This document shows, one piece after another, positions 1 to 64,000 of a stretch of 64,000 nt of DNA. Each line of letters starts with the position of its first letter. Position 1 is the stretch's first letter. Where the stretch lies: the IMG/VR virus record IMGVR_UViG_3300007770_001284, positions 62,001 through 126,000 of that record; one strand, given 5' to 3'. Position numbers and translations under genes: made by a program. The notes beneath the pieces are model-generated. The model worked only from the letters and a program-made list of their open reading frames with translations, had not been told where the DNA came from and did no database searches.

Positions 1-2
1 TC

Positions 3-638
3 TTAATCGACGCATCGACGATCAGGCTGGCACAGACTATGTTAAGCACCACACTGGATGGAGATGGCGTTGCTGATTTTATTTATCCATACGGTCATGG
101 CCAGTATTCTTTAAGGGTATGGGCAAAGCACCAGCTTGAGACCTCAAGCGCCCCCGACGGCCACCGCGAAGCTGAAGAAGCAGCTTCAGCGGAGTTGGCA
201 TATGCAATCATTGAATTGATTGCAAAAGACAATATTGATTTGTTATATTATCAAAATACAATATTAGACGTAGTGAGTGTTCCCTGGTCATCGGCCTTTG
301 GTCACATATTTTTTGCGAAGACAGAAGCTTATTTGAGGGCGTACGGAGAGAATGAGAATTTTGTTTCGTGGGGTGCTGAAGATATAGAGAGGTTTACTAG
401 GTTTTCGAAGCTTGGGTTTAAAGTTATGAGATTTCCTTATCCTGTTGTACATCTCGAGCATCCTCGAGGTCTTGATTCTGGAAAGTCTAATCCGCATTTT
501 CAATCGAATGAAGACTTGTGGGTTTCGCTACAAGACAAAGATGTTGATTGGATCAAGAATTATTATGAAAATTGTGAATATTACAAAGCTCGAAAATGGA
601 AGAGCCTGGACATGGGTGAATTATTTAAATGGCAATAG
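3..638 (+). CDS. Galactosyltransferase-like protein (Glyco_transf_7C), 5'-truncated by the window edge
   Basis: The frame is open from position 3. It has the GT7C signature GENENFVSWGAEDIERF...HLEHPRG and is a paralog of 1459-2424. Confidence 0.75.
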   Translation, partial: LIDASTIRLAQTMLSTTLDGDGVADFIYPYGHGQYSLRVWAKHQLETSSAPDGHREAEEAASAELAYAIIELIAKDNIDLLYYQNTILDVVSVPWSSAFGHIFFAKTEAYLRAYGENENFVSWGAEDIERFTRFSKLGFKVMRFPYPVVHLEHPRGLDSGKSNPHFQSNEDLWVSLQDKDVDWIKNYYENCEYYKARKWKSLDMGELFKWQ

Positions 639-649
639 GTGAAAATTAG

Positions 650-1450
650 ATGTTTTTTTATTCTGAATTAGGAAAAAATGGAAGGATTGGAAATCAAATG
701 TTCCAATATGCCACGCTTTTTGCGTTGGGCAAAAATAGACAAATTGACATTGGTATACCTGCCGCTGCAGTTGAGGTGTTTAAGAATACTACAAAGCCGC
801 TTAGTATTGTTGAGGCCTTCCCCAATTTGTCCGCGAAAAAAATAGACGACATTGAGGCTAAAGGGCAATATCAAGAAGAGAGCTTTTTATTTTCACCAAA
901 CCTGTTTTTGTTAATGGACAATTGTGATATTCATGGTTACTTCCAGTCTCCCCTTTACTTCTCTAAATTCCAGGAGGAGTTGAGAGAAGAGTTTCAATTT
1001 AGCAGAGATATAGATTCTGTTGCTCAAGGAAAAATAGATGATATTCGATCTTCTGATTCTCTTGTATGTGCCGTACATTTCAGGCGCTCCGATTATCTAG
1101 AGTTCCCAAATTTTCACACTAATCTAGAAGCAGAATACTACAACACGGCAATCTCGATTATGCTAAATAAATTTCCTGACATTAAATTTGTAGCGTTTTC
1201 AGATGATGCTGAGTGGCTTCAAGAGACTTTGCCCCCAGAGATTTTGGCTTCCCCAGGTGAAAACCAATTCGAAGATATGTGTATGATGACTAAATGTGAC
1301 GCTCACGTAATCGCTAATTCTTCGTTTAGCTGGTGGGGGGCTTGGTTATCAACAAGTACTAATCTTGTTATCGCGCCCCAGCGCTGGTTTGGTCCTGAGG
1401 GGCCGAAAGACTGGAGTACAATTTACCCACCGGGATGGGGCTTGCTGTAG
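650..1450 (+). CDS. Alpha-1,2-fucosyltransferase (GT11)
   Basis: GT11 motifs GRIGNQMFQYA, GYFQS, HFRRSDY, FSDD and IANSSFSWWGAWL. Confidence 0.9.
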   Translation: MFFYSELGKNGRIGNQMFQYATLFALGKNRQIDIGIPAAAVEVFKNTTKPLSIVEAFPNLSAKKIDDIEAKGQYQEESFLFSPNLFLLMDNCDIHGYFQSPLYFSKFQEELREEFQFSRDIDSVAQGKIDDIRSSDSLVCAVHFRRSDYLEFPNFHTNLEAEYYNTAISIMLNKFPDIKFVAFSDDAEWLQETLPPEILASPGENQFEDMCMMTKCDAHVIANSSFSWWGAWLSTSTNLVIAPQRWFGPEGPKDWSTIYPPGWGLL

Positions 1451-1458
1451 GAGAAATA

Positions 1459-2424
1459 ATGTCTTGGTTTCCAGATGATATGAAAAATGCTGAGTGGGGT
1501 AACGTAGAGCTCGATACAGAGAGTACGTTATACAAATTGCTGTACCGTCCTGATGAGAAAAAACTCGACTTGAGCGATCACACATTTATTATTCCATATG
1601 CAACAGATTCTTATGTAAGATTATGGAATCTTGTAACCAGCGTTTTATACCTGCGAATTCATACATCTGCCAATATACTGATTTTCGCAGCAGAAGACCC
1701 AACTCTCAATATAGAACAAAATTTAGTTGCTGGGTTACAAGGCTTGTACACACCGAATATTACAAATGAATTTCTCCAAAAATTTATTGAAAGAGTAAAA
1801 ATAATAAGTGCTACTCGTTCGACTGATCAACCGTTCCATCGTACACGCTATTTGAATGAAATGTTGGCAGTCGTAGATACACCGTATGTCGTAAATTTCG
1901 ATGCAGACATATTGCTTCCATTGGGAACAATGGCAGTTTCTGCATTGGCACTTAGAGATGAAAATGCTGACTTTGTTTATCCGTATGGTCATGGTAAGAA
2001 CCAGCTTCGTCTTTTTATTGAAGATGACATGTCATCTGATAGAAAGATTGTAGACGCTATTATCCATTCTGATTTTGGTGGTATATTAAACGACCGCGGT
2101 CTTAGGTGGGGCGCAGCCTACGGCCAGGCGATATTTGCGAATACAGAGAAGTACAAACAAGCTGGCGGAGAAAATGAGGAATTTATTTCGTGGGGTGCCG
2201 AAGATGTTGAACGGTTTGTAAGGTTTATGAAGCTAGAGTATAATGTTTTAAGGCTACCATCTATCGTTTATCACTTAGAGCACCCACGAGGTCCTGATTC
2301 TGGTGTGACAAATCCAGCATTTCGACACAATGAACAGCTGTGGGAAACGCTTCAAAAAATGAGCAAAGACGAATTGATTGAATATTACAGCAAGTGTGGC
2401 TACCTAAAGAATCGCGGTTGGTAA
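1459..2424 (+). CDS. Galactosyltransferase-like glycosyltransferase (GT-A, GT7C C-terminus)
   Basis: DAD motif (VNFDADILL) and GGENEEFISWGAEDVER. Start moved to ATG 1459 after an AGGAG SD. Confidence 0.8.
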   Translation: MSWFPDDMKNAEWGNVELDTESTLYKLLYRPDEKKLDLSDHTFIIPYATDSYVRLWNLVTSVLYLRIHTSANILIFAAEDPTLNIEQNLVAGLQGLYTPNITNEFLQKFIERVKIISATRSTDQPFHRTRYLNEMLAVVDTPYVVNFDADILLPLGTMAVSALALRDENADFVYPYGHGKNQLRLFIEDDMSSDRKIVDAIIHSDFGGILNDRGLRWGAAYGQAIFANTEKYKQAGGENEEFISWGAEDVERFVRFMKLEYNVLRLPSIVYHLEHPRGPDSGVTNPAFRHNEQLWETLQKMSKDELIEYYSKCGYLKNRGW

Positions 2425-2428
2425 TAAA

Positions 2429-3826
2429 ATGAGTTTTGCTGATTATTTCAAGGAAGTGTTTTATAAAAGGTTGTTTCAACCCCAATTGCCAGCAACGAGA
2501 CCTCGCAATAGAGCAGATTCTTTGTTAAAGGTATTCGAAATTCTGGACGAAAGAAGTAAGAATGGCCAAGATTTTTTTCGCATTGTAGAAACGGGTACTG
2601 CTAGAGCAGACCATGGCCATTTGTGCTTTGGCGGTGACGGATGCTGTACTTACATTTTTGATAAGTTTGTGAATCATTATGATGGTGAAGTATTATCCGT
2701 TGATATCAATGAAAAAAATTGTCGGTATTCCACCTCTATTACTTCACAGAAAACAGTATTATACCATCAAGACTCCGTGGAGATGCTTTGGTCAATGCCA
2801 GAAGCCGACAAGGTGGACCTTCTTTATTTGGACACCATTGATTTTGATCCTGAAAATCCGTATCCTTCTATGTCTCAATGTATGAAAGAGCTTTGTGCTG
2901 CTATGAAAAATTTAAGACCTGAGTCCATAGTCATTATCGATTCTCATGATCCGCTCTTTACGGGAGGAAAGATGTGCAAGAGCTTGTACGTCAAGAACTT
3001 TATGAGTGATATAAAAGCAGATCTACTTTTTGAAGATTATCAAATTGGGTGGATTTTCGAAAGTGACGACACCAATATAGACGAAAAAGATACCAGTACG
3101 AATAAAAACGTCGATATGTCTGTAATGACTGAGACTCGTCATGCCGCGGCTCAAGAATACGAATGGGCTGCGACAGTTGACTGGGTAGGACATGCTCTTC
3201 CTACTTTGAATCATTGGGTCGAGGAGAGGAATGATACAGAATATTGGTGCGGTGAATCGGGTGAAATGGCCAACCTAAATCAATTTTTTCTTAATGATGA
3301 AGATGTTTGGTTAAAATTTGCAAAAGAAATTCAGGATAAGACTTTGTTGGAAATTGGGGGGTCTTGTTTTGGAACAGTGGCTAGATGGAGCTTTATAAAG
3401 ACTCGTATACATATTGAGCCGTTGTTACCGAAGATTAATCCTTTCCTTGAGAAAGCGCTCCAAGGCCGCGACTCCTGGTACAAGGATGTAATCGAGTATC
3501 CAGTTTGTGCCGAAGAATTTATATCTGAGCTCGAAGATAGAATTGATGGGTGCATTTATACTAGAAATTGTCTTGATCACACCAAGAATCCCTGGGCAAT
3601 TTTAGACAATATTGGTCGGTATGCTAAAAAGGGTTGTTATTTGTTATTGTGGACTGAAATAGCACACCTCGATGGTGGGGATGTTGGTCATATAGACATA
3701 ACTCATAATCCTGAAGATTTAGAGAGCTATATCAAGAATTTGGGCTTTGAAATTATAAGACCAGTCGTTGTTGGGAATTTAGAGCATACACTAGAATATG
3801 GTTGTTTTGCCATAAAGAATGAGTAA
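2429..3826 (+). CDS. Two-domain class I SAM-dependent methyltransferase fusion
   Basis: N-domain IVETGT...SVDI...DLLYLD...IIDS; acidic linker; C-domain LLEIGGS...IEPL...NCLDH...P. Confidence 0.7.
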   Translation: MSFADYFKEVFYKRLFQPQLPATRPRNRADSLLKVFEILDERSKNGQDFFRIVETGTARADHGHLCFGGDGCCTYIFDKFVNHYDGEVLSVDINEKNCRYSTSITSQKTVLYHQDSVEMLWSMPEADKVDLLYLDTIDFDPENPYPSMSQCMKELCAAMKNLRPESIVIIDSHDPLFTGGKMCKSLYVKNFMSDIKADLLFEDYQIGWIFESDDTNIDEKDTSTNKNVDMSVMTETRHAAAQEYEWAATVDWVGHALPTLNHWVEERNDTEYWCGESGEMANLNQFFLNDEDVWLKFAKEIQDKTLLEIGGSCFGTVARWSFIKTRIHIEPLLPKINPFLEKALQGRDSWYKDVIEYPVCAEEFISELEDRIDGCIYTRNCLDHTKNPWAILDNIGRYAKKGCYLLLWTEIAHLDGGDVGHIDITHNPEDLESYIKNLGFEIIRPVVVGNLEHTLEYGCFAIKNE

Positions 3827-4604
3827 TATGGAATTTGAAACGATATATTGCAATTACGCTGATGAAAATTATGAGCATCATCAAAGAAACATGGTGAACC
3901 ATGTGATTGAAAACGGTATATTCGATTACGTTTGTGACTACACAAGGGAATGGCTTGTGACGACAGAATTTTATAAAGAAAATAAGTCCATTTTAGATAG
4001 AGAGCGCTTAGCTGGGTATATGCTATGGAAACCGTTTATTATTTTAGACGTTTTAGAGAAAGCAAAAGAAAACCAGATTGTTGTTTATATGGACGTGGGT
4101 GATGTGCCCAACAAGGGTATTTCGGATTATGTAAAAAAATGGATGAAAAATAACGATTTATTAATTACGTTGGGCGGAAACAAAAATCGTCAAATGACGA
4201 AAAGAGACACCTTTATTTTAATGGATTGTGAAGAAGAAAAATATTATAACGCTATTCAAGTCGAGGCGGGTTTCTTTGCAGCAAAGAAAACTACAAGTAA
4301 TATTGCTTTTATTCGGGAGTGGCTAGAATATTGTAAGGATGAGAGAATACTAACAGATATTCCAAACCAGCTCGGCGTCTCTAATTTTGATGAGTTTATA
4401 GATCATCGTCATGATCAAAGTATTTTGTCACTTTTACAAGTAAAATATAATATCCAAACATCTTCTAAGCATAGAGGATACGTGGGGTTTAACGTTAATA
4501 TGCACAAAAAGGGTCACAAGTACGCAAATGGCGGGTCTAGTATTGGGACATCTGGGATATTTTCCCATTGGAATAATCGTGGGGAGTGGAGAGCAGAAGA
4601 ATGA
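3819..4604 (+). CDS. Putative glycosyltransferase (WKP...YMD...HRHDQS family)
   Basis: GYMLWKPFII, VYMDVGD and DHRHDQSILSLL, in a glycan cluster. Confidence 0.55.
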   Translation: MSNMEFETIYCNYADENYEHHQRNMVNHVIENGIFDYVCDYTREWLVTTEFYKENKSILDRERLAGYMLWKPFIILDVLEKAKENQIVVYMDVGDVPNKGISDYVKKWMKNNDLLITLGGNKNRQMTKRDTFILMDCEEEKYYNAIQVEAGFFAAKKTTSNIAFIREWLEYCKDERILTDIPNQLGVSNFDEFIDHRHDQSILSLLQVKYNIQTSSKHRGYVGFNVNMHKKGHKYANGGSSIGTSGIFSHWNNRGEWRAEE

Positions 4605-4927
4605 GTAGTGATAAAAAGACATATGTGTTTGATTTGGATAATACGCTATGCGACACGAAGCGAAACGCTGATGATACAGCGTGGGGGTATTTAGACTCTA
4701 AGCCACATCTCGACAGAATAGAGAGAGTAAATGAGCTGTTTCAACAAGGTCACACAATCATTATAGAGACAGCTCGTGGCTCGTTTTCCAAGGTTAATTG
4801 GTATATCCAGACCCATGAGCAATTAACGTCGTGGGGCCTGAAATTCCATCAGTTAAGAACGGGCGTAAAATTTGCTGCCGACTATTTTATTGATGACAAG
4901 GCAATAAATTCAGAGGAGTTTTTTTAG
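4601..4927 (+). CDS. Small HAD-family capsule-type phosphatase (EcbF-like)
   Basis: FDLDNT, TARG and K..ADYFIDDKA; ATGA overlap with the upstream gene at 4601. Confidence 0.75.
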   Translation: MSSDKKTYVFDLDNTLCDTKRNADDTAWGYLDSKPHLDRIERVNELFQQGHTIIIETARGSFSKVNWYIQTHEQLTSWGLKFHQLRTGVKFAADYFIDDKAINSEEFF

Positions 4928-6264
4928 TGGCCGCCGAGATAGCAGCTTCGAATAGGCACATACCACTTTTCAAAAAGACCTATTATGGTTTAGTTCCTTT
5001 TGAGAGACGATACGGAAGCGCTTTCGATAAGACTTACAAGTTCTTATGCGAGTCTGAGTCATGGACTTTGCAGAGACTTCTAGATTATCAACACGTCCAA
5101 TTTAAGCTACTCATTTCTCATGTGTATAAGAACGTTCCATATTATAGGCGTTTAATGAATGAAAGGGGTCTTACTATTGATTCGTTTCGAACCATCGAAG
5201 ACCTTCATTTGCTGCCGTATCTTACTAAAGAAATTATTAGAGACAATATTCAAGATCTAATCGCAACAAACATGAATGATCGCCCGGTCGAGTTTAGAAC
5301 AAGCGGCTCAACAGGAAAGAAGTTAGTATTCTATGGCACTGACGATCTTTATAAAAAAGAAGCCGCGTTTATTTTAAGGGCTTTTCGCTCCCACGGTGCG
5401 ACGATGTACGATAAGCCCAGTGTGTGGATACGAAGGTACGTTCCTAAGAACAATAACTCTCCGCTTTGGTATTACGATCATGAGCTCAGGCGCCTATACA
5501 TGTCTGCTTACAATATCAATTCTGATACCATCAAGGATTATGTCACAGAGATTAATCGAAAGAAATATCACACTTTAGTTGGCTACCCGTCAAGCATCTA
5601 TATTTTTGCATGTATGTGCGAAGAATCAGGCTTATATCCGGCCGGTATAGAGGCAATCCATGTAGCATCAGAAAAAATGCTGGATAAATGGAAAGACAAA
5701 ATCGAAGAAGTTTTTGGGATAATTCCAAAGGCTCATTATGGTATGCAGGAAAAAGTTGTATTGCACCATCAGACGTCGCATTCGACTGCTTATATCGAAA
5801 ATTTTGAGTATGGCATTACTGAATTTGATAATACCGAAGGTCAAAATGTTATTGTAGGTACAGGATTTTTAAATTACTATATGCCTTTTATTCGATATCG
5901 CACAAGTGATGTGGGGATACTGAACCCGGATGGGGCCCCCTATCGTATGTTAGATATCGATGGAAGATGTGACGATATTCTTGTTTCAAAAAATGGTGCC
6001 CGCCTTCCTGGTGTTAATTTTTATACGATGATGTACAAGATTGACGGTGTAAAAATGTTCCAGATTATTCAGAAGACCAGGGAAACAATCGAATTTCTTT
6101 TAGTGCCCAATGAACACTACACAGAGGAAACGATATTAGAAATAACAACAGGCTTAAAACAGAGATTAGGAAATTTAGATATTAGTGTTCAAGTAGTCGA
6201 GAAAATCAAAAGAAGCCACGATACTGGCAAAATCAGGTGCATATTCAATGAGTGTGAAAGCTAA
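4927..6264 (+). CDS. CapK / phenylacetate-CoA ligase-like adenylate-forming enzyme
   Basis: VPYYR, LPYLTKE, TSGSTG P-loop, YPS, MPFIRYRTSD, GRCDD and GKIR. Confidence 0.85.
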   Translation: MAAEIAASNRHIPLFKKTYYGLVPFERRYGSAFDKTYKFLCESESWTLQRLLDYQHVQFKLLISHVYKNVPYYRRLMNERGLTIDSFRTIEDLHLLPYLTKEIIRDNIQDLIATNMNDRPVEFRTSGSTGKKLVFYGTDDLYKKEAAFILRAFRSHGATMYDKPSVWIRRYVPKNNNSPLWYYDHELRRLYMSAYNINSDTIKDYVTEINRKKYHTLVGYPSSIYIFACMCEESGLYPAGIEAIHVASEKMLDKWKDKIEEVFGIIPKAHYGMQEKVVLHHQTSHSTAYIENFEYGITEFDNTEGQNVIVGTGFLNYYMPFIRYRTSDVGILNPDGAPYRMLDIDGRCDDILVSKNGARLPGVNFYTMMYKIDGVKMFQIIQKTRETIEFLLVPNEHYTEETILEITTGLKQRLGNLDISVQVVEKIKRSHDTGKIRCIFNECES

Positions 6265-7306
6265 AAAGCGGGTGATGTCTTTAGAGCCCTACAACGTCGG
6301 AAAACGATTTGAATTACCCGTTGGGTGGGAATGCTTTGATTGGAATGAATCTGCATTTCCTCCAACTCCTCATGTTCGTAATGCTATTGAAGAGTTCATG
6401 AAAAGTGGCAAGATGGAAAAATATCCGGATATTTCAAATAAGCGTTTAAAGGAAGAACTTTCTCTTTATGTGAATTTACCCACAAGTCATATTGAGGCCT
6501 ATAATGGGTCTGACGCTGCACTAAGGGATATTTTTGCGGTTTTCGTAGATGAAGAAACACGGGTCCTATCCTATCAACCCTCATACACTCAGGTGGATAC
6601 CTTTATTGTTCTCAATACAGAGCATTATACGCAGGTACAAATCGAAGACCCTTTAGGCAATCATGTTTATGACTTTAGTCACTGTGCAAATTACGACGTG
6701 GTGTATCTTGTAACTCCCAACAATCCCACTGGAAAGACGATTTCACTTTCCGTGATTACTTCATTAGTGGAAAAATATAGAGAGACTTTGTTTGTAGTAG
6801 ACGAAGCGTATTACGAATATTCAGGTATTTCATGTTCAGACTTGGTTTTAGAGCATGAAAATCTTTTAGTAATAAGAACGTTTTCTAAGGCATTCGGCTT
6901 AGCAGCCCTTAGGTTAGGGTATGTGCTTGGACATCCTTCTTCTTTGTTCTTGTTAAGAAAAATTAAAAATGGGAAGAGCGTTAATGCACTTTCTCAAGTG
7001 GCTGGTATAGCTTGTTTGGAGGACTTATCATATCTCCATGCTCGTGTTAGTGAAATAAAGGAATCAAAAAGAGCGTTCATCGAAGGAGTAAACAGGTTTC
7101 CAGGTTTTTATGCCTTAGAAAGTGAAGCGAATTTTGTTTTACTTCGAGTACCAGATGTTTCTTCTTTTATTGACACCATGACACAAAACAAGATTGTAGT
7201 TCGTGATCGCAGCTATATAACAAATTTAGAAAATTGTGTTAGAATCACTATTGGATCATTGGTTCATGTGGATAACATTTTGAATATAATAGAGCGGAGC
7301 ACATAG
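6248..7306 (+). CDS. PLP-dependent class I/II enzyme, HisC/CobD family
   Basis: NGSD, PNNPTG, VDEAYYEY and RTFSKAFGLAALRLGY (PLP lysine). Confidence 0.85.
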   Translation: MSVKAKKRVMSLEPYNVGKRFELPVGWECFDWNESAFPPTPHVRNAIEEFMKSGKMEKYPDISNKRLKEELSLYVNLPTSHIEAYNGSDAALRDIFAVFVDEETRVLSYQPSYTQVDTFIVLNTEHYTQVQIEDPLGNHVYDFSHCANYDVVYLVTPNNPTGKTISLSVITSLVEKYRETLFVVDEAYYEYSGISCSDLVLEHENLLVIRTFSKAFGLAALRLGYVLGHPSSLFLLRKIKNGKSVNALSQVAGIACLEDLSYLHARVSEIKESKRAFIEGVNRFPGFYALESEANFVLLRVPDVSSFIDTMTQNKIVVRDRSYITNLENCVRITIGSLVHVDNILNIIERST

Positions 7307-8535
7307 TGGATATTTCTTTTATAGGTCTTGGGAAGCTAGGGCTACCCTTGGCATGCTGTCTTGCCAAGTCAAAAAACAGAGTGCTGTGTGTTGATAAAAA
7401 TGAACATGTATTAGACAAATTAAATCGTAAGACGCTTCCTTTTTTTGAGCCTGGATTAGAAGAGCTTTTGCTTGAGGTGAGTCCAAATATAATAGGCTTT
7501 ACTGATTCATATTTTCGAGCAATCAATGAGACAAATGCGACAATAATTTTAGTGAACACACAATTGGGCGATGATGGATATGCATCTGACTTTGTGGAGT
7601 CCGCACTTTCCGATATTGCTTTAAATCTTCGAATGAGCGATAAGCCGTATCATACAATCGTACTGTCTTCTACAATATTACCCAGTACAATCAAGACAAA
7701 GCTAATTCCTCTAGTAGAGAAAATTTCTAAAAGAAAGTATAAAGAAGGTTTCGGTTTCTCATACGTTCCAGATTTTGTGCGGTTAGGCGCTGTTATTCAA
7801 GATTTTAGAAATCCAGAATTTTTCTTGATAGGTGCGAATTGTGATTATGATTATAACGTAACAAAAGAGATTTTTGAAGGCTTACATGAAAATGATCCTC
7901 CAAACTACAAGTTGACACTTGAAGAAGCAGAGATTGCGAAAGTGGGATTAAACGCTTTTATTGTTAGCAAAATTACATTTGCAAATTTTCTTGGCCGGTT
8001 ATGCGATGATTTAGAAAATGTTGATATTCATAATATTACCGAAGCAATTGGAAATGATCGTAGAATTTCTCCGTTTTTCTTTCGATCGGGAGCGCCATAT
8101 GGCGGAACATGCTTCCCACGTGATACATGGGCCTTTATAAGATTTGCCCAAGACCGTGGTTATCAAGCGAAAAATTTAATATTTGCCGATGAAGTTAATG
8201 AAATGGTTTACCAAGACATCTTGAAGAAAGCATCGAGATTTGAGCGCATAGGAATTTTGGGATTGTCGTTTAAACCAAATTCACCAGTTACGATTGGGTC
8301 ACCGTCCGTTCGATTGATAAAGGACCTCAAAAAACTTGGGAAGCAAGTTTATACATTCGACCCACTTTTGGAAACATACGAAAATTTAGATGATGAAGTG
8401 ACAGCATGCAAAAGCCCACAGGCATGTGTCGATTGTTCTGACGTAGCAGTTGTAATGCACTATGATTTGAGATATAATGGATTATCATTTTTTGATACCA
8501 AAATTATCGACGTTTGGGGTATTGGTAATGAGTGA
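7306..8535 (+). CDS. NDP-sugar 6-dehydrogenase (UDP-glucose/GDP-mannose dehydrogenase family)
   Basis: GLGKLG Rossmann motif, catalytic K (AKVGLN), YGGTCFPRD and GLSFKP. Confidence 0.9.
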   Translation: MDISFIGLGKLGLPLACCLAKSKNRVLCVDKNEHVLDKLNRKTLPFFEPGLEELLLEVSPNIIGFTDSYFRAINETNATIILVNTQLGDDGYASDFVESALSDIALNLRMSDKPYHTIVLSSTILPSTIKTKLIPLVEKISKRKYKEGFGFSYVPDFVRLGAVIQDFRNPEFFLIGANCDYDYNVTKEIFEGLHENDPPNYKLTLEEAEIAKVGLNAFIVSKITFANFLGRLCDDLENVDIHNITEAIGNDRRISPFFFRSGAPYGGTCFPRDTWAFIRFAQDRGYQAKNLIFADEVNEMVYQDILKKASRFERIGILGLSFKPNSPVTIGSPSVRLIKDLKKLGKQVYTFDPLLETYENLDDEVTACKSPQACVDCSDVAVVMHYDLRYNGLSFFDTKIIDVWGIGNE

Positions 8536-8544
8536 GGATGAATC

Positions 8545-9396
8545 GTGCACAGTATTATATTGACCATCCATAATGGCGCGAGACGTATGGCTGATGGCGA
8601 AATATTACTGGAAAGAGTGCTAGATGGTCTCATCAATAATTCGGTGGGCGATTATGAATTATTATGTATGCTGGATGGATGTACCGACGGTTCAGAATTA
8701 ATTGTTGAAAAATATATTGATTCGAGTAAGCACTTAGACATTCGTGCAATTATCACACCAGACATATATGAGCTTCGAACAAATAACGTTGGATTTAAAG
8801 CGTCGAAAGGTGAGTATGTCATAGTCGTTCAGGATGATCAAATTGTGACAGAGCCCGGATGGAACCGGCGGATGCAAGAACCATTTGACGTATTTGATGA
8901 TGTCTTCGCAGTAACTGCCAGAACAGCGCACAATTGGATTTTGAATCCTAATAGCAAACATTTTGGAACAGATACGATTTTAGACAATTGTTGGTGTGAT
9001 ATTTTTCTAGCGACAGATCATGCTTATGGGTATCCTATACAGATGACAAATTATAAAAGAGATGAATTTGCTGTGAGAGGGACAGTTAACCGAGGACCCT
9101 TGATGATCAATCATAAAGATTTAAGAAGTATGAATTATCTCGATGATGAGTTCGCTCCTTGTGATATGGACGATCATGACTTAATGTTTAGAGCGTACAA
9201 ACAACTTGGGAAAATTTGCGGCGGTTATCGAATTGGTGTTGAGTCAAAACCAGCCTGGAGTGGGTCGACAGTCAGCGGATCTGTACCGCCATGGGCGCTA
9301 CGATCTCATCACAAAAATTGTAGAATTTTTTATAGTAGAAACAAAGATGTCCTGACTGAACGTCGTATTGTGGAAAATCGTAGAATTACTCATTAA
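8545..9396 (+). CDS. Glycosyltransferase family 2
   Basis: ILTIHN, DGCTDGS, NVGF..SKGEYVIVVQDD and DDHDL. Confidence 0.8.
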   Translation: MHSIILTIHNGARRMADGEILLERVLDGLINNSVGDYELLCMLDGCTDGSELIVEKYIDSSKHLDIRAIITPDIYELRTNNVGFKASKGEYVIVVQDDQIVTEPGWNRRMQEPFDVFDDVFAVTARTAHNWILNPNSKHFGTDTILDNCWCDIFLATDHAYGYPIQMTNYKRDEFAVRGTVNRGPLMINHKDLRSMNYLDDEFAPCDMDDHDLMFRAYKQLGKICGGYRIGVESKPAWSGSTVSGSVPPWALRSHHKNCRIFYSRNKDVLTERRIVENRRITH

Positions 9397-9420
9397 AAAT
9401 GGAGCAAGGATTTATAGACC

Positions 9421-10158
9421 ATGATTGATCTAACCAGAGGATTTGTCTTTATTCACATTGGTAATTGTGCAGGGACAAGTATAGAATACTCCTTACGTGC
9501 TCCATCGACCGAGCTGGTCCCCTGGGATAACAAAGGCGCTACACAGCACCTTACATATTCTGAAATTAAACGCTGGTATTTGGTTCGAGCCTCCCGACCT
9601 GGCCCAATTGGTAAGCATTTGGTACCAGATATATACGCTAAATTCGATAGCTTGTTTAAGTTTACAGTCATAAGAAACCCATGGGATAGAATGGTTGCGA
9701 AATATAGACATGAAGCAAGGCCTTGGAACCAGTGGCTCGAGATTTGCAAAAGCGGTGTGAAAGCAGGGCCCTCATTTAAAGAATTTCTTTTGGGGAGCAA
9801 AGATTGGAATGTTCATGATTTAAACGACCCATTGTTCGACCACCGCCACTGGGCACCATTCCTTAATTGGTTTGGGAAAGATGACCTAAATTTTTATATA
9901 GGGTTTGATAATCTGGACGAAGATTATCAAAAAGTGTGTGGAATACTGGGTATACAAGATGCTCCCTTAAAAGATTTATTTCCAGATATAGGCGGACCAA
10001 TTAGGGCTCCAAATAGGAAATTAGACGAAAGAGGTAATGCACGACGACATTACAGCTATTATTATGATCAAGAGTCAATAGATTTTATTGCAAAAAGATT
10101 TAAAGAAGACATTGATTTTTTTGGGTTTGAATTTGAAGACAAACGACATGCTAAATAA
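9421..10158 (+). CDS. Sulfotransferase family 2-like protein (altered PAPS-binding motif)
   Basis: FVFIHIGNCAGTS, FKFTVIRNPWDR and C-terminal Y..YYD...F..DI..FGFEF. Confidence 0.75.
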   Translation: MIDLTRGFVFIHIGNCAGTSIEYSLRAPSTELVPWDNKGATQHLTYSEIKRWYLVRASRPGPIGKHLVPDIYAKFDSLFKFTVIRNPWDRMVAKYRHEARPWNQWLEICKSGVKAGPSFKEFLLGSKDWNVHDLNDPLFDHRHWAPFLNWFGKDDLNFYIGFDNLDEDYQKVCGILGIQDAPLKDLFPDIGGPIRAPNRKLDERGNARRHYSYYYDQESIDFIAKRFKEDIDFFGFEFEDKRHAK

Positions 10159-10188
10159 TCATTGGATTGTTGAGAATAGGAGAATAAA

Positions 10189-10833
10189 ATGAGCTTTGCT
10201 GAGTATTTCAAGAAAGAGTTTTATAACAGGCTGCTTAGTCCGAATCACCCTGCAACTGTGCCGCGTGATAGAGCGAGTTGTTTATTGAAGATATTTGAGT
10301 TACTAGATGAAAAAAAGAGTAATGGTCAAAATTATTTTCGTATAGTAGAAACGGGTACAACTCGTCCTGACCATGGACACTTGTGTTTTGGTGATGATGG
10401 GTGCGGTACTTACATTTTTGATAAATTTGTAAACCATTATGATGGGGAAGTATTGTCTGTTGATATCGATGAAAAAAATTGTCGGTACTCTAATGCTCTG
10501 ACATCTGAGAAAACGAAGGTATTCTGTCAAGATTCTGTTGAGATGTTATGGTCTTTACCCGTTGACTTTAAGATTGATTTTCTTTATCTCGATTCTTTTG
10601 ATTTTTCCGCTGAAGACCCCCACCCTTCGATGCTTCATCATGTGAAGGAGCTTTGCGCTGTTATGAAAAATTTAAATCCAGGTGCTTTAATTGTGGTTGA
10701 TGATCATAACGTCGTTGATGATGAGTCTTCGCCAGAGGGTAAAATAGGAAAAGGCTCTTATGTAAAAGACTTCATGTGTAATATAGGCGCGGAGCTGCTT
10801 TTTGAAGGATACCAGATTGGGTGGAAGCTGTGA
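10189..10833 (+). CDS. Class I SAM-dependent methyltransferase (paralog of the 2429 N-domain)
   Basis: IVETGT, SVDI, DFLYLDSFD and IVVDD. Confidence 0.75.
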   Translation: MSFAEYFKKEFYNRLLSPNHPATVPRDRASCLLKIFELLDEKKSNGQNYFRIVETGTTRPDHGHLCFGDDGCGTYIFDKFVNHYDGEVLSVDIDEKNCRYSNALTSEKTKVFCQDSVEMLWSLPVDFKIDFLYLDSFDFSAEDPHPSMLHHVKELCAVMKNLNPGALIVVDDHNVVDDESSPEGKIGKGSYVKDFMCNIGAELLFEGYQIGWKL

Positions 10834-11609
10834 CTTGGGGCCCCACTATAGTCTATTATCTAGATGAGCTTAAAATTGCTTATATAGAGATAAAAAAAGC
10901 CGGTTGCACGACTGTCAAGACCTCCCTTGCGAATTATCTTCTTGAAATTGCTGGGGGGTTAGGCCATCACCAAAAATATAAGCCCAATATAGACGGTGTT
11001 GATTACAATTACGGAACATCGATTCATGATGAGTATTTTACGTGGGCCGGGCAATGGAACAGAGTCCAGTCTTTAGGTGATGATTGGACTGTGTTTACTA
11101 TTGCAAGAGAACCAATCGAGAGGTTTGTTTCTGCATTCTATTCCAACGCAGATAGACCATTTTTATACTCGGATATTAACGAGTATATTACAAATCATTT
11201 CTTATATGAAGATGGTTTACTTTCGACCGTGGGCCACAAAAAAATAAATTTGCATAAATTTCGAGAGGATGGTCATATAGTACCGCAGCACAAAATTTTA
11301 GCCAACGTCTCGGCGCGCATCGACTATATAGGGCACTTAGATGATATGGATTCAGCTTCACATTACATAAGCAGCGTTATACGTGATGATAATTTTAAGT
11401 TTGTTCATGCAAATGCCCGTCCATTAAAAAAGCTCAGCGATGATCGCTTTGGACAACCTCGCGAGAAACGGAATTTCGGATGGCCCCGCTTGACAAAAGA
11501 GTCATTGGATATTTTGTTAGAGTTTGGATATAGACAAGATTATGAACTTTTTGATAGGTACGATCCGGAAAAATGGTTACACAATGTATGGGACGGAATT
11601 ATAAGATAG
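10821..11609 (+). CDS. Sulfotransferase family 2 protein
   Basis: IEIKKAGCTT (5'-PSB), REPIERFVSAFY (3'-PB), HIVPQ and DYELF. May start at GTG 10830. Confidence 0.75.
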   Translation: MEAVTWGPTIVYYLDELKIAYIEIKKAGCTTVKTSLANYLLEIAGGLGHHQKYKPNIDGVDYNYGTSIHDEYFTWAGQWNRVQSLGDDWTVFTIAREPIERFVSAFYSNADRPFLYSDINEYITNHFLYEDGLLSTVGHKKINLHKFREDGHIVPQHKILANVSARIDYIGHLDDMDSASHYISSVIRDDNFKFVHANARPLKKLSDDRFGQPREKRNFGWPRLTKESLDILLEFGYRQDYELFDRYDPEKWLHNVWDGIIR

Positions 11610-12394
11610 CGAACGCTTTGGAAGACATACGCATAGCCGCGTATTTTGGTGGACTGGGTGACAGCCTGCAATTTTCGACGCTTCCAGAACTATTTTCTGA
11701 AGCGGGACACGATGTTTATGTTTGGGACAAAGCATACTTCAGAAATCCTGAGATAAAAGAGCTTGTGTGGGACTGTAATCCTTTTGTGAAGGGAGAGAGA
11801 GCAGGACAATGGAATGCTGGAGACATCCCCGGGCTAAAGTATGAAAATTTATCTGGTAATGTTATCTCTAACTGGGAAACGTTGTTTGGGTTCAAGCCAA
11901 CAAACAAATACCCAAAAATATATTACGAGCCAAAAGATACAAGCAAGGCTAGAAATTCTATTTTGCTAGACTTAACATCAATATCTGGTGATTATCGAGG
12001 CTATTCCGTGTCGGAAGCCGTGGATAAACTGGTTTCTATGTATCCTGGAAGAAGCATATACCAATTGACATTTCACAACTCTTTGAACAACCCTCCAGCA
12101 AGCAATAAAATACAAGAACCATGGAGTAGTCCAAATAATCAAAGATTTTTGTACAATGATTTTGAAAGTGAAAAGATTGTGGTGAATTCGATATTCGAAT
12201 ATTGCGATATGATTTATTCTAGTGATGTTTTTATCACGCTTCATTCAGGGGGTCATGCAGTTTCTAGTGCGATCAAAGAATATAACAGCGATTTAGAGGT
12301 TCACTCTATAATTCGAAAAGTCGATTATGATTACTGCATTCCTCGTGGATTCTTTTTATTCGATAATATCAAATACTCTGTAATTGCCAGGTAA
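11573..12394 (+). CDS. GT9 (heptosyltransferase)-like GT-B glycosyltransferase
   Basis: GGLGDSL..S, NPFV and FITLHSGGHAV; lies directly upstream of the heptose adenylyltransferase. Start uncertain. Confidence 0.55.
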   Translation: MVTQCMGRNYKIANALEDIRIAAYFGGLGDSLQFSTLPELFSEAGHDVYVWDKAYFRNPEIKELVWDCNPFVKGERAGQWNAGDIPGLKYENLSGNVISNWETLFGFKPTNKYPKIYYEPKDTSKARNSILLDLTSISGDYRGYSVSEAVDKLVSMYPGRSIYQLTFHNSLNNPPASNKIQEPWSSPNNQRFLYNDFESEKIVVNSIFEYCDMIYSSDVFITLHSGGHAVSSAIKEYNSDLEVHSIIRKVDYDYCIPRGFFLFDNIKYSVIAR

Positions 12395-12398
12395 TAAA

Positions 12399-12797
12399 TT
12401 GGACAGACATATTTCAAGAAAGGTTGTTTTTACAAATGGGTGTTTCGATATTTTGCACAGGGGACATATAGAGCTCCTACGCTATTGTAACTCTTTGGGG
12501 TACGTTATTGTTGGGTTAAATAGTGATACTAGCGTGAAGAAGTTGAAAGGTAATGGACGACCTTTTTTTTCTCAAGACGATCGAAAATTCATGCTTGAGG
12601 CATGTAGATACGTAGACGAAGTCCGTATTTTTGACGGTGATACGCCATTAGAGATGGTAAAAAATATTTCACCCGATGTGATGGTTAAGGGCGGTGATTA
12701 CGCGCCAGAAGAAGTCGCCGGGAGTGAAGTATGTGAAGTTAAGATATTCAAATTTATCGGTGGTTATTCTACAACAAAAATTCTAGAGAGAGGTTAG
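12399..12797 (+). CDS. hldC: D-glycero-beta-D-manno-heptose-1-phosphate nucleotidyltransferase (RfaE domain II / HldC)
   Basis: FTNGCFDILHRGH, GLNSD.SV..LKG..RP, VKGGDY and GYSTT. TTG start at 12399 preferred over the track start at 12384. Confidence 0.9.
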   Translation: MDRHISRKVVFTNGCFDILHRGHIELLRYCNSLGYVIVGLNSDTSVKKLKGNGRPFFSQDDRKFMLEACRYVDEVRIFDGDTPLEMVKNISPDVMVKGGDYAPEEVAGSEVCEVKIFKFIGGYSTTKILERG

Positions 12798-12799
12798 AG

Positions 12800-13159
12800 T
12801 TGTCAACTTCATTAGAGATCAAATTTGTACCGAAAGGGTGGGGATTTGAGAAGTGGATTGTTAATTGCGATGAGTATTGCGGAAAGCTCCTGTATTTCGT
12901 TAGGGGGAAGTGTTGTTCTTGGCATTACCATGAGTTAAAAGACGAGGTGTTTTATGTCCAGTCGGGCCGAGTTTTAGTCAAGTACTCTGAGGGTGATGAC
13001 ATAAATGAAGCAGATGAAGTTGTTCTGGGCCCTGGCCAAAATTTTCATGTCTATAGGGGTCTTCGCCACAGAGTGATAGCTTTAGAAGACACAGAGCTTT
13101 TTGAATTTTCTACGCAACATTTTGATAGTGATAGTCTTAGGATTGAAAAGGGTGACTGA
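12800..13159 (+). CDS. Cupin-fold protein (sugar isomerase-like)
   Basis: KGWG.E.W, HYH..KDE and distal H (LRHR) metal ligands. Confidence 0.75.
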   Translation: MSTSLEIKFVPKGWGFEKWIVNCDEYCGKLLYFVRGKCCSWHYHELKDEVFYVQSGRVLVKYSEGDDINEADEVVLGPGQNFHVYRGLRHRVIALEDTELFEFSTQHFDSDSLRIEKGD

Positions 13160-13813
13160 ATGCGCAGAGTTTTGATTACCGGTTGTAGCAGGGGTCTTGG
13201 AAAACACCTCATGAATCATTTTGATTTAAATGATTGTGAAGTTTTTAGGCATACTCGACAGCCTCTAAGCGGAAAAAACCAGTTAGCGGGTGATATAAAC
13301 GCTGATAATTTTTGTGATAATTTGGAAGCATTCGTGGAGGCCAACCAAATTGAGGTTTTTGTGAACAATGCTGCTATCCACAGCCCTCGCGCTTTTCTAG
13401 AATATAGTGAAGCAGATATCAAGGATGTTTTGAACACAAATTTAGTGTCTCAAATATTGATGATACAACGTGTATATAGGATTTTTAAAAAGCGTAATAA
13501 AGGCACAATAGTCAATATTAATTCTCTTGCCGGGCGAGGTCCGTCTGCCAACGAAACGGTGTATTGCGCAAGCAAATACGGTCTAAGAGGGTTTTCTGAG
13601 TCTTTGCAAATCGAGTCGATTGGAACCGATATAAAGATTCTTGATTTTTATCCAGGAGCAATGAAAACTGGCATGTGCAAAAACAGAAGCAATTATGACG
13701 ACCTCATGGACCCGGACGAAGTCGCAGAAACGATTGTTAATATTGTCTTAAAAGAAAGAACTACAATTCTTCCGACAGAAACGATAATTCGTCGATTTTT
13801 GTCAGGAAAGTAA
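13160..13813 (+). CDS. Short-chain dehydrogenase/reductase
   Basis: TGCSRGLG, NNAA, NS and YCASK. Confidence 0.9.
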   Translation: MRRVLITGCSRGLGKHLMNHFDLNDCEVFRHTRQPLSGKNQLAGDINADNFCDNLEAFVEANQIEVFVNNAAIHSPRAFLEYSEADIKDVLNTNLVSQILMIQRVYRIFKKRNKGTIVNINSLAGRGPSANETVYCASKYGLRGFSESLQIESIGTDIKILDFYPGAMKTGMCKNRSNYDDLMDPDEVAETIVNIVLKERTTILPTETIIRRFLSGK

Positions 13814-13817
13814 GGAA

Positions 13818-14834
13818 ATGATTATGAGAGCAGCAATTTTAGAAAAGCTTAATTCTCCACTGACCATCAGAGAGGTTGAACTAACCCCCTTGAAGGTTGG
13901 TCAAGTGCTGGTTAGGATATTAGTAAGCGGGTTATGTGGCGCGCAGTTGCACGAAATAAGGGGACACAAGGGTAACGCAAAATTTCTACCGCACTTAATG
14001 GGACACGAGGGCTGTGGTATTGTTGAGAGCATCGGTAGCGGTGTGACAACAGTTTCCCCGGGTGATAAGGTGGTGATGCACTGGAGGCCCAGTACAGGTA
14101 TCGAAGCGCCATTCCCTGAATACATCCTTAATGGAAAAAAAATAAGCAGCGGAAAGGTAACAACGTTAAGCGAATACTCGATTGTTTCTGAAAACAGATT
14201 GACTGTTGTTCCTCCAGACACTCCCGATAATTTTTGCGCTTTGCTTGGGTGTGGATTGACAACAGCGCTTGGAATTATAGACAACGAAATAGATCTTAAA
14301 ATGGGCGAAAGTGTACTGGTTGTTGGATGCGGAGGTGTGGGGCTGAACCTAATACAAGGTGCAAAGCTAAAGAGCGCTTATCCAATTATCGCTGTTGACG
14401 TTTCCGAAGATAAGCGTATAAAAACCCTCGAGGTCGGTGCATCAACCTTTATTAATCCGCTTAAAGATGATATGACTGCTATTTCTGTCGATGTCATTAT
14501 AGACACAACAGGAAATTCAAGGGTGATTGGCTCTATGGTTCATCATCTTTCTAAAAACGGTAGAATTGTTCTTGTGGGACAGCCCTCCCCAGAAGAAGAA
14601 CTAACTATCCCTAATGGCGTTACTCTTTTTGGTGGCTCTGGAAAATCTATTAAAGCTAGCCAGGGTGGAAAAACTAATCCAGCTGAAGATATACCTCGGT
14701 ATGTTAAGATGCACGATGCAGGTCTCCTAGACGTTGATAAAATTGTTACTCATACATTTACGCTAGAGCAAGTCAATGAAGCGTTTGATCTTTTGCAAAC
14801 GGGTACTGCTGGTCGAATTATGGTGAAGATGTGA
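13818..14834 (+). CDS. Zn-dependent medium-chain dehydrogenase
   Basis: GLCG, GHEG, LGCG and GCGGVG. The structural-Zn four-Cys lobe is absent. Confidence 0.9.
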   Translation: MIMRAAILEKLNSPLTIREVELTPLKVGQVLVRILVSGLCGAQLHEIRGHKGNAKFLPHLMGHEGCGIVESIGSGVTTVSPGDKVVMHWRPSTGIEAPFPEYILNGKKISSGKVTTLSEYSIVSENRLTVVPPDTPDNFCALLGCGLTTALGIIDNEIDLKMGESVLVVGCGGVGLNLIQGAKLKSAYPIIAVDVSEDKRIKTLEVGASTFINPLKDDMTAISVDVIIDTTGNSRVIGSMVHHLSKNGRIVLVGQPSPEEELTIPNGVTLFGGSGKSIKASQGGKTNPAEDIPRYVKMHDAGLLDVDKIVTHTFTLEQVNEAFDLLQTGTAGRIMVKM

Positions 14835-15643
14835 GTGGTAGCGTTCAAAGATTTTTAGAAGAAATTAAGATTTATGATTGCGGGTTTCAAAAAATAAGAA
14901 TCGGAAACAAGTCAGACGGTGGATATGTTGCTCTTCATGAAATCTGTGAAAATACCAGAACACTATACGCTTTCGGCGTAGAGGATAATATTACGTTTGA
15001 ACAGGATTTTGTAGATAAGTTCCCACACACAGCTGTGAAATTATTCGACCACACAGTCGATAGGCTACCAGCAGAACACCCCAATTTTGCTTTTATTAAA
15101 AAAGGAATTGCCGCAAAAAAGTCAGATCAATTTTTAGCATTGTCAGACATGATTGATTCTGAGGTCGGTGGTTTGACTATTAAGATGGATATTGAGTGGG
15201 ATGAATGGGCAACGCTAGCATCTCTTAGTAGCAAGCAATTGAAAAAGATTGATCAGTTATTAGTTGAATTTCATTTAATCGCTGTGGACACTGATGAAAA
15301 ATTTATTGCCAATCCCAACGATGACTACGGGCTAACTCCTTATTTTGATTCATTTTATAGATCAGTTTATCAGAAGATAAATGTTGGATTGTTTGACATG
15401 TATTACGATGTGATGAAGACCCTTAATGAAAATTTTTACGCTTTTCATATCCACCCAAATAATTCTTTGGGAAAGATTAACGTCGATGGGCATTGTTTTC
15501 CTCCGCTTATTGAAGTAAGTTTTGTGAGAAAAGCGCTGGTAAAAGATGTCAGCGCTTCAACGTGTAATTTTCCTATATCGGGATTAGATTTTCCAAATAA
15601 ACCTTACAAAAAAGAAATTCAAGATTATTATCCATTAGCTTGA
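14831..15643 (+). CDS. FkbM/Methyltransf_22-like methyltransferase
   Basis: RIGNKSDGGY, FGV, KMDIE, QLLVEFH and HIHPNN. Confidence 0.75.
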   Translation: MSGSVQRFLEEIKIYDCGFQKIRIGNKSDGGYVALHEICENTRTLYAFGVEDNITFEQDFVDKFPHTAVKLFDHTVDRLPAEHPNFAFIKKGIAAKKSDQFLALSDMIDSEVGGLTIKMDIEWDEWATLASLSSKQLKKIDQLLVEFHLIAVDTDEKFIANPNDDYGLTPYFDSFYRSVYQKINVGLFDMYYDVMKTLNENFYAFHIHPNNSLGKINVDGHCFPPLIEVSFVRKALVKDVSASTCNFPISGLDFPNKPYKKEIQDYYPLA

Positions 15644-15652
15644 GGGGAAAGA

Positions 15653-16393
15653 ATGCTGAACAAAAGATCAAAACAGATAAGACGCGAAACCATAAAGCTA
15701 TCCAAAGCAAACGGTGGCTATCATTACGGTGGTTGTTTTTCCGCTGTTGAATTGTTGGTTTCTTTATACGATTATGTGTTAACAGACAACGACAAATTTA
15801 TCTTAAGTAAGGGTCATGCTTGCTGGCCCTATTATGTTTTATTGAGAGAGAGGGGATTCAATCCAAGGTTACAGGGTCACCCCACACTAGACGAAAAGAA
15901 CGGAATTCATTATACCACCGGTAGTGAGGGGCATGGTTTTCCAGCCGCGATAGGAATGGCGCTAGCTAGAAAAATGAAAAACAAGCCCGGGAAAATATAC
16001 GTGATTGTAGGCGATGGAGAGTGTCAGGAGGGAACGACATGGGAATCGTTGCTGCTAGCAGCGCATTACAAGCTAGACAATCTTGTCATAATAGCTGACT
16101 GGAACGGGATACAGGGATCTGGATATACGAAAGACATTTTGCCTATTCCGAATATGGAAAAAGTTACAGCGCTTCTTGGATGGCATGTTTCACAAGTTGA
16201 TGGACATTCTTATGCTGAAATCTTGGCTGCTCTAGAGGAACACGAAAAAGATAAGCCCAGATTTATAATAGCTAATACGATAAAGGGGAAAGGAGTCAGC
16301 TATATGGAGAACCAACCATGTTGGCACGCTCAGTGGCCGGCCCCTGATTATGAAGAACAGGCGATGAAAGAGCTGGAGGATTGTGAAGAATGA
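15653..16393 (+). CDS. Transketolase-like N-terminal (ThDP-binding) subunit
   Basis: H.GG..S, FILSKGH, GDGECQEG..WE, TIKGKG and WH. Confidence 0.9.
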   Translation: MLNKRSKQIRRETIKLSKANGGYHYGGCFSAVELLVSLYDYVLTDNDKFILSKGHACWPYYVLLRERGFNPRLQGHPTLDEKNGIHYTTGSEGHGFPAAIGMALARKMKNKPGKIYVIVGDGECQEGTTWESLLLAAHYKLDNLVIIADWNGIQGSGYTKDILPIPNMEKVTALLGWHVSQVDGHSYAEILAALEEHEKDKPRFIIANTIKGKGVSYMENQPCWHAQWPAPDYEEQAMKELEDCEE

Positions 16394-16872
16394 GACGTGC
16401 TTTTGGAAGAGTAATTGTGAAGTTGGCTGAAAAAGATGAGAACATTGTTTTAGTGACTGGAGATGTTGAACAAGAGATGGAGGAATTCAAAGATCGATGG
16501 CCAGAACGATATTTGAACGCTGGGCTCTGTGAGCAATCAATGATCAGTATGGTTGCAGGAATGGCTCTGGAGGGCTTACGTCCAGTTGTCTATTCTATTA
16601 CCCCCTTTCTTATTGAGAGACCGTTTGAGCAGATCAAAATAGACATCGATGAGCAGAAGTTACCTGTAATGCTGGTAGGACAAGCTGATTATCCGACCCA
16701 TGGACCGACACACCGCCCATTAAACCCAGAGGGGCTGATTGGGCTTTTAAAAAATACAATTGGGTATTTCCCCAGAAATCAACAGGAAACTGAAAAAGCA
16801 ATGATCGACGCATATCTTATGGCTGAACCAGCGATTATCTGCATTAAGAGAGACGGTCTTCCCTTTTTCTAA
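16390..16872 (+). CDS. Transketolase-like pyrimidine-binding subunit (no C-terminal domain)
   Basis: P.RYLNAGLCEQ, GMALEG..P, ERPFEQIK and GPTH; only 160 aa. Confidence 0.85.
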   Translation: MRRAFGRVIVKLAEKDENIVLVTGDVEQEMEEFKDRWPERYLNAGLCEQSMISMVAGMALEGLRPVVYSITPFLIERPFEQIKIDIDEQKLPVMLVGQADYPTHGPTHRPLNPEGLIGLLKNTIGYFPRNQQETEKAMIDAYLMAEPAIICIKRDGLPFF

Positions 16873-16886
16873 AATTTAAGTTAAGC

Positions 16887-17636
16887 GTGAGAATGAAAAA
16901 GATATTGGTCATAGGAGAAAGTTGTCAGGATATTTTTGTCTATTGTAATGCAAGCCGCTTATGTCCAGATATTCCTGTTCCTGTTCTAAATGAAAAATAT
17001 CGGACTGACAACCCGGGTATGGCTGCTAATGTTCATCGAAACATTCACGCCTTGGGTGTGACAAGCGATATTATTACAAACGATAACTGGGGGGATATTA
17101 CTAAAAAACGGTACGTTCATGAAGAGAGTAATCACATGTTCTTTAGGGCCGATTCGGTAGACGAAATAGAAAGAATAGACTTAAGCGTGATATCATATGA
17201 TTATGACCTGATTGTAATATCAGACTATGATAAGGGTTTCTTGACTGAAGCAGATATAAAAATAATATGCTCAAACCATAATAACGTATTTATTGATTCT
17301 AAGAAAATTTTAGGGACGTGGGTTCATGATGCTAGATATATCAAGATCAATCATACAGAATACCAGCGCTCGAAAAGCTATATTGATAAAACAATGTTCG
17401 AAAAAATTATTCGGACTGAAGGCCCAAGAGGGTGTGTATATAGGGAAGTGGTCTATCCAGTCAACAAGGCTGAGGTAAAAGATGTATCGGGCGCGGGCGA
17501 TAGTTTTCTAGCGGCTCTTGTGGTAAAGTTTTTAGAAAATTCTGATATAATAGAAAGTATAAAATTTGCAAATAAGTGCGCTTCTGAAATTGTTACAAAG
17601 AGGGGGGTTTCAACGATACAATGCAACGTGTATTAG
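16887..17636 (+). CDS. hldA: Heptose-7-phosphate kinase (RfaE domain I / HldA, PfkB family)
   Basis: RLCPD.PVPV, GMAANV, ISDYDKG and DVSGAGDSF. Confidence 0.85.
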   Translation: MRMKKILVIGESCQDIFVYCNASRLCPDIPVPVLNEKYRTDNPGMAANVHRNIHALGVTSDIITNDNWGDITKKRYVHEESNHMFFRADSVDEIERIDLSVISYDYDLIVISDYDKGFLTEADIKIICSNHNNVFIDSKKILGTWVHDARYIKINHTEYQRSKSYIDKTMFEKIIRTEGPRGCVYREVVYPVNKAEVKDVSGAGDSFLAALVVKFLENSDIIESIKFANKCASEIVTKRGVSTIQCNVY

Positions 17637-18439
17637 TCACAGGAGCTGACGGTTTTATTGGGAAGAATCTTGCCGCAACCCTAAAAGAAGAAGCGCAAAT
17701 TTTTTGTTTGTCTGAAGACAATTTGGATGACGCTAGATGGAAAGACGTGTGGAACCATTTTCTGGAAGAGGCGTCTCCTGCTGTCATTTTTCATGTCGGC
17801 GCGTGTTCCGACACATTAGAACAAAACGTTAATTTTATGATGCATCGAAATTATGAGACAACAAAGTTTCTAATGGATTGGTGCGTCAACAATAGCGTTC
17901 CAATGATTTACTCTTCTTCTGCTGCAAGCTATGGAGTGACTGAAGACTATCCATCGAACTTATATGGATGGAGTAAGTACGTCGCAGAAGATTATGTGGT
18001 GAGTAATTCTGGCATCGCATTACGTTATTTTAATGTGTATGGCCCGGGGGAGGAACGCAAGGGGAAGATGGCGTCGATTGTGTATCAGATGTACAAAAGG
18101 CACCAAGGAAATTTGGAGTGCAAGTTATTTCCAAAACGACCTCTTCGAGATTTTGTGTATGTGAAAGATGTTGTGTCTGCAAACATTCATGCTTACAAGA
18201 ATTACGAATCGTTAAGAGGATCATACTACGATGTTGGTAGCGGTCAATCAAGGGCATTTGAGGATATTCTTGATTTGCTAGAAATCGAATATTCTTATCA
18301 CTCCACTCACACGATTCCAGAGGGCTATCAATTTTTCACCTGCAGCGATAAAGAAAAGTGGCTACCGGGCTGGGCCCCAGAGTATCAGCTCGAAGCAGGA
18401 ATCGAGGATTATGGAAAAGTATTACGATTACAGCGTTGA
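17621..18439 (+). CDS. hldD: ADP-L-glycero-D-manno-heptose 6-epimerase
   Basis: TGADGFIG, HVGACSDT, SSAASYG, YGWSK, RYFNVYGPGEERKGKMAS and RDFVYVKD. Confidence 0.85.
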   Translation: MQRVLVTGADGFIGKNLAATLKEEAQIFCLSEDNLDDARWKDVWNHFLEEASPAVIFHVGACSDTLEQNVNFMMHRNYETTKFLMDWCVNNSVPMIYSSSAASYGVTEDYPSNLYGWSKYVAEDYVVSNSGIALRYFNVYGPGEERKGKMASIVYQMYKRHQGNLECKLFPKRPLRDFVYVKDVVSANIHAYKNYESLRGSYYDVGSGQSRAFEDILDLLEIEYSYHSTHTIPEGYQFFTCSDKEKWLPGWAPEYQLEAGIEDYGKVLRLQR

Positions 18440-19070
18440 CGATTATCAATTCGTCGAAGCCATATCTGGTTTATTTGATTGTGGTAATTTACAGTATCTG
18501 CATGAAATGCACATTGACGAATATGAGTTTTTTGATAAGCCGGGAAAAGATTCGGATACCATATTCCATCAAAAGTTTTATAACAAAATGAGATCTGGCT
18601 GGCCAGAATTTCTTGAATTATATCAAAAATTTATTAGAGAATTTATAGCTCCCATTACTAATGCGAAAGACCAACTCATATATCAAAAGTGGCCTACATT
18701 TCGGGTACACCTCCCAAATAACGTAGCAGTGGGCGGATGGCATAAGGATAGCGACTACAATCACCCTCTTGGGGAGACAAATTTTATACTTGCATTAACT
18801 CCTATGTTCGAGAGTAATACAACTATTGCGGAAAGCGAGCCGGGGAAGATGGATTTTCATCAGCTTGAATTAATGCCTGGTCAGATTGTGCGCTTTAATG
18901 GAAACCAGTGCACTCATGGAAACCTCCCTAACAAGACTGGCGTTACCAGGGTGAGTTTCGATTTTAGGATCATGATGCCAGAAGACTATAACTCAAATTA
19001 TCGCTTAACTTCGCTAAGCAAAGGAAACAAATTTCTTATTGGTCACTATTATGAGGTTATGGAGATATGA
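18411..19070 (+). CDS. StrG-like Fe(II)/2OG-type oxygenase
   Basis: PTFRVHLP, HKD (HxD) and HGN..N.TG.TRVSFDFR. Confidence 0.6.
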   Translation: MEKYYDYSVDDYQFVEAISGLFDCGNLQYLHEMHIDEYEFFDKPGKDSDTIFHQKFYNKMRSGWPEFLELYQKFIREFIAPITNAKDQLIYQKWPTFRVHLPNNVAVGGWHKDSDYNHPLGETNFILALTPMFESNTTIAESEPGKMDFHQLELMPGQIVRFNGNQCTHGNLPNKTGVTRVSFDFRIMMPEDYNSNYRLTSLSKGNKFLIGHYYEVMEI

Positions 19071-19993
19071 GGGTTGTAATCACAGGCGGAACAGGGATGG
19101 TCGGAGCTGGATTTCGAAGCATAGAGACAGAGCATGAACTTATATTTGTTGGCTCGAAAGATTATGACTTAAGATATCTTGATGATACTCGATGTATGGT
19201 GAGGGACCACTGTCCTGAAGCAATAATACATCTTGCTGCCAGGGTGGGCGGAGTAAAGGGCAACTCTGATTTTGTCGCGGACTTTTTTTCTGATAATATT
19301 CGGATAAATACAAACGTCTTGTCGGTTGCACATAAGCTTGGAGTAGGGAAGGTTGTTTCTTTGTTATCAACTTGCGTATACCCTGATGCAGTTGTGTATC
19401 CTCTAACAGAAGAGCAGATTCATGACGGTGAGCCGCACCCCAGCAACTTTGGTTATGCGTACGCTAAGAGGATGCTGGACGTACACTCAAGGGCCCTTCG
19501 TCAGCAATATGGATGTAACTTCATCTGCGCAGTGCCAAACAATCTGTACGGTCCTTATGATAATTTTGATTTAGAAAATGGGCATGTCATACCATCGATA
19601 ATAAGAAAGGTGTGGGAAGCAAAGCAAACGGGAAATCCACCTGTTCTTTGGGGCGATGGGTCTCCATTAAGGGAATTTACGTACTCAAGAGATATTGCAA
19701 TTGCGTTGCTTTTTTTATTAGAAAATTATGATTTGGCTGCTCCTGTGAATATAGGCACGACAAACGAGGTAAGCATCAAAAACATAGTGAGCATGATTTG
19801 TGAAAGTTTAGAATACGACGGAGAAATTGTTTGGGATATTACAAAGCCAAGCGGTCAATTTAAGAAACCAAGCTCTAATAAGCGCTTTCTTTCTCTTGGT
19901 TGGCCATCTGCCTCGTATACGCCTCTGCGGAAGGGTATACAATTGACATGCAAATGGTTTAAGGAAAGCTATCCAAATGTAAGGGGAGTTTGA
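19067..19993 (+). CDS. fcl: GDP-L-fucose synthase
   Basis: GGTGMVG, HLAARVGG, STCVYP, YAYAKR, PNNLYGP.DNF, HVIP and WGDGSPLREF. Confidence 0.93.
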   Translation: MRVVITGGTGMVGAGFRSIETEHELIFVGSKDYDLRYLDDTRCMVRDHCPEAIIHLAARVGGVKGNSDFVADFFSDNIRINTNVLSVAHKLGVGKVVSLLSTCVYPDAVVYPLTEEQIHDGEPHPSNFGYAYAKRMLDVHSRALRQQYGCNFICAVPNNLYGPYDNFDLENGHVIPSIIRKVWEAKQTGNPPVLWGDGSPLREFTYSRDIAIALLFLLENYDLAAPVNIGTTNEVSIKNIVSMICESLEYDGEIVWDITKPSGQFKKPSSNKRFLSLGWPSASYTPLRKGIQLTCKWFKESYPNVRGV

Positions 19994-20703
19994 AAATGAA
20001 TGTCTTAGTTCCAATGGCTGGCGCGGGCAGTCGATTTATGTCTGCGGGCTACGTTCTACCAAAGCCATTAATCGACGTTGATGGTACTCCAATGATACAA
20101 ACTGTTGTTGAAAATCTCGGTTATGATGCAACTTATATTTTTGTCGTTCAGGCTTCGCATTACCACGAATATGGTCTTGCAAGTTTTTTGGAATCTATAG
20201 CTCCAGGGTGTAAAATAGTCTTGGTAGACGGAATGACAGAGGGAGCAGCGTGTACAACACTTTTGGCTAGAGACTATATCGCTAATAATGACTCGCTACT
20301 GATTGTTAATTCTGACAATGTATTCGATTGGGACAACATGGCATTCTTAAGAGACGCAACGCAACCCGGCGTTGATGGGTGTATTCTTGTATTTAACGGT
20401 ACGAACCCAAAATGGAGCTTCGCGAAGACGGACGAAACAGGCCGAGTAACGGAAGTAGCTGAAAAAAAGCCCATCAGCGATATAGCCACTGCTGGAGCAT
20501 ATTTTTGGGCAAGAGGCTCTGATTACGTACAAGCAGCAAGTCAAATGATAGAAAAAGATATAAGGACTAATAACGAATTCTATGTCTGTCCAGTATACAA
20601 TGAGTTAATCAATAATGGTGGCTACGTTACAGTGTCATACGTCGAGAAGATGTGGGGACTTGGAACGCCAGAAGACTTACAATATTATTTGGAGCATCAC
20701 TAG
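19990..20703 (+). CDS. Capsule-type nucleotidyltransferase
   Basis: PMAGAGSRF...PKPLI, TEGAACT, EVAEK, NEFYVCPVYN and LGTPEDL. Confidence 0.85.
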   Translation: MKMNVLVPMAGAGSRFMSAGYVLPKPLIDVDGTPMIQTVVENLGYDATYIFVVQASHYHEYGLASFLESIAPGCKIVLVDGMTEGAACTTLLARDYIANNDSLLIVNSDNVFDWDNMAFLRDATQPGVDGCILVFNGTNPKWSFAKTDETGRVTEVAEKKPISDIATAGAYFWARGSDYVQAASQMIEKDIRTNNEFYVCPVYNELINNGGYVTVSYVEKMWGLGTPEDLQYYLEHH

Positions 20704-20704
20704 T

Positions 20705-21337
20705 TTGGGATATACGTCTTTTATTTTTGACAATGACGGGGTGCTTGTAGACACCACTGAGCTACAAGTTAAAGCAACGCTAGCAGCAATTGACGAGGTC
20801 TTGAATTTAAAGCTAACAACTCAAGAAGATATTTCTGTCCTTAAGTCAACTATAACTACTCGTGATAAGCTCATAAAGCTTTGTCAAAAGGGGTACTTTA
20901 CTCTTAATAAAGTAGACGCTGTATACGAAAGAAAAAAAATAATCACAAATAAAATGATGAGTATGTTAGACTCTGAAGACTATCAAGACAAAATTGAAAT
21001 GTTTGAATTTTTACGACGAGAAAATAAAAACATAGCGGTAGTAACGAATGCGAACCGTGCTTCGACAGTTACACTACTAAATAATCTTGGTTTTATGAAG
21101 TACCTAGATGTGTTAATAACGAATAATGATGTAAAGAACACAAAGCCACACGCCGAACCATATGTTAGGGCGATGCTTCAATTAGGCGGCTCAATTGAGG
21201 ACTTCATAATATTCGAAGACTCTGTAACAGGTTTAGCCTCGGCTCGCGGCTCAGGCGCAACTGTTTACGAGATCAGCAATTTTAGAGATGTAAATACCCA
21301 ATTGATGGAAGAAATAATAGCGGGAAATTACAAATGA
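20705..21337 (+). CDS. HAD-superfamily phosphatase (beta-PGM-like)
   Basis: FDNDGVL, VTN, KPHAEPY and EDS..G. TTG start at 20705 after GGAG preferred over the track start at 20615. Confidence 0.85.
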   Translation: MGYTSFIFDNDGVLVDTTELQVKATLAAIDEVLNLKLTTQEDISVLKSTITTRDKLIKLCQKGYFTLNKVDAVYERKKIITNKMMSMLDSEDYQDKIEMFEFLRRENKNIAVVTNANRASTVTLLNNLGFMKYLDVLITNNDVKNTKPHAEPYVRAMLQLGGSIEDFIIFEDSVTGLASARGSGATVYEISNFRDVNTQLMEEIIAGNYK

Positions 21338-21792
21338 TTTTTATTGCTCATCGAGGAAACACCAACGGCCCCGTGCCGTCCTTAGAAAATAATCCAGACT
21401 ATATTGATAAAGCGCTACAGGCAGGTTTCTATGCTGAGGTCGATGTTCGGCAGGGTGAAAGTTCCGAAACGTTTATTGTGGGTCATGATTTTGGTGAATA
21501 CCAATTAGATATTTCTTGGTTCCTCCAGCGCAGAGAAAAATTGTTTATTCATGCTAAAGACTTAAGCACGTATGCTTATTTTCTAAGTGATAATCAAGTG
21601 TGGCATGTTTTCTGGCATCAAAACGACGCATACACCATGACATCTTCCGGATATATATGGGCGTATCCCGGTAGCGAATTAAACGATAAGTGTATATGTG
21701 TGATGCCAGAAACAGCGTCATATTCCTCTGAGCAATTATCGATATGTGCAGGTATTTGCAGCGATTATGTTGCTTCAATGTACAGCGGGTAG
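21334..21792 (+). CDS. Truncated glycerophosphodiester phosphodiesterase-like protein
   Basis: IAHRGN, EN, EVDV, GHD, HAK and GICSDY. Confidence 0.75.
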   Translation: MIFIAHRGNTNGPVPSLENNPDYIDKALQAGFYAEVDVRQGESSETFIVGHDFGEYQLDISWFLQRREKLFIHAKDLSTYAYFLSDNQVWHVFWHQNDAYTMTSSGYIWAYPGSELNDKCICVMPETASYSSEQLSICAGICSDYVASMYSG

Positions 21793-21837
21793 TGTATGCT
21801 AAAACATCTTCTAAAATTCTAATATTATTTTGTTTAT

Positions 21838-22848
21838 ATGGAAAACACAAAAAAAGAGACTGTTCTAATAACAGGGGGCGCGGGATTTATTGGCCACGCG
21901 ATAATAGAGCACTTATTAAGGACTACCGATTTTGATATTGTATCGCTTGATCGGCTGGATACATCTGGATGTCTAGACAGGATAAGTGATGTTATTGCGA
22001 AAAACCCATCGTGGCGCCGACGCACTCATGTAATTTGGCACGATCTCAAAGCGCCTTTGAGCGACCATGTTATACACAAGCTGGGGAGAATAGACTACAT
22101 CTTGCATCTTGCAGCAGGTTCTCATGTAAATCGTAGTATACAATATCCTCTTGAGTTTGTGATGGACAATGTGGTTGGTACTTGTAATTTACTGAACTAC
22201 GCGAAGGAACGCTGTGAAACGTTAAAACTGTTTTTATATTTCAGCACTGATGAGGTTTTTGGTCCAGCACCGCCAGGAACCACGTTCAAAGAAAACGACA
22301 GGTATAATGCTAAAAATCCCTACGCTGCAACAAAAGCAGCGGCCGAGGAGCTGTGTAATGCATATGCAAACACGTATAAACTTCCTGTTATCGTCACGCA
22401 TACAATGAACGCATATGGCCCACGACAGCATCTCGAGAAATTTATTCCTATAGTAATAAAGAAGTTACAAAATAATGAAAGTATTGTGATTCACTCAGAC
22501 CGAGGAGGTACAAGACCTTCGAGCCGTCGCTACCTTTTTTCTAGAGACGTTGCTGAAGCTGTAAGATTTTTAATGCTGACGCATACCATTGGGGAAAAAT
22601 ATAACGTTCGAGCGGATGCTGAAACAGATAATTTAACGCTTGCGAAGATGATCGCTTCCATTATGGGAAAAGAGTTAAGGTATGAGTTGAAGTACCCAGA
22701 GCGCACAAGACCAGGAAACGATTTTAGGTATTCTGTGTGCGGGGAAAAATTACAAAAAATGGGGTGGAGGCAGCAAACAAGTTTGGAACAAGGCCTTGAG
22801 GAAACGATACGCTGGTATCTGGACAATCCGACGTGGGGCGTTTTATGA
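21838..22848 (+). CDS. NDP-glucose 4,6-dehydratase (RmlB-like)
   Basis: TGGAGFIG, HLAAGSHV.RSI, STDEVFG, PYAATKA and N.YGPRQH.EKFIP. Confidence 0.9.
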   Translation: MENTKKETVLITGGAGFIGHAIIEHLLRTTDFDIVSLDRLDTSGCLDRISDVIAKNPSWRRRTHVIWHDLKAPLSDHVIHKLGRIDYILHLAAGSHVNRSIQYPLEFVMDNVVGTCNLLNYAKERCETLKLFLYFSTDEVFGPAPPGTTFKENDRYNAKNPYAATKAAAEELCNAYANTYKLPVIVTHTMNAYGPRQHLEKFIPIVIKKLQNNESIVIHSDRGGTRPSSRRYLFSRDVAEAVRFLMLTHTIGEKYNVRADAETDNLTLAKMIASIMGKELRYELKYPERTRPGNDFRYSVCGEKLQKMGWRQQTSLEQGLEETIRWYLDNPTWGVL

Positions 22849-23897
22849 AAATAGCAATGATCACGGGGGTAACAGGCCAAGACGGATCATATCTTGCCGA
22901 ATTTTTGCTTGAAAAGGGGTATCGTGTTATTGGGTTGAAGAGAAGAACAAGTCTAATTACAACAGACCGAGTGAATGAAATTTATGATAATCCAAATTTT
23001 GAATTGCGATATTACTCTCTGCATGATCCCACAACATTATATCGGTTGCTAGAAGAATACAGACCCTCTGAATTTTATAACCTTGCTGCTCAATCTCATG
23101 TGCGTGTTTCTTTTGACGTCCCCATTGAGACTGTAGACTCGATTGCAATGGGTACATTGCGCATTTTTGAAGCGATTCGTCATGTAGATAAAGAAATAAA
23201 AATATATCAGGCTTCATCTTCAGAGATGTACGGTGATAATCCTACCCATCCCCAGAATGAGAGTACGACATTTATGCCTGTCAGCCCTTACGCTTGCGCT
23301 AAATTATTTGCACATAATCTGTGCCGGAATTATCGTGAAGGATATGGCATGCATATTTCTAGCGGAATTCTTTTTAATCATGAATCACCGCGTCGGGGAG
23401 AAACGTTTGTAACAAAGAAGATAACCCGCGCCGCGGCCAGAATTAAGCTGGGGCTACAAGAAAAATTATATCTCGGGAATTTAGACGCAAAGCGTGACTG
23501 GGGATATGCAGGTGACTATGTGGAGATGATGTGGTTAATGCTACAACAGGACAACCCTGACGATTATGTAATTGCAACAGGAGAAACTCACTCTGTTAGA
23601 GATTGGCTCGAGGCAGTCTTTAAGGAAGCTGGGTTACCGATCGATGGGAACGTAGAGATCGATCATCGCTTGTTTAGACCACATGAAGTACCCTTGCTGC
23701 TGGGTGATCCGTCTAAGGCTAAGGAAAAGCTTGGGTGGGAACCAAAGATGAAATTTCAACAATTAGCAAAGCTAATGTACCAGGCTGATCGACTGGAGGC
23801 CGAAAGAGACCTTCGAGCCGCAGGTCGTGATTTAAAGCTTCAAGGCTTGATGGATGGTCAGAAAATACCATTTCGAGGTTTTAAAAAAATAGAGTAA
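22845..23897 (+). CDS. gmd: GDP-mannose 4,6-dehydratase
   Basis: TGVTGQDGSYLAE, YNLAAQSHV, QASSSE, SPYACAK, FNHESPRRGETFVT and RDWG. Confidence 0.97.
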   Translation: MKIAMITGVTGQDGSYLAEFLLEKGYRVIGLKRRTSLITTDRVNEIYDNPNFELRYYSLHDPTTLYRLLEEYRPSEFYNLAAQSHVRVSFDVPIETVDSIAMGTLRIFEAIRHVDKEIKIYQASSSEMYGDNPTHPQNESTTFMPVSPYACAKLFAHNLCRNYREGYGMHISSGILFNHESPRRGETFVTKKITRAAARIKLGLQEKLYLGNLDAKRDWGYAGDYVEMMWLMLQQDNPDDYVIATGETHSVRDWLEAVFKEAGLPIDGNVEIDHRLFRPHEVPLLLGDPSKAKEKLGWEPKMKFQQLAKLMYQADRLEAERDLRAAGRDLKLQGLMDGQKIPFRGFKKIE

Positions 23898-23908
23898 ATG
23901 CATATCAC

Positions 23909-23935
23909 AACTTCTATAATATATCATAGGAAGTT
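23909..23935 (+). promoter_or_regulatory. Sigma70-like -10 box (TATAAT 23915-23920) inside an imperfect inverted repeat that overlaps the SD
   Basis: aacttctat-aatatatc-ataggaagtt upstream of the nuclease ATG; no clear -35. Confidence 0.4.
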
Positions 23936-23938
23936 TAT

Positions 23939-24811
23939 ATGCATATTAGGTTACCAGAAGAGATAGAATTTCGTACCGGAAAGCCCCACGTATCGTTTTC
24001 TGAAGTGCGCTGCTGGAAAGAGTGCGCCTATCGACATAAGCTTCTTTATATTGACAAGCTTGGCACTGATGAGCCCTCTCCATATCTTTCTTATGGTACT
24101 GCTGTACATGAGGCAATCGAAAACTTTCTGAATACAGGCAAAATGGACGCTTCTATTGCTGTTACGATGATAGAAAGTGAGTGGGAAAAACATGGGTTCG
24201 AATCCCAGGCCTTTATTGATAATCATGCTGCGTATCGAAAGTCACAAGGGTGGAAACCTAAACCACACCCGCCCCTCGTCGAATGGAAAGAATACGCAGA
24301 AACAGCCCTTTCTAGATTACCAGAATTTTTAACTGAAACGTTCGGGAAATACGAAATAGTCTCTGCTGAAGAAGAGCTGTACGAGTATTATGCAGATTCT
24401 GATATCTTTTTCAAGGGTTTTATCGATGCGCTTATTAAAACAAGCGTTCGTGGTAAAGATGTTTATTACGTCATTGATTGGAAGACCGCGGGCGACAAGG
24501 GGTGGTTTAGGGATAAGCGCCAAGATATTTTGACCTGGGCTCAGATTGCGCTTTATAAGACTTTTTGGAGAAACAAACTTGGGCTTGGTACGAAACAGGT
24601 TCGGTGTGGCTTTGTTCTCCTGAAACGAGGCGCACCTTTCGAAAATGTGTGCGAATTTGTGAACGTATCTGTTGGTCCTAAAGCAGAAGAAAAGTCGATG
24701 AGCATTTTACGAAGTATGGTAAAAACAGTGCGCAGGGGTATTTTTTTGAAAAATAGAAATTCGTGCTTGTTTTGTGAATTTAAGAACACTTCTAATTGCC
24801 CTGGCGGCTAA
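23939..24811 (+). CDS. PD-(D/E)XK nuclease, Cas4/RecB/AddB-like, with a 4-Cys Fe-S staple
   Basis: HVSFS...C, GTAVH, E.E, GFIDA, IDWKT, QIALY and C-terminal CLFC......C. Confidence 0.85.
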   Translation: MHIRLPEEIEFRTGKPHVSFSEVRCWKECAYRHKLLYIDKLGTDEPSPYLSYGTAVHEAIENFLNTGKMDASIAVTMIESEWEKHGFESQAFIDNHAAYRKSQGWKPKPHPPLVEWKEYAETALSRLPEFLTETFGKYEIVSAEEELYEYYADSDIFFKGFIDALIKTSVRGKDVYYVIDWKTAGDKGWFRDKRQDILTWAQIALYKTFWRNKLGLGTKQVRCGFVLLKRGAPFENVCEFVNVSVGPKAEEKSMSILRSMVKTVRRGIFLKNRNSCLFCEFKNTSNCPGG

Positions 24812-24874
24812 AAGCATTATGTAGCATATACGATAAGCCCTTGTCATTTATGATTATCTCGATGAGGTACGTGT

Positions 24875-26128
24875 ATGAAGAAATATAAAATACTAATGCT
24901 GTCTGACCACGCTCTTTCAACATCGGGTGTTGGATGTCAGTCAAGGTTTCTTATTAATGGATTGATTGAGAAGGGTTGCTGGACTGTAAGACAGTTCGGG
25001 GCAGCATTGAAGCATAACAATTACGACGTTGTGCAAGTCTCTGAAGACTTTGTTATTAAGCCAATAGACGGATTTGGAAATCCAGATATGCTTAGAATTG
25101 CATTAGCAACAGAGCGTCCGGACGTCGTATTACTTTTTACTGACCCAAGATTTTTTACTTGGTTGTGGGAAATGGAAGATGAAGTTCACCAGTTGTGTCC
25201 CATTGCATATTGGCATGTATGGGACAATCGTCCCCGCCCGACGTTCAACGACAAGTATTACGCTGCAACAGACTTAATAAATTGTCATTCATACCCAACG
25301 TATGAAATTGTGAGTGAAAAATTTCCCGAAAGAACGAATTTTATTCCTCATGCTTTACCTACCGATGTGTTTTTTCCACTTCCAGAGCTTGAAAAGAAAC
25401 GATGGCGCCAAGATATTTTGGGGTATCAAAAGAAAGATGACTTTGTTGTGTTGTGGATTAATCGGAACGCAAAGCGGAAGAGGCCAGCCGATGTTTTGTG
25501 GGCATGGAGCTTGTTTCTCGAGAAGCATAATATCACTGATGCCACACTTTTGATGCATACGGACCCCCATGATCAGGAGGGCCCAGATTTAGTGGCAGTA
25601 GCGGAGATGTTGGGTGTTCAACACTCGGTGTTGTTTTCCCCAGAAAGAGTAGACTTCACAAAAATGAACATACTTCACAATATCTCTGATTGCTGTGTGA
25701 ATATTGCATATGCTGAAGGGTTCGGGTTATCTACGCTGGAAGCGATGCAAGTGGGAAACCCAGTGGTCGCAGTTAAGACTGGCGGCTTAACACGTCAAGT
25801 TGTTAATCATCGTGATGGTACTGAGAACGGAGTTGCCTTAGACGTTAAGCATACGACATTAGTGGGTTCGCAAAACGTACCCTTCATATATGAGGACTAT
25901 GCTGACGTGCACGATGTCGCAGATGGTTTTTATAAACTATATTCGATGGATGAAAGTGAGAGAGCCGCTCTAAGCGAAAAATGTAAAGAATACGCTTCCA
26001 AAGAATTTGATTTGCAAACGACAATTGATGATTGGCATGGTACGCTATTAAATCTTGTTGAAAAATGGCAAGCTGGAGAGCGAATGACCCCACGTTTTGA
26101 AGTGATTGAAATGGGAGCATCGGACTAA
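24875..26128 (+). CDS. GT-B (GT4-like) glycosyltransferase
   Basis: SGVG, NRNAKRKR and AEGFGLSTLEAM (ExxxxxxxE-type motif). Confidence 0.88.
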   Translation: MKKYKILMLSDHALSTSGVGCQSRFLINGLIEKGCWTVRQFGAALKHNNYDVVQVSEDFVIKPIDGFGNPDMLRIALATERPDVVLLFTDPRFFTWLWEMEDEVHQLCPIAYWHVWDNRPRPTFNDKYYAATDLINCHSYPTYEIVSEKFPERTNFIPHALPTDVFFPLPELEKKRWRQDILGYQKKDDFVVLWINRNAKRKRPADVLWAWSLFLEKHNITDATLLMHTDPHDQEGPDLVAVAEMLGVQHSVLFSPERVDFTKMNILHNISDCCVNIAYAEGFGLSTLEAMQVGNPVVAVKTGGLTRQVVNHRDGTENGVALDVKHTTLVGSQNVPFIYEDYADVHDVADGFYKLYSMDESERAALSEKCKEYASKEFDLQTTIDDWHGTLLNLVEKWQAGERMTPRFEVIEMGASD

Positions 26129-26129
26129 C

Positions 26130-27290
26130 ATGAAAGTAATAATAAGGGCGCCACTGCTGAGTGTAACAGGATACGGCGTACACGCTCGTCAAGTTTTTTC
26201 TTGGGCATTATCAAAAAATTGGGATGTATACGCTTCGATTGTGCCGTGGGGGATATGCACGTATTACCTCGACCCAACTGCTTTAGATGGTTTGATAGGT
26301 AAGGTCATGGACCGATCCGCGCCTGTTCAAGATCCTGATCTTTCGTTTCAGGTTCAATTACCTGATGAGTGGGATCCGGGTCTTGCACGAGTGAATATCG
26401 GTGTGACTGCCGGTGTTGAGACAAACCTATGTTCACAGTCTTGGGTCGAAGCGTGTAAGAAAATGCACATGGTAATTGTTCCAAGCACATTTACAAAGAA
26501 GACGTTTGTTGACTCTGGTGTACCAGAACACAAGATTGCTGTGATACCAGAGGCGCATAGCTACAGCGACGAAATTTCACTAAAGCTAGATAAGCAGCTG
26601 AGCGATTTGCCTACATCATTTAATTTTTTGATGTTTGGGCAAGTAACTGGAAATAATCCAGAGAATGATCGAAAAAATACATTTTATGCGCTGAAGTGGT
26701 TAGCGGAAACGTTTAAGAGCGATAAGGATGTTGGAATTATCGTGAAGACCAACTTGGGACGTTTTACCACTGCTGATAGAGAAAGGTCGGTGGTGATGTT
26801 TAAGCAGCTAATAAATGAAATAAAACAAGGGCCCTATCCGCGCTTTTATTTGGCTCATGGTATGCTGGATGAGGGAGAAATTTCTACGCTGTATAAAAAT
26901 GAAAACGTAAAAGCGTTGTTGGCACCAACCCGCGGAGAGGGTTGGGGTCTACCCATTTTAGATGCCGCCGCGGCAGGTCTTCCCGTTATCGCAACAGATT
27001 ATTCTGGCCATTTAGACTTTTTGAAGCACATTAAATTTCTTTCACTAGATTATGACATGGTTCCTGTTCATCCGTCCCGTCATGACGGCCGTGTCTTTAT
27101 AGAGGGTACCGCATGGGCAGATGTAAAAGAAGGGTCTTTCAAGGCCAGAGTCAAAAAATTCAGGAAGGCACCCTCTCTTCCCCAGCGCTGGGCACAAACT
27201 GGCTCAGGAATATTAAGGGAAAAATTTTCGCTAGACGCCATAAAAGAGCAGTATGACGCATTTATGGAGCGTATAGTTGACGACTCTTGA
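26130..27290 (+). CDS. GT-B (GT4-like) glycosyltransferase
   Basis: TGYGVHAR, TAGVET, VPSTF, RKN, RGEGWGLPILDAAA and SGHLDF. Confidence 0.88.
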   Translation: MKVIIRAPLLSVTGYGVHARQVFSWALSKNWDVYASIVPWGICTYYLDPTALDGLIGKVMDRSAPVQDPDLSFQVQLPDEWDPGLARVNIGVTAGVETNLCSQSWVEACKKMHMVIVPSTFTKKTFVDSGVPEHKIAVIPEAHSYSDEISLKLDKQLSDLPTSFNFLMFGQVTGNNPENDRKNTFYALKWLAETFKSDKDVGIIVKTNLGRFTTADRERSVVMFKQLINEIKQGPYPRFYLAHGMLDEGEISTLYKNENVKALLAPTRGEGWGLPILDAAAAGLPVIATDYSGHLDFLKHIKFLSLDYDMVPVHPSRHDGRVFIEGTAWADVKEGSFKARVKKFRKAPSLPQRWAQTGSGILREKFSLDAIKEQYDAFMERIVDDS

Positions 27291-27603
27291 AACAGCACTA
27301 GTCTGTGGGCTTGTTTTAGCAACAGTTATTGCCATTATTGCAATTTCATTTGCTGTTAAATTTGCTTTACTAATCTTGCGAGTCGAAGATGCGCTTGAAG
27401 AGAGTTTAGATATTTTAGATGAGCGCTACACATCAATAACAGAGATTGTCGAAATACCATTGTTTTCAGACAGTCCACAGATCCGTCAGGTCCATACAGA
27501 CCTGGTGCGTTCTAGAGAAGCTATTCTTTTAATAGCCAACACTTTAACGGACGATTTTAGTCGTTTGAAGGACAATGAGGATGGCACGAAAGAAAATACG
27601 TAG
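27277..27603 (+). CDS. Hypothetical protein with an N-terminal transmembrane helix
   Basis: Hydrophobic residues ~7-34 followed by an acidic coiled-coil-like segment. Confidence 0.6.
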   Translation: MTTLETALVCGLVLATVIAIIAISFAVKFALLILRVEDALEESLDILDERYTSITEIVEIPLFSDSPQIRQVHTDLVRSREAILLIANTLTDDFSRLKDNEDGTKENT

Positions 27604-28306
27604 AAACCCCGGTAAGCCGAGGAACATGTATTTCAATAAAGATACTCAAGCATCGATTGAAGAATATCAGAACGAAGACGACTCAAAGAAAAGAGAGACA
27701 GTCTATAAAGAGAAGATCCTTCCGGCATTCGATCAATTAGCAGAGAGCTTGATTTTTGTTTACGGATTTAATTCTCCGTACGATGGGTTTCATGCGTTGA
27801 AGTCAGACTGCGTTACGTTCTTATACGAGACAATTCACAAATGGGATCCTGCTCGCGGCACAAAGGCTTTTTCTTATTTTAACGTTGTAGCAAAAAATTG
27901 GTTGATTATTCGTTGTCGAAATGCGAAAAAAGAAGACAGAAGACATGTTTCGATGTCCGATCTAACAACTATGTCGTCAAGAGATAAACATACTGTTGCA
28001 AACAGCAGTGTTGCTCCCTCCCCCCAGGAGATTATGGAATTGGGAGAGCTTCGTGACAATATAGTAAGGGTTATCGATGAAATTGACAAACGTATTACGA
28101 AAGAGAATGAAAAAATCTGTGTGCAGGCCATTCGAACAGTTTTTCAGAACATTGATAATTTGGACTTTTTAAACAAGCGTGCTATTTACGTTTATGTGAG
28201 GGAAATTTCGGGATTGACATCGAAGCAGCTTTCCGTTGCGATGTCGAAGATACGAAAGCATTACAAAGATATTGTGCATGATTCTCGAATCGTGGATTTG
28301 CTTTAA
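27581..28306 (+). CDS. Phage RNA polymerase sigma factor (T4 gp55-like late sigma)
   Basis: YF...I..Y N-terminus; region-2-like HKWDPARGTKAFSYFNVVAKN; HTH-like C-terminus (REISGLTSKQLS). Confidence 0.65.
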   Translation: MARKKIRRNPGKPRNMYFNKDTQASIEEYQNEDDSKKRETVYKEKILPAFDQLAESLIFVYGFNSPYDGFHALKSDCVTFLYETIHKWDPARGTKAFSYFNVVAKNWLIIRCRNAKKEDRRHVSMSDLTTMSSRDKHTVANSSVAPSPQEIMELGELRDNIVRVIDEIDKRITKENEKICVQAIRTVFQNIDNLDFLNKRAIYVYVREISGLTSKQLSVAMSKIRKHYKDIVHDSRIVDLL

Positions 28307-28312
28307 GGATGA

Positions 28313-28684
28313 ATGATGGGTGATAAAGTCGAAAAAAGCTTACAGGATCTAGAGCAAACAAAGAAGAAGATGAAAGACTTCGAGGGAGTCTTAAAAAAGA
28401 TAAAGCATGCTGATGAAAAGAAAAGAATACTCTGGAAAGAGATATATGACAACGCGTTAATAGATCGTCAGAATGCCCACATTTTATTTGTCGAGGCATA
28501 CACATGCATGACGCAAAGTGCATCAGAACATGTCAGTCTCGGTAGCACTTTGGCAAAATATTTAGAGCGCATGGGAAAGTCCAACGAGCAATTACTGAAA
28601 TTAGCAGATTTGATATCGAAGTCTGAAGCTGCACATAATGCAATAAATGCTGACGAATTATTTTCTCAAATACAGGATGAGTGA
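28313..28684 (+). CDS. Helical hypothetical protein (possible small terminase-like)
   Basis: All-alpha protein with EIYDN and KYLE...KSNEQLLKLA. The function is a guess from size and context. Confidence 0.35.
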   Translation: MMGDKVEKSLQDLEQTKKKMKDFEGVLKKIKHADEKKRILWKEIYDNALIDRQNAHILFVEAYTCMTQSASEHVSLGSTLAKYLERMGKSNEQLLKLADLISKSEAAHNAINADELFSQIQDE

Positions 28685-30432
28685 TGGCAAAGGGTTCGGG
28701 AACAGATGCAGTTGCAAAGATCAATAATCCCACCAGCGATGTCGGCGATGTCGTTGAAGAAGCTGGAACAGCAGGCCCGACGCAAGTACTGCAACGTGCA
28801 GTGGTCGTGGAAATCCTATATGATTTAGCTGCGTTTACTGAAGAAGAATTCACAGAGCTACAGGAGCTTGTGTCTACTCCAGATTTGCTGGCTTCTGCCC
28901 CTCGAAATTCTGTGATCGCTCGTTCTGTGACCGCGGGAGCAGACAAAAGAGCGACTGTAGAAACAGATGAAGAATCCAACGAGGAGAAGGGCACAGTAGG
29001 CATTCTGTGTTACCCATTTTTCCCTCCCCACCTGTGTTTCCCTATAAAGCCCGGGGAGCAGGTATGGGTGATTAACGATTCCCCTGATGTTACTGCGGGG
29101 GTGTCTTATTGGATGTGTAGGATTCCAGAGCCAGACCATATCGATGGTGTCAATTACACTCACGGAGATAGGAAGTTTGTCGGATCAACAGGTGAGAAGA
29201 GTTCCTCGGAAAAGTCCGCATCGGCTCAGGGCGAGGAGTTAGACGCAGACGCTGAGATTTTTGGCTTTCCAAACGGTCCCGGCACGGAAGACGCATTTTC
29301 TTTAAACACTGAGCTGGCATACGAAGAAATCGTTAACGCGTCGCTGTCGTATCTTTCATTTATTCCCGAGCCAGTTCCACGTTTTACGAAGCGCCCGGGA
29401 GATCTTGTTATTCAAGGCTCAAACAACGCTTTGATATGTCTTGGTCAAGATCGTGGATGGACCCACCCAGACAGCAGTGTTACACGTACAGATGCTGATG
29501 GTGCAGAAGCCTCTAACGCGACATTGGAAGATGGTGATACCACGCTGGATGCTTCGATAAGCACTGGCTGCATCGATATCGTTGCCGGACGCGGCCGTTA
29601 CGATTTCAGAGTCCTTGGCGGAAGTGTCGATGCGGAACCCGAGTTGACGGCTTCCAGGTCGGTTAAGAATGTTCCGCCCGAAGAAGGTGGCCGAGACGCG
29701 TATGATGAAACAAATAAAAATCCTGTTGGAGACGACACTGCCGACGTGAATCGGCTTGATACTCCAGCAGAGGGCGATCCCGATTTGGAGAACGACGCAG
29801 CGCGGCTGTACGTGGCGATGGCAATGCAGGTCGACAAAAGTTTCCACATCGATAAGGAGGGTGATACAATCCCATCTGCAATTGATGGTAACATAGCTCC
29901 CGCAGAAGATGAGTCTTCTATTGAGTTTCCTGCTGCTATTGTTGCAAAGTCTGATGAGATTCGTTTGATTGCCAGAAGAAAAGAGTCAGATGATCCCGTC
30001 TCTGGAGCCCCAGAGATAAATGGCAGTATAAGATTGATCAAGGAAGGTGATATCAGCGATGACGCATGCGCTATATACCTCTTACCTGATGGCACGATTC
30101 AGATCAGTGGAAAGCAGATATTGATAGGAAGAAAGTCAAGTGATCAGTCTGAACGTTCGTCTATCTACGCTATGGGAGATGGTGGAGACCCAATGGGTCC
30201 CAACGGCACTGAACCGTGGGTGAGGTTTTCTGATTTGAAGAAGTTGTTTACGCAGTTGTACGAAGCGTTAGATGATTTTTGTACGACGCTTCAATCCAAT
30301 CAATGCCCTCTTTGGGGGCCAAACCCTCAAGTTACAGCAGCCTCCACGCAGCTACAGGCACTACTTAAAATTCATAAAACAAGAACAGAAGATTTCGATC
30401 AGTTGGCGTCAACAAGAATTTGGGGAGAATAA
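28681..30432 (+). CDS. Baseplate central spike/hub protein (gp5/VgrG-like)
   Basis: OB-fold-like P..PGEQVWV, GDLVIQGSNNALICLG and a beta-rich C-terminus; precedes gp25/gp6-like genes. Confidence 0.6.
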   Translation: MMAKGSGTDAVAKINNPTSDVGDVVEEAGTAGPTQVLQRAVVVEILYDLAAFTEEEFTELQELVSTPDLLASAPRNSVIARSVTAGADKRATVETDEESNEEKGTVGILCYPFFPPHLCFPIKPGEQVWVINDSPDVTAGVSYWMCRIPEPDHIDGVNYTHGDRKFVGSTGEKSSSEKSASAQGEELDADAEIFGFPNGPGTEDAFSLNTELAYEEIVNASLSYLSFIPEPVPRFTKRPGDLVIQGSNNALICLGQDRGWTHPDSSVTRTDADGAEASNATLEDGDTTLDASISTGCIDIVAGRGRYDFRVLGGSVDAEPELTASRSVKNVPPEEGGRDAYDETNKNPVGDDTADVNRLDTPAEGDPDLENDAARLYVAMAMQVDKSFHIDKEGDTIPSAIDGNIAPAEDESSIEFPAAIVAKSDEIRLIARRKESDDPVSGAPEINGSIRLIKEGDISDDACAIYLLPDGTIQISGKQILIGRKSSDQSERSSIYAMGDGGDPMGPNGTEPWVRFSDLKKLFTQLYEALDDFCTTLQSNQCPLWGPNPQVTAASTQLQALLKIHKTRTEDFDQLASTRIWGE

Positions 30433-30435
30433 TGT

Positions 30436-31455
30436 ATGTCTAAAGAATCAGGTAGTGGAATTGGTCAATCTAGCTGGTCATTTTCGCTCGGCAAATTACA
30501 AATAGACGAAGACGCCCAGCTGGCCGCGGCGACAGCAGCACTTCTCGATTCCTTTGTTGAACCCACTGCGGAAGAGGTTACGATTTCCGCCGCCGCAGTT
30601 GGCGCCGCCGCTACTCTTGGTGGCGCCCTGGCGTTAACACTACCGCTGGCATTTGACGTCGATGTCCCCGAAATCGCGTTGCCTGCTAAAAGCGGGAGTA
30701 GTGCTGACGTAGAGGGAGATGAAGAAACAATTGAGACCTTTAACGCATTACAGGCATCTTCCGATGCACAAGCTTCGATGGGTGACGCTGTTTTTCAAAC
30801 GCTAGATCCGATCCTGAATGGTATCAGAGCCGAAGACGATCCAGCTGTCCTTGCCATATACGAAGCTGCCGATAAGGCCATTAGCGATGCTGGTATAGAT
30901 GACAAGGACACTGTGCCACCAATTCCGTATGATGGTAATTTCATAACGAGTGTTGTACCCTCAATTGCAAGAATGCAATTATTCGATGAGATAGCATACG
31001 CTTTCCGACGATCTGGGATGGCTGCAGGAGCAGAAGATCCAGAAGCTCCAGGTAAAATTCTAGCAGCTTATATTGCTTTGGCGGTTGAAAAATTTGTGAG
31101 GAGAGCGATCATTAAAGTGTCTTTACCAGATGATAACTACATCAAGTTGCTGTCCGAACTAACTACGTTTGGAACAAACGCTGCCGCTTCCGCGGCGGTG
31201 GGGTCTCCGAATGTTGCTCTGACCACAACGGTAGAAGGCGGAAATGCCCAGGGATCGTATACACTTGACTCAGCTGACATGATGCTTGGCGTTAACGTTG
31301 TTCCTTTACTTAATTTTTATGGTGGAATAAAGAGAGTTGTTGACTACGGGGATAATTTTGTTCATGATGGGTATGTTGATGATGGTGCTGAGGCAAAGAT
31401 GGTGAACATGGACGCTATCTTATTAATGCTAGAAAATGGAATAAACTTCGTATAG
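30436..31455 (+). CDS. Hypothetical acidic protein in the baseplate module
   Basis: 339-aa ORF between the spike and gp25-like genes. Confidence 0.6.
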   Translation: MSKESGSGIGQSSWSFSLGKLQIDEDAQLAAATAALLDSFVEPTAEEVTISAAAVGAAATLGGALALTLPLAFDVDVPEIALPAKSGSSADVEGDEETIETFNALQASSDAQASMGDAVFQTLDPILNGIRAEDDPAVLAIYEAADKAISDAGIDDKDTVPPIPYDGNFITSVVPSIARMQLFDEIAYAFRRSGMAAGAEDPEAPGKILAAYIALAVEKFVRRAIIKVSLPDDNYIKLLSELTTFGTNAAASAAVGSPNVALTTTVEGGNAQGSYTLDSADMMLGVNVVPLLNFYGGIKRVVDYGDNFVHDGYVDDGAEAKMVNMDAILLMLENGINFV

Positions 31456-31477
31456 CGTGGTGAATTTATAGAAGTTG

Positions 31478-31484
31478 ATAATTA
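31478..31484 (+). promoter_or_regulatory. Candidate late promoter ATAATTA
   Basis: ATANTTA recurs in intergenic gaps at 31478, 48869, 56360 and 59863. Confidence 0.5.
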
Positions 31485-31499
31485 ACCCCAGGTGGTTGT

Positions 31500-31997
31500 A
31501 TGGCGTTAACGAAATTAGGAGATAGACAAGTTTACTCTTTTAGGTCTGTTGGTGAACAAGCCGAGGCCCGGAAGCTTCGACAGAAAGAGCAAAAAAGGAA
31601 TATAGCTTTTGGGATTAAAACCCCCGTGGCGCTGTCGTCGGAGGGAACTGAGTTTATTAAAATGAATTATTCTATGGCTGATCAAGTTAGCGATAATTTT
31701 AAGAACTTAATCCTCACAAATCACGGTGAACGGTTGGGGTTTCCTGATTTCGGTGCGAACTTAATGGAGTTGTCGTTTGAGCTTCAAAGCGAAGATGGGC
31801 AAACTGAGGCGATAAATAGGATAAGTCGCGCCGTCGGTAAATACATGCCCTATGTGATTCCATCCACATTCGAACCCATTACTGAGTATTTTGACAACAA
31901 GAACGTCGCAAAAGTCGGTGTTAGAATCACTTATAGTGTTCCGAAGTTAAACGTCCAGAACAGGATTCTTGAAGTAATAATCTATAGCGCGAGTTGA
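31500..31997 (+). CDS. Baseplate wedge/sheath initiator (T4 gp25 / P2 gpW-like)
   Basis: Q...N.KNLILTNHGER...PDFGANL....FE and I..AV.KYMPYV. Confidence 0.9.
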   Translation: MALTKLGDRQVYSFRSVGEQAEARKLRQKEQKRNIAFGIKTPVALSSEGTEFIKMNYSMADQVSDNFKNLILTNHGERLGFPDFGANLMELSFELQSEDGQTEAINRISRAVGKYMPYVIPSTFEPITEYFDNKNVAKVGVRITYSVPKLNVQNRILEVIIYSAS

Positions 31998-33844
31998 CAA
32001 TGGCATCAGACATCAAAAAAGACCTTAAGAAAGAATTACAGCGAAGTTATCTTGCAAAAGATTTCAATTCTTTTCGAGCAGAATTATTAACGCATGCGAG
32101 GGTTTACTTTCCTGATAAGATAAGAGATTTCACTGAAGCTAGCTTAGGAGGGTTGCTGCTTGATATGGCTGCGTTTGTCGGTGATTCGATGGCGTTTTAT
32201 TTGGACCACCAATTTAACGAATTGAATTGGGCTACTGCCATCGAGAGCAAAAATGTACAAAAACACTTAAAAAGCGCGGGTGTTAAAGTCCGGGGCGCAG
32301 CGCCGGCTGTTTGCGGGGTTACATTTTATTTTGAAATCCCAGCCGAGCTTGTGGGTAGCGAGTATGAGCCTTCTCCAACGCTGCTACCAAAAGTTGGACA
32401 GGGTACAAGGCTAGCCTCTGCTAAGGGTGTTCCATTTTCTCTGGTAGAAGATCTGGATTTTACAGAGAAAGATTATCTCGGAAACTATCTTTACAATGCA
32501 GTCCTTGTAGAGGCCGATGACTCTGGGAATCCAGTCAGTTATGTTGTTACTAGGTTAGGAATTTGTCTTTCTGGTGAAGAAAAAACGGAGTCGATAAAAA
32601 TTCCAAATGTTCATAAACCCTATAGAACACTAACATTAGCGTCTGAAAATATAACAGAAATAATAAGCGTGAAAGATGTAGAAGAGAACGTGTACTATGA
32701 AGTGAACAACCTAACACAAGACACCGTTTTTGAGGTGGTTGCAAATACTACTGAAGATGCTGATCAAGTTCCTAATAATATTGAAATAATTCCTGCGCCC
32801 TACAGATTCACAACGACTTATGATTACAACACAAAATTAACTAAATTAAGGTTCGGCGCCGGTGATGCCTCAACGCTGGACAATGATATTGTTCCGGACC
32901 CTGCTGAACTAGCGTTGCCGCTATATGGTAAGAAGACGTTTGGTAAATTTACGATTGACCCCAATTCGTTGCTTCAAACTCACACTCTTGGTATAGCACC
33001 AAAGAATACTACACTAAAAATTACGTATCGTTTCGGCGGTGGATTGAACCATAATGTTGCTGCATCGACAATTAAGACTGTCGACTCGCTAATACTGACG
33101 TTTGATAGCAGGGCGCCGGCATCTGGTGCAGCTGCAGTCCGAGCGTCAGTGGATGTGCTGAATGACGATCCCGCTTCCGGTGCTGATAACGCCCCTACGC
33201 TAGAAGAACTTCGAGTTCAGATTCCTGCCTCCCGACAAGCGCAGAACAGAATTATCACGAAAGAAGATTTGGTTTCTAGAATATACACTTTACCCAATAA
33301 ATTTGGGAGAGTGTACCGTGTTGGTGTTCGTCCGAACCCAATTAATTCATTGGCATCACAGATATTTGTTGTGTCTCGAGACAAAGATAAAAAGCTGGGC
33401 CTAACTCCAGATACGCTAAAGAAGAACCTACGGAAATATCTAAACGAATTTCGGGCCGTAAGTGATGCATTTGATATTTTAGATGCGCAAGTTGTTAATT
33501 TTGCTGTAAGCTTGGAAATAGTTGCGCATCCAACATCAAACAAGACACAAGTCGCCCAGTCGTGTATCAAGGCTTTGACAAGAATATTAGACACAAAAAA
33601 CTTCCAAATTGATATGCCAATAGCGTTGTCGGATATTACGAATGTAGTACTGAACACGCAAGGAGTAATTTCATTGGTCGATCTCAAAGTAACGAATGTT
33701 ACGGGGACTGTAGAGGAAAGAGTTTATAGCGATGTATCGTTCAACGTCGACGCGAACACATTTCAACAAATGGTAATAGGGCCAGATGGTTCAATCTTTG
33801 AATTAAAATATCCAGATACCGATATCAAGATTTCCGTAAGGTGA
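31994..33844 (+). CDS. Baseplate wedge subunit (T4 gp6 / Baseplate J-like)
   Basis: YL.KDF..FR..L, DFTEAS.G, AFVGD...FYLD.Q.NE, LRFG.G, Y..GGG...NV and QNRIITKED. May start at ATG 32000. Confidence 0.9.
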   Translation: MTMASDIKKDLKKELQRSYLAKDFNSFRAELLTHARVYFPDKIRDFTEASLGGLLLDMAAFVGDSMAFYLDHQFNELNWATAIESKNVQKHLKSAGVKVRGAAPAVCGVTFYFEIPAELVGSEYEPSPTLLPKVGQGTRLASAKGVPFSLVEDLDFTEKDYLGNYLYNAVLVEADDSGNPVSYVVTRLGICLSGEEKTESIKIPNVHKPYRTLTLASENITEIISVKDVEENVYYEVNNLTQDTVFEVVANTTEDADQVPNNIEIIPAPYRFTTTYDYNTKLTKLRFGAGDASTLDNDIVPDPAELALPLYGKKTFGKFTIDPNSLLQTHTLGIAPKNTTLKITYRFGGGLNHNVAASTIKTVDSLILTFDSRAPASGAAAVRASVDVLNDDPASGADNAPTLEELRVQIPASRQAQNRIITKEDLVSRIYTLPNKFGRVYRVGVRPNPINSLASQIFVVSRDKDKKLGLTPDTLKKNLRKYLNEFRAVSDAFDILDAQVVNFAVSLEIVAHPTSNKTQVAQSCIKALTRILDTKNFQIDMPIALSDITNVVLNTQGVISLVDLKVTNVTGTVEERVYSDVSFNVDANTFQQMVIGPDGSIFELKYPDTDIKISVR

Positions 33845-33851
33845 TTTCAAC

Positions 33852-35405
33852 ATGTTTTATATCTTAACGGCTAGCGCTGATACATACATCACAAATAAAA
33901 TTATTGATAATAGTTTTAGAGCCACCGACACGAATGTTGGAAGGGCTGGTACACTGGATTTGTTTAAGCTCTACGATGAGTCTACGTATACTTCTGGGTC
34001 TACTAGGGTTACGTCATCTGTTAGTGAGCTGTCACGCTTATTAGTAAAATTCGATTACAGCACGCTATCCACACTCGCGAGTTCTTCTCTAGATTTTACG
34101 AACTCGAGCTTCAGAGCAACGCTTGAATTAACTGAGGTAGAAACAGGATCACCAGTTCCTAGAAATTTTTGGGTTGTTGCTTATCCACTGGCTAAAGCTT
34201 TTTCTGAAGGCTCTGGTCGTGATGTTAACCGCTTTCTAGATGTCGACGCCGCAAATTTTTTGACGGCATCCTATTCTTCTTCCGGCTCACCGGTATTATG
34301 GAGTCTGTCGGGCTCTGGTAAAGCTGGGTTTATGGGGGATTCGGGAATTGATTATATCACAACTGGCGTCCTGGGATCTTCCATAACTGACTTCGGAGCG
34401 TCTCAATATTTCAGTGATGGGCCTGGGAAAATATCACTTGACGTAACAAAGGTTGTTTCTTCATCATTGGCTGGTGATTTATCAAACCACGGCTTTAGAA
34501 TTTCTTTTAGCGGGTCATACGAAACAGATTCAAAAACAAGGTTCGCTAAAAGGTTCGCCTCTCGCCACGTTAGAAACAAAATATTGGCACCCCGAATTCT
34601 TGTAACATGGAATAATACCATAAAAGACAGTCATCAAAGCTTCATATTTAATTCTACTGCGAGCTTGTTCCTAAAAAATATTGTTGGGGGAACTGCAACT
34701 AACATTAGATCTGGTGCATCTGATACGGCACTGACAGGTCAGAATTGCATACTACTGACGTTGATCAGTGGGTCTGGACCAACTGCTAAATCAATTTTTG
34801 TAACAGGATCTCAACATACCGGGTCCGCAACTGGTGCGGGAATGACTGGAGTGTACTCTGCCTCATTTTCCCTTAACAGGTTTGATTCTACATTTTTTAA
34901 GACCTTGAGAAGTCAGGATGAGCTTGTCTTGAAAGAGATTTGGTCTTCTATCGATAGAACTATTGGATATCTGACAAGTTCTATTACAGTGAAGAAGTCC
35001 GCAGTCGGAACTGATAATTTTGTTAATAGAAGCTTGGTGTTCTCTGCGCTGAATGCGCAGCCAGAGTATAAGCAATACTCGACCGCGAAAATTCGTCTCT
35101 TTATAGAAGATATCGACGCGCAATTAAAAGACAAAGCTTACAAGCTACCACGAAAATTAAAGACAGCTGTGGTTGATAGAGTATATTATAGGATAAGAGA
35201 TATTGAAACGAATACGGTTATTATACCATTCGATGACGTAACGGATTCGACAAGGCTTTGTACTGATGCTGCTGGAATGTATATTGATTTATTAACTGCT
35301 GGTCTTCCATTAAATAGAAGCTATACTATAGACTTGCTTGTGAAGGATAGCGGGGTTTCGGAAATTGTGGAGCTTAGGGATATTTCTTTTAAGGTTGTTT
35401 CTTAA
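33852..35405 (+). CDS. Virion structural (baseplate-associated) protein
   Basis: Follows the gp6-like gene; SRLLVKFD, LDVT..V, N.GF, P.I.V.W and YYRIRD...VIIPFD; [ST]GS-rich. Confidence 0.6.
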   Translation: MFYILTASADTYITNKIIDNSFRATDTNVGRAGTLDLFKLYDESTYTSGSTRVTSSVSELSRLLVKFDYSTLSTLASSSLDFTNSSFRATLELTEVETGSPVPRNFWVVAYPLAKAFSEGSGRDVNRFLDVDAANFLTASYSSSGSPVLWSLSGSGKAGFMGDSGIDYITTGVLGSSITDFGASQYFSDGPGKISLDVTKVVSSSLAGDLSNHGFRISFSGSYETDSKTRFAKRFASRHVRNKILAPRILVTWNNTIKDSHQSFIFNSTASLFLKNIVGGTATNIRSGASDTALTGQNCILLTLISGSGPTAKSIFVTGSQHTGSATGAGMTGVYSASFSLNRFDSTFFKTLRSQDELVLKEIWSSIDRTIGYLTSSITVKKSAVGTDNFVNRSLVFSALNAQPEYKQYSTAKIRLFIEDIDAQLKDKAYKLPRKLKTAVVDRVYYRIRDIETNTVIIPFDDVTDSTRLCTDAAGMYIDLLTAGLPLNRSYTIDLLVKDSGVSEIVELRDISFKVVS

Positions 35406-38400
35406 TGGCTAAGGGACCCAAGATAAGGCGGGTTTTTGAAAACCAGCGACTTTTCACCCCGCAGGTGATCCGAAGGTATACAGACTCTTCGGGGGTGTTA
35501 AAGCACCAGAGCGCCGCCTCGCTTTCTGGATCTGCACCGTCCTCTACAACAGGTTCGTTTCGATATGACCCTCCGGGATCACCCCTTAAGTCATCTCAGC
35601 AGCTTCCATTAGATTTTTCAAAATTTGAAAACCATACATTTTTTGCTTCTGCTGAATCAAACGTTAATATCGCATTTGAGAAGATAATAAATCAATTTCC
35701 GTTCGACGGAACGCGTGAGGAGTATGAAGACTTCTTGGATGACCTGACAGGATTTGAGAAACATGTCTTAGATTCTTTCCCAAGCTATACTGGGTATCTC
35801 ACCTTCTCAAGTTCTTTAAAGCAATATATCGAAATAAAAGATAGAGCAGGTGTTCTTTTTCCAGCACTTTCTAGAATCCGCTCTGCAAAAACAATATTAG
35901 ATCCTTTAGATCGCTCTTTTTCGGTAGAGTGTCGTCTTTTTTTGCCTCCCATAGCGAATGATAATCAGATAATTTTTAGTCATATGAGTGATGGAGGGGT
36001 GGGCTATGCTGCCTTTCTAGATTCAGGCGATGCATCGGCTGCTAATATAAACTTTGCTGTCATTAGCGGGTCTGATCATATTTCTGCATCTTATTCTTTA
36101 CCAAAAGACCAATTTCATTTTCTAAATTTCGTTTATGACAAGAGGCCAGGCAAGAAATTTGCAGCTATAATGAGCAGTTCTGCGATAACAGCTAAGTCTC
36201 GACGCTTTAAGTTTGGATCGTTGTCTACCCGCGGAGCCTCTTTTTTTATAGCGACTGGTAGCACATTACAACTGGGAGGGTCAGAATTTATTCCAGCTGA
36301 AACATTTAGCGGATCCATTGACGAATTCAGAGTGTTTTCTGATGTACGTACTACGGAAGACATAGAGTATTACAACCAGCGAACGATGTTCGCGAAAGAC
36401 GGTCTTAGGCTGTCATTACGTTTTAATGAACCAACAGGATCGTATACGAACAACGATGTTGTTTTAGACCACTCTGGGATGAGCTTACATTCACGGATAA
36501 GCAATTTTGCCGCTTCGATGCGGACTGTTGATACTGATAACATTCCGCCAATGCTATTTGAGGCGTCTGTAAAGCATCCTGTGCTTTTTCCATCGTACCC
36601 CACCGTATTAACGCTCAACGAACAATTATTATTGACTGCCTCATCATACGATACAAACAATCCTAACTTAATTACAAAGTTGATTCCAGAACATTATTTG
36701 GCAGAGGCCGCGGCGACGCTTGATGTGTCGTCTGACCCTGATGGTTCGTTGATGGACGGCTTATCATCAACTACTTCCGTCGACTACAGCGCACCTGGCG
36801 GCGCGCAGTTGGGACAACCCCAGATTATTTCTTCGCTTCTTTTTGTGTGGGCAAGAGAGTTTGACTTGATCAAATCGATGCTTGATCATGCTAGTAATTT
36901 AGTGTTCGCAGAATATGATACAGAAGAATCAATTGCTGATCAATTTTTACCAGTTCTGGCGCATCATTATGGTATCGAGCTGCCAAATATGTTTAGAAAC
37001 GCAAAAATGAATCAATTTTTTGCTGGCGAAGAAATTGTTGATGGGAAGATAACAAAAAGTCTGCAGTTTGTTCAAAACGAGATTTGGCGACGTCTTTTAA
37101 CGAACATCCGCGAAATTATAATTTCGAAAGGTACAAAACATGCCATGAAGGCTGTCTTTAGGGCCTCTGGTATAGACCCCAATCGCATATTCAGATTTGT
37201 CGAATATGGTGGCACTTCGACACAACGCTTGGGTCTTGCAAGAGAAAAAGCAACAGAAGTGTCTACGTTACTAGATTTTTCTGGGAGTATGGCGAATATG
37301 ACGGGTGTTGAAGATGCGCATGGTTTTTATAGCGTGAAGCCAGCCGTGCAAAGCGTGTTTCTGTCTGCATCACGTGTTGAGAGGGGATACCCGAACATAT
37401 CAGGCGATTTTGTTGCACATCCCGACGGAGGTACATATTCAGACGCCGCCCGAGACGGCTTATTAACGTCAGGCAGCTGGACGATCGAAACTCGAGTGAA
37501 GTTTCCAATGGCGCGAGACATCACCTGGAACCAGAGCTTATTTCGCCTCCACGTAACTGCGTCAGAGGACGAGGGTAATCCCAGCGCTGCTGATAATTCT
37601 CACAGGGTATTACTGAACCTCGTTGCGACTCCGCCAATATCTCGTGCTGTATACGCCGAGAAAACAGGCGAGCAGCTCACATTGTATTGTCGACCAGGTT
37701 TCAATTCATCAGCACCTTTGCTTGCTCTTCCGTTAACCGGCGCCGATATTTTTGATGGCAAAACTTGGTATATTTCTTGTGGTCGAATTCGATCAGAGCA
37801 TGCTGGATCGTATGTGTCTTCGAGCTATTTTATAAGAGCTGGCCGCCAAGAGTATGGAGACGTTTCTGAGTATTATGTAACTTCTTCGCACTTTGCTGAA
37901 AACGATTATTCTGATCTTCCCGGTGAAAATTTATTTCAACGAAAAAATGCAGTGTCTGATCCGATCCTTAATGCTAGCGGCTCGTTTATAGTGGTTGGTA
38001 CTCAAAATATCCACACTGGCACCGGCTTTTACCAATTAAACGATAGTGCTATAAGCAACACTGCAAGAACAACTCGTTTTGACGGCCTTTGGGGGCATTG
38101 CAGGTTCTGGTCAAAAGCGCTCGATGAAGATGAATCGAAAGAACATATTTTAAATTTCAAGTCGCTTGGCGTGAAGGACCCGCTTGTTAACTTTGGCTTT
38201 TCGTCAGATGTAACGGGTTCATTTGAGAAGCTTCGTATTGATGTTTCGACAGATCAGCCTAGCACAGAAAGCAATGAATTGGGTACTTTACCGCTGGTTG
38301 ATTTTTCGCAAAACTTCAATCCTGTTTCCGCCGGTGGCAATGCTAGCGGCGCAACGGCATTTGGATTTGAAGCCAAAAAACGTATTATACAGCCCGAGCG

Positions 38401-38980
38401 TTTTGATTTTAGCTTTTTATCCCCAAATTACGATGAGATGCCAGAACAGAATAAGGTTCGAGTGGCCGGGTTCACTCAAGGAAAAAATCTTTTTGAGCTG
38501 GGCGGTAATCCAGCCCCAGTTTATGAGATCGTTAAATCCGCTGAACCAGTTGATGACACCCGGTTTATGATTGAATTTTCTATAATGCAAGCCCTTGACG
38601 AAGACATAATGAACATCTATGCGACTCTCGACGCACTTGATCTCGCGTTAGGCGCCCCAGAGCTGATGTTTGCAGAAGAGTATCCAGATCTTGCTAGATT
38701 AAGAAAAATATATTTTAATCGCTTAACAGAGTCCATTAATTACAAAAAGCTGTTTGATTTCTTTAGATGGCTTGATGATTCATTTGATGTGATTATTGAG
38801 AGCCTTATTCCTCGAAAGACAAATTATCTGGGGTTCAATTTTATAATTGAGGGCCATGGCCTCGAGCGACCGAAGGTCGCGTATGGTTCTGGTGATGTAT
38901 ATCTCGGCGAGAGTACTCGTAGAAATCTTAAGGGGATAATACTACTCCGACAACTTGTTGGTGATATGAGGAAGTACTGA
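35405..38980 (+). CDS. Large baseplate wedge protein (gp7/P2 gpI-like segment) with LamG-like domains
   Basis: FSGSIDEFRVF (LamG), ADQFLPVLAHHYG...IWRRLL.N...I..SKGT (gpI-like) and a second LamG-like domain. Confidence 0.65.
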   Translation: MAKGPKIRRVFENQRLFTPQVIRRYTDSSGVLKHQSAASLSGSAPSSTTGSFRYDPPGSPLKSSQQLPLDFSKFENHTFFASAESNVNIAFEKIINQFPFDGTREEYEDFLDDLTGFEKHVLDSFPSYTGYLTFSSSLKQYIEIKDRAGVLFPALSRIRSAKTILDPLDRSFSVECRLFLPPIANDNQIIFSHMSDGGVGYAAFLDSGDASAANINFAVISGSDHISASYSLPKDQFHFLNFVYDKRPGKKFAAIMSSSAITAKSRRFKFGSLSTRGASFFIATGSTLQLGGSEFIPAETFSGSIDEFRVFSDVRTTEDIEYYNQRTMFAKDGLRLSLRFNEPTGSYTNNDVVLDHSGMSLHSRISNFAASMRTVDTDNIPPMLFEASVKHPVLFPSYPTVLTLNEQLLLTASSYDTNNPNLITKLIPEHYLAEAAATLDVSSDPDGSLMDGLSSTTSVDYSAPGGAQLGQPQIISSLLFVWAREFDLIKSMLDHASNLVFAEYDTEESIADQFLPVLAHHYGIELPNMFRNAKMNQFFAGEEIVDGKITKSLQFVQNEIWRRLLTNIREIIISKGTKHAMKAVFRASGIDPNRIFRFVEYGGTSTQRLGLAREKATEVSTLLDFSGSMANMTGVEDAHGFYSVKPAVQSVFLSASRVERGYPNISGDFVAHPDGGTYSDAARDGLLTSGSWTIETRVKFPMARDITWNQSLFRLHVTASEDEGNPSAADNSHRVLLNLVATPPISRAVYAEKTGEQLTLYCRPGFNSSAPLLALPLTGADIFDGKTWYISCGRIRSEHAGSYVSSSYFIRAGRQEYGDVSEYYVTSSHFAENDYSDLPGENLFQRKNAVSDPILNASGSFIVVGTQNIHTGTGFYQLNDSAISNTARTTRFDGLWGHCRFWSKALDEDESKEHILNFKSLGVKDPLVNFGFSSDVTGSFEKLRIDVSTDQPSTESNELGTLPLVDFSQNFNPVSAGGNASGATAFGFEAKKRIIQPERFDFSFLSPNYDEMPEQNKVRVAGFTQGKNLFELGGNPAPVYEIVKSAEPVDDTRFMIEFSIMQALDEDIMNIYATLDALDLALGAPELMFAEEYPDLARLRKIYFNRLTESINYKKLFDFFRWLDDSFDVIIESLIPRKTNYLGFNFIIEGHGLERPKVAYGSGDVYLGESTRRNLKGIILLRQLVGDMRKY

Positions 38981-41646
38981 TGCCAAAATATGTCATAACG
39001 ACGCCAGTCAATAATACTGCATATTATAATCTTACTGCATCGATGTACGTTGGTGGTCCACCTCCAGTTGCACAATATACTGCGCATAGTTCATTAGCTG
39101 GATGGTGGCGGTTAAATGAAGACGTTTCCGCTGCTGGTTCTATTACTGATGCAAGCGGAATGGGACTCCCCGGCTCGTTTGCAGCTCTCACCGAACGACC
39201 GAGCTTTTCGATATCAACACCGTCATCGAATATCCAAATGAGGACATGTTTATTTGACGGATCTTCTGACGTCGTCACAGTTGCGGTACCCGCTGATGCA
39301 ACTGCGCTTTCGTTCGGTGACGGCGCTACCGACACACCATTTTCTGTAAGCGCTTGGGTTTACCGTACTGGAACCGGATCTCTGACATATGACACTATAA
39401 TCCACAAAGGTGAGCAGAGTGGTGTTAATTTGGAGTACCAGCTGGTCTTGTATGATGCCAATGGCGACGGAAATTCTAGAATACGATTTAAGGTTGGTGA
39501 TGATAGCGTAAATGCAAACCTGCTAGCACAAACTCCAGCTGCTTCATTAACAGGAGGTAGCTGGCACCATATAGTCGCGACATATGACGGGACCGGGGCA
39601 GAGACAATCGCTGCAGGCGGCGATGCGACGGGCTGCATGTCAATTTATATTGATGGCGTCGCGCAATCCCTGTCTGATGATTCTACTCTTGCTTCATCTT
39701 ATGTTGCGATGGAGAATTCCGCCGAGTCTCTTTATGTGGGTGCGAGACAAACTGTAAATTATTACAACGGAAATATGGCCGATGTTGCGATCTGGGGAGT
39801 TGTATTATCTGAAGCTGATGTGACAGCGCTATATAACGCCACCGGTGGCTCCTTTTATTATACGTATCGAAATTATGACCTCATCGGCTATGGCGAAAGG
39901 CTATCTCCTACCGGTTCGCAGTACGAGATGTCCCTGCAGGGCCTTGACGCACAGAAAGATGGCATCTACTACCCAAGCCTCCTTCCAAGGATCAGACAGG
40001 GCGCTCCAATGTCGTTATGGCGAAATGGAGACAAGCTCCCTGACACGTATTTTGACGATACGCTACAAATGAATCCAGACCCAAATGATATGCGCGGCGA
40101 AAATGATGTGAAAATAAATCAACGTATTGATTTTGATATGGAGAAATTAGATTTCGGACAGGCACCGACCGTCCAGCAGGGCATGCCCTATGTCGAGACG
40201 CAACGCTACGATCCAGTTGCCTATTTGCAAGCATCGGAAGAGACGATGTGGCCTGTGCATCTTTTTAATCTTGGTTCATTGCTCGATCACGAATTTGATG
40301 GTATCATTGAGCCGCTAGATGTTAGACCAGAAATACTGGGCATGTCCGACCATCGTTATGAGGGCCACGCCGTGAGAGGTGGCTTGACGGGGGGCGCTGC
40401 TGAGACATACTTCGGAAGTAAGCAGATCGTTGATACGTGGAAGACCTCAGATACAAAAGTTGCCCATTTTTTAGATGCTCCGCTAAATTGGGGGACGATA
40501 CCCGTAGGAGCGTACTCAAATATCACTCAGGAATCTGACACTGCTTTTTTTGACACGACAGCATTTGATGCCACAAACGGTGTATTATTTTTGAACAATC
40601 AATTAATGAGCAGTGGGATGTCAGCACCTTACGATCTTGTCGATACAGATGCAATATTCTCTATGGACCTCGCAAACTCGGACTTCCACGCCATGAGATA
40701 TCGTTTTCCGGCTTCCAATAGGCTTGCTCTTTGGTTTAGGTTCAATGAAGACAACTCATACGCTACCGATCCCTCCGGCGACGTGGTGGACAGTAGCGGA
40801 AATGGTAGAGATGGTTCCATGCAAAACTCGTATGACCACCCGGTCTTCTTTGAGTGGCAAGACCCTGATGGTCCTTCGTCATCCACCTCTTCTCCATCAG
40901 CATTGATCCAGACAGGAAGCGCTGGATTTGCGTGGGGGGGGGACGATCCTTGTCGTGTAATTTCCTCTAACGCCGCTGACTGGGAGGCCACATCTTGGGG
41001 AAGTGGCGGTGGATATTGTTCTATATCGGTTTGGGTCTGGTGGGATGCTCCTACCTCACGAGTGATAAACACGGGAGTGAACGAAGAGTCGTCTATTGTT
41101 ACAATCGGAAACGGTAATGTTAGGCTCTATATTGACGATACCACTGGCTATCTAACATTTAAGAGAATTTACACAAGCCAGGTTGGTAAGTGGGAATCGA
41201 GAAATCCAGTCCCCGAGAAAGAATGGGTCCACCTCGCGATTACGTACTTAACTTCCGACTACCCGTTCTTGTTTGACCCGACGATGTATATCAATGGTAG
41301 AATTGTTCCTATTACAGAAGACACGCCCGGCAATGGAACTCCAGACGCCATCAACTCCTACGGGCTTATTGTGAGTACATCCGGCACTCGTGTGAAGACA
41401 TTCTCGGGTATCATATCGGATCTTGCTGTGTGGAGTCATCATGACTTAAAGCCGAGCGAGGTACGTGCGATATACAACGCACGTTTCGGCACGTACGAGG
41501 ACTCTTTAGCTGAAGATAATTTAATAGCGGCGATGCGTTTGATGAACACAGGATCTCAAGCTACCGCCGACCCGACAGAAGAGCGGGCAAATCATGGATT
41601 TTACTTTGACAAAAATGCTGGTTCAATTACGTACGGAGACTTGTAA
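38980..41646 (+). CDS. Virion protein with two LamG/concanavalin A-like domains
   Basis: GWWRLNE, FSVSAWV, WHHIVATYDG, IYIDG and YNGNMADVAIW; second copy WVHLAITY, MYING and FSGIISDLAVW. Confidence 0.75.
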   Translation: MPKYVITTPVNNTAYYNLTASMYVGGPPPVAQYTAHSSLAGWWRLNEDVSAAGSITDASGMGLPGSFAALTERPSFSISTPSSNIQMRTCLFDGSSDVVTVAVPADATALSFGDGATDTPFSVSAWVYRTGTGSLTYDTIIHKGEQSGVNLEYQLVLYDANGDGNSRIRFKVGDDSVNANLLAQTPAASLTGGSWHHIVATYDGTGAETIAAGGDATGCMSIYIDGVAQSLSDDSTLASSYVAMENSAESLYVGARQTVNYYNGNMADVAIWGVVLSEADVTALYNATGGSFYYTYRNYDLIGYGERLSPTGSQYEMSLQGLDAQKDGIYYPSLLPRIRQGAPMSLWRNGDKLPDTYFDDTLQMNPDPNDMRGENDVKINQRIDFDMEKLDFGQAPTVQQGMPYVETQRYDPVAYLQASEETMWPVHLFNLGSLLDHEFDGIIEPLDVRPEILGMSDHRYEGHAVRGGLTGGAAETYFGSKQIVDTWKTSDTKVAHFLDAPLNWGTIPVGAYSNITQESDTAFFDTTAFDATNGVLFLNNQLMSSGMSAPYDLVDTDAIFSMDLANSDFHAMRYRFPASNRLALWFRFNEDNSYATDPSGDVVDSSGNGRDGSMQNSYDHPVFFEWQDPDGPSSSTSSPSALIQTGSAGFAWGGDDPCRVISSNAADWEATSWGSGGGYCSISVWVWWDAPTSRVINTGVNEESSIVTIGNGNVRLYIDDTTGYLTFKRIYTSQVGKWESRNPVPEKEWVHLAITYLTSDYPFLFDPTMYINGRIVPITEDTPGNGTPDAINSYGLIVSTSGTRVKTFSGIISDLAVWSHHDLKPSEVRAIYNARFGTYEDSLAEDNLIAAMRLMNTGSQATADPTEERANHGFYFDKNAGSITYGDL

Positions 41647-44600
41647 TGTTTAGAGGGAAGAAAACACCGTTTATTCCAGACCTTTCGCGTTTTATTTCGT
41701 CGGAAGGTGCACACGGTAAGAGGTGGGATCTGTCCAGCAGCTGTCTAGCGCACTATCGCTTTAACGAGTATGTTGATGGCGGTGACGACTCCGCCGCGAT
41801 AATTCCCGACAGGTCGGGGAAACAGGGCGGGATGAATGTTGTGACGGGGAGCATTACATTGGGCAGTATGCTTCCAGCCCTTCCTCCAGAACTTTCTCTC
41901 GATCGGGAGATGTTCACTGACAACAGGGGGGATCCATCTACCGTATACTCGGCTGAATTGATTCCCGGTACAGATCGACGAGCCATCCGTCCGTATCCGA
42001 AACGCACGTTTGATTTTTCTACTCGAGGCGGCCGGTTTCTTCTTCAGGAAGGTTTACAAGGTATAGATCCAGTAAGTACCAAGGGGTGTACATTCGTTTT
42101 TCGTTTTAAATTCGCAAAATCCTCCACCAGTACCTTTAACGAGCTGATTTTCTCTATATCTCAATTGAACACCACACAAGTGTCTTTTTCTGTTACTAGC
42201 ACTTCTGGGGTTCCCACAATCGAATTACGAGTTTTTACCAACCAGTCCGAAACTGCTGCCAACGTTAGTATAACCCAACAAGAATGGTACACGATCGTTG
42301 GGTGTGTAAAAGATGGTTCCACGAGTCTTGAAGCATGGAAGGAAGCTGATGGCTCGCAACGTCCCAAGAACGCGCAAAGCATAAGCGGAATTCCTGTTAC
42401 GTTAACGAACCCACAGATATTTGTCGGTTACGGTGACTATAATTCATCTCCCAATTCAAGCTTTAATGACAGCAACGATTGGGGGCAATGCTCTAGAATT
42501 AGTGAATTGGCGATATTCGATGGATGGATATCTGATGAATTGTCACAAGCAATAGGTTCCGGCTGGAGTGACGGCTCCCCCGGTACCACAACTTCACACA
42601 CTGCTAGATTTAATCGGCATACATCCGGACTGGATAACCGAGGTCCGCGCACCGTTCTTAAGCGTATGGATAATGAGCTCCGGACATACCCGTCGATTAG
42701 CAGAACCGGTGATCAGGGACGGCTTGGAAATGAGCCGGTAACTCCGTTTAGTGATGAAGACACGCTTGTGTTTACCACAGACACGCCCGTTATGTTTCCA
42801 GATATGCTACCCACATATCTTTATGAGTCAACTCGTCAAGGCCACCTTAGATCTTATCATTCGGGCTCCGGCGATCGTTCGGGAGATGATCATCGTATAG
42901 AGACACGTATAACTGCGTCAGCAGATCTTTCCCACCGCGTTCGTCCGGGTTTGATGAATAAAGAAGTCTTCATTATGAACATGTCTGGTAGCACTGCTGA
43001 CGCTGGGCTGCGCGGTGGGGTTGAAGGCACCATGGCGCCATTCGACGATAGTCGTATCGATACGTCTCTGACAACAGCGACAATAGCGACTGCCAAAGAA
43101 ACGATGCTGGGGTTCGATCAAAAACTGGGAGATAGGATCGCGATCGTTATAGACCTCAGTAGCGAGACAGACACCACAATGGGTCATAGGTCAACGCTTT
43201 TGATATCACCCAATTCCGAGGGCCCGTACGATTCATATCCATATCCTCTTAGCCAGGACACCGTCCGCCATCCCGACCCTGCGAGCATCAATAGTATATG
43301 CTATTATAATTTCAATACCAAGGGTTGGGATGTCACTGGGACAGTTTCGCTAGATGAGGTAGGTTCAGCACCCTCCGGCGGAGTTGAGGTCCCAGGCACT
43401 GGTGCATCAGGTTCTTTCCTGATGGCGAGTACGTCGATTGCCTTCGCCGCAACGACAGGTTTTGCGATATCTCCTGATGAAGCAGAGCCTCTCCTTCCTC
43501 TGGCAGCCCGCGGCCGGCCGACTGATTGGTTCGGATTTCCGTTCGATCAAAAGTGGGATGCTTCCGATAGCCAGCTTCTTGATATGTCGAAGTATATATC
43601 TGCTCCATTTTTGTTGGAAAAGATGGAGATCACCCATGATATGGAATTTATAGAGTCGGGTGATGATGGGCTCGGATACGTCGTAAGAGACGGTAGCGAT
43701 CCCGGGACGCTCCTTGCGGTTTCATCTTCGGATTCCAGTAAAGCGATCCCCGGTCGAGCGCGTGCCGATAGAGGGGCCGGCACTACATTGGTAACAACTA
43801 ATGACCTCCAGGGAGACCTGGGACATGTCCCAGGTCATGGCGGTGAAGGTATAGGAACAGTACTGTGCGGTGACACAAGCCTTCAGAACCTGACAGACAA
43901 GAATGGCAATGAGTACCCGGGCGCCCATGTGCCTCCTGAGTCTGCCTCTTGTCTCACCGGACCACAAGGTGGCCAGCGACGGTACACTAACCCTCGGGGG
44001 CCGTGGCTCCGGTACCGAATGGATCACGATCCTAACTTTTCCGGCAAAATATACGATAGCCATCCTGAGGGCTGCCGTGATTCCGCCGACATCGGCCTCG
44101 GCGAAACCCTCTTCGCGTTCGATCAGTTAGGTCGAACGCCTTGGGATGGATTTCTCCGCGCCGTCGCGCCGAGCGCCGCTCTCACCATGCCGACTCTCGA
44201 TCGTAACCAAACGCCGAGTAGAGGACTACAGGGTTGTTCTTACGCCTTCAATGGCGGTACGAATGGGTTTGTTATCGGAAGTGGTTCTCAGATGAATTCG
44301 TATATCGGTCCCCATAATCCATATCGCGGTAATAATGGTCAAGCTCTCGCTTACGGCGATATATGGTTTTCGATGTGGTTCAGGTACCTCGGCGCCGGCG
44401 GCGGCAGCTACGGTCGGCTATTCCACTTTGGCGACGATAGCAACACAGGTCTCGGTAATATGGCTGCTTTCTTCTATGACGCCGGGCCGGGCCCAAAACT
44501 TTATTTTAATGCCAATTATTACCAGCCAGCGCTGACGTCTTCCGCAGGCAGCATGCATGAAGCCCAGTGGGGCACAAATGATGTGGTGATCGATCCAAGC

Positions 44601-47600
44601 AATGGGGCATGGTACCATCTTGTGCTTAGGTTCCACCCTGGGGAGTTCGCTCAGTCCGCTTCTCGCGGTGAGTACACCGGTACTGGAAACCCCGCGTCCT
44701 GCCAGGCATGGATAACAAGCGACCTCCCTGGTGTCACCATAGAAGGAGAAGACGCCGAAACCGTGCCGGCACAATGGGGCACTTACAAGGCGATGACTGC
44801 GACAATCGATCCGTCTGATTACGGCTCGATATATTGGGCCGGTTTCGAGGACGCTAACCATGACTGTGTGATAGGTAACCGTAACGACGGAGCGCGCGGC
44901 TTCAATGGCCAACTTGCCGATTTCCAGGTATGGAAGATGGAGGAAGGGTGCATCCCACACACAGGCGACACGGACACCAATCTCTCCGGATCTCTACGTT
45001 TTTTCCAGAATAACGACCTGGGCGTCACCGGTGCGCGCAACAGATTAGGAACTACGTTACCAGAATGGTACATGGAAGCACCGTCAAAATATAGTCCGAA
45101 GGCGCCGGGAGTACTTTCCCATGACGTTTTCTCGTATGGCCGATTTCCGCTTATGGGTGGTATGGGTGGTCAGCACGGCGACCAAGCCAATAGTCACCTC
45201 AGCAATCTCGGTAAGGGGATGTTGTTACCATCGGATGACGGATTTTACAAGGTCGTACAAAATCCAATGTTCGCCGGCGGGACCCCCGCCACCCAAGCGC
45301 CTAAGACGACGTTCAACGGAGCTATTCGTGAATTGATACCAACTATGTCTGTTCAAACCCCTGGCGGAGTACCTTTCTGGAGATGTGATACGTTCTTTCT
45401 AATGAGACAAGCAAAGGGCACTGTCGATCGCTCAAGCCCACAAAAAGCGCAGTACTCGACATTAGCGTCTCCTCAACGCTCGCGGCAGTGGCCAATGGAA
45501 GGCCGGAAGAAAGATTGGGATCCTGTTGTTCCCGACAAGTTTCCAATCACTTCCGTCTCAACCGATAAAATTAGAGAATTGATAACGTACGGTCAGATAG
45601 CTCATTACGGCTACACTCGTTCTACGTCCGACTGTCAGGCATTCAAGAGTGGTTCATCCTGGCAAGAAACTCACGTCTTGCGCAGCGGTATGTCTGGGTC
45701 AACCAACAAGTTCTATAATGTGGGCGCCTCTCCGAGGTCGGGGTTTCCGCACTCACTCTTCACGACGGTCAAACAACAATACCTCGATCCGATGGGGCTT
45801 GGATACCGGTCCCCAGATTCGTCAGGTCTCCCTTACGCCGACCTCCGCGGTGGTTCGCGACATCCCACAAAAGACATGCAGAACCCAGCGATCAAGTCGG
45901 AGTACGTCGGTCTCAATTTCTCGAATGCTTATTATCCATTCCAGGCGCGCTACAATACGCTTGGTATAGATACAGCGAATCTCGCCACGGGCAAGGGGGG
46001 CGCGCCTTCTGCTAACCTCCAAGGTCTTCCCACAATTTTTGTAGGTCAGCCGCACTCTGGATCGTACGAAGCGGGAGGTGGTTCTTTTGTTTCGAATCCG
46101 CTGTTATTCGTTTCTGAAGCAGCGGCAGTAGGATTGAATGAAGAGAATGCCACCATCGGCCACGGCGCGAATGATTTTTTTACGTGGGGCGGTTTTGGGA
46201 TTACTGGATCCTTGACGGGACAGACTCTTCTCGAAGCTGGTCTTCGCCGTGAGACTTCGATCAGATTGGATCACGGTGAGCGATTCGTTAAGCTGTGGGC
46301 TGCTGATCCCACACCTGGCGTATTAGGGTGGCGGGGTGGTGTCCCGCGCGGAGTTTGGGATCCAGCCACCGGCGACCTGGTCTCGACACCATGGTATAAG
46401 CTCAAGCCTTCCTCCGCGTATCTCGTCGCGACGGCGAGTCGGGAGCCGTGGCCAACCAATGTCCAATATTATCATACTGCTAGCCAGAATATCTTGAGCT
46501 CAGGAACATTTACGATGTTAACTGACATCAAGAATTCCAACGCCGCCGGCGCCGTCGCTGGAGGAACTTTCAACACTCTCTTTTACCAATATGATGCTCG
46601 CTGGGGGCCGGCCACCACTGTCGGTTCTTATGTTACTCCTGTCGTACCCCAGAATATAAGCGATAGCGAAGAAGGCGTCTTCTACCCGAGAGAAAGTAGT
46701 TATGTCCATCAAATTGACGAATTCACCAGCGTAAGTCATGTGTTCAGGAGTGTCGGCCTATCGTCTGGAAGATCAATCGTCAAGTCCGTCCCGGGGGATG
46801 TACCCACATCACAAAAATTATCGTATGTGCCCTCCGTGAAGGGGGTAGTGACGGGTGCATATAGCGACTTTCTCGAGTCATGGGATCCGCGATCTTTTTG
46901 GGGGGACTATGGGTGGACCGGTCCGATTGGCTCGGCTCATTTTGTCCAGACGTCCAGCTTTCAACCGATTGATTTTTCTAACCTAAGATCTACACTAACC
47001 CAGCAGGGTAATCAAGCGTATAGCGACTGGGTGGCCGTTTCACAGTATCACTTGAACCAATCACTGCCGTATGCCCCAGGCGCAGACTCTGAAGAATGGT
47101 CGACCACTTTCGAAGCACTGAAGTCGGCTTCTACAAACAATTCTGGTTATTTCGTCGCTGCAAATGCGGTAACGAACTGGCCGTTTTGTATCGGTGCGAT
47201 GACCCAAACGACAGGTACCCTAGCTCGTACATATACGTATAATTCTCCTTATGTACTAGAGCCTGGAGATAAACTGGTGCTTGGCTTCCAGCCGGCGATC
47301 GGTGGAATGAATGAGGGTGCTCCTAAGCCGTTGAACAGTATTTCTGGGCCATTTTCTAGAGCTGACGAGAAAGGGTATCAGGGTGTCGAGGGCAACGATT
47401 TCAGCGCAAAGAACGACCAGAGCACCCCAAATTATGTACCGAATGAGTTCCGACCTGGGGTCAATCGAAGGAACCTGTCTGAGCAGATCCGTCAAACTGT
47501 CTTGAAAGCCGGTAAAGCGCGACTTGTCTTGTACGGTACTCTGTTACGTGATAATAAACCTCATCCCGCGGAGTTGAACCAGCCCCTGGTCACAAACGCC

Positions 47601-48842
47601 GTACACGAGGCCCTTCACTTCGATAACCCGGTCATGGACCAGTTCTTGGTCGATGACAAGACAGCATACAGCGGTTCTTACCTGGATCAATATATAACAG
47701 GTAGCGCTCGATACATACCACAGGACGATAAGAAGGACAACCCCTTTTCGGGTGATCGTAATATCTACGTCCGGAAGGTGGCAGCCACTGGCTGGGATGG
47801 AAACCTGTCTTTTAACAAGTCATTGCAACGATTTGTGGTCTTGCCAGACCAAAGTGAAGTGTATTGGGACTCCGTTCTGCCCACTGTATCACAGATCTGG
47901 AAAATTGACGGGAAGACTCCCGACACATCTGGTCAGAATCTGTTCTATAGACTCCAGGCCTCGACTCGGTATTCCGATCCTAGCAGCAGCGAAGGGCTTG
48001 CCGCTGTAAATAATGGGTGGGTCGGCGCATTTCCTTTTGAGAGTAGATATGATGACGTGGATAGAGTATTGAAAGACCCCGCCGACCAATCGAGCTACCG
48101 CACCATTCCGCAACCAGGGCTGAACTACGGCTGGGCCCAGCTCATCCCCAGGCCTTTTAGGTGGGGATGGGCACGTCTCGGTCCGCCCCGAAGTCTTACT
48201 GCTTATCTCCAAAGCCCGCTGGTAAAGGCGGCTTACGCGTCGAGGGGGAAGCTCCTCACAGACCCGACTCTGGAGTGTCGACAATCAGAAGACACAGCAG
48301 ACAAGGCAATGGCTGCCGCTCTATTTGGATTCGCAACAACTGGTGGCGCATATTTCTATGATGGCTCGGGCTATCTTTCTTCCACCGGAGGTACCACAAA
48401 TGGATTTACCTGGAACCGCAAAAGCTTAAATACATACGCCATCCCCTCCAGCCAGCAGGCCTTCTCCATGCGTCTTGACCATCCAGAAGGTGTCAAGTAT
48501 GGCCTTAAGAATTATGTTTGGTCTTACACAAACGCAGTTTTTCGACCGGATAGATACGGCCAGCTGAGGGACATGTTAGAGCAACGACGTTATACGAAGT
48601 TCTTCAACACAGGAGACGATGAGACGCCTCGAGGGACAGGTGACGCCGCTGTTTCTTGTATTTTTGTTGATGCTGACGGTAATCCTATAGATGATGCTAG
48701 CAAAACATCATGCCAGAACATAAGCACGTTTATGACTTCTTCCATCCCGTATTTTGAGGGTGAGGCCCAACGGACTCCTACAACAAACCCATTCGTGTCT
48801 ATCGATATCGGTAATATGGTTTCTCGAACGACGCTTAGATAA
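41646..48842 (+). CDS. Giant (2398 aa) virion structural protein with LamG-like domains
   Basis: HYRFNE...ISELAIFD and WYHLVLRF...FNGQLADFQVW; conserved-looking C-terminus FRPDRYGQLRDMLEQR...S.PYF. Confidence 0.65.
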   Translation: MFRGKKTPFIPDLSRFISSEGAHGKRWDLSSSCLAHYRFNEYVDGGDDSAAIIPDRSGKQGGMNVVTGSITLGSMLPALPPELSLDREMFTDNRGDPSTVYSAELIPGTDRRAIRPYPKRTFDFSTRGGRFLLQEGLQGIDPVSTKGCTFVFRFKFAKSSTSTFNELIFSISQLNTTQVSFSVTSTSGVPTIELRVFTNQSETAANVSITQQEWYTIVGCVKDGSTSLEAWKEADGSQRPKNAQSISGIPVTLTNPQIFVGYGDYNSSPNSSFNDSNDWGQCSRISELAIFDGWISDELSQAIGSGWSDGSPGTTTSHTARFNRHTSGLDNRGPRTVLKRMDNELRTYPSISRTGDQGRLGNEPVTPFSDEDTLVFTTDTPVMFPDMLPTYLYESTRQGHLRSYHSGSGDRSGDDHRIETRITASADLSHRVRPGLMNKEVFIMNMSGSTADAGLRGGVEGTMAPFDDSRIDTSLTTATIATAKETMLGFDQKLGDRIAIVIDLSSETDTTMGHRSTLLISPNSEGPYDSYPYPLSQDTVRHPDPASINSICYYNFNTKGWDVTGTVSLDEVGSAPSGGVEVPGTGASGSFLMASTSIAFAATTGFAISPDEAEPLLPLAARGRPTDWFGFPFDQKWDASDSQLLDMSKYISAPFLLEKMEITHDMEFIESGDDGLGYVVRDGSDPGTLLAVSSSDSSKAIPGRARADRGAGTTLVTTNDLQGDLGHVPGHGGEGIGTVLCGDTSLQNLTDKNGNEYPGAHVPPESASCLTGPQGGQRRYTNPRGPWLRYRMDHDPNFSGKIYDSHPEGCRDSADIGLGETLFAFDQLGRTPWDGFLRAVAPSAALTMPTLDRNQTPSRGLQGCSYAFNGGTNGFVIGSGSQMNSYIGPHNPYRGNNGQALAYGDIWFSMWFRYLGAGGGSYGRLFHFGDDSNTGLGNMAAFFYDAGPGPKLYFNANYYQPALTSSAGSMHEAQWGTNDVVIDPSNGAWYHLVLRFHPGEFAQSASRGEYTGTGNPASCQAWITSDLPGVTIEGEDAETVPAQWGTYKAMTATIDPSDYGSIYWAGFEDANHDCVIGNRNDGARGFNGQLADFQVWKMEEGCIPHTGDTDTNLSGSLRFFQNNDLGVTGARNRLGTTLPEWYMEAPSKYSPKAPGVLSHDVFSYGRFPLMGGMGGQHGDQANSHLSNLGKGMLLPSDDGFYKVVQNPMFAGGTPATQAPKTTFNGAIRELIPTMSVQTPGGVPFWRCDTFFLMRQAKGTVDRSSPQKAQYSTLASPQRSRQWPMEGRKKDWDPVVPDKFPITSVSTDKIRELITYGQIAHYGYTRSTSDCQAFKSGSSWQETHVLRSGMSGSTNKFYNVGASPRSGFPHSLFTTVKQQYLDPMGLGYRSPDSSGLPYADLRGGSRHPTKDMQNPAIKSEYVGLNFSNAYYPFQARYNTLGIDTANLATGKGGAPSANLQGLPTIFVGQPHSGSYEAGGGSFVSNPLLFVSEAAAVGLNEENATIGHGANDFFTWGGFGITGSLTGQTLLEAGLRRETSIRLDHGERFVKLWAADPTPGVLGWRGGVPRGVWDPATGDLVSTPWYKLKPSSAYLVATASREPWPTNVQYYHTASQNILSSGTFTMLTDIKNSNAAGAVAGGTFNTLFYQYDARWGPATTVGSYVTPVVPQNISDSEEGVFYPRESSYVHQIDEFTSVSHVFRSVGLSSGRSIVKSVPGDVPTSQKLSYVPSVKGVVTGAYSDFLESWDPRSFWGDYGWTGPIGSAHFVQTSSFQPIDFSNLRSTLTQQGNQAYSDWVAVSQYHLNQSLPYAPGADSEEWSTTFEALKSASTNNSGYFVAANAVTNWPFCIGAMTQTTGTLARTYTYNSPYVLEPGDKLVLGFQPAIGGMNEGAPKPLNSISGPFSRADEKGYQGVEGNDFSAKNDQSTPNYVPNEFRPGVNRRNLSEQIRQTVLKAGKARLVLYGTLLRDNKPHPAELNQPLVTNAVHEALHFDNPVMDQFLVDDKTAYSGSYLDQYITGSARYIPQDDKKDNPFSGDRNIYVRKVAATGWDGNLSFNKSLQRFVVLPDQSEVYWDSVLPTVSQIWKIDGKTPDTSGQNLFYRLQASTRYSDPSSSEGLAAVNNGWVGAFPFESRYDDVDRVLKDPADQSSYRTIPQPGLNYGWAQLIPRPFRWGWARLGPPRSLTAYLQSPLVKAAYASRGKLLTDPTLECRQSEDTADKAMAAALFGFATTGGAYFYDGSGYLSSTGGTTNGFTWNRKSLNTYAIPSSQQAFSMRLDHPEGVKYGLKNYVWSYTNAVFRPDRYGQLRDMLEQRRYTKFFNTGDDETPRGTGDAAVSCIFVDADGNPIDDASKTSCQNISTFMTSSIPYFEGEAQRTPTTNPFVSIDIGNMVSRTTLR

Positions 48843-48868
48843 TACCGGCTACCACGTTGCTTTTCGTA

Positions 48869-48875
48869 ATATTTA
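48869..48875 (+). promoter_or_regulatory. Candidate late promoter ATATTTA
   Basis: Member of the ATANTTA set; ends 23 nt before ATG 48899. Confidence 0.5.
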
Positions 48876-48898
48876 GTGTTACGTAACGGGAATGTTGA

Positions 48899-51800
48899 AT
48901 GGCACGTGAATCAAGGACATCTTTAAATAAATCTGATTTTTTGGTCATAAGATCGAAAACTGACGATTCTATCTTAAAGATAGTTTCTCCCCAGCACTTC
49001 CAGATCGGGTTCGATGATAAGGAATTTCATCGGATTCTCGCTGTCCATGGTAATGTTGAGGCCACAACGGTGTACGCTCCATCATTGTCTGGTTCTTTAA
49101 CACGCCTTGCTGATGGTACTACGTATCTACGCGAAGGGAACAATGTAACGATTACAACTGGTTCAGACGGCGCTGTTACGATTGCCGCGGGTACAGGCGC
49201 GCTGGTCGGGACGCTGTCGGGAGTAGAGGCGGACGGAATTCAAGACTTTACTTATGACGGAAGCGGAAACGCATCAGTAAAGGTAGACTTATATGACCGC
49301 GGAGGAATTACATTCTCTTCAAGTGGTCTGGGTCTGAATCCAAATGATGTAGACTCAGAATTAGCTGTGACCCCCGCCTCCGGAGACTTGCTGTTCATCT
49401 ACGATCTTGATGACCCCACTGCACGCAATGTAAAAAAGGTTTCCGTCTCCAACTTAATGGCGGCAGGCGCCGGTGGCACTTTGGCGAATGCCATTACTTT
49501 TGGAGACGGAATTTATGATTCTGCTTCTGGCGCAAGCTCATATAATAATACTGCCGCGGCAACAATCGCAGTAGATCTTGCGACAAATTCTGGTTTAGAA
49601 TTTAGTTCAAATAAATTAAAAGCCGATCTGGATGGCTCAACGTTAAGTGTAAATTCGTCTGGACTAAGCGTTGCGTCAGTACCGAATGCTTTAACACATG
49701 GAACGGGAATATCATCATTTAGTTATGACGGCGGCACAGCTAGCGTGGCAGTCGGTATCGATACATCTACGGTTCCTCTTTTGGCAAGTAGCAATACATG
49801 GTCTGGAACAAATACATTTGGTACACTGTTGGGGAAGCATGATGAGGTGTCTTCTGGCGTTCCATATCTTGTGGGCGGTAGCAACGTTACAATTTCTTAT
49901 GATACCCCGACTTCTGGCCAGATAACAATCGCTGCTTCGCTTGGTGCCGGAGGAGATCTTACCGCCGGGTCAGGTATTGGCACTTTTACGTATAATGGCA
50001 CAGGTGCAGCAACAGTTGGATTAGACGCAACATCGTTGTCTTCTGCTGGTACAAGGTCTTCATCTCTATTTGTGTCTGACGGCGGGACTACAATAACAAA
50101 ATCTACTGTGGGTACGTTGGTTGACCTGGTTGACAGAACCGTGCTGATGGCCGCGGCTTCGAACGGCGGGATCAACCTGAACTTTCAAGGTGCTGAGCTA
50201 CCAACTTTATTTTCTATTGATTTAGATGGCAGTACCCTTTCGATCGGAAATAACGGGATATCTGTTGCAAATTTGCCGTATGCAATTTCTCAAGGAACAG
50301 GCATTGATACATTTTCGTTTGACGGCTCTTCTACCCAGACAGTTGCAATCGACACTGCAGTGGTTCCTCGAAAGGGTGTCGACAATACGTGGACAGGGAA
50401 AAATACGTTTGGTATATCAACAACAGCGGGCTTAACTGGCTCTCTACAAGAAGTGTCTTCTGGTGTACCATATCTTGCCTGCGGTACAGGTGTAAGCATC
50501 GTTACGTCATCGAACGGACAGATAGTCGTTTCAACAGATGGCACAGAAATTACTGGTGTTACCGCTGGCCAGGGATTGACAGGTGGCGGTGCTTCCGGCG
50601 ATGTAACCCTGGCGGTTGATCTTGCATCAACCGCAGGCCTAGAATTTAGCTCTGATAAATTAAGGGTCAAGCTTGACGGCAGCACAATCGATATGGGTTC
50701 TTCTGGTATAAGCGTGGCGAATGTTCCAAATTCTTTGGCTCAAGGAACAGGGATATCAACGTTCACTTATGATGGTGGGACTTCTGGTATTACTGTTGGT
50801 ATTGATAATTCTGTCGTCGCGACATTAACTGGGTCTCAATTTAGCGGACCTGTTGTCTTTAATGCTGGTTTGTCTGGGTCGTTGACGCGGCTTCCTGATG
50901 GTACGTCATATCTCCGGCAGGGTGATAACGTCACGATAACGACGGGGTCTTCTGGTGAGATTACAATTAGCGCAATCGCTGGTGGTGGTGGCGTCGCGGA
51001 TGGTAATGCACAATATCTTGTTTTGGCCGCGACTAGTTCTCTCGCGCAAGAGAGAGTTATTACAATGGGGACAGGCCTTGCATCTAGCGACGACGGTGCA
51101 GGTAATGCGTACACTCTACGAGTGAAAGATAGCGAGTTTGCTGCATTAACTGGCTCGATTTTTTCCGGTGATGTTGTTGCGCAAGCAGGACTTTCCGGGT
51201 CCTTACAAGCGCTGTCTGATGGCACGTCATACCTCCGCGAGGGCTCGAATATTGCAATAGCAAGTTCCTCAGCGGGATATGTCACAGTGTCTTCTACTGA
51301 TACAACATACACAGCTGGTTCCGGCCTGGATCTTTCGGGTACCGCATTTAGTGTCGATCTTAAGAGCGGATCTGGCTTAGTAATTGACTCTGCCGAGCTT
51401 TCAATTGATGATTCTGTTTTAGCGACGATTACTGGGTCTACTTTTACTGGTACCGTGACCGCCCCAGCTCTTTCGGGTTCGCTTACAAGACTACAAGACG
51501 GGACTTCCTATCTACGACCAGGTAATGCTAATGTTATCATAACCTCTGCCTCAGCTGGGTATATTTCAATATCATCTACTGACACAGACACAACATACAC
51601 TGCTGGCGATGGTCTAGATCTTTCAGGCACCGAATTCAGTGTCGATCTTAAGAGCAACTCTGGGTTGGTGATTGATTCAACAGAGCTCTCTATAGACGAT
51701 TCGATTATTGCAACGATCACTGGATCGACCTTCACAGGCACGGTTACTGCTCCAGCTCTTTCTGGTTCACTCACCAAACTACAAGATGGGACATCTTACC

Positions 51801-53737
51801 TGATCGCAGGAAGTAACGTGACCATTACTACTGGCTCCTCTGGAGCTGTGACAGTAGCTGCGTCCGGTGGAGAAATATCAGTTGTTTCCGGTTCTTCTAG
51901 CGTTTCAAGCATCAGCACTCTAAACTTATCTAAGCTTGGAGTTATAAGCGATCTGGGCGGTGGCGTCGTCGCAGTCACTGGGTCTATAGGAGATGCTGAA
52001 GACGGTTCATATTCTGATGGGTTATTCACCGATTTCAGTACTGTAACACCAGTTGGGACAGCGGTGGATAGGTTTAACGAGGTCTTGAAGGGGCTTGCAC
52101 CCTCCGCCGCCCCAGGTCTAGACGATATGAACTGTTCAGACTCTGGTACTTCGGCTGTCCTTTCCTTCGGATCATCGCAGTCAATTTCCGGTTATACAAA
52201 TGCACGACCTTCCACGTTGACGCCCACTGACAATCTTTCTGATATCGATATTAATGGAACGTTTAATTCAACTGCCGCAAGTAATGACTTACGGCGCGCT
52301 TGTTTCGGCGGCTCGACAGTGATCAACGGAACGCTGAACGCCGACGTGTCAGCAGATGGTGTAAATTACGCCGCTTATTCATTCGGCAACGGTAATCAGG
52401 GAACTTTGAAACTTTTTGTAAATGATAATTCCACTGCAATACACTCTGTAGATTTAAGTTCATTCGGGTCTGGGAATTCTTTGAACGGAAACGGGTCTGG
52501 GTTTAACCTTTCTGCAACCACGCCAGGCCATTTTAGCGATAGCAGCAATTTCGAAACTTTCCAACACCGGCAAGGTACATACACAATCACCGCCGCTGAT
52601 CAGCAGAGCGGGTGGAACTACGCGAGGGTGGTGCACACAATAGCAGGCGCAGATATAACATGCAACTATGTGGAGTGGGTGAACGATCCCGATTCCAATG
52701 CATTGTCTTCCGATAATTCTGCCATGGATTCGCTTTCCATGACAGGAACTAAAAATCTTTCGGGAGTGAAATATAACACTGGCGGAACCGCTGAATATAG
52801 GATCCGCGTCTTGAATGCGTATCGTAATGTATATTCTACATCTACAATATCTTTTAACGGCACAAATTGCTCAGTCTCGTCTCAAGCGTTTCCATCTATC
52901 AATCATGCAGGCGGCGAAGATGAAACGAAAATTCTGCATCTTACTGGATCAGCGACGATTACAGGCGATCCTATTTTAGATGGGTCGATTTCTGTAAGTA
53001 CTAATGTACCCGCACCGCTAAAATCGAATCTTTCCAGCGCCGGCTCACAGTCAATAAGCGGAATTTTGTTATACGATCTATCTGATACATCCACCGCCAC
53101 GTCTGAGACGTTCAGGGGTGAAAGTTATAGATTAATATCAGGTAGCTATAATACTCAAGCTAACGTTACCGCTGGAGGGAGTGCTTGGGATTCTACAACA
53201 AGCCTCGCCGGCGTTGATGGCTTGCTTTTTTATAATAGCCGACTTTACGCGCCGCCCCAAGGAGGAGATTCTGGAGATTTTAGAAACACTTCTGACGGCG
53301 GGTCAATAACAAACGGTCCAAGTAGCAATGTAAATTATAGCGGTATCACGTCAGGCACAAGAACGTTTTATAGATATTTTCAGAACACATCAGGGGGCTC
53401 AAAGACAGGTTTCGATCTTACTATCAACGGATCAGGAACTATCGCTTCTCAAGCGACTACATTGACAACGTCGAACCTTCACGTGTTGATTAAGCTTCCG
53501 ACCACAACTGCTGCCTTTGAAACTGGGTGGATGGATTTGGCAATCTCATTCGCGACGGGACAAACCTCCGACGGCGACGGCTGCTTAGATGGAAGCTTAG
53601 ACTCATCGCTCAATGCGACTAACACTGCGACCTTCGGAACACAGTCAGTAGGCAGTAATGAATATATAGTTGTGAAAATAGAGGCAGACGCTTCATCAAC
53701 TGGGTACATTTCTAGTATGAGCGTTTCGTGGAGCTAA
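48899..53737 (+). CDS. Repeat-rich fibre-like virion protein (1612 aa)
   Basis: Ser/Gly/Thr-rich, with 7 copies (2 degenerate) of LSGSLxxLxDGTSYLxxGxNVTI plus other repeats, and a unique ~600-aa C-terminus. Confidence 0.7.
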   Translation: MARESRTSLNKSDFLVIRSKTDDSILKIVSPQHFQIGFDDKEFHRILAVHGNVEATTVYAPSLSGSLTRLADGTTYLREGNNVTITTGSDGAVTIAAGTGALVGTLSGVEADGIQDFTYDGSGNASVKVDLYDRGGITFSSSGLGLNPNDVDSELAVTPASGDLLFIYDLDDPTARNVKKVSVSNLMAAGAGGTLANAITFGDGIYDSASGASSYNNTAAATIAVDLATNSGLEFSSNKLKADLDGSTLSVNSSGLSVASVPNALTHGTGISSFSYDGGTASVAVGIDTSTVPLLASSNTWSGTNTFGTLLGKHDEVSSGVPYLVGGSNVTISYDTPTSGQITIAASLGAGGDLTAGSGIGTFTYNGTGAATVGLDATSLSSAGTRSSSLFVSDGGTTITKSTVGTLVDLVDRTVLMAAASNGGINLNFQGAELPTLFSIDLDGSTLSIGNNGISVANLPYAISQGTGIDTFSFDGSSTQTVAIDTAVVPRKGVDNTWTGKNTFGISTTAGLTGSLQEVSSGVPYLACGTGVSIVTSSNGQIVVSTDGTEITGVTAGQGLTGGGASGDVTLAVDLASTAGLEFSSDKLRVKLDGSTIDMGSSGISVANVPNSLAQGTGISTFTYDGGTSGITVGIDNSVVATLTGSQFSGPVVFNAGLSGSLTRLPDGTSYLRQGDNVTITTGSSGEITISAIAGGGGVADGNAQYLVLAATSSLAQERVITMGTGLASSDDGAGNAYTLRVKDSEFAALTGSIFSGDVVAQAGLSGSLQALSDGTSYLREGSNIAIASSSAGYVTVSSTDTTYTAGSGLDLSGTAFSVDLKSGSGLVIDSAELSIDDSVLATITGSTFTGTVTAPALSGSLTRLQDGTSYLRPGNANVIITSASAGYISISSTDTDTTYTAGDGLDLSGTEFSVDLKSNSGLVIDSTELSIDDSIIATITGSTFTGTVTAPALSGSLTKLQDGTSYLIAGSNVTITTGSSGAVTVAASGGEISVVSGSSSVSSISTLNLSKLGVISDLGGGVVAVTGSIGDAEDGSYSDGLFTDFSTVTPVGTAVDRFNEVLKGLAPSAAPGLDDMNCSDSGTSAVLSFGSSQSISGYTNARPSTLTPTDNLSDIDINGTFNSTAASNDLRRACFGGSTVINGTLNADVSADGVNYAAYSFGNGNQGTLKLFVNDNSTAIHSVDLSSFGSGNSLNGNGSGFNLSATTPGHFSDSSNFETFQHRQGTYTITAADQQSGWNYARVVHTIAGADITCNYVEWVNDPDSNALSSDNSAMDSLSMTGTKNLSGVKYNTGGTAEYRIRVLNAYRNVYSTSTISFNGTNCSVSSQAFPSINHAGGEDETKILHLTGSATITGDPILDGSISVSTNVPAPLKSNLSSAGSQSISGILLYDLSDTSTATSETFRGESYRLISGSYNTQANVTAGGSAWDSTTSLAGVDGLLFYNSRLYAPPQGGDSGDFRNTSDGGSITNGPSSNVNYSGITSGTRTFYRYFQNTSGGSKTGFDLTINGSGTIASQATTLTTSNLHVLIKLPTTTAAFETGWMDLAISFATGQTSDGDGCLDGSLDSSLNATNTATFGTQSVGSNEYIVVKIEADASSTGYISSMSVSWS
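51293..51800 (+). repeat. Tandem intragenic duplication, 288-bp period
   Basis: gtgtcgatcttaagagc at 51351 and 51639; the peptide TYTAGxGLDLSGTxFSVDLKS...DGTSYL occurs twice. Confidence 0.85.
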
Positions 53738-53740
53738 CCT

Positions 53741-56104
53741 ATGGCGTATGATGCAAAAACTGAGCGCTTGATTTCGCTTAAGAAATTAGCGGGTAAAGCG
53801 CAGACATCAAACGATAAGGGTCTTTCTAACGAGGGACTGCCGTCAGGTATAACTACAACTTCTGAAAATATATTCGGAGAATCGGTCACTACCAGCCCAT
53901 CCAACACCGCGCTATATACAATCACGGGACAGGTGGAATACCTCAGATTTCCCGCAACGTTTATTGCCGGTAGCGATACATCGGATGGTCGACACGGATT
54001 TGAATTAAAGCTTCCATCTGATTATGAATCCAATTCATCGAATTCAAAGGCGGGTACGTACCCGTTCCAGAATGATCAAGTCATTAATATAACGTCTGGA
54101 TCGTTACAACTTATACCTCCATCTTTTGCGTCATCATACGAGGCAAAGCCGTATTACGGTGGTAATTCGTCCAAGGGATCAGGTACACTAATTCCGCTAC
54201 TGGACGCTCGAGATTGGTATCTAGATTATTTTAACGGAGTGTTCTTCCAGCAGGACCCATCTGGAACTGGAGACCAGGCGGATAATCCTGACTTTATTGA
54301 GGGCTATCTGTATATTGGTGATATGCTGGACACTGTTGTCGCGTCAGCTGGCGGTGCAGGAGATGGTGATCCTGCTGCACAATATCTTGTTTTGGCCGCC
54401 ACCGCATCGCTATCGAATGAGCGTGTGTTTACAGCAGGAACAGGAATAAAGACTACTGATTCTGGTGCCGGTGCTGCCTATACGATCGCAGTTAGAGATT
54501 CAATTGTCGCAACTTTAACTGGTTCAACATTTTCAGGAACAGTTTCTGCTCCCGCATTGTCCGGTTCATTAACGAATCTGCAGGATGGTACTAGCTACTT
54601 GATTGCTGGAAGTAATACGACAATAGTGACAGGTTCTTCAGGAGCCATTACAATTTCATCGACTGGAGGTATTGATGGTTCTGGAGCAGCAAACAGAATT
54701 GCGACCTGGTCAGATTCAGATACGCTAACATCTGATGCTGACTTTACGTGGAACGGGTCTCTTTTAGATGTCCAGGGTGACGTAAATCTTAACGGAACTG
54801 TGGTGGTAAACCAGAGCGGAGTCGATAAAAACTTTAGGGTAGAAACCCAAAATAAAAGTAGCGCCTTGCAGGTAGACGGTGAAACAGACCAAGTACTTCT
54901 ATTTTCCGGAAGTCTTTCTGATGCTTCTGGTCACGGCTCGTCAGCAGCAGACCCTGACCCAAGAACGTTCACTGACACTAATTTCTTCGTGTCTGGATCT
55001 ATCGATTCTCGAAATACTTCAAGGAGAGGTACTTCTGTTTTCGGTGGTGATGTTGTAGTATCCGGAACGTTATCTGTCAACAGGGGTCAGGCGGGTGTTG
55101 GTAGCATGTTTACCGTTACATCAGATGGTAAAGTTGGCATTGGGTCTGATACTCCTTCTTATAAGCTTTCTGTTGGCGGAAATATGGACGTGGGAGAGTA
55201 CATCTACCACAAAAATGATGCCAACACTTTTATTCGGTTTCAGCCAGATGATATAAACATTCAAGCTGGTGGTGTCGATCTTATAAAAATGACAGAATCA
55301 GGTGCCAATACACAGATACTGATTTTATCTGGTGGCGGCACCTCAGATCCCAACCCCGCTAATTTTGGTGATACTAGTTTCTTTGTATCTGGAAGTATAG
55401 GGAGTATTGGGACATCAACAGGGGGTTCATCTGTTTTCGGTGGGGATGTACTTGCTTCTGGGTCTGTTGTAGCGTTGGCCGGCCTATCCGCGTCTTTACA
55501 ACAACTTAGCGATGGTACATCATATCTTCGGGAAGGGCCGAACGTTACTATAACATCAGCCTCTGATGGTTCAATAACTATTTCTTCGACAGGAGGCAGC
55601 GGTTCTCCCGGCGGAAGCAATACGCAGATTCAATTTAACGATAGTAACACTTTTGGTGGCGACAGCACATTCACGTTTAATAAGGTAACGAATACTTTAA
55701 GCGTGCCCGCATTGTCGGGTTCATTGACGCGGCTCGTTGACGGTACGTCGTATCTTCGGTCTGGTACTGGTATCTCTATAACCACCGGATCATCTGGTTA
55801 TGTTCAAGTTAGTAATACTGGGGTATCCGAAAGACAGAGACAGAGCTATTTTCTAGCACAATCGTATTCTGCCGGGGTGAATGTTCCAGTGTCATCGACA
55901 AATTTTGCGACGGTATCTTATGACATTGGTTTGATCGACGTTTTATTGAATGGACAGTTATTGCATTCTGGCACAGCAGCGCAGGTAACAGCAGATCCTG
56001 TGGAACGAGATTACTATGTGACTGGTGCATCATCATTAAAATTTGCGTTTGATATTGAAATTGATGATGTTCTCGATGTAATGGTATACAAGGTAGTAAG
56101 CTAG
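53741..56104 (+). CDS. Fibre-like virion protein (787 aa) sharing repeats with the 48899 protein
   Basis: Three DGTSYL repeats, two FFVSGSI...SVFGGDV repeats, GKVGIG and a C-terminal LNGQLL domain. Confidence 0.7.
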   Translation: MAYDAKTERLISLKKLAGKAQTSNDKGLSNEGLPSGITTTSENIFGESVTTSPSNTALYTITGQVEYLRFPATFIAGSDTSDGRHGFELKLPSDYESNSSNSKAGTYPFQNDQVINITSGSLQLIPPSFASSYEAKPYYGGNSSKGSGTLIPLLDARDWYLDYFNGVFFQQDPSGTGDQADNPDFIEGYLYIGDMLDTVVASAGGAGDGDPAAQYLVLAATASLSNERVFTAGTGIKTTDSGAGAAYTIAVRDSIVATLTGSTFSGTVSAPALSGSLTNLQDGTSYLIAGSNTTIVTGSSGAITISSTGGIDGSGAANRIATWSDSDTLTSDADFTWNGSLLDVQGDVNLNGTVVVNQSGVDKNFRVETQNKSSALQVDGETDQVLLFSGSLSDASGHGSSAADPDPRTFTDTNFFVSGSIDSRNTSRRGTSVFGGDVVVSGTLSVNRGQAGVGSMFTVTSDGKVGIGSDTPSYKLSVGGNMDVGEYIYHKNDANTFIRFQPDDINIQAGGVDLIKMTESGANTQILILSGGGTSDPNPANFGDTSFFVSGSIGSIGTSTGGSSVFGGDVLASGSVVALAGLSASLQQLSDGTSYLREGPNVTITSASDGSITISSTGGSGSPGGSNTQIQFNDSNTFGGDSTFTFNKVTNTLSVPALSGSLTRLVDGTSYLRSGTGISITTGSSGYVQVSNTGVSERQRQSYFLAQSYSAGVNVPVSSTNFATVSYDIGLIDVLLNGQLLHSGTAAQVTADPVERDYYVTGASSLKFAFDIEIDDVLDVMVYKVVS

Positions 56105-56127
56105 TGGACACCATAATTTAAATTAGT

Positions 56128-56346
56128 ATGCAAGACACATCTCAATATATTACCGCGGATATCGGATTAGCAGCGTTTCTTCTTTTGAAGGGGTGTGAGC
56201 TCCTCTCTGCGGGTCGAGAGAAAAACAGATATAAATTTGTGTTTAAAGACAATGTTGAGTGTACAAAGTACGCTGTTGGGTACATCAACAGTGATTATTC
56301 ACGCTTCGATGCGATACTAAAAAACTTGAAAAATCTCGTGCACTAA
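56128..56346 (+). CDS. Small protein resembling DUF5659
   Basis: Y.T.DI.LAAFL..KG..L.......KFVF pattern; 72 aa. Confidence 0.55.
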   Translation: MQDTSQYITADIGLAAFLLLKGCELLSAGREKNRYKFVFKDNVECTKYAVGYINSDYSRFDAILKNLKNLVH

Positions 56347-56359
56347 CGCTAAGACTTGT

Positions 56360-56476
56360 ATAGTTAGAGGCAAGTTCGTTCGTTTCCTATTAGTTTGTTT
56401 TCCCCGTATGTTTTTTACGTTGATTTCTTCGTTTATGTGTTTGTAGAACACTAATTTCGAAAAAGGAAAATAAATT
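56360..56476 (+). promoter_or_regulatory. Candidate late promoter ATAGTTA plus a ~110-nt U-rich structured 5' leader
   Basis: ATAGTTA at 56360-56366; tttcct/aggaaa and attagt/actaat are complementary. Confidence 0.45.
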
Positions 56477-59233
56477 ATGCCCCAAAAAACAAAAATGAGA
56501 TTGCTCCAGCTCTCTGGTGGACTCGCAAGCAACAATGCTGCTGCTTTTGAATTCGTCGATGGTTCTGGCGCATCTGATCAATCATATTTAAGATTTGATA
56601 CGGTATCAGGTCAATCAGAGTTTGGTGCTCCTGTCGTTATCGGTACCGATGGTGCCACTGCCGGTGATATCAAGCTCACCACAGACAATAACGGTGAGAT
56701 CATCTGGGAAGGCTCTTCCGCTGATGGTAACGAGAATAAGCTGCGCGCTGAAGACGGTGCTGGCGTAAACACGTTACCTGCATCGACAGGTACTATCCTG
56801 ACAACCGCCACCGCTGTTACAGTGGAACAAGGTGGTACAGGAGCAACATCGCTAACAGACGGTGGTATCCTACTTGGTAACGGCTCTGGCGCTATTCAGG
56901 CGATGAACGTTCTTTCCGATGGTGAGATGCTTGTTGGTGACGGTACGACTGACCCCGCCGTTGAAAGCGGAGCAACACTTCGCACAAGCATTGGTGTTGG
57001 TACTGGTGACAGTCCACAATTTACAGGTATTGAACTTGGTCATGCATCTGACACTACACTTACAAGGCAAGGTTCTGGCGATGTTAACATTGAAGGAAAC
57101 ATCATCTACCGTGCTGGTGGAACAGACGTTGCGATTGCTGATGGTGGAACCGGTGCTTCAACTGCCGCTGCTGCTGCAAGCGCTTTGGGTGTTGGAACTG
57201 AGGATAGCCCACAGTTTACTGGCTTGAATCTCGAGTCTTCTACCTCCAACTTGCCGCTGGCGATCCTGAAAAACACCAACTCCGACGCCTTAGGTGCTCG
57301 TCTTCGGTTTGTTAAAGATAAGGGCGCCGCAGGTGCTGATGGCGATGATGTTGGTAGCATTGAGTGGCTCGGTGATGATGCTGGTCAAAACGCGACCGCG
57401 TTTGGAAAAATTCTGGTAGAGGTCTCTGAGTCTGATGATACTGACGAAGCAGGTAAAATGTCATTGTTCGTCGCAGAAAGTAACGGGACAACGACAACTC
57501 TTACTGCTGGTCTGATACTAGAGGGTGAGCACGCAACAGATGGCCAGGTTGATGTAACAATCGGCGCTGGTTCTGCGTCTACAACGACAATTGTGGGCGA
57601 GGCAATTATTGCTGGTGATCTAACTGTTCAGGGAACGACAACTACAGTCAACCAGACGATTATCGAGAGTACAGTAGATGTCCTCGTGTTCGAAGGTGCT
57701 ACTGCCAATGCCCACGAGACTACGCTTAAGGTTGTTGAACCAACTGCTGATTGTTCTTTCGCATTGCCAACGCTGACTGCGGGTAACTACTTCATTCCAG
57801 CAATCACTGATACAGCTACTGATGCGTCTACGGCTGTTACTGCTGCGGAGTTTGCACTCCTCGACGGTGACTCAAATGTTGCAACTGTTACTGTTGCCGA
57901 CAACGACGGTGTGCTCTTCAACGACGCCGGCACAATGAAGCAGGTCACGGTACAGTCTCTTGCTGCATACTATGATGATGAGATAACAGCTATGCCAAAC
58001 CTTGTTACAATCGGTAAGGCTGCTGCTACAACAGATATCGCAGCTGGTGACCTCACCATGTACAATGCTGTAAACGATGGTAACCCCACAATCAGAGTAG
58101 GTAAAGATGCTGCTGACAGCCTCGGTATCGCAGTGAGCTACGCGTCAGGTGCTCAGACCCTTGAAAAGGTCGAGTTCTCCACCGCGTCGTCCACAGGTAA
58201 TGCTGACGACGGTAAATTTGTCTTTGATGTTGATGGGACAGATATTCTGTCCATCGGTGACGCAGGCGTCAGCATATCAGCAAGCATGGCTTACGCGGTA
58301 GCTGGCACTGCGATTCTGTCCGACAGTGGCGGCACAATGACGCTGTCAAATGTTGATGCTATTGACGCAACAACTGAAAGCACTATTGAAGCTGCGATTG
58401 ATTCCCTCGTTGAACTTACTACAATCGGTAAGGCTGCTGCTACAACCAACATTGCCGCTGGCGATGTTACGATGTACAATGCTGTAAATGATGGTAATCC
58501 TTCGATCAGAGTAGGTAAAGATGCTGCTGACAGCCTTGGCATAACAGTGAGCTACGCGTCAGGTGCTCAGACCCTTGAAAAGGTCGAGTTTGCCACCGCG
58601 TCGTCCACAGCTAATGCTGACGACGGTAGGTTCATCTTCGATGTCGACGGTACTGATATAGTCACAATCGGTGATGCTGGGCTAGAGCTCAAGGACGACG
58701 CCACGATTGGGAGCCTCTCGGACCATGACTTGTTAACTCTTGGGAATGCCATTCTCACTGTTGCGGGTGAAGTATCTATGACTACGCTCGATATCGGCGG
58801 GACAAACGTGACTGCAACCGCTACAGAGCTTAGTTTGCTGGACGGTGATGTTGGCAATGACGCTTCGATAACGATTGCCGACACTGATGGAATCCTTGTC
58901 GACGACGGCGGGGCAATGAAGAAGGTACCTGCTAGCGATCTTAAGACTTTCATCGGTTCCGGTCAAACCACAAAAGGCTACACCGAAGTCGGTACGGCCG
59001 TTGCTGCCGACGCTAACGTGTCTGTGCCTACGATCAATGCAGCCTCTTGGGGACAAGCTGATATATCCGCCGCTACTGATAGAGAGATATACCTGAACGG
59101 TCAGCTCTTGATGCCTGGAGCTTCTGCTGCATCAAACAAGGACTGGTATAACGAGGGTACAACTAATGGCATCGTCCGATTCGAGTTTGGTCTTGAAGTC
59201 GGTGATGTTTTGACATTCGTTCTTAGATCTTAA
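56477..59233 (+). CDS. Tail/head fibre-like protein (918 aa) with internal duplications
   Basis: GGTGA repeats, GDLTVQGTTTTVN fibre motif and a C-terminal YLNGQLL...GDVLTF domain. Confidence 0.7.
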   Translation: MPQKTKMRLLQLSGGLASNNAAAFEFVDGSGASDQSYLRFDTVSGQSEFGAPVVIGTDGATAGDIKLTTDNNGEIIWEGSSADGNENKLRAEDGAGVNTLPASTGTILTTATAVTVEQGGTGATSLTDGGILLGNGSGAIQAMNVLSDGEMLVGDGTTDPAVESGATLRTSIGVGTGDSPQFTGIELGHASDTTLTRQGSGDVNIEGNIIYRAGGTDVAIADGGTGASTAAAAASALGVGTEDSPQFTGLNLESSTSNLPLAILKNTNSDALGARLRFVKDKGAAGADGDDVGSIEWLGDDAGQNATAFGKILVEVSESDDTDEAGKMSLFVAESNGTTTTLTAGLILEGEHATDGQVDVTIGAGSASTTTIVGEAIIAGDLTVQGTTTTVNQTIIESTVDVLVFEGATANAHETTLKVVEPTADCSFALPTLTAGNYFIPAITDTATDASTAVTAAEFALLDGDSNVATVTVADNDGVLFNDAGTMKQVTVQSLAAYYDDEITAMPNLVTIGKAAATTDIAAGDLTMYNAVNDGNPTIRVGKDAADSLGIAVSYASGAQTLEKVEFSTASSTGNADDGKFVFDVDGTDILSIGDAGVSISASMAYAVAGTAILSDSGGTMTLSNVDAIDATTESTIEAAIDSLVELTTIGKAAATTNIAAGDVTMYNAVNDGNPSIRVGKDAADSLGITVSYASGAQTLEKVEFATASSTANADDGRFIFDVDGTDIVTIGDAGLELKDDATIGSLSDHDLLTLGNAILTVAGEVSMTTLDIGGTNVTATATELSLLDGDVGNDASITIADTDGILVDDGGAMKKVPASDLKTFIGSGQTTKGYTEVGTAVAADANVSVPTINAASWGQADISAATDREIYLNGQLLMPGASAASNKDWYNEGTTNGIVRFEFGLEVGDVLTFVLRS
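58006..58680 (+). repeat. Intragenic direct repeat, ~260-bp units with a 414-bp period
   Basis: acaatcggtaaggctgctgctacaac at 58007 and 58421; 46-bp identical block at 58131-58176 and 58545-58590. Confidence 0.92.
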
Positions 59234-59262
59234 GAAACAAGCTGAAATCAGCTTTTATGTCT

Positions 59263-59297
59263 GGGGGGACCTTTCGAGGTCCCCCCTTTTTATTTTT
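59263..59297 (+). terminator. Rho-independent terminator
   Basis: Perfect 10-bp stem ggggggacct-TTCG-aggtcccccc followed by tttttattttt. Confidence 0.95.
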
Positions 59298-59315
59298 ACC
59301 CTTCGAACATTAAGT

Positions 59316-59335
59316 TATAATATTCCACTGGGAGG
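59316..59335 (+). promoter_or_regulatory. Sigma70-like -10 (TATAAT) and SD (GGAGG) for the 59342 gene
   Basis: TATAAT at 59316-59321 just after the terminator; GGAGG at 59331-59335. Confidence 0.5.
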
Positions 59336-59341
59336 TAATTT

Positions 59342-59863
59342 ATGGAAGATGATTTCGCCGCCGTGATCAAGGGAAAATTGGTTGATGTTCAAGAAAGAAT
59401 AAAAAATCAAAATACTAAAGTACTGAATCCACAGTATCACTCTCGAAGGCTAACAGAGGTGCTACAGGAGGCAGTAGAAAATATTGACGTTAATGATGGA
59501 GAGCAGAAGGTTGTTGAGCAGCTTGTAGCAATTCTGAACAGAGCTCCCGGGTATGTTGCAGGTGGGTTCACAGACGCGTTACAGCAAGTAGCTTATTTAA
59601 AGCAAGAATTAGGTGTGTGGGTTTCCGTTAATACAGAGTGGCAAAATTTTGAATCTCGTATTCTGGAAGACAAGAATAGAAAAGAAGAATTGAAAGCAGC
59701 AATTGCTTCTGGTGCGATTGAAGAACGAAGTAGCAGCACTAAGCGAGAAGTCGGTGCACACCCAGGTCCGACTACAGCCGTGATTCGAGAAGCGAAAGCT
59801 GAGATAAAAGCTGAGCTTGAGGAGGCAGAGCGAAAAGCTGAGCTTGAGGAATCTGGTAGCTAA
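59342..59863 (+). CDS. Hypothetical coiled-coil protein
   Basis: Strong SD; helical and E/K-rich; C-terminal KAELEE duplicated. Confidence 0.7.
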   Translation: MEDDFAAVIKGKLVDVQERIKNQNTKVLNPQYHSRRLTEVLQEAVENIDVNDGEQKVVEQLVAILNRAPGYVAGGFTDALQQVAYLKQELGVWVSVNTEWQNFESRILEDKNRKEELKAAIASGAIEERSSSTKREVGAHPGPTTAVIREAKAEIKAELEEAERKAELEESGS

Positions 59864-59869
59864 TACTTA
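59863..59869 (+). promoter_or_regulatory. Candidate late promoter ATACTTA
   Basis: Member of the ATANTTA set; ends 5 nt before ATG 59875. Confidence 0.45.
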
Positions 59870-59874
59870 GATGC

Positions 59875-60822
59875 ATGGCTGGAATTTTAAATCCCAAAAC
59901 AAGATTTATGGATACGTTCCTGACGCAGGTCGGACGGAGTCAGTCAGCGCATTGGGAATTACGTTTTTCCTTCGCAACTTTTTCTGATTACGCAACCTTT
60001 TACGAGGCTGATGGTACCGACCCAAAACGTGCCACCGACACTACAAACCGTATATTCTTTGAAGCTCACAATAGGCCACAAGACCAAGTAATTCCAGAAT
60101 TCGATGATGATGGTCAAATATCATTTCCCGCTGGAGATTTTGAGCTAACAAACGGTTCGATGCTTGTACTTTCCGGGGCTTCTGGAGGAACAGCATTTTT
60201 GGCTGGCGACACGTTAGTCTCTAGTGCTAGTACCGCGTTTACAGACTGTGTTGATTCGCTGAAGGATATGCAGCCCCTTCGATCGAGTGATCCCCTCGAC
60301 GAAAATGATGATTTTAAAGTTAGCACATATTCTCACACATTTTTTGTAACTTGTAATCTACCTATTCCATCTACAAAACCTCGTAGAATATCTCTACAAA
60401 ATGCCGAAAGCTTATGGCAAGACAAGAAATTAACCCACATACCGAATTTCCAATTTATGTCACCAGTAAACAAGACATCGGGTGCTGTATTAAGAGACTA
60501 TCCAAAACTTCAACAACCCGCTCCATTAAATTACCAAGATCTTATGGTTTCACTTGGGGCAAACGATCCCAGCGGTGAAACCGGTGTAGGCGCCCCTTTG
60601 AGCGTTACATTTCCGGAGACTTCAAAAGACAATAATTTAGTGTGCCAGGTCTTTGAAGTTTGTAGCGGCAGCGTAAATAAGCTTAGGGTTATAGATTTCG
60701 GTGAGTTCGAAGATGAAGACCCATTCAGCCCAGGAAAGCATGTATTTTTTGTCGGCAAGCTATTTAATGATGACGCGGGCGAAGATACTTTTATAAATCT
60801 GTTTACCGTTGTATTTGATTGA
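59875..60822 (+). CDS. Virion structural protein (baseplate/tail-associated)
   Basis: N-terminal D..LT..GR.......F....F.D pattern reminiscent of tail-fibre/baseplate attachment domains. Confidence 0.5.
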   Translation: MAGILNPKTRFMDTFLTQVGRSQSAHWELRFSFATFSDYATFYEADGTDPKRATDTTNRIFFEAHNRPQDQVIPEFDDDGQISFPAGDFELTNGSMLVLSGASGGTAFLAGDTLVSSASTAFTDCVDSLKDMQPLRSSDPLDENDDFKVSTYSHTFFVTCNLPIPSTKPRRISLQNAESLWQDKKLTHIPNFQFMSPVNKTSGAVLRDYPKLQQPAPLNYQDLMVSLGANDPSGETGVGAPLSVTFPETSKDNNLVCQVFEVCSGSVNKLRVIDFGEFEDEDPFSPGKHVFFVGKLFNDDAGEDTFINLFTVVFD

Positions 60823-60830
60823 GTTGATAG

Positions 60831-63287
60831 ATGCTATTTAAACCGCAAATTTCACCCGACGTAGTGACGATACCTAGCCAGTACGCAAAGTTGCTTCGTG
60901 TGTATGGAGAACCTGGTTCTAGATCGTTCATATATCGATTTACTTTTTCTATCGATATTACCCAAGCCGTGAGGTCTGATGCGTTATTTTTAGAAGTACG
61001 ACTCCTCGCGAAAAAACCAGAAAAATCGAAGGTAAAACCAGCTGCTGTTTCTACAAAGTCTTTTAAAAAATCTACAAAGAGGCTAGAAAAAGCTGCTCAG
61101 AAAAAGGTAAAGACAAGAAAGGCTCAGCAGTTTGCCTATCTAAAGACAGAAATAACAGACGCTATACCAAACGAAAATGCAAGGTGGATTGCATCAGGAA
61201 GGCTAGCTTACCGTCGGCCTGTTAAGAGAAAGACTGTTCCAATTTTAAATTCAGAATTATATACTCTACCTTTATCAGGTAGTTTGCCTCGTCGAAAGCG
61301 GGTGAGCTTACAGAAAGTGTCAAATGCTTTTGTTTCTACGAGACGTGACCCCGCACAAATTGTCAGCTCTAGAAGAAAAAGTCGCTTTAAAAAATCAAGG
61401 CCAGATGCGCTTTCATTTTTAGGACCATCTGACGCGATGCTAGCTCAGAAAGTTATGTTTCGTGAAACAAAGAAAGAGGTTGTTCCAAAAATATTTACTG
61501 TGTTTTTAAGAAATGCGAAATTAAAGCGTATGGTAAGGCTTTCTGAAAAGCGCTTAAAGAGCAGGTCAACATTTTATCTTCATGCAACATTACGATCAAG
61601 CAAGGGTGTTGTTGTCGGCGAAGCAGGTGTTGTGGTCTCCCACGCGAAAATCTTAAATGATTTTTTGACGCCAACAAAGCCTCCAGCACTATCTGTTTCT
61701 CAATTGGGCATTGGTGAATTATCGGTGGGGGTGACGCAGTTAGACTCTAAGGCGTCAAGAGTCAAATTATTTCGTCGATTGGCTCCAACAGATAATTCTG
61801 CTGGAACAGGTTGGGTATCAATATTAGACACAGACCTTGATGTTGGCGATGGAGAAATTCGTTTTCGTGACAAGGTTGCAACTGCAAGTCCTGTCATGTA
61901 TAGAGCAACGGCTGTTGGCGCTAATTCTCGTCCCACTGAAGAGTTTTCGTCTACAGTGATAACACCTCGTCAGGAGGTCAAGCTGGACTATTCTGGGAAA
62001 GGGACAGCGACAGCAAAGCTCGAATCGAACGTAATAACAACTACAGTGACAGATTTCCCCAAGAATGCAATCTCAGTGGCATTAAGAAGATATAATCTTA
62101 CGAATAATTCATATTCTAAAAAGCAAGCACAGACAGGGAGCGGATTCACGCTTGTGGGATCAGGTTCAGTAGATGACCAGATTCAATCCGTGACGTCTGA
62201 GGATGATGTAGTGAGTTTCCGTGATAAGCCTCTTCCAGGATCAATGTACAAGTACGTTCCACTGACCTATACACTTTATGGGAAAGAAGTGCTTGGAAAA
62301 GCCGCCATTATAGATTTTATTGAATCGCAAGAAGATAACAAGAAAGTTGATATGAAAGTTGGTTCAGCAACGCTGACGTCGACTCAAAATAGTAAATCAG
62401 TGAGTTTTTCTATTGCTGGAAGCTTTACTGAATTTGGATTTGAGGAAATTGAGGCAACATTATCTGATGCAAATCAAGCAGGCCTGTTTGGCGGTGATGT
62501 TTCTTCGAACCGTGATAAATTCTCTTCTTTAATTGTATTTCTTGTAGAAAGAGAAAATTTTAAAACTGGGGAGGTTGAGTCATTTGGGTCCCAAGAGGCT
62601 GGAACATTTACAGATTCACAAGCACTCCAGCAAGAAAAGAATGTCAAACCTCTTGCTGCTGGAACTAGATACGCCTATAAAGTAACAGCGTGCATTCGAC
62701 CAGCCGATACTTTGTTTCCTGATTTGGTAACAACAGAAATAGACCAGACAACGCTGCTCTCTTTTTCCAGATCCGTTCAAAAATTTAGGGGGCCAATGCA
62801 ATTACGAAAGAGTACACTGGCATCAACAGCTCGCCAGCTTGATGCCAACGCGCCGTCTGCGTTAGAACCGATTGATCCTTTTCTTGCGGGCAAAACCGCC
62901 GTTCAAGTAACAACTGAAATAGCAGTTCCAAACTCAATAACGAAGGGCTCTTCCGCCACTGTCGAGAAGCGGATGGACAATAATCTTATAAAGTGGTCAT
63001 ATATTGGCGATATGGCAAGATTAGATCACTTCCAGGTATTCCTTACATCGGCCGGCGGTTTTGAATTGCTAGGAACGGTCCATGCCGATTCTTCTTCAAT
63101 GAATTTTTCATATCGTCACTTCATAAACCGGGAAATACCATATAATTCCAGCTATGCTTACGAGATTAGACCAATTAATATTTCTTTCAAGGAATTATCA
63201 TCTTTGAGAACTACACTCATACCAGCGAATCCTATGGCGGGTTTAACGACTAAAGAACTTCGTAATGTTAGGATTATACAAAGATAA
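60831..63287 (+). CDS. Putative structural protein with a basic N-terminal part and FN3/Ig-like repeats
   Basis: K/R-rich first ~250 aa; FRD...YRA, FRD...YKY, FTD...YAYKV and YAYEI strand motifs. Confidence 0.55.
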   Translation: MLFKPQISPDVVTIPSQYAKLLRVYGEPGSRSFIYRFTFSIDITQAVRSDALFLEVRLLAKKPEKSKVKPAAVSTKSFKKSTKRLEKAAQKKVKTRKAQQFAYLKTEITDAIPNENARWIASGRLAYRRPVKRKTVPILNSELYTLPLSGSLPRRKRVSLQKVSNAFVSTRRDPAQIVSSRRKSRFKKSRPDALSFLGPSDAMLAQKVMFRETKKEVVPKIFTVFLRNAKLKRMVRLSEKRLKSRSTFYLHATLRSSKGVVVGEAGVVVSHAKILNDFLTPTKPPALSVSQLGIGELSVGVTQLDSKASRVKLFRRLAPTDNSAGTGWVSILDTDLDVGDGEIRFRDKVATASPVMYRATAVGANSRPTEEFSSTVITPRQEVKLDYSGKGTATAKLESNVITTTVTDFPKNAISVALRRYNLTNNSYSKKQAQTGSGFTLVGSGSVDDQIQSVTSEDDVVSFRDKPLPGSMYKYVPLTYTLYGKEVLGKAAIIDFIESQEDNKKVDMKVGSATLTSTQNSKSVSFSIAGSFTEFGFEEIEATLSDANQAGLFGGDVSSNRDKFSSLIVFLVERENFKTGEVESFGSQEAGTFTDSQALQQEKNVKPLAAGTRYAYKVTACIRPADTLFPDLVTTEIDQTTLLSFSRSVQKFRGPMQLRKSTLASTARQLDANAPSALEPIDPFLAGKTAVQVTTEIAVPNSITKGSSATVEKRMDNNLIKWSYIGDMARLDHFQVFLTSAGGFELLGTVHADSSSMNFSYRHFINREIPYNSSYAYEIRPINISFKELSSLRTTLIPANPMAGLTTKELRNVRIIQR

Positions 63288-64000
63288 TGGGAAGCCTACT
63301 AGACAACGCTAATCTGTCGCCGCTAACGAGCGTTGACCAAGATGATATAATCAGCTTATCAGAGTTATTATTGGGCGAAGAAAAAATAGAGACTACGATA
63401 ATAAAAAGAGCTGCATCTGTTGAGCCTACAAAAAAGACAAAATCAGGCCGTGCTGCAAGGCTATCTAAGACAAAAAGTTCATCGACAAGTACCAGGGGGA
63501 AAACAGCGGCTCCTATCCAAAGTGCTGAACAACATAGAATAGAGAAAAAAAACCAGCAAGCCGAACGTCAGAGGCTAGAAGCGTATCAATTACAGCAAGG
63601 AAAGAAGAAAAGTGGTACGCCCTCCGCCCCCAGAACTATTGGGTCTAAGAAAAGCTCTACTGCATTATTGACAGAGACTAGAGATAATTCGCTTGTAATC
63701 AATACTACGCTTCGCCCTGTCGTGCTGGGAATGATGGATTTTTTGCCGACGCTTGATCCAACAGGGACAAAAGCAACGTCAGTGGGAAATATTCTAAAAA
63801 TTAATAGAGCAATCAAGGTATTAAATATCGAAAATCTCCCGGAAGGCATTGACATATCTTTGCAAGAAGCCCTGAATCTAGAGTATTTAGAGACATATTC
63901 CCAATACATCAGCCAGCGTGCAGCTTTCTTAAAAAGTTTGGATGCTTCAAATTTTAGTATTTTAGATGACGTAGTTAGTTTTCTTTCTTTAGCTAATGAG
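63287..64000 (+). CDS. Hypothetical protein, 3'-truncated by the window edge (not in the ORF track)
   Basis: ATG overlaps the upstream TAA (TAATG); MGSLLDNANLSPL... is open for 238 codons to the end of the window. Confidence 0.75.
   Translation, partial: MGSLLDNANLSPLTSVDQDDIISLSELLLGEEKIETTIIKRAASVEPTKKTKSGRAARLSKTKSSSTSTRGKTAAPIQSAEQHRIEKKNQQAERQRLEAYQLQQGKKKSGTPSAPRTIGSKKSSTALLTETRDNSLVINTTLRPVVLGMMDFLPTLDPTGTKATSVGNILKINRAIKVLNIENLPEGIDISLQEALNLEYLETYSQYISQRAAFLKSLDASNFSILDDVVSFLSLANE

What the first reader, a model, noticed from the sequence alone, without database searches (positions are those of the whole stretch)
27581..59869. Candidate late promoter ATANTTA paired with a gp55-like sigma
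Seen: ATAATTA (31478), ATATTTA (48869), ATAGTTA (56360) and ATACTTA (59863) lie in four of the six main intergenic gaps of the structural region, with all four bases at N. A variant ATAATTTA is at 56113, and the sixth gap has TATAAT instead. Known: T4 gp55 reads a -10-only element (TATAAATA). Inference: this is the cognate promoter of the 27581 sigma. At 59863 it ends 5 nt before the ATG, implying a leaderless mRNA.
Basis: partly seen in the sequence, partly recalled or inferred. Interest (0 to 1): 0.6.

Follow-up and report, generated by a model that had tools for sequence, protein, structure and literature searches.

The report
Late promoter ATANTTA of marine jumbo phages
A seven-base signal, ATANTTA, in front of the tail and baseplate genes of an uncultured 255-kb marine phage is very probably its late promoter, read by a distant relative of the phage T4 late sigma factor gp55, giving this phage group a T4-style late switch with a different promoter sequence.

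Summary
The window is part of a 254,743-bp phage record. Of all 4096 XXXNXXX patterns, ATANTTA has the largest share of + strand copies in intergenic DNA (30 of 68; intergenic DNA is 4.5% of the genome). Fully intergenic copies number 26, against 7.9±2.7 in shuffles. Its reverse complement is the most depleted of 4062 patterns inside genes (15 against 68). It is kept before orthologous genes in 74 of 80 diverged relatives, and precedes tail sheath, tail tube and gp25-like genes. No -35 element accompanies it.

The 27575 ORF has a sigma region-2 domain of gp55 type (phrog_234 in 16 of 20 family members, best E 3.5e-8; Z 10.6 to T4 gp55), plus a C-terminal domain of unclear kinship. No phage RNA polymerase was found.

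The pairing is inferred, not shown. Two cultured phages with this sigma and no canonical sigma carry the same core before structural genes. T4 instead shows ATANATA.

A spike of ATANTTA-N5-ATG and a purine six bases after the motif support the leaderless reading at 59863. ATAATTTA at 56113 is not a class member. No transcript 5' ends could be mapped. This is a new variant of a known kind.

The parts
27575..28306 (+). Residues ~18-144 form a sigma region-2 domain. Residues ~147-243 form a helical domain of unclear kinship.
   Evidence: phrog_234 'late sigma transcription factor' E 0.005 / 1e-4; 16 of 20 family members hit it, best E 3.5e-8. AF2 model pLDDT 76. VIA-align gives T4 gp55 chain 7d7d_F Z 10.6, rmsd 3.3, 121 of 137 residues aligned, and the other top rows are sigma domain-2 structures. 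Weak Sigma70_r2 hit of 11.8 bits, like T4 gp55's 14.5 bits.
28313..28684 (+). Small gene (123 aa) directly after the sigma gene; a possible partner of the sigma (speculative).
   Evidence: A homologue sits in the same position after the sigma homologue in Flavobacterium phage immuto (BLASTP E 2e-5). The immuto and Mel-JY01 copies match each other at E 1e-26. No Pfam or PHROG family.
31478..31484 (+). ATAATTA, late promoter element 15 nt before the gp25-like baseplate wedge gene (31500-31997).
   Evidence: Downstream gene: PF04965 / phrog_43. ATANTTA is present in the last ~85 nt before the orthologue in 74 of 80 related loci although the flanks have diverged, and in G1 and G3.
48869..48875 (+). 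ATATTTA, late promoter element 23 nt before the 1612-aa gene (48899-53737).
   Evidence: The motif is also present before the orthologues in G1 (ATAATTA) and G3 (ATATTTA).
56360..56366 (+). ATAGTTA, late promoter element 110 nt before the 918-aa gene (56477-59233). The predicted leader begins near 56372.
   Evidence: The gene is followed by the strongest terminator-like hairpin of the region. Two RNA-Seq metatranscriptomes hold five small contigs, with no differing letters, inside this gene only; this is weak evidence.
59863..59869 (+). ATACTTA overlapping the stop codon of the previous gene, 5 nt before the ATG at 59875. Predicted promoter of a leaderless mRNA.
   Evidence: The same motif and 5-nt spacer stand before the G1 orthologue (56% identity); G3 has the motif with a 19-nt leader. 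N5-ATG spike; purine at the sixth base after the motif.
56113..56120 (+). ATAATTTA 'variant' 7 nt before the DUF5659 gene; not supported as a member of the class.
   Evidence: ATANNTTA has 72 genome copies with only 6 intergenic. Single-mismatch variants are not enriched.
56128..56346 (+).
   Evidence: PF18903, E 5.2e-10, 39.5 bits, cut-off 23.6.
59316..59321 (+). TATAAT (within TATAATAT) 20 nt before the 59342 gene; a different, TATAAT-type promoter class.
   Evidence: TATAATAT has 6 of its 10 genome copies in intergenic DNA.
59263..59286 (+). Intrinsic-terminator-like hairpin (10 pairs, 8 G-C, T run) ending the 56477-59233 transcription unit.

Best explanation
ATANTTA is the -10-type, stand-alone late promoter element of this phage lineage. 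The phage has no RNA polymerase of its own, so the host core enzyme transcribes it. The 243-aa protein encoded at 27575-28306 replaces the host sigma. Its gp55-like region-2 domain recognises ATANTTA, placed like positions -12 to -6 of the T4 late promoter. Transcription then starts at the sixth base after the motif, usually a purine. Most late genes get a 10-40-nt leader with a Shine-Dalgarno sequence. A subset, including the gene at 59875, has exactly 5 nt between motif and ATG and is made as leaderless mRNA.

Shown here: the motif's statistics, its conservation, its position before late-type genes, the lack of a -35 element, the sigma fold, and the absence of a detectable phage polymerase. 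Inferred: that the motif is a transcription start signal, that this sigma reads it, and where the start site lies.
For: Motif statistics
- Ranks first of 4096 patterns for intergenic share. Ranks first by both measures in a strand-aware rerun in G0, G1 and G3.
- z about 6.8, 11.0 and 7.7 against dinucleotide shuffles in G0, G1 and G3.
- Antisense copies inside genes are the most depleted of 4062 patterns against synonymous-codon shuffles (15 vs 67.5). Sense copies are 36 vs 65.
- All six specified positions are needed.

Anatomy
- No other conserved position from -45 to +30.
- The exception is purine at the sixth base after the motif (81 of 105 sites).
- N5-ATG spike: 12 cases in three genomes.
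- In T4, TATAAATA spans -13 to -6 (PMC2988020).

Conservation
- 74 of 80 loci before the gp25-like gene.
- Orthologues of three window genes in G1 and G3.

Gene class
- Precedes tail sheath, tail tube, an adaptor-like gene and the gp25-like gene.

Sigma
-.
- No RNAP beta or beta' and no T7-type polymerase in G0; no beta' in G1-G4 either, one of them a complete genome.

Pairing
- Phages immuto and Mel-JY01 have the sigma homologue and no canonical Sigma70_r2 gene.
- They carry [AC]TATTTA / ATATTTA before genes of their structural regions.
- The T4 control shows ATANATA (z 4.6) and not ATANTTA (z 0.6).
- The sigma gene itself is not preceded by ATANTTA.
Against: - No 5' end of any transcript was mapped. 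The RNA runs gave only a few short contigs.
- Sequence similarity of the window protein itself to gp55 is weak: phrog_234 E 0.005, and hhalign to the T4 gp55 sequence E 0.54.
- The protein has a 97-residue C-terminal domain that gp55 lacks.
- No gp45-type clamp was found, so the T4 activation mechanism may not apply.
- A second, canonical phage sigma is conserved in G0-G4, so co-occurrence within this lineage does not separate the two sigmas.
- The immuto count is inflated by a 17-copy repeated cassette.
- Gene calls were my own longest-ORF heuristic, not a trained gene finder.
Confidence: 0.72

Rival explanations
1. ATANTTA is a promoter, but it is read by the phage's second, canonical sigma-70-family protein (genome 220496-221251, outside the window) or by a host sigma. 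On this reading the 27575 protein has another role.
For: The canonical sigma (Sigma70_r1_2, r2 and r3 domains; no r4 hit) is conserved in G0-G4. A sigma without an evident region 4 could also use -10-only promoters. ATANTTA is AT-rich like a -10 box.
Against: - Immuto and Mel-JY01 have no Sigma70_r2 gene at E <= 1, yet carry the same core before genes of their structural regions.
- Their hosts are a Flavobacterium and a Microcystis, so one shared host sigma specificity is unlikely (established knowledge of host promoter types).
- The genome has a separate TATAAT-type class and an early class GTGCAA-N17-TGGTACAAT that suit sigma-70-type readers better.
- Sigma-70-type -35/-10 pairs are at chance level in the structural region: 22 against 20.2.
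Confidence: 0.15
2. ATANTTA acts at the RNA level in 5' leaders, as an operator for a translational repressor or an RNase processing site, and not as a promoter.
For: It lies 5-40 nt before start codons in the sense direction, where such elements also lie.
Against: - An RNA element would not be selected against on the antisense strand. Antisense copies are the most depleted of all patterns in genes.
- The fixed N5-ATG class and the purine at the sixth base fit a start site.
- The motif often directly follows the previous gene's stop or a terminator, as at 59863 and genome 151809.
Confidence: 0.06
3. The pattern is a by-product of AT-rich intergenic DNA and rare codons, with no function.
For: Intergenic DNA is AT-richer than coding DNA. 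ATA and TTA could be rare codons.
Against: - Dinucleotide shuffles of the gaps give 7.9±2.65 against 26 observed, and the reverse complement is at expectation (8).
- Synonymous-codon shuffles keep codon usage and still predict 65-69 copies per strand in genes.
- One-mismatch variants are not enriched.
- The motif is conserved in 74 of 80 diverged loci.
Confidence: 0.01

Closest known systems
Phage T4 late promoter TATAAATA read by gp55 (with gp33 and the gp45 sliding clamp)
   Same: - A single short AT-rich box about one helical turn before the start, with no -35 element.
- It precedes virion genes.
- The sigma has a region-2 domain matching gp55 (Z 10.6; phrog_234).
- Five of the seven motif positions equal T4 positions -12 to -6 (ATA.-.TA).
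- The inferred start lies six bases after the box, as in T4.
   Different: - The consensus is ATANTTA: the fourth base is free, and T replaces A at the fifth. The T4 core ATANATA is not enriched here.
- The sigma is 243 aa with an extra 97-residue C-terminal domain.
- No gp45-type clamp was detected; gp33 was not searched.
- The phage is an uncultured ~255-290-kb lineage, not a T4-like phage. It also encodes a canonical sigma.
Late promoters of T4-like cyanophages and KVP40/Aeh1-type phages (variants of TATAAATA found in silico)
   Same: Variation of the late consensus alongside divergence of gp55 homologues is known in the T4 family (PMC2988020).
   Different: Those phages keep clear gp55, gp33 and gp45 orthologues and near-T4 consensus sequences. 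Here the sigma is only remotely related, and the consensus differs inside the core.
Flavobacterium phage vB_FspM_immuto and Microcystis phage Mel-JY01 (cultured phages with the sigma homologue, annotated 'hypothetical protein')
   Same: - A sigma homologue at 27-28% identity.
- A related small gene directly downstream of it: significant to the window gene only for immuto (E 2e-5); the immuto and Mel-JY01 copies match each other at E 1e-26.
- [AC]TATTTA-TAA (immuto) or ATATTTA-TAT (Mel-JY01) before genes of their structural regions.
   Different: - Their motif is longer and fixes N as T.
- Immuto also has a 17-copy cassette, TATCAATAATTAAAAC, before small genes.
- No canonical second sigma.
- I found no published promoter analysis for them in the library.

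Membership tests
T4-type late promoter (stand-alone -10-like box) | Single short AT-rich box with no conserved -35 or other upstream element | tested here: met
   Information content is <=0.35 bit at every position from -45 to -1 in 28 sites, and <=0.15 bit at the flanking positions tabulated for 105 sites of three genomes.
T4-type late promoter (stand-alone -10-like box) | Consensus TATAAATA | tested here: not met
   The motif is ATANTTA. ATANATA lies in 4 of 130 upstream gaps in G0, with z 0.3 in G1 and -2.3 in G3. In T4 it gives z 4.6.
T4-type late promoter (stand-alone -10-like box) | Precedes late (virion) genes | tested here: met
   Found before the gp25-like baseplate wedge, tail sheath, tail tube and adaptor-like genes. 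Timing of expression was not measured.
T4-type late promoter (stand-alone -10-like box) | Transcription starts about six bases after the box | not testable with these tools
   Indirect only: purine at that base in 81 of 105 sites and the N5-ATG spike. The RNA runs gave no 5' ends.
gp55 late sigma family (phrog_234) | Sigma region-2-like domain homologous to gp55 | tested here: met
   phrog_234 in 16 of 20 family members, best E 3.5e-8; the window protein itself scores E 0.005. 7d7d_F (gp55) Z 10.6, rmsd 3.3, 121 of 137 residues. hhalign to the single T4 sequence is colinear but not significant (E 0.54).
gp55 late sigma family (phrog_234) | No sigma domain 4 | tested here: inconclusive
   An extra C-terminal domain (residues 147-243) is present. 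Folded alone (pLDDT 81) it matches only generic helical hairpins (Z <= 7.2), with no sigma-4 among the top 50. No Pfam sigma-4 hit. Whole-length alignments to SigB and sigma-32 exist, but with rmsd above 20.
gp55 late sigma family (phrog_234) | Hydrophobic/acidic C-terminal clamp-binding tail | tested here: inconclusive
   The C-terminus ends D-[LI]-[LF] in most of the lineage, against SLDFLYEAND in T4. It is not kept in immuto or Mel-JY01. Binding was not tested.
gp55 late sigma family (phrog_234) | Works with a gp45 sliding clamp and gp33 co-activator | tested here: not met
   No match to PF09116 or to the T4 gp45 protein in the 254.7-kb record. The record is only about 75% complete, and neither gp33 nor DnaN-type clamps were searched, so this is weak.
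Canonical sigma-70 family (Pfam Sigma70_r2/r3/r4) | Region 2 above the Pfam cut-off | tested here: not met
   11.8 bits against a cut-off of 24 for the 27575 ORF. The phage's other sigma scores 75-78 bits.
Leaderless mRNA | Primary 5' end at the A of the AUG start codon | not testable with these tools
   Only the geometry is available: a 5-nt spacer at 59863-59875, the same in the G1 orthologue, and 12 such genes in three genomes.

The most novel reading that the evidence does not exclude
This widespread marine jumbo-phage lineage runs a gp55-type late switch without a T4-type sliding clamp. A two-domain late sigma, perhaps together with the conserved small protein encoded just downstream, suffices to read a six-base box. 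The box would be potent enough that antisense copies are the most strongly purged word in the genome. A fixed N5 spacing would be used to make a set of leaderless late mRNAs. The same sigma-promoter pair would reach phages of Bacteroidota and Cyanobacteria, making it an old late-transcription system that works in more than one host phylum.
Probability: 0.3. Interest if true: 0.75.

Novelty: new variant of a known kind. Interest (0 to 1): 0.6.

Why it matters
This gives a testable transcription map for a large, globally distributed but uncultured group of marine jumbo phages. The word search found 1891 proteins related to the sigma at E <= 0.001, on contigs up to 293 kb. Most of the group's genes have no annotation, and an ATANTTA box marks late genes and operon starts directly from sequence.

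It extends the gp55 / -10-only late-promoter principle far outside the T4 family, with a changed consensus and a changed sigma architecture. It offers a natural series for studying how a minimal sigma reads a minimal promoter: T4 TATAAATA; this lineage ATANTTA; immuto [AC]TATTTATAA; Mel-JY01 ATATTTATAT.

The two cultured relatives make the prediction directly testable at the bench. The strong purge of antisense copies is also a clean genomic signature that could be used to find promoters in other uncultured phages.

Tried and rejected
- Megablast of 6 kb against the phage collection: no match.
- phmmer and a 20-sequence profile of the sigma against PDB sequences: nothing meaningful.
- Foldseek on the whole model: sigma factors dominate, but at E 0.03-1. 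VIA-align was needed to see it clearly.
- hhalign of the family profile against the single T4 gp55 sequence: colinear but E 0.54.
- The C-terminal domain folded alone: no specific match, so sigma-4 could be neither confirmed nor excluded.
- Related loci fetched with the 918-aa protein were mostly not orthologous, because they share only a mosaic domain (residues ~112-252). I replaced them with whole relatives G1 and G3.
- RNA evidence: four seawater metatranscriptome runs hold only short contigs of the 5.9-kb stretch.
- T4 gp45 and PF09116 searches of the genome: empty.
- ATAATTTA / ATANNTTA and all one-mismatch variants: not enriched, and rejected as class members.
- The large protein search (search of protein representatives), complex prediction and the atlas searches were not used. 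No claim here rests on absence of relatives or on binding.
- Whether the record belongs to the 'moraphage' lineage (PMC12619734) was not tested.


Full report
**1. What the window is**

The window is bases 62001-126000 of a single 254,743-bp virus record (IMG/VR type, linear, about 75% complete by CheckV) with 44% G+C. My longest-ORF gene calls give 278 genes, 247 of them on the + strand, covering 95.5% of the DNA. In the window every sizeable ORF is on the + strand and genes abut or overlap. The few gaps therefore stand out.

No close cultured relative exists. The word search found 1891 proteins related to the sigma at E <= 0.001, many of them from marine samples such as Tara. Related IMG/VR contigs reach 293 kb.

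**2. The observation**

The four sites are exactly as described. They end 15, 23, 110 and 5 nt before the ATGs at 31500, 48899, 56477 and 59875. ATAATTTA (56113) and TATAAT (59316) are also there.

The 372-nt 'gap' is really two gaps around a 72-aa DUF5659 gene at 56128-56346.

**3. Is it more than chance?**

Yes, by several independent tests.

- (a) The window has 11 copies on both strands where dinucleotide shuffles give 47.6±6.8.
- (b) Among all 4096 patterns of the form XXXNXXX, ATANTTA has the highest share of + strand copies touching intergenic DNA: 30 of 68, in 4.5% of the genome. It ties for the highest absolute intergenic count. The - strand has 8 of 23.
- (c) Fully intergenic + strand copies number 26, against 7.9±2.65 in 500 dinucleotide-preserving shuffles of the gaps (largest 18). 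The reverse complement is at expectation, with 8.
- (d) I shuffled synonymous codons within each gene, which keeps protein sequence and codon usage. Against that control, sense copies inside + strand genes are 36 versus 64.9±7.2. Antisense copies are 15 versus 68.7±7.0.
- (e) In a scan of 4062 patterns, the antisense form TAANTAT is the single most depleted word (ratio 0.22, z -8.7). The sense form ranks 56th. Selection against copies that would fire into genes from the wrong strand is what a DNA-level, directional signal predicts. An RNA element in leaders would not predict it.
- (f) None of the 18 one-mismatch variants, nor ATANNTTA, shows comparable enrichment. All six specified bases matter, and the 56113 'variant' is not a member.

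**4. Anatomy**

In the 28 sites of this genome that lie within 120 nt of a + strand gene, no position from -45 to -1 carries more than 0.35 bit. N is T13, A5, C5, G5.

Pooling 105 such sites from three genomes, the only further signal is the sixth base after the motif: A42, G39, T19, C5.

Spacing to the start codon falls into two groups. There is a broad group of 14-40 nt, mostly with GGAG-like ribosome sites. There is also a sharp group at 5 nt. Counting only ATGs that open ORFs of 60 or more codons, ATANTTA-N5-ATG occurs 3, 6 and 3 times in the three genomes, against 0-3 at any neighbouring spacing.

In T4 the late box TATAAATA occupies -13 to -6 (PMC2988020). Aligning ATANTTA with -12 to -6 puts +1 at the sixth base after it. 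That is the purine position, and it is the A of the ATG in the N5 class. A fourth is conservation of the 5-nt spacer before the G1 orthologue.

**5. Conservation**

Eighty IMG/VR loci around homologues of the sigma (47-100% identity) were fetched. In 74 of them ATANTTA lies within about 85 nt of the orthologue of the gp25-like gene. The surrounding intergenic sequence is otherwise diverged, and N varies.

Two whole relatives were retrieved:

- G1: 280,913 bp, sigma 70% identical.
- G3: 293,409 bp, terminal repeats, complete, sigma 51% identical.

In the + strand count, ATANTTA is first in G1 for intergenic share and for intergenic count. In G3 it is second by share and sixth by count. In a strand-aware version of the scan it is first in all three genomes by both measures. 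The z values are 11.0 (G1) and 7.7 (G3). The motif is present before the orthologues of the window genes at 31500, 48899 and 59875 in both relatives.

**6. Which genes carry it**

Outside the window the motif precedes the tail sheath (genome 155117), the tail tube (161419) and an adaptor-like gene (151830). Inside the window it precedes the gp25-like wedge gene. Most other downstream genes have no family hit.

The sigma gene itself is not behind an ATANTTA. It lies in a long run of overlapping genes. The nearest upstream gaps (21793-21837 and 23898-23938) carry TAATATT / TATAATAT boxes.

**7. The sigma**

The 243-aa product has no Pfam hit above threshold. It does hit PHROG 234, 'late sigma transcription factor', at E 0.005, or 1e-4 in the genome scan. 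Sixteen of 20 family members hit the same PHROG, best E 3.5e-8. Four of 20 touch Sigma70_r2 weakly.

Its conserved core (KWD..RGTKAFSYFNVVAKNWLI) matches the region 2 model at 11.8 bits. T4 gp55 matches the same model at 14.5 bits.

An AlphaFold model (pLDDT 76) aligns with T4 gp55 in the gp45-dependent activation complex: 7d7d_F, Z 10.6, rmsd 3.3, 121 of 137 residues, model residues 18-144. Nearly all other top matches are sigma domain-2 structures.

Residues 147-243 form a separate helical domain. Folded alone (pLDDT 81), it finds only generic helical hairpins. Sigma domain 4 is therefore neither shown nor excluded. Since the promoters have no -35 element, a DNA-reading domain 4 is not called for.

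**8. Who reads the motif?**

No RNA polymerase beta', beta or T7-type enzyme is detectable in this record. No beta' is detectable in G1-G4. The T7-type search rang nowhere, so it proves little. The host core enzyme is therefore the likely polymerase.

The genome has a second sigma, a canonical one with regions 1.2, 2 and 3, at genome 220496-221251. It lies behind an early-type promoter, GTGCAA-N17-GGTGTATAAT, and is conserved in G1-G4. Within this lineage, co-occurrence cannot separate the two sigmas.

The wider comparison can. Flavobacterium phage immuto and Microcystis phage Mel-JY01 encode homologues of the 27575 protein at 27-28% identity. They have no Sigma70_r2 gene at E <= 1. ATANTTA is enriched in their sense upstream gaps, with z 9.9 and 4.7.

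Inspection qualifies this. In immuto, 17 copies come from a repeated cassette before small genes at 67.6-73.9 kb. The sites in its structural region read [AC]TATTTA-TAA. In Mel-JY01 they read ATATTTA-TAT, about 35 nt before ATGs around the tail sheath gene. The shared core is TATTTA.

T4, run through the same pipeline as a control, returns its own ATANATA (27 of 158 copies in upstream gaps; z 4.6). It shows no signal for ATANTTA (z 0.6).

The three hosts differ: a Flavobacterium, a Microcystis, and an unknown host whose phage uses Shine-Dalgarno sites and TGnTAYAAT early promoters. A common host sigma is therefore an unlikely reader. I put the pairing at about 0.7-0.75.

**9. RNA data**

One search found four seawater metatranscriptome runs with small shares of a 5.9-kb stretch. 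Laid on 56000-61900, the two bona fide RNA-Seq runs hold five contigs with no differing letters, all inside the 918-aa gene. That fits a strongly expressed unit between the 56360 box and the 59263 terminator. Contigs cannot show starts, however, and DNA carry-over is not excluded. Adapter junctions occur at several positions, including 56378, and are not interpretable.

**10. Comparison and novelty**

The system works like T4 late transcription: a minimal, -10-only box read by a region-2 sigma on host core polymerase. It differs in four respects:

- the consensus;
- the sigma's architecture;
- the lack of a detectable gp45-type clamp;
- the presence of a second phage sigma.

I found no description of this motif in the paper library. 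A 2025 paper on a lineage of large aquatic phages mentions a sigma factor but gives no promoter analysis (PMC12619734). I did not test whether this record belongs to that lineage.

I rate it a new variant of a known kind, of solid interest to phage transcription and marine virus genomics. The decisive experiment, 5'-end mapping in the cultured relatives or in vitro transcription, is still to be done.

Noticed in passing
G000 genome 220496-221251 (outside the window; L192:496-1251): A second phage sigma of the canonical sigma-70 family (Sigma70_r1_2, r2, r3; no r4 hit; 251 aa). It is conserved in G1-G4 and preceded by GTGCAA-N17-GGTGTATAAT. With the gp55-like sigma this suggests a cascade of host sigma, then phage sigma, then late sigma.
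   Followed up: partly
G000 genome 6715, 8629, 10091, 220424, 243840 (outside the window): An early-type promoter class with a -35-like GTGCAA, a 16-17-nt spacer and an extended -10 TGGTACAAT / TGTATAAT. It is confined to the two ends of the record.
   Followed up: partly
window 21820, 23915, 59316: A third box type, TAATATT / TATAATAT, stands before genes that lack ATANTTA. Two copies share a longer form, CTAAAATnCTAATATT (window 21810 and genome 176765). TATAATAT has 6 of its 10 genome copies in gaps.
   Followed up: partly
window 56128-56346: An unlisted 72-aa gene of family DUF5659 lies inside the apparent 372-nt gap.
   Followed up: yes
window 28313-28684: The 123-aa gene after the sigma gene has homologues in the same place in phages immuto and Mel-JY01, so sigma plus small gene form a conserved pair. 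It could be a co-factor; no fold or binding test was made.
   Followed up: partly
window 28289-28303 (C-terminus of the sigma): The sigma ends in a conserved D-[LI]-[LF] tail across most of the lineage. This recalls the hydrophobic/acidic clamp-binding tail of T4 gp55 (SLDFLYEAND). It is not conserved in immuto or Mel-JY01.
   Followed up: partly
window 56374-56387 and G000 genome 189046: The same 14-nt word, GTTCGTTCGTTTCC, begins 7 nt after two different ATANTTA boxes, at the very start of the predicted leaders. A shorter copy is at genome 151720. It is not kept in G1 or G3.
   Followed up: partly
window 56477-59233: The 918-aa protein has no family hit. Its residues ~112-252 recur in many otherwise unrelated IMG/VR contigs, which suggests a mobile or mosaic domain. 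The sequence also contains internal repeats.
   Followed up: no
L209 (phage immuto, record 67.6-73.9 kb): Seventeen consecutive small genes are each preceded by (G/A)TATCAATAATTAAAAC, mostly 14 nt before the ATG. This looks like a tandem family of promoter-gene cassettes.
   Followed up: no
window 24875-27290: Two family-4 glycosyltransferase genes lie directly upstream of the sigma operon segment. One also hits 'GT4 in conflict systems'.
   Followed up: no
window 40000-50000: G+C rises to 0.49-0.54 in the giant 2398-aa gene region, against 0.37-0.42 in the first 27 kb.
   Followed up: no
window 28558, 34644, 56584, 61491 (+) and 14602, 55575, 63822 (-): Seven ATANTTA copies lie inside genes. 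Whether any is an internal or antisense promoter is unknown. 28558 lies 116 nt before the start of the 583-aa gene at 28681.
   Followed up: no

What the first reader, a model, noticed from the sequence alone, without database searches (positions are those of the whole stretch)
33852..56104. [S/T]-G-S tripeptide enriched in a subset of structural proteins: possible new O-glycosylation sequon
Manual counts of SGS/TGS: 8 in the 517-aa 33852 protein, about 10 in the 1191-aa 35405 protein and about 11 in the 787-aa 53741 protein, with many more in the 1612-aa protein. They are often preceded by a hydrophobic residue (LSGS, FSGS, ISGS, VTGS), and SAS/TAS variants fill the same repeat positions (LSGSL vs LSASL; TTGSSG vs TSASDG). 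Controls: I found none in the 616-aa gp6-like protein and none in the 918-aa fibre at 56477, which is also S/T/G-rich. The motif occurs in non-homologous folds, so repeat expansion alone does not explain it. Inference: it is an acceptor site for the phage GTs, distinct from the Bacteroidetes D-[S/T]-[AILVMT] sequon.
Basis: partly seen in the sequence, partly recalled or inferred. Interest (0 to 1): 0.85.

Follow-up and report, generated by a model that had tools for sequence, protein, structure and literature searches.

The report
Clade-specific Ser-Gly-Ser motif in phage tails
A short motif (hydrophobic-Ser/Thr-Gly-Ser-hydrophobic) is truly and strongly over-represented in the outer baseplate and fibre proteins of this jumbo phage and its distant relatives, all of which carry at least the first gene of a conserved glycosyltransferase pair, but sequence alone cannot say whether it is a sugar-attachment site or only a structural turn.

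Summary
The counts are exact (8, 10, 4, 12, 18 and 11 [ST]GS in the six proteins from 33852 to 56104). The excess is real: 63 observed against about 21-23 expected, under both global and 10-100-residue local shuffles. It survives dipeptide correction (39.5 expected, p = 3e-4) and collapse of repeats (46 independent contexts against 20.4). It is a protein-level signal, because the codons are diverse. The full motif is hydrophobic-[S/T]-[G/A]-S-hydrophobic (22 against 1.7), with Ser and not Thr at the third position.

The trait is clade-wide. It appears in all metagenomic relatives and in Microcystis phage Mel-JY01, Flavobacterium phage immuto and Rhodothermus phage RM378. T4, ValKK3, P-TIM68 and ACG-2014e lack it. 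Pelagiphage HTVC008M has a weak, repeat-driven excess.

Enriched lineages carry a conserved GT4-A homologue, and the three with the firmest signal also carry GT4-B. A variable sugar-gene island lies beside the pair in all three; in this window it spans about 24 kb and includes two sulfotransferases.

No tool could test glycosylation. About half of the modelled sites sit at β-strand ends or tight turns, but their contexts are heterogeneous. I rate a structural strand-edge motif at about 0.45, an O-glycosylation acceptor at about 0.3 and other recognition at about 0.12. Three relatives are cultured, so glycoproteomics can decide.

The parts
33852..35405 (+). 517-aa multi-beta-sandwich baseplate-peripheral protein with 8 [ST]GS sites (residues 48, 98, 144, 153, 220, 306, 318, 323).
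   Evidence: ORF. Counts are 8 against 1.2 expected, p<0.0005. AF2 model has pLDDT 80.8. Foldseek matches Ig-, macroglobulin- and CBM-like sandwiches. In 52 homologues, 5 hot columns and 26 columns in all carry a site.
35405..38980 (+). 1191-aa baseplate protein with a Laminin_G_3 domain (residues 169-320) and 10 [ST]GS sites.
   Evidence: Pfam PF13385 at 40.6 bits. Counts are 10 against 1.4. In 35 homologues the motif keeps S/T at 0.90, a small residue at 0.94 and S/T at 0.89; S221, G222, G345, S346 and S691 are invariant. AF2 model has pLDDT 71.
38980..41646 (+). 888-aa protein with two Laminin_G_3 stretches and 4 sites; not significant on its own.
   Evidence: Pfam at 90.1 bits. Counts are 4 against 1.4, p about 0.05-0.08.
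41646..48842 (+). 2398-aa giant tail protein with 12 sites.
   Evidence: 12 against 4.5, p = 0.0015. Phi[ST]GSPhi is 4 against 0.33. Spacing is not periodic.
48899..53737 (+). 1612-aa fibre with repeat units of the type ATL-TGS-xFSGxV..L-SGS-LTRLxDGT..NVTIT-TGS-SG, and 18 sites.
   Evidence: 18 against 8.5. Sequence shown. Homologous to 53741. Spacings of 14-15 and 23 residues recur.
53741..56104 (+). 787-aa fibre, a paralogue of 48899, with 11 sites. LSASL and TSASDG variants occupy the same repeat positions.
   Evidence: 11 against 3.4. Sequence shown. BLAST to 48899 gives E = 2e-37.
56477..59233 (+). 918-aa fibre of a different type with no [ST]GS. It shares modules with pelagiphage tail proteins.
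   Evidence: 0 against 1.7 expected, not significant. 51-64% identity to modules of HTVC008M and HTVC033P.
24875..26128 (+). GT4-A, a glycosyltransferase of the Glycos_transf_1 family with an E-x7-E motif. It is conserved in Mel-JY01, immuto, LR756508 and RM378.
   Evidence: Pfam at 50 bits and phrog_2170. tblastn hits. Best PDB match is the virus-encoded GT B736L, 3oy2, E = 6e-6. Motif visible.
26106..27290 (+). GT4-B, a second and divergent GT4 with E-x7-D. Among cultured phages it is detectable only in immuto and Mel-JY01.
   Evidence: Pfam PF00534 at 35 bits and PF20706 at 29.6 bits. tblastn. 2580 metagenomic homologues. A profile search finds only generic GT4 structures.
23939..24811 (+). 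PD-(D/E)XK nuclease that always precedes the GT4 pair (conserved synteny).
   Evidence: Pfam at 72 bits. Synteny seen in L119, L120 and L125.
39..23897 (+). Glycan and nucleotide-sugar island. It encodes GT7C-like, GT11 and GT2 transferases, an aminotransferase, a UDP-Glc/GDP-Man dehydrogenase, two sulfotransferases, an SDR, a Zn-ADH, a split transketolase, a PfkB kinase, a cytidylyltransferase, a cupin, three epimerase/dehydratases, an NTP-transferase, a HAD phosphatase and a GDP-mannose 4,6-dehydratase.
   Evidence: Pfam scans.
31500..33844 (+). gp25-like (31500) and gp6-like (31994) baseplate wedge genes. They anchor the module and have no [ST]GS.
   Evidence: PHROG hits. 57 related loci. 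About 30% identity to Mel-JY01, immuto and LR756508.

Best explanation
The motif hydrophobic-[S/T]-[G/A]-S-hydrophobic is a strand-edge or tight-connection element of the beta-rich outer baseplate and fibre proteins of one deep myovirus clade. That clade comprises this jumbo-phage family, Mel-JY01, immuto and RM378.

Proposed mechanism (inferred): the two hydrophobic residues sit in the cores of adjacent beta-strands. The three small residues between them make the turn, bulge or strand cap, and the hydroxyls cap backbone groups.

Origin (inferred): the motif is old in the conserved baseplate proteins. Examples are the LamG-type positions such as FSGSIDEFR and SGSWTIE in the 1191-aa protein. 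It has been multiplied by domain and repeat duplication in the fibres.

What is shown: the enrichment, its specificity, its conservation and its secondary-structure positions. What is inferred: that the reason is structural rather than a modification.
For: - Flanks: hydrophobic residues at -1 and +3 occur far above background, and the 5-mer is 10-25 times over expectation in four lineages.
- Structure: in the two AF2 models about half of 18 sites lie at or next to a beta-strand terminus. Examples are S221 ending a strand with G222-S223 as the turn, SGS just before W692 opening a strand, and sites 48 and 306 of the 517-aa protein.
- Substitutions: G to A or S, and sometimes S to A, which looks like a size constraint.
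- Conservation: position is strongly conserved in the 1191-aa family, with the motif Ser at 0.84 identity against 0.47 for all Ser.
- Periodicity: spacing is periodic in the fibre proteins.
- Independence from GT4: HTVC008M, with no GT4 homologue, still has a weak repeat-borne excess. RM378 has the excess without a detectable GT4-B.
Against: - The structural contexts are heterogeneous: hairpin, strand start, in-strand, long loop and a disordered N-terminus. G345-S346 are invariant inside a low-confidence loop.
- Thr is not enriched at the third position, although I would expect it to serve as well as Ser in a tight turn.
- Beta-rich fibres and giant baseplate proteins of T4, ValKK3, P-TIM68 and ACG-2014e show no excess (34 against 32).
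- Lineage-specific proteins with no detectable cross-lineage homologue are enriched too (151 against 40).
- The globular proteins show no periodicity.
- At aligned motif positions, LR756508's homologue of the 1191-aa protein has other residues, so the fold seems to tolerate loss. That alignment is weak, at 21% identity.
Confidence: 0.45

Rival explanations
1. The motif is the acceptor site of a cytoplasmic O-glycosylation system. The conserved GT4-A/GT4-B pair would transfer a sugar to Ser or Thr at exposed strand-loop junctions of outer baseplate and fibre proteins. The variable neighbouring sugar genes would supply or extend a lineage-specific glycan, which here could include deoxyhexose and sulfate.
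For: - Clade-specific co-occurrence: the window family always has both GT4 genes once at least 6.6 kb of upstream flank is held. Mel-JY01 and immuto have both and show strong excess.
- LR756508 has GT4-A only and a weak excess (6 against 2.5). T4-type controls have neither.
- The PD-(D/E)XK, GT4-A, GT4-B synteny is followed by different sugar genes in each lineage, which suggests a diversifying glycan.
- A 24-kb glycan island abuts the baseplate module.
- The excess is confined to outer tail proteins and is absent from terminase, putative portal, capsid, tube and two non-fibre giants in Mel-JY01.
- Ser specificity at +2, heterogeneous folds and invariant motif residues in flexible loops fit recognition better than fold constraint.
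[quoted passage not shown] Phage-encoded virion glycosylation is known in mycobacteriophages (cited in PMC12619734).
Against: - There is no direct evidence of any glycan.
- All positive lineages form one clade, so the association amounts to a single evolutionary event.
- HTVC008M shows a 1.5-2.1-fold excess without a GT4 homologue.
- RM378 lacks a detectable GT4-B.
- Mel-JY01's GT4-A is split by a frame change, yet its excess is the strongest.
- Both GT4 proteins match only generic GT4 enzymes and resemble no known protein O-GT.
- The pair sits beside replication genes in Mel-JY01 and immuto, which is compatible with DNA or host-envelope targets.
- Hydrophobic flanks imply partly buried surroundings.
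Confidence: 0.3
2. The motif is read by some other trans-acting factor of the clade. Candidates are a different modification of Ser (phosphorylation, acylation), or a clade-specific assembly chaperone or interface rule used repeatedly when the outer baseplate and fibres assemble.
For: The same arguments for recognition apply. The motif is clade-specific, sequence-specific (Ser, not Thr) and present in non-homologous proteins and in flexible, invariant loops. Low-confidence loops in monomer models are often subunit interfaces, which is my inference.
Against: No candidate kinase, acyltransferase or chaperone gene was identified in the window. Ten to 26 copies per protein is unusual for a chaperone signal.
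Confidence: 0.12
3. The excess is a statistical or compositional artefact. Possible sources are S/G/T-rich patches, repeat copies, or a DNA-level word.
For: The proteins are rich in S, T and G. 17 of the 63 sites collapse into repeated contexts. The SG and GS dipeptides are each about 1.4 times enriched.
Against: The excess survives 10-residue block shuffles (z = 8.4), Markov-1 correction (p = 3e-4) and repeat collapse (2.3 times). The codons are diverse. The signal replicates in three independent cultured genomes and in dozens of metagenomic relatives, and fails to appear in equally S/T/G-rich controls.
Confidence: 0.03

Closest known systems
Aah/TibC autotransporter O-heptosyltransferases (BAHT) and their strand-loop-strand acceptor
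   Same: They carry out cytoplasmic, multi-site O-glycosylation of beta-rich surface proteins. Recognition is of a short strand-loop-strand with the acceptor at the loop start (PMC3835316). Several motif sites here have that geometry.
   Different: No BAHT-type enzyme was found among the ORFs scanned with Pfam. The candidate enzymes here are GT4. Aah has no sequence consensus, whereas this motif is sequence-specific. Nothing is shown experimentally.
Phage-encoded virion glycosylation in mycobacteriophages (Freeman et al. 2023, as cited in PMC12619734)
   Same: Phage-borne GT genes modify the phage's own structural proteins.
   Different: There the glycans sit on C-termini of capsid and tail-tube subunits. 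Here the candidate sites are internal motifs in outer baseplate and fibre proteins of an unrelated myovirus clade. I could not read that paper.
GtfA/GtfB two-protein O-GlcNAc transferase of serine-rich repeat adhesins (recalled from general knowledge)
   Same: Two adjacent GT-B/GT4-type genes, and Ser acceptors flanked by small residues (S-A-S or S-V-S type repeats).
   Different: No GtfA or GtfB structure appears among the PDB matches, and no DUF1975-type partner domain was found. The substrates here are folded beta-proteins, not long disordered Ser-rich repeats.
Tight beta-hairpin or ST-turn motifs with Gly followed by Ser (general structural knowledge)
   Same: A small hydroxylated residue, Gly, then Ser between two strands, as at S221-G222-S223 of the 1191-aa protein.
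   Different: Such turns would accept Thr or Asn as well and occur in all beta-proteins. Here Thr and Asn variants are not enriched, and T4-type fibres lack the excess.
Bacteroidetes general O-glycosylation sequon D-[S/T]-[A/I/L/V/M/T]
   Same: A three-residue motif with a hydroxyl acceptor. Some hosts of the clade are Bacteroidota.
   Different: It is not enriched in any of the four lineages (ratios 0.76-0.87). As I recall, that system acts outside the cytoplasm.
Virus-encoded glycosylation machinery of giant viruses
   Same: A large virus-encoded sugar-nucleotide and GT gene set lies beside structural genes. The best solved match of GT4-A is the virus-encoded GT B736L (3oy2), which I recall to be of chlorovirus origin.
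   Different: The match is weak (E = 6e-6). The viruses and hosts are different, and the acceptor motifs are unrelated.

Membership tests
GT4 / Glycos_transf_1 glycosyltransferases (GT4-A 24875, GT4-B 26106) | Pfam PF00534 match above the gathering score | tested here: met
   50.0 and 35.0 bits against a cut-off of 26.4. PHROG glycosyltransferase phrog_2170.
GT4 / Glycos_transf_1 glycosyltransferases (GT4-A 24875, GT4-B 26106) | E-x7-E motif in the C-terminal Rossmann domain | tested here: inconclusive
   GT4-A has E-x7-E (EGFGLSTLE). GT4-B has E-x7-D (EGWGLPILD), as seen in the pairwise alignment. The first Glu is invariant in 19 GT4-B homologues.
Experimentally defined protein O-glycosylation sequon | Glycan mass found on the Ser/Thr of the motif | not testable with these tools
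   Needs glycoproteomics of virions.
Experimentally defined protein O-glycosylation sequon | Sites are solvent-exposed on the folded protein | tested here: inconclusive
   Only secondary structure and pLDDT were returned, with no coordinates. Sites are at strand ends, turns and loops, but two lie inside strands and the flanks are hydrophobic.
Experimentally defined protein O-glycosylation sequon | Motif presence tracks presence of the transferase across independent lineages | tested here: inconclusive
   The two track within one clade and both are absent in four controls. The clade counts as a single event, and HTVC008M and RM378 are partial exceptions.
GtfA/GtfB-type serine-rich-repeat glycosylation | Sequence similarity of the pair to GtfA/GtfB, or a DUF1975-type partner | tested here: not met
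   No such Pfam domain. No GtfA or GtfB chains among the PDB matches.
BAHT (Aah/TibC) O-heptosylation | BAHT-family transferase encoded nearby | tested here: not met
   None among the 45 window ORFs scanned with Pfam.
BAHT (Aah/TibC) O-heptosylation | [quoted passage not shown] | tested here: inconclusive
   This geometry is seen at sites 48 and 306, and site 220 starts just after a strand end (517-aa protein), and at site 221 (1191-aa protein; site 626 follows a strand end). It is not seen at the other sites.
Bacteroidetes D-[ST]-[AILVMT] sequon | Enrichment of that tripeptide in the same proteins | tested here: not met
   35 against 40.1 in the window. Ratios are 0.76-0.87 in all four lineages.
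Laminin_G_3 / concanavalin-A-like domain | Pfam PF13385 match above the gathering score | tested here: met
   The 1191-aa protein scores 40.6 bits and the 888-aa protein 90.1 bits, against a cut-off of 27.6. The 2398-aa protein is below threshold.
Tight two-residue beta-hairpin (Gly at i+1, Ser at i+2) | Motif Gly-Ser forms a two-residue connection between two strands | tested here: inconclusive
   Clear at 221-223 of the 1191-aa protein and at 48-50 of the 517-aa protein (306-308 leads through a short helical turn to the next strand). Other sites are strand starts, long loops, in-strand or disordered.

The most novel reading that the evidence does not exclude
Hydrophobic-[S/T]-[G/A]-S-hydrophobic is the acceptor motif of a previously unrecognised phage protein O-glycosylation system. 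A conserved GT4-A/GT4-B pair, with hypervariable sugar islands beside it (here able to make deoxyhexose and sulfated sugars), would coat the outer baseplate and fibres of a widespread clade of aquatic large myoviruses with lineage-specific glycans.
Probability: 0.3. Interest if true: 0.85.

Novelty: new variant of a known kind. Interest (0 to 1): 0.6.

Why it matters
If the motif is a glycan acceptor, it would be the first sequence-defined sequon for phage self-glycosylation that I know of. It would explain why a widespread clade of aquatic large phages keeps a GT4 pair as a core gene set next to fast-changing sugar islands. It would also imply that receptor-binding organelles of phages can be glycan-coated, with consequences for host recognition, stability and particle stickiness in the sea.

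If the motif is only structural, it is still a sharp sequence signature. It marks the outer tail proteins of this clade and may help annotate otherwise unrecognisable giant ORFs.

The question is directly testable, because immuto, Mel-JY01 and RM378 are cultured.

Tried and rejected
- DNA-level cause: rejected, because the sites use many different codon triplets.
- Local S/G/T-rich patches: rejected by block shuffles of 10-100 residues.
- Dipeptide bias alone: rejected (63 against 39.5).
- Repeat expansion alone: rejected (46 independent contexts against 20.4). The globular proteins have no self-similarity by BLAST and no periodic spacing.
- A general property of phage fibres: rejected by T4, ValKK3, P-TIM68 and ACG-2014e.
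- Bacteroidetes sequon and N-x-S/T: not enriched.
- Stop read-through between 48899 and 53741: the two ORFs are in frame, but the junction is an ordinary TAA plus one codon, and the window has no tRNA genes.

Dead ends:
- blastn of the baseplate region against phages found nothing.
- tblastn of the 888-aa LamG protein found nothing.
- PHROGs gave nothing for any of the six proteins.
- Foldseek gave only generic beta-sandwich matches.
- TJE1, with a weak GT homologue, was uninformative.
- The Freeman 2023 paper is not held.
- The Kuenenia S-layer paper reports no motif.
- There is no literature on Mel-JY01, on sulfotransferases in jumbo phages, or on glycosylated phage tail fibres.
- Model coordinates are not exposed, so solvent accessibility could not be computed.

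Full report
**What is in the window.** All long ORFs lie on the + strand.
- Bases 39-23897 encode a dense glycan and nucleotide-sugar island. It contains GT7C-like, GT11 and GT2 transferases, an aminotransferase, a UDP-glucose/GDP-mannose dehydrogenase and two Sulfotransfer_2 proteins. It also has an SDR, a Zn-dehydrogenase, a split transketolase, a PfkB kinase, a cytidylyltransferase and a cupin. Three epimerase/dehydratases, an NTP-transferase, a HAD phosphatase and a GDP-mannose 4,6-dehydratase complete the set.
- Next come a PD-(D/E)XK nuclease (23939) and two GT4 glycosyltransferases (24875 and 26106).
- The baseplate module follows: a gp25-like gene (31500), a gp6-like gene (31994) and the six large proteins of the finding.
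- Pfam finds only Laminin_G_3 domains, in the 1191-aa and 888-aa proteins. PHROGs finds nothing for the six.

- The six proteins carry 63 [ST]GS against 20-23.5 expected. This is true whether residues are shuffled across each protein or within blocks of 10 to 100 residues (z = 8.4-9.7).
- Among all tripeptides, SGS ranks first and TGS sixth.
- SG, TG, GS and GT dipeptides are each about 1.4 times enriched. Given those, 39.5 [ST]GS are expected and 63 are seen (p = 3e-4). SGT, TGT, SGG, SGN and NGS show no such excess.
- The sites use many different codon triplets, so the signal is at the protein level.
- Hydrophobic residues flank the motif. The five-residue form Phi-[ST]-G-S-Phi occurs 22 times against 1.7 expected.
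- The other 44 ORFs of the window together show 13 against 8.3 expected.

- The two 'controls' had expectations of only 0.29 and 1.7, so their zeros carry little weight.
- SAS/TAS are not enriched overall in this window (21 against 15), although they do replace SGS/TGS at equivalent repeat positions.
- The fibres 48899 and 53741 are paralogues built of one repeat unit that carries three motif positions. Collapsing similar contexts leaves 46 independent sites against 20.4 expected, still 2.3 times.
- 56477 is a different kind of fibre. It shares modules with pelagiphage tail proteins at 51-64% identity.

**The trait is clade-wide.**
- The gp6-like and 517-aa proteins retrieved 114 related loci from viral metagenomes, with contigs up to 293 kb.
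- Every relative shows about a five-fold excess in homologues of the first four proteins. Every locus holding at least 6.6 kb of upstream flank has both GT4 genes.
- The nearest cultured relatives have about 30% gp6 identity. Both have the excess: Microcystis phage Mel-JY01 (45 against 6.1 downstream of gp6) and Flavobacterium phage immuto (53 against 11.8).
- Rhodothermus phage RM378 has it too (41 against 14.6 over all ORFs of 300 aa or more). There it is concentrated in a block of large unannotated ORFs, probably tail genes.
- The five-residue motif gives 14 against 1.0 in Mel-JY01, 27 against 1.1 in immuto and 9 against 0.9 in RM378.
- [ST]-A-S is also enriched in immuto, and TAS in RM378. 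[ST]-G-T is not clearly enriched in any lineage.
- In Mel-JY01 the excess is confined to fibre-like virion proteins, with a mild signal in the sheath. Terminase, putative portal, capsid, tube and two giants of 1348 and 2255 aa have none.

**Controls.**
- Outer baseplate and fibre proteins show no excess in four T4-type phages: T4 (7 against 8.3), Vibrio phage ValKK3 (3 against 3.9), Prochlorococcus phage P-TIM68 (12 against 11.2) and Synechococcus phage ACG-2014e (12 against 8.9). Several of these proteins are just as rich in S, T and G.
- Pelagiphage HTVC008M has a weak excess (37 against 17.9). It comes largely from a few repeated modules and falls to 1.5 times after collapse.
- After the same collapse, Mel-JY01 is at 6.1 times, RM378 at 4.2, immuto at 3.1 and the window at 2.3.

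**Link to the glycosyltransferases.**
- GT4-A has homologues in Mel-JY01, immuto, the 484-kb phage LR756508 and RM378.
- Among cultured phages, GT4-B is detectable only in immuto and Mel-JY01.
- The order PD-(D/E)XK, GT4-A, GT4-B is conserved in the window, Mel-JY01 and immuto. In each it lies beside a different set of sugar-modifying genes.
- LR756508 has the nuclease and GT4-A but no GT4-B. Its excess is weak (6 against 2.5), even though it has homologous baseplate genes.
- RM378 has no detectable GT4-B. Mel-JY01's GT4-A is split by a frame change. HTVC008M has no homologue of either.
- Both GT4 proteins match only generic GT4 enzymes. The best solved match of GT4-A is the virus-encoded GT B736L, at E = 6e-6.
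- The literature I could search offers DNA modification or host-surface remodelling as the usual roles of phage GTs. It has no report of glycosylated tail proteins or of this motif.

**Conservation.**
- In 52 homologues of the 517-aa protein, 26 alignment columns carry a site in at least one sequence. Five are 'hot' (at least half of the sequences), and the number per protein stays at 4-9. So there is both conservation and turnover.
- In 35 homologues of the 1191-aa protein the motif is far more conserved than ordinary residues. S/T is kept at 0.90, a small residue at 0.94 and S/T at 0.89, against a mean identity of 0.47 for all Ser and 0.35 for all Thr. Several motif residues are invariant, and position +3 is usually aromatic.
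- Across lineages, the excess is present in segments with cross-lineage BLAST homology (48 against 6.1). It is also present in segments without any (151 against 40).

**Structure.**
- The 517-aa protein models as a chain of beta-sandwich domains (pLDDT 80.8). The 1191-aa protein models at pLDDT 71.
- Of the 18 sites, about half lie at or next to a strand terminus. Examples are S221 ending a strand with G222-S223 as a two-residue turn, and SGS directly before W692 opening a strand.
- Two sites lie inside strands. The rest are in longer loops or low-confidence regions, including the invariant G345-S346.
- Spacing between sites is periodic only in the fibre-repeat proteins.

**Verdict.** The enrichment is real, specific, conserved and clade-restricted. 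Why it exists is not settled.
- I give a structural strand-edge motif 0.45. The evidence is the hydrophobic flanks, small-residue substitutions, strand-end positions, strong positional conservation and partial independence from the GT4 genes.
- I give an O-glycosylation acceptor 0.30. The evidence is the co-occurrence with a core GT4 pair and variable sugar islands, Ser specificity, heterogeneous folds, restriction to outer tail proteins and the precedent of Aah-type strand-loop-strand recognition.
- I give another kind of recognition 0.12 and an artefact 0.03. The rest is unassigned.
- Virion glycoproteomics on the cultured relatives would decide.

Noticed in passing
window 39-23897: A glycan-biosynthesis island of about 24 kb sits in a phage genome. 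It includes two Sulfotransfer_2 proteins (9421, 10821), a GT11 fucosyltransferase-type gene (650), two GT7C-like genes (39, 1435), a UDP-Glc/GDP-Man dehydrogenase (7306) and a GDP-mannose 4,6-dehydratase (22833). My literature search found no paper combining jumbo phages, sulfotransferases and glycosyltransferases.
   Followed up: partly
window 12384-20703: This stretch holds a split transketolase (15653 N-terminal part, 16390 pyrimidine-binding part), a PfkB kinase (16887) and a cytidylyltransferase-like gene (12384). It also has a cupin (12800), epimerases (17621, 19067), an NTP-transferase (19990) and a HAD phosphatase (20615). The set is reminiscent of a heptose or branched-sugar nucleotide pathway. 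No SIS-type isomerase was found.
   Followed up: partly
window 23939-27290; L119 9935-14862; L120 10801-14720: The gene order PD-(D/E)XK nuclease, GT4-A, GT4-B is conserved between the window, Mel-JY01 and immuto at about 25-30% identity. A different set of sugar genes lies next to it in each.
   Followed up: yes
L119 12001-13492 (Mel-JY01): GT4-A of Mel-JY01 is annotated as two CDS in different frames, split between the two Rossmann halves. This is either a real split or frameshift, or a sequencing error.
   Followed up: no
window 56477-59233: The SGS-free 918-aa fibre shares modules of about 100 residues at 51-64% identity with tail proteins of Pelagibacter phages HTVC008M and HTVC033P. This suggests horizontal exchange of fibre modules and may hint at the host.
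   Followed up: partly
window 1-64000: G+C rises from about 0.39-0.42 in the glycan island to 0.48-0.535 in the giant tail genes (40-48 kb). GC skew falls to near zero there.
   Followed up: no
window 53735-53743: The 1612-aa and 787-aa paralogous fibre genes are in the same reading frame. They are separated only by TAA and one codon. The window has no tRNA gene, so there is no sign of read-through.
   Followed up: yes
window 33852-56104: DGS is also over-represented (18 against 6.5) and SGG is depleted (5 against 10.3). NG and GN dipeptides are slightly under-represented (0.88).
   Followed up: no
L124, L125 (LR756508): The 484-kb uncultured phage has gp6-like and 1191-aa-like homologues and GT4-A, but no detectable GT4-B and only a weak motif excess. 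It is the one informative partial exception inside the wider clade.
   Followed up: partly
L132 (HTVC008M) 13241-21473: The tail proteins of pelagiphage HTVC008M carry five copies of a module x[ST]GS[LIV]VFEG. The homologous module of window protein 56477 reads VDVLVFEG, without the motif.
   Followed up: partly
whole window and PMC12619734: The recently named 'moraphages' are aquatic jumbo phages of up to 307 kb with predicted Bacteroidota hosts and four GT orthogroups in the core genome. They may be the same lineage as this window or overlap it. I could not verify that.
   Followed up: no

What the first reader, a model, noticed from the sequence alone, without database searches (positions are those of the whole stretch)
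49076..55800. ~32-aa 'LSGSLxxLxDGTSYLxxGxNVTITTGSSG' module repeated 10 times across two genes
Seen: 7 copies in the 48899 protein (~49076, 49823, 50426, 50861, 51185, 51461, 51749; two are SGVPYL variants) and 3 in the 53741 protein (~54548, 55478, 55703), separating different spacer modules. Most copies carry two [ST]-[GA]-S sites. A second ~60-aa module (AQYLVLAAT...ERV) is also shared, including an exact 24-bp match (51007-51030 and 54376-54399). Inference: a fibre 'joint' repeat I do not recognise, which permits module shuffling and may be the main glycan carrier.
Basis: seen in the sequence. Interest (0 to 1): 0.6.

Follow-up and report, generated by a model that had tools for sequence, protein, structure and literature searches.

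The report
Undescribed trimeric fibre repeat of marine jumbo phages
The ten repeats are real: they are a conserved ~53-residue building block of two adjacent, probably trimeric, tail-fibre proteins of a marine jumbo T4-like phage. The block is common in related uncultured phages and absent from every family library searched, but nothing shows that it is a hinge or carries sugars.

Summary
Observation confirmed. The module occurs 7 times in the 1612-aa protein (48899-53737) and 3 times in the 787-aa protein (53741-56104), and nowhere else in the 254.7-kb viral record. HMM E-values per copy run from 4e-13 to 7e-27. With its N-terminal strand the unit is about 53 aa, not 32.

It alternates with a small set of short spacer modules and a few larger domains. 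Pfam, NCBIfam, PHROGs, PDB sequences and T4 gp34, gp37 and gp12 gave no match. The module is nevertheless common in related proteins from uncultured viruses. I found 770 instances in 204 sampled proteins, 1-20 per protein, mostly on contigs of one lineage of 280-295-kb phages with a gp23-like capsid protein.

A three-copy model of residues 688-1000 gave ipSAE 0.76 in 2 of 3 runs (0.00 in the third), best control 0.00, partner pLDDT at least 53. The interface runs along the whole piece, modules included. So this is a rigid shaft node, not a hinge.

Module shuffling is partly supported: copy number varies, proteins are mosaic, and breakpoints fall at module edges. DNA identity between copies is only 47-75%, so the duplications are old.

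The glycan-carrier idea has no direct support. The first S-G-S site lies in the modelled trimer interface. Only the second, at a hairpin tip, lies outside it.

New variant of a known kind; moderate interest.

The parts
48899..53737 (+). Fibre gene 1 (P0001, 1612 aa): short N-terminus, 7 LSGSL modules with spacers (aa 51-991), non-repetitive C-terminal region of about 620 aa
53741..56104 (+). Fibre gene 2 (P0002, 787 aa): conserved N-terminal domain, modA, LSGSL, middle region of about 260 aa, LSGSL-modC-LSGSL, C-terminal domain of about 90 aa
49049..49195 (+). LSGSL module 1 (P0001 aa 51-99)
   Evidence: (E 3e-21)
49787..49945 (+). LSGSL module 2, SGVPYL variant (P0001 aa 297-349)
   Evidence: (E 4e-13)
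50399..50545 (+). LSGSL module 3, SGVPYL variant (P0001 aa 501-549)
   Evidence: (E 2e-15)
50825..50983 (+). LSGSL module 4 (P0001 aa 643-695)
   Evidence: (E 7e-27)
51146..51304 (+). LSGSL module 5 (P0001 aa 750-802); in the modelled trimer interface
51428..51586 (+). LSGSL module 6 (P0001 aa 844-896); in the modelled trimer interface
51716..51871 (+). LSGSL module 7 (P0001 aa 940-991); in the modelled trimer interface
54515..54670 (+). LSGSL module 8 (P0002 aa 259-310); core 94% identical in protein to module 7
55454..55597 (+). LSGSL module 9 (P0002 aa 572-619)
55670..55822 (+). LSGSL module 10 (P0002 aa 644-694)
50987..51142 (+). Spacer module A (AQYLVL...ERV...hairpin), P0001 aa 697-748; contains the 24-bp identity at 51007-51030
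54359..54514 (+). Spacer module A, P0002 aa 207-258; contains the 24-bp identity at 54376-54399
51299..51427 (+). Spacer module B (TYTAGxGLxL...), P0001 aa 801-843
   Evidence: E 2.5e-24
51587..51715 (+). Spacer module B, second copy, P0001 aa 897-939 (96-aa tandem unit with module 7)
50549..50620 (+). Spacer module D (DITxVxAGxGL...), P0001 aa 551-574
   Evidence: E 5e-12
55592..55684 (+). Spacer module C (VQFNDxxxFGG...), P0002 aa 618-648
   Evidence: E 4e-16
53741..54358 (+). Conserved N-terminal domain of P0002 (aa 1-206). Many 600-750-aa relatives share it, as do the huge phages LR756500-503. Presumed attachment domain; fold not matched.
51872..53734 (+). Non-repetitive C-terminal region of P0001 (aa 992-1612), presumed distal or receptor-binding part; no family match

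Best explanation
The module is a conserved structural repeat of about 53 aa in the shafts of homotrimeric phage fibres. Its motif is [ST]G[ST]xF[ST]G-x7-LSGSLTxLxDGTSYLxAGxN[IV]TI[TS][TS][GA]SxGx[IV]TIS.

The two genes lie in the baseplate/fibre block of a marine jumbo phage with T4-type core genes. Inferred mechanism: each module contributes a leading strand, the LSGSL segment and a beta-hairpin. The three chains interdigitate around the three-fold axis. The near-invariant L, L, Y, L and I side chains and the small G and S residues pack inside, and the hairpin tip faces solvent.

The module has the same ends everywhere: a '...DSVVAT' lead-in and a G-rich exit. It therefore behaves as a standard trimer node. 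Between successive nodes sit four recurrent short spacer types (A, B, C, D), other short spacers or whole globular domains, apparently without loss of trimer register. That would explain the mosaic, variable-length fibres (1-20 nodes) across the lineage.

Shown: the repeat, its conservation, its distribution and the mosaicism. Predicted: the trimer and the burial of residues. Inferred: the role as a register-keeping node.
For: - Ten copies, confined to the two genes.
- Gene context: a gp6-like baseplate wedge at 31994-33844 and Laminin_G_3 proteins just upstream. The record has a gp23-like MCP.
- Three-copy model of P0001 688-1000: ipSAE 0.76 in 2 of 3 runs (0.00 in run 2), best of 3 controls 0.00. 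The runs agree in at least 1% of their contacts and the partner's pLDDT is at least 53 (90 in the two scoring runs). About 1,280 contacts span residues 704-987, with same-residue contacts 748-748 and 817-817. In the tool's calibration the mark was reached by 21 of 30 proteins solved as pairs of one chain and 0 of 23 solved as single chains. That calibration used two copies, not three.
- The monomer model is extended, with one beta-hairpin per module and pLDDT 66. Fibre pieces typically behave this way when they fold only as oligomers (my own knowledge).
- 738 distinct instances show G18 99%, S19 98%, L20 94%, L23 95%, G26 98%, Y29 92%, G33 94%, S42 96%, G44 99%, I48 89%.
- Protein identity of 63-94% against DNA identity of 47-75% among the canonical copies indicates purifying selection on structure.
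- 770 instances in 204 sampled proteins, 1-20 per protein. Spacing peaks at 70-120 aa. Four recurrent spacer types account for 240 of the 353 short spacers.
- Some relatives end in an endosialidase tail-spike Pfam domain.
- 18 of 22 long module-bearing contigs carry the same 620-667-aa gp23-like MCP.
Against: - There are no coordinates or experimental structure. One of the three complex runs scored 0.00. The complex model was made without an alignment, and its calibration used dimers, not trimers.
- No cultured phage with the module was found, so no virion protein data exist.
- The register-keeping role is an inference from architecture. It could equally be a plain shaft repeat with no special role in modularity.
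- The tblastn searches of GenBank phages returned nothing even at E 10. I suspect low-complexity masking, so absence from cultured phages rests on PHROGs and on 5 checked genomes only.
Confidence: 0.75

Rival explanations
1. Mechanical joint: the module is a flexible hinge between stiff fibre segments.
For: It sits between different spacer modules. It ends in a G-rich stretch. Long phage fibres do have kinks; the T4 knee is an example (my own knowledge).
Against: In the three-copy model the modules lie inside a continuous, confident interface: residues 753-773, 775-785, 853-866, 868-876 and 949-962, with pLDDT 90. The module is the most conserved and hydrophobic-patterned part of the fibre. 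Hinges are usually the least conserved part. Up to 20 copies per protein at a period of 80-110 aa would make the fibre a chain of hinges.
Confidence: 0.07
2. Glycan carrier: the conserved [ST]-[GA]-S serines are O-glycosylation acceptors for the phage's own glycosyltransferases. This is compatible with a structural role.
For: A locus of about 27 kb immediately upstream encodes GT11, GT2/GT7C and two GT4 enzymes, GDP-mannose 4,6-dehydratase, an epimerase, a UDP-Glc/GDP-Man dehydrogenase and an aminotransferase. The serines S19 and S42 are 98% and 96% conserved. The second site is never among the interface residues, so it may be exposed. Virion glycosylation by phage enzymes is known in mycobacteriophages (cited in PMC12619734).
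Against: There is no direct evidence. [ST]-[GA]-S is not a sequon known to me. The first site is in the modelled trimer interface in all three modelled modules. Small residues at turns and at the axis are expected to be conserved for packing alone. The Bacteroidota sequon D-[ST]-[AILVMT] is not enriched: 11 observed against 12.5 expected in P0001, and 4 against 5.5 in P0002. The glycan locus could instead modify DNA or the host surface.
Confidence: 0.1
3. Recombination linker: the module's main significance is at the DNA level, as conserved sequence where homologous recombination swaps fibre segments. The conserved motifs of T-even distal fibre genes work this way.
For: Homology breakpoints between P0002 and its relatives cluster at residues 198-205, 248-273 and 307-323, which are the edges of modA and LSGSL. 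P0007 carries the same segments with an internal duplication. In marine populations, contigs break into variant bubbles from 54520, the start of module 8. Relatives diverge at 51587/51621, the boundary between module 6 and modB. Chimeric joints run 51798>55455 and 54654>50573. One 24-bp identity links the two genes.
Against: Copies within the genome share only 47-75% DNA identity. No exact repeat of 18 nt or more lies in an LSGSL module. The 24-mer is not found in any relative at up to 3 mismatches. Local-alignment ends and assembly breaks fall at repeats for technical reasons, and the joints have sides of only 29-33 nt.
Confidence: 0.3
4. The module is part of a monomeric Ig-like or carbohydrate-binding beta-sandwich (CBM_X2 or FnIII type) strung along a non-trimeric protein.
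For: Precomputed PF03442 (CBM_X2) labels on several homologues, and weak RbmA-FnIII or CBM_X2 matches in 5-8 of the 39 unit sequences.
Against: Those Pfam scores are sums of short partial stretches of 20-55 residues, and none passes on its own. P0001 and P0002 have no hit at E 1 or below. The monomer model does not fold into a sandwich. The three-copy model is confident and intertwined.
Confidence: 0.04

Closest known systems
Shaft repeats of T4 long and short tail fibres (gp34, gp37, gp12)
   Same: Homotrimeric, beta-rich, intertwined fibres built from repeated short units. They are encoded next to baseplate genes of a phage with T4-type core genes. They have an N-terminal attachment part and a C-terminal distal part.
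   Different: No detectable sequence relation: hhalign probability is 0.2%, 0.1% and 1.0%. This unit is longer (about 53 aa), far more strongly conserved, and interleaved with a defined set of spacer modules.
Triple beta-spiral repeats of adenovirus fibre and reovirus sigma1 (about 15 aa)
   Same: A repeat built on a beta-hairpin, with conserved hydrophobic and glycine positions, that folds only in the trimer. The adenovirus shaft 1v1i was among the top, non-significant, Foldseek rows.
   Different: Unit length and motif differ. The Foldseek E-value was 7, which is no evidence of a shared fold.
Conserved-motif-mediated swapping in T-even distal fibre or adhesin genes (Tetart, Desplats and Krisch 1998; from my own knowledge, not checked here)
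   Same: Conserved motifs flank variable segments, giving mosaic fibres with exchanged specificity.
   Different: There the motifs are conserved in DNA and act as recombination sites. Here conservation is at the protein level, with DNA identity of 47-75%.
Moraphages and other aquatic jumbo phages with T4-type core genes (PMC12619734)
   Same: Aquatic, up to about 300 kb, gp6/gp19/gp25/sheath core genes and several core glycosyltransferases. The window's relatives are 281-293 kb when complete, and the nearest cultured MCP is from a Flavobacterium phage.
   Different: Membership was not tested, because their genomes were not available to me. The paper does not describe fibre repeats.

Membership tests
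Any Pfam-A family, including the phage fibre repeat families (Phage_fiber_rpt PF22337 and DUF5907 PF19264 were suggested by the Atlas) | Match to the family HMM at or near the gathering score | tested here: not met
   hmmscan of P0001-P0004 at E 1 or below gave no fibre family, only noise under the cut-offs. The 39 unit sequences gave only sub-threshold CBM_X2 or FnIII noise. The Atlas leads had TM of 0.41 or below.
PHROGs and NCBIfam families | Match to a family HMM | tested here: not met
   No PHROG at E 0.01 or below for P0001-P0004. No relevant NCBIfam at E 1 or below.
Proteins with a solved structure (PDB) | Sequence-profile match of the module or of the modA+LSGSL unit | tested here: not met
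   Profiles A1 and A2 against 177,635 PDB sequences gave only chance hits at E 0.5 or above.
T4 gp34, gp37 and gp12 fibre repeats | Profile-sequence homology | tested here: not met
   hhalign probability 0.2%, 0.1% and 1.0%.
CBM_X2 (PF03442) | A contiguous match of about 83 aa to the Ig-like domain | tested here: not met
   In the homologues the score is summed from partial stretches of 20-55 residues. Zero stretches pass on their own.
Homotrimeric phage fibre (generic kind) | Self-association into an extended, intertwined trimer | tested here: met
   By prediction only. ipSAE 0.76 in 2 of 3 runs, best control 0.00, and an interface along residues 704-987. The runs agree in at least 1% of contacts and the partner's pLDDT is at least 53. 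The calibration used dimers.
Homotrimeric phage fibre (generic kind) | Encoded in the tail or baseplate module of a tailed phage | tested here: met
   gp6-like wedge at 31994-33844. gp23-like MCP elsewhere in the record. A gene pair of one long fibre plus one 600-1100-aa fibre recurs in relatives.
Homotrimeric phage fibre (generic kind) | Presence in the virion and receptor binding | not testable with these tools
   No cultured phage and no proteome.
T4 gp9/gp10 N-terminal domain (PF07880), for the N-terminus of P0002 | HMM or profile match, or shared fold | tested here: not met
   No Pfam hit. hhalign against T4 gp10 gave probability 0.1%. The best fold match was Z 4.2, to an unrelated chain.
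O-glycosylated virion protein | Glycan attached to the module's serines | not testable with these tools
   Context only. The first site is buried in the model.

The most novel reading that the evidence does not exclude
The LSGSL node is a previously undescribed, lineage-wide 'universal connector' of marine jumbo-phage fibres. Its invariant hairpin-tip serine (position 42) would be decorated by the phage's own 27-kb fucose/aminosugar glycosylation locus. The result would be a glycan-coated, freely re-assortable fibre: a phage counterpart of the glycosylated fibrils of giant viruses.
Probability: 0.08. Interest if true: 0.7.

Novelty: new variant of a known kind. Interest (0 to 1): 0.4.

Why it matters
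Fibres decide host range, and the fibres of uncultured marine jumbo phages are almost wholly unannotated. A sharply conserved 53-aa node that marks fibre genes (1-20 copies each) gives a simple profile for finding and segmenting receptor-binding proteins in metagenomes of this lineage. It also supplies a candidate new repeat family for Pfam. It is a tractable target for structural work: a small, predicted-trimeric unit. If the node tolerates heterologous inserts, it documents a natural modular design for fibres. It does not change the general picture of how phage fibres are built.

Tried and rejected
- blastn of the two genes against GenBank phages gave no match.
- tblastn of module-containing pieces gave nothing even at E 10. 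I suspect low-complexity masking, so I do not use it as evidence of absence.
- The search for related loci with the 10-copy alignment failed for lack of a conserved stretch. A single copy worked.
- The AF2 monomer of modA+LSGSL had pLDDT 66. Foldseek on it gave nothing, and the model is too poor to interpret.
- The AF2 model of the P0002 N-terminal domain had pLDDT 70 and pTM 0.68. The best Foldseek E-value was 0.1 and the best VIA Z was 4.2, so there is no assignable fold.
- The Atlas leads (gp9/10_N, DUF5907, Phage_fiber_rpt, Nucleocytoviricota clusters) were all below useful thresholds and were not confirmed by HMMs.
- The CBM_X2 and FnIII labels turned out to be summed noise.
- The Bacteroidota O-glycosylation sequon is not enriched.
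- Full-text search for the motif strings and for DUF5907 found nothing relevant.
- Single-linkage clustering of spacers collapsed into one cluster, so I used motif classes instead.
- I did not run the large representative-protein search.


Full report
**Where the window lies**

The window is bases 62001-126000 of a single 254,743-bp IMG/VR viral record that CheckV rates 75% complete. The record encodes a 635-aa gp23-like major capsid protein: Pfam Gp23, 221 bits, with an insertion between profile positions of about 72 and 128. The nearest cultured relatives by MCP are Flavobacterium phage immuto (47% identity), Microcystis phage Mel-JY01 and Rhodothermus phage RM378. The best match overall is the uncultured huge phage LR756508, at 51%.

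Gene P0002 occurs near-identically in marine and seawater metagenome runs of two studies, one of which may be the source. Parts of it occur in several more studies. The window therefore comes from a marine jumbo myovirus with T4-type core genes. It resembles the 'moraphage' type of aquatic jumbo phage (PMC12619734), but I could not test membership.

**Gene context**

All large genes lie on the + strand.
- Positions 1-27290 encode sugar-nucleotide and glycosyltransferase enzymes: GT11, GT2/GT7C, an aminotransferase, a UDP-Glc/GDP-Man dehydrogenase, an epimerase, GDP-mannose 4,6-dehydratase and two GT4 enzymes.
- A gp6-like baseplate wedge gene lies at 31994-33844.
- Two Laminin_G_3 proteins lie at 35405-41646.
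- A 2398-aa protein follows (P0003, 41646-48842).
- Then come P0001 (48899-53737, 1612 aa), P0002 (53741-56104, 787 aa) and P0004 (56477-59233, 918 aa).

**The observation**

Per-copy HMM E-values run from 4e-13 to 7e-27. A tblastn of one copy against the whole record finds those ten places and no others. Copies 2 and 3 of P0001 are the divergent SGVPYL variants. Seven of the ten copies have two [ST]-[GA]-S sites.

The second shared module (modA, AQYLVL...ERV) is at P0001 697-748 and P0002 207-258. The 24-bp identity 51007-51030 = 54376-54399 is exact and isolated. The only other exact repeat of 18 nt or more in the two genes is 51350/51638, inside a 96-aa tandem unit.

A preceding [ST]G[ST]xF[ST]G strand belongs to it, which makes about 53 aa.

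**Architecture**

- P0001: N-terminus (1-50), node 1, 195-aa spacer, node 2, 148-aa spacer, node 3, modD plus spacer, node 4, modA, node 5, modB, node 6, modB, node 7, then a non-repetitive region of about 620 aa.
- P0002: N-terminal domain of 206 aa, modA, node 8, about 260 aa, node 9, modC, node 10, then a C-terminal domain of about 90 aa. The distal part of that domain resembles the C-terminus of P0004.

**Not a described family**

- Pfam at E 1 or below, NCBIfam and PHROGs give nothing for P0001-P0004.
- The 39 modA+node unit sequences give only sub-threshold noise.
- The CBM_X2 labels on some homologues are sums of short partial stretches, none passing on its own.
- Profiles of the node (A1) and of modA+node (A2) find no PDB sequence.
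- hhalign against T4 gp34, gp37 and gp12 gives probabilities of 1% or less.
- Full-text searches for the motif found nothing relevant.

**But widespread**

- A word-based protein search with P0002 200-700 returned more than 1,044 hits among only 8,000 scored candidates. Many come from TARA and GOS marine data, and none carries a functional name.
- One scan of IMG/VR with a single copy gave 124 confirmed relatives at 70 loci. In those loci 118 ORFs carry 1-20 copies.
- Pooling the loci and the protein hits gives 770 instances in 204 proteins. Spacing peaks at 70-120 aa.
- Across 738 distinct instances the core is nearly invariant: G18 99%, S19 98%, L20 94%, L23 95%, G26 98%, Y29 92%, G33 94%, S42 96%, G44 99%.
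- Of the short spacers between nodes, 240 of 353 fall into four recurrent types (A 54, B 46, C 46, D 94). The other 113 are unclassified, and longer spacers hold larger domains.
- A gene pair of one long fibre followed by a 600-1100-aa fibre recurs in relatives. The shorter protein often starts with the P0002-type N-terminal domain.
- Eighteen of 22 long module-bearing contigs carry the same 620-667-aa gp23-like MCP. The three records that are at least 90% complete are 281-293 kb.
- The module is absent from immuto, Mel-JY01, RM378, LR756508 and LR756502.
- Among one genome each of about 185,000 prokaryote species, only one MAG contig was confirmed (Bdellovibrionota, L079).

**Structure**

The AF2 monomer of modA+node is extended, with one beta-hairpin per module and pLDDT 66. 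Foldseek finds nothing.

Three copies of P0001 688-1000 gave these results.
- ipSAE was 0.76 in two of three runs and 0.00 in the third. The best of three controls was 0.00.
- pLDDT was 90 in the two scoring runs, and the partner's pLDDT is at least 53 across runs. The runs agree in at least 1% of their contacts.
- About 1,280 contacts run from residue 704 to 987.
- In the tool's calibration the mark was reached by 21 of 30 proteins solved as pairs of one chain and 0 of 23 solved as single chains. That calibration used two copies, so the counts hold only roughly here.

Same-residue contacts (748-748, 817-817) mark a symmetry axis. Inter-chain contacts such as 795-797 with 780-782 show that the node hairpin packs on a neighbouring chain.

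In all three modelled nodes the LSGSL segment, and so the first S-G-S site, is in the interface. The hairpin tip with the second [TS]-[GA]-S site (788-791, 883-885, 977-982) is never listed there. I had no coordinates, so I cannot name the fold class.

**Evolution**

Canonical copies are 63-94% identical in protein over the 19-aa core but only 47-75% in DNA. Node 7 of P0001 and node 8 of P0002 are the closest pair (94% protein, 70% DNA), so the nearest relatives sit in different genes.

The duplications are therefore old and held by selection on the protein. The 24-bp identity stands out against a clearly lower background identity in the flanking DNA. It is absent from all relatives at up to 3 mismatches. 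It looks like a private micro-conversion or a coincidence, not a conserved DNA signal.

Evidence for mosaicism at module edges comes from two sources.
- High-identity segments shared between P0002 and its relatives start or end at residues 198-205, 248-273, 307-323 and 444-452. P0007 carries P0002 1-307 and 198-446 at two different places.
- In marine populations, contigs of near-identical strains split into variant bubbles from 54520, the start of node 8, to 55053. Relatives diverge at 51587/51621, the boundary of node 6 and modB. Two chimeric joints link node 7 to node 9, and the end of node 8 to modD.

The joints have sides of only 29-33 nt, and repeats break assemblies anyway. I treat these data as suggestive, not conclusive.

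**Interpretation**

The best reading is a conserved trimer node of a modular fibre shaft (confidence 0.75). 'Hinge' is not supported. 'Shuffling' is partly supported as an evolutionary pattern, but not as ongoing DNA-level recombination at the node.

'Glycan carrier' rests only on the neighbouring glycan locus and on the conserved serines. One of the two sites is buried in the model, and the Bacteroidota sequon is not enriched.

**Other domains**

The P0002 N-terminal domain also occurs in huge phages LR756500-503 at 25-31% identity. It gave a moderate model (pLDDT 70, pTM 0.68) with no convincing fold match: best Foldseek E-value 0.1, best VIA Z 4.2. It shows no relation to T4 gp10. The P0001 C-terminal region of 620 aa has no family and only weak Atlas leads.

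**Verdict**

Mechanistically it is a variant of the well-known theme of repeat-built trimeric phage fibres. Interest is moderate (0.4).

Noticed in passing
window 1-27290: A sugar-nucleotide and glycosyltransferase locus of about 27 kb lies directly upstream of the baseplate genes. It holds GT11 (650-1450), GT2/GT7C (1435-2424), an aminotransferase (6248-7306), a UDP-Glc/GDP-Man dehydrogenase (7306-8535), a Zn-dependent dehydrogenase (13818-14834), an epimerase (21838-22848), GDP-mannose 4,6-dehydratase (22833-23897, 432 bits) and two GT4 enzymes (24875-27290). The set looks like a GDP-fucose/aminosugar pathway. Its target (virion, DNA or host surface) is unknown.
   Followed up: partly
window 56477-59233 (P0004): A third fibre-like protein without LSGSL nodes. 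It has a 138-aa tandem duplication (aa 511 and 649; nt 58007-58834) whose first 88 residues or so are about 90% identical. Its C-terminal 50 aa or so resemble the C-terminus of P0002 (E 9e-8).
   Followed up: partly
window 35405-48842: Two Laminin_G_3 (concanavalin-like lectin) proteins of 1191 and 888 aa, and a 2398-aa protein with only a weak LamG trace, sit between the gp6-like wedge gene and the fibres. None has a PHROG match.
   Followed up: no
G000:C1:149802-151709 (outside the window); G006 and G007: The gp23-like MCP is 635 aa, with an insertion of about 200 aa between Pfam positions of about 72 and 128. This form is shared by 18 of 22 related contigs. Two relatives (G006, G007) carry two tandem MCP paralogues.
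   Followed up: partly
window 53741-54358 (P0002 aa 1-206): This N-terminal domain is conserved in many 600-750-aa fibre proteins. It is also found in the 462-735-kb huge phages LR756500-503 (25-31% identity), which lack the LSGSL node where checked (LR756502 only). No fold match reached Z 4.2 or above.
   Followed up: yes
window 54520-55053: In two near-identical marine populations the assemblies split into co-existing variants here: 12 differences in 183 nt and 19 in 216 nt, after which one variant runs on into unlike sequence past 55053. This is a microdiversity hot spot inside P0002 that starts at node 8.
   Followed up: partly
L079 445-2553 (MAG contig JBBAUR010000009.1, Bdellovibrionota): The only prokaryote-genome hit. 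A 703-aa ORF at the start of an 89-kb contig carries LSGSL-modC-LSGSL, the same order as the C-terminal half of P0002. It may be a prophage or a mis-binned viral contig.
   Followed up: partly
window 51007-51030 and 54376-54399: The 24-bp identity between the two modA copies is private to this genome and its near-identical contigs. The flanking DNA is much less alike. Given identical amino acids, I estimate the chance of eight identical codons at about 1e-4 from rough codon frequencies, so a micro gene conversion is possible.
   Followed up: yes
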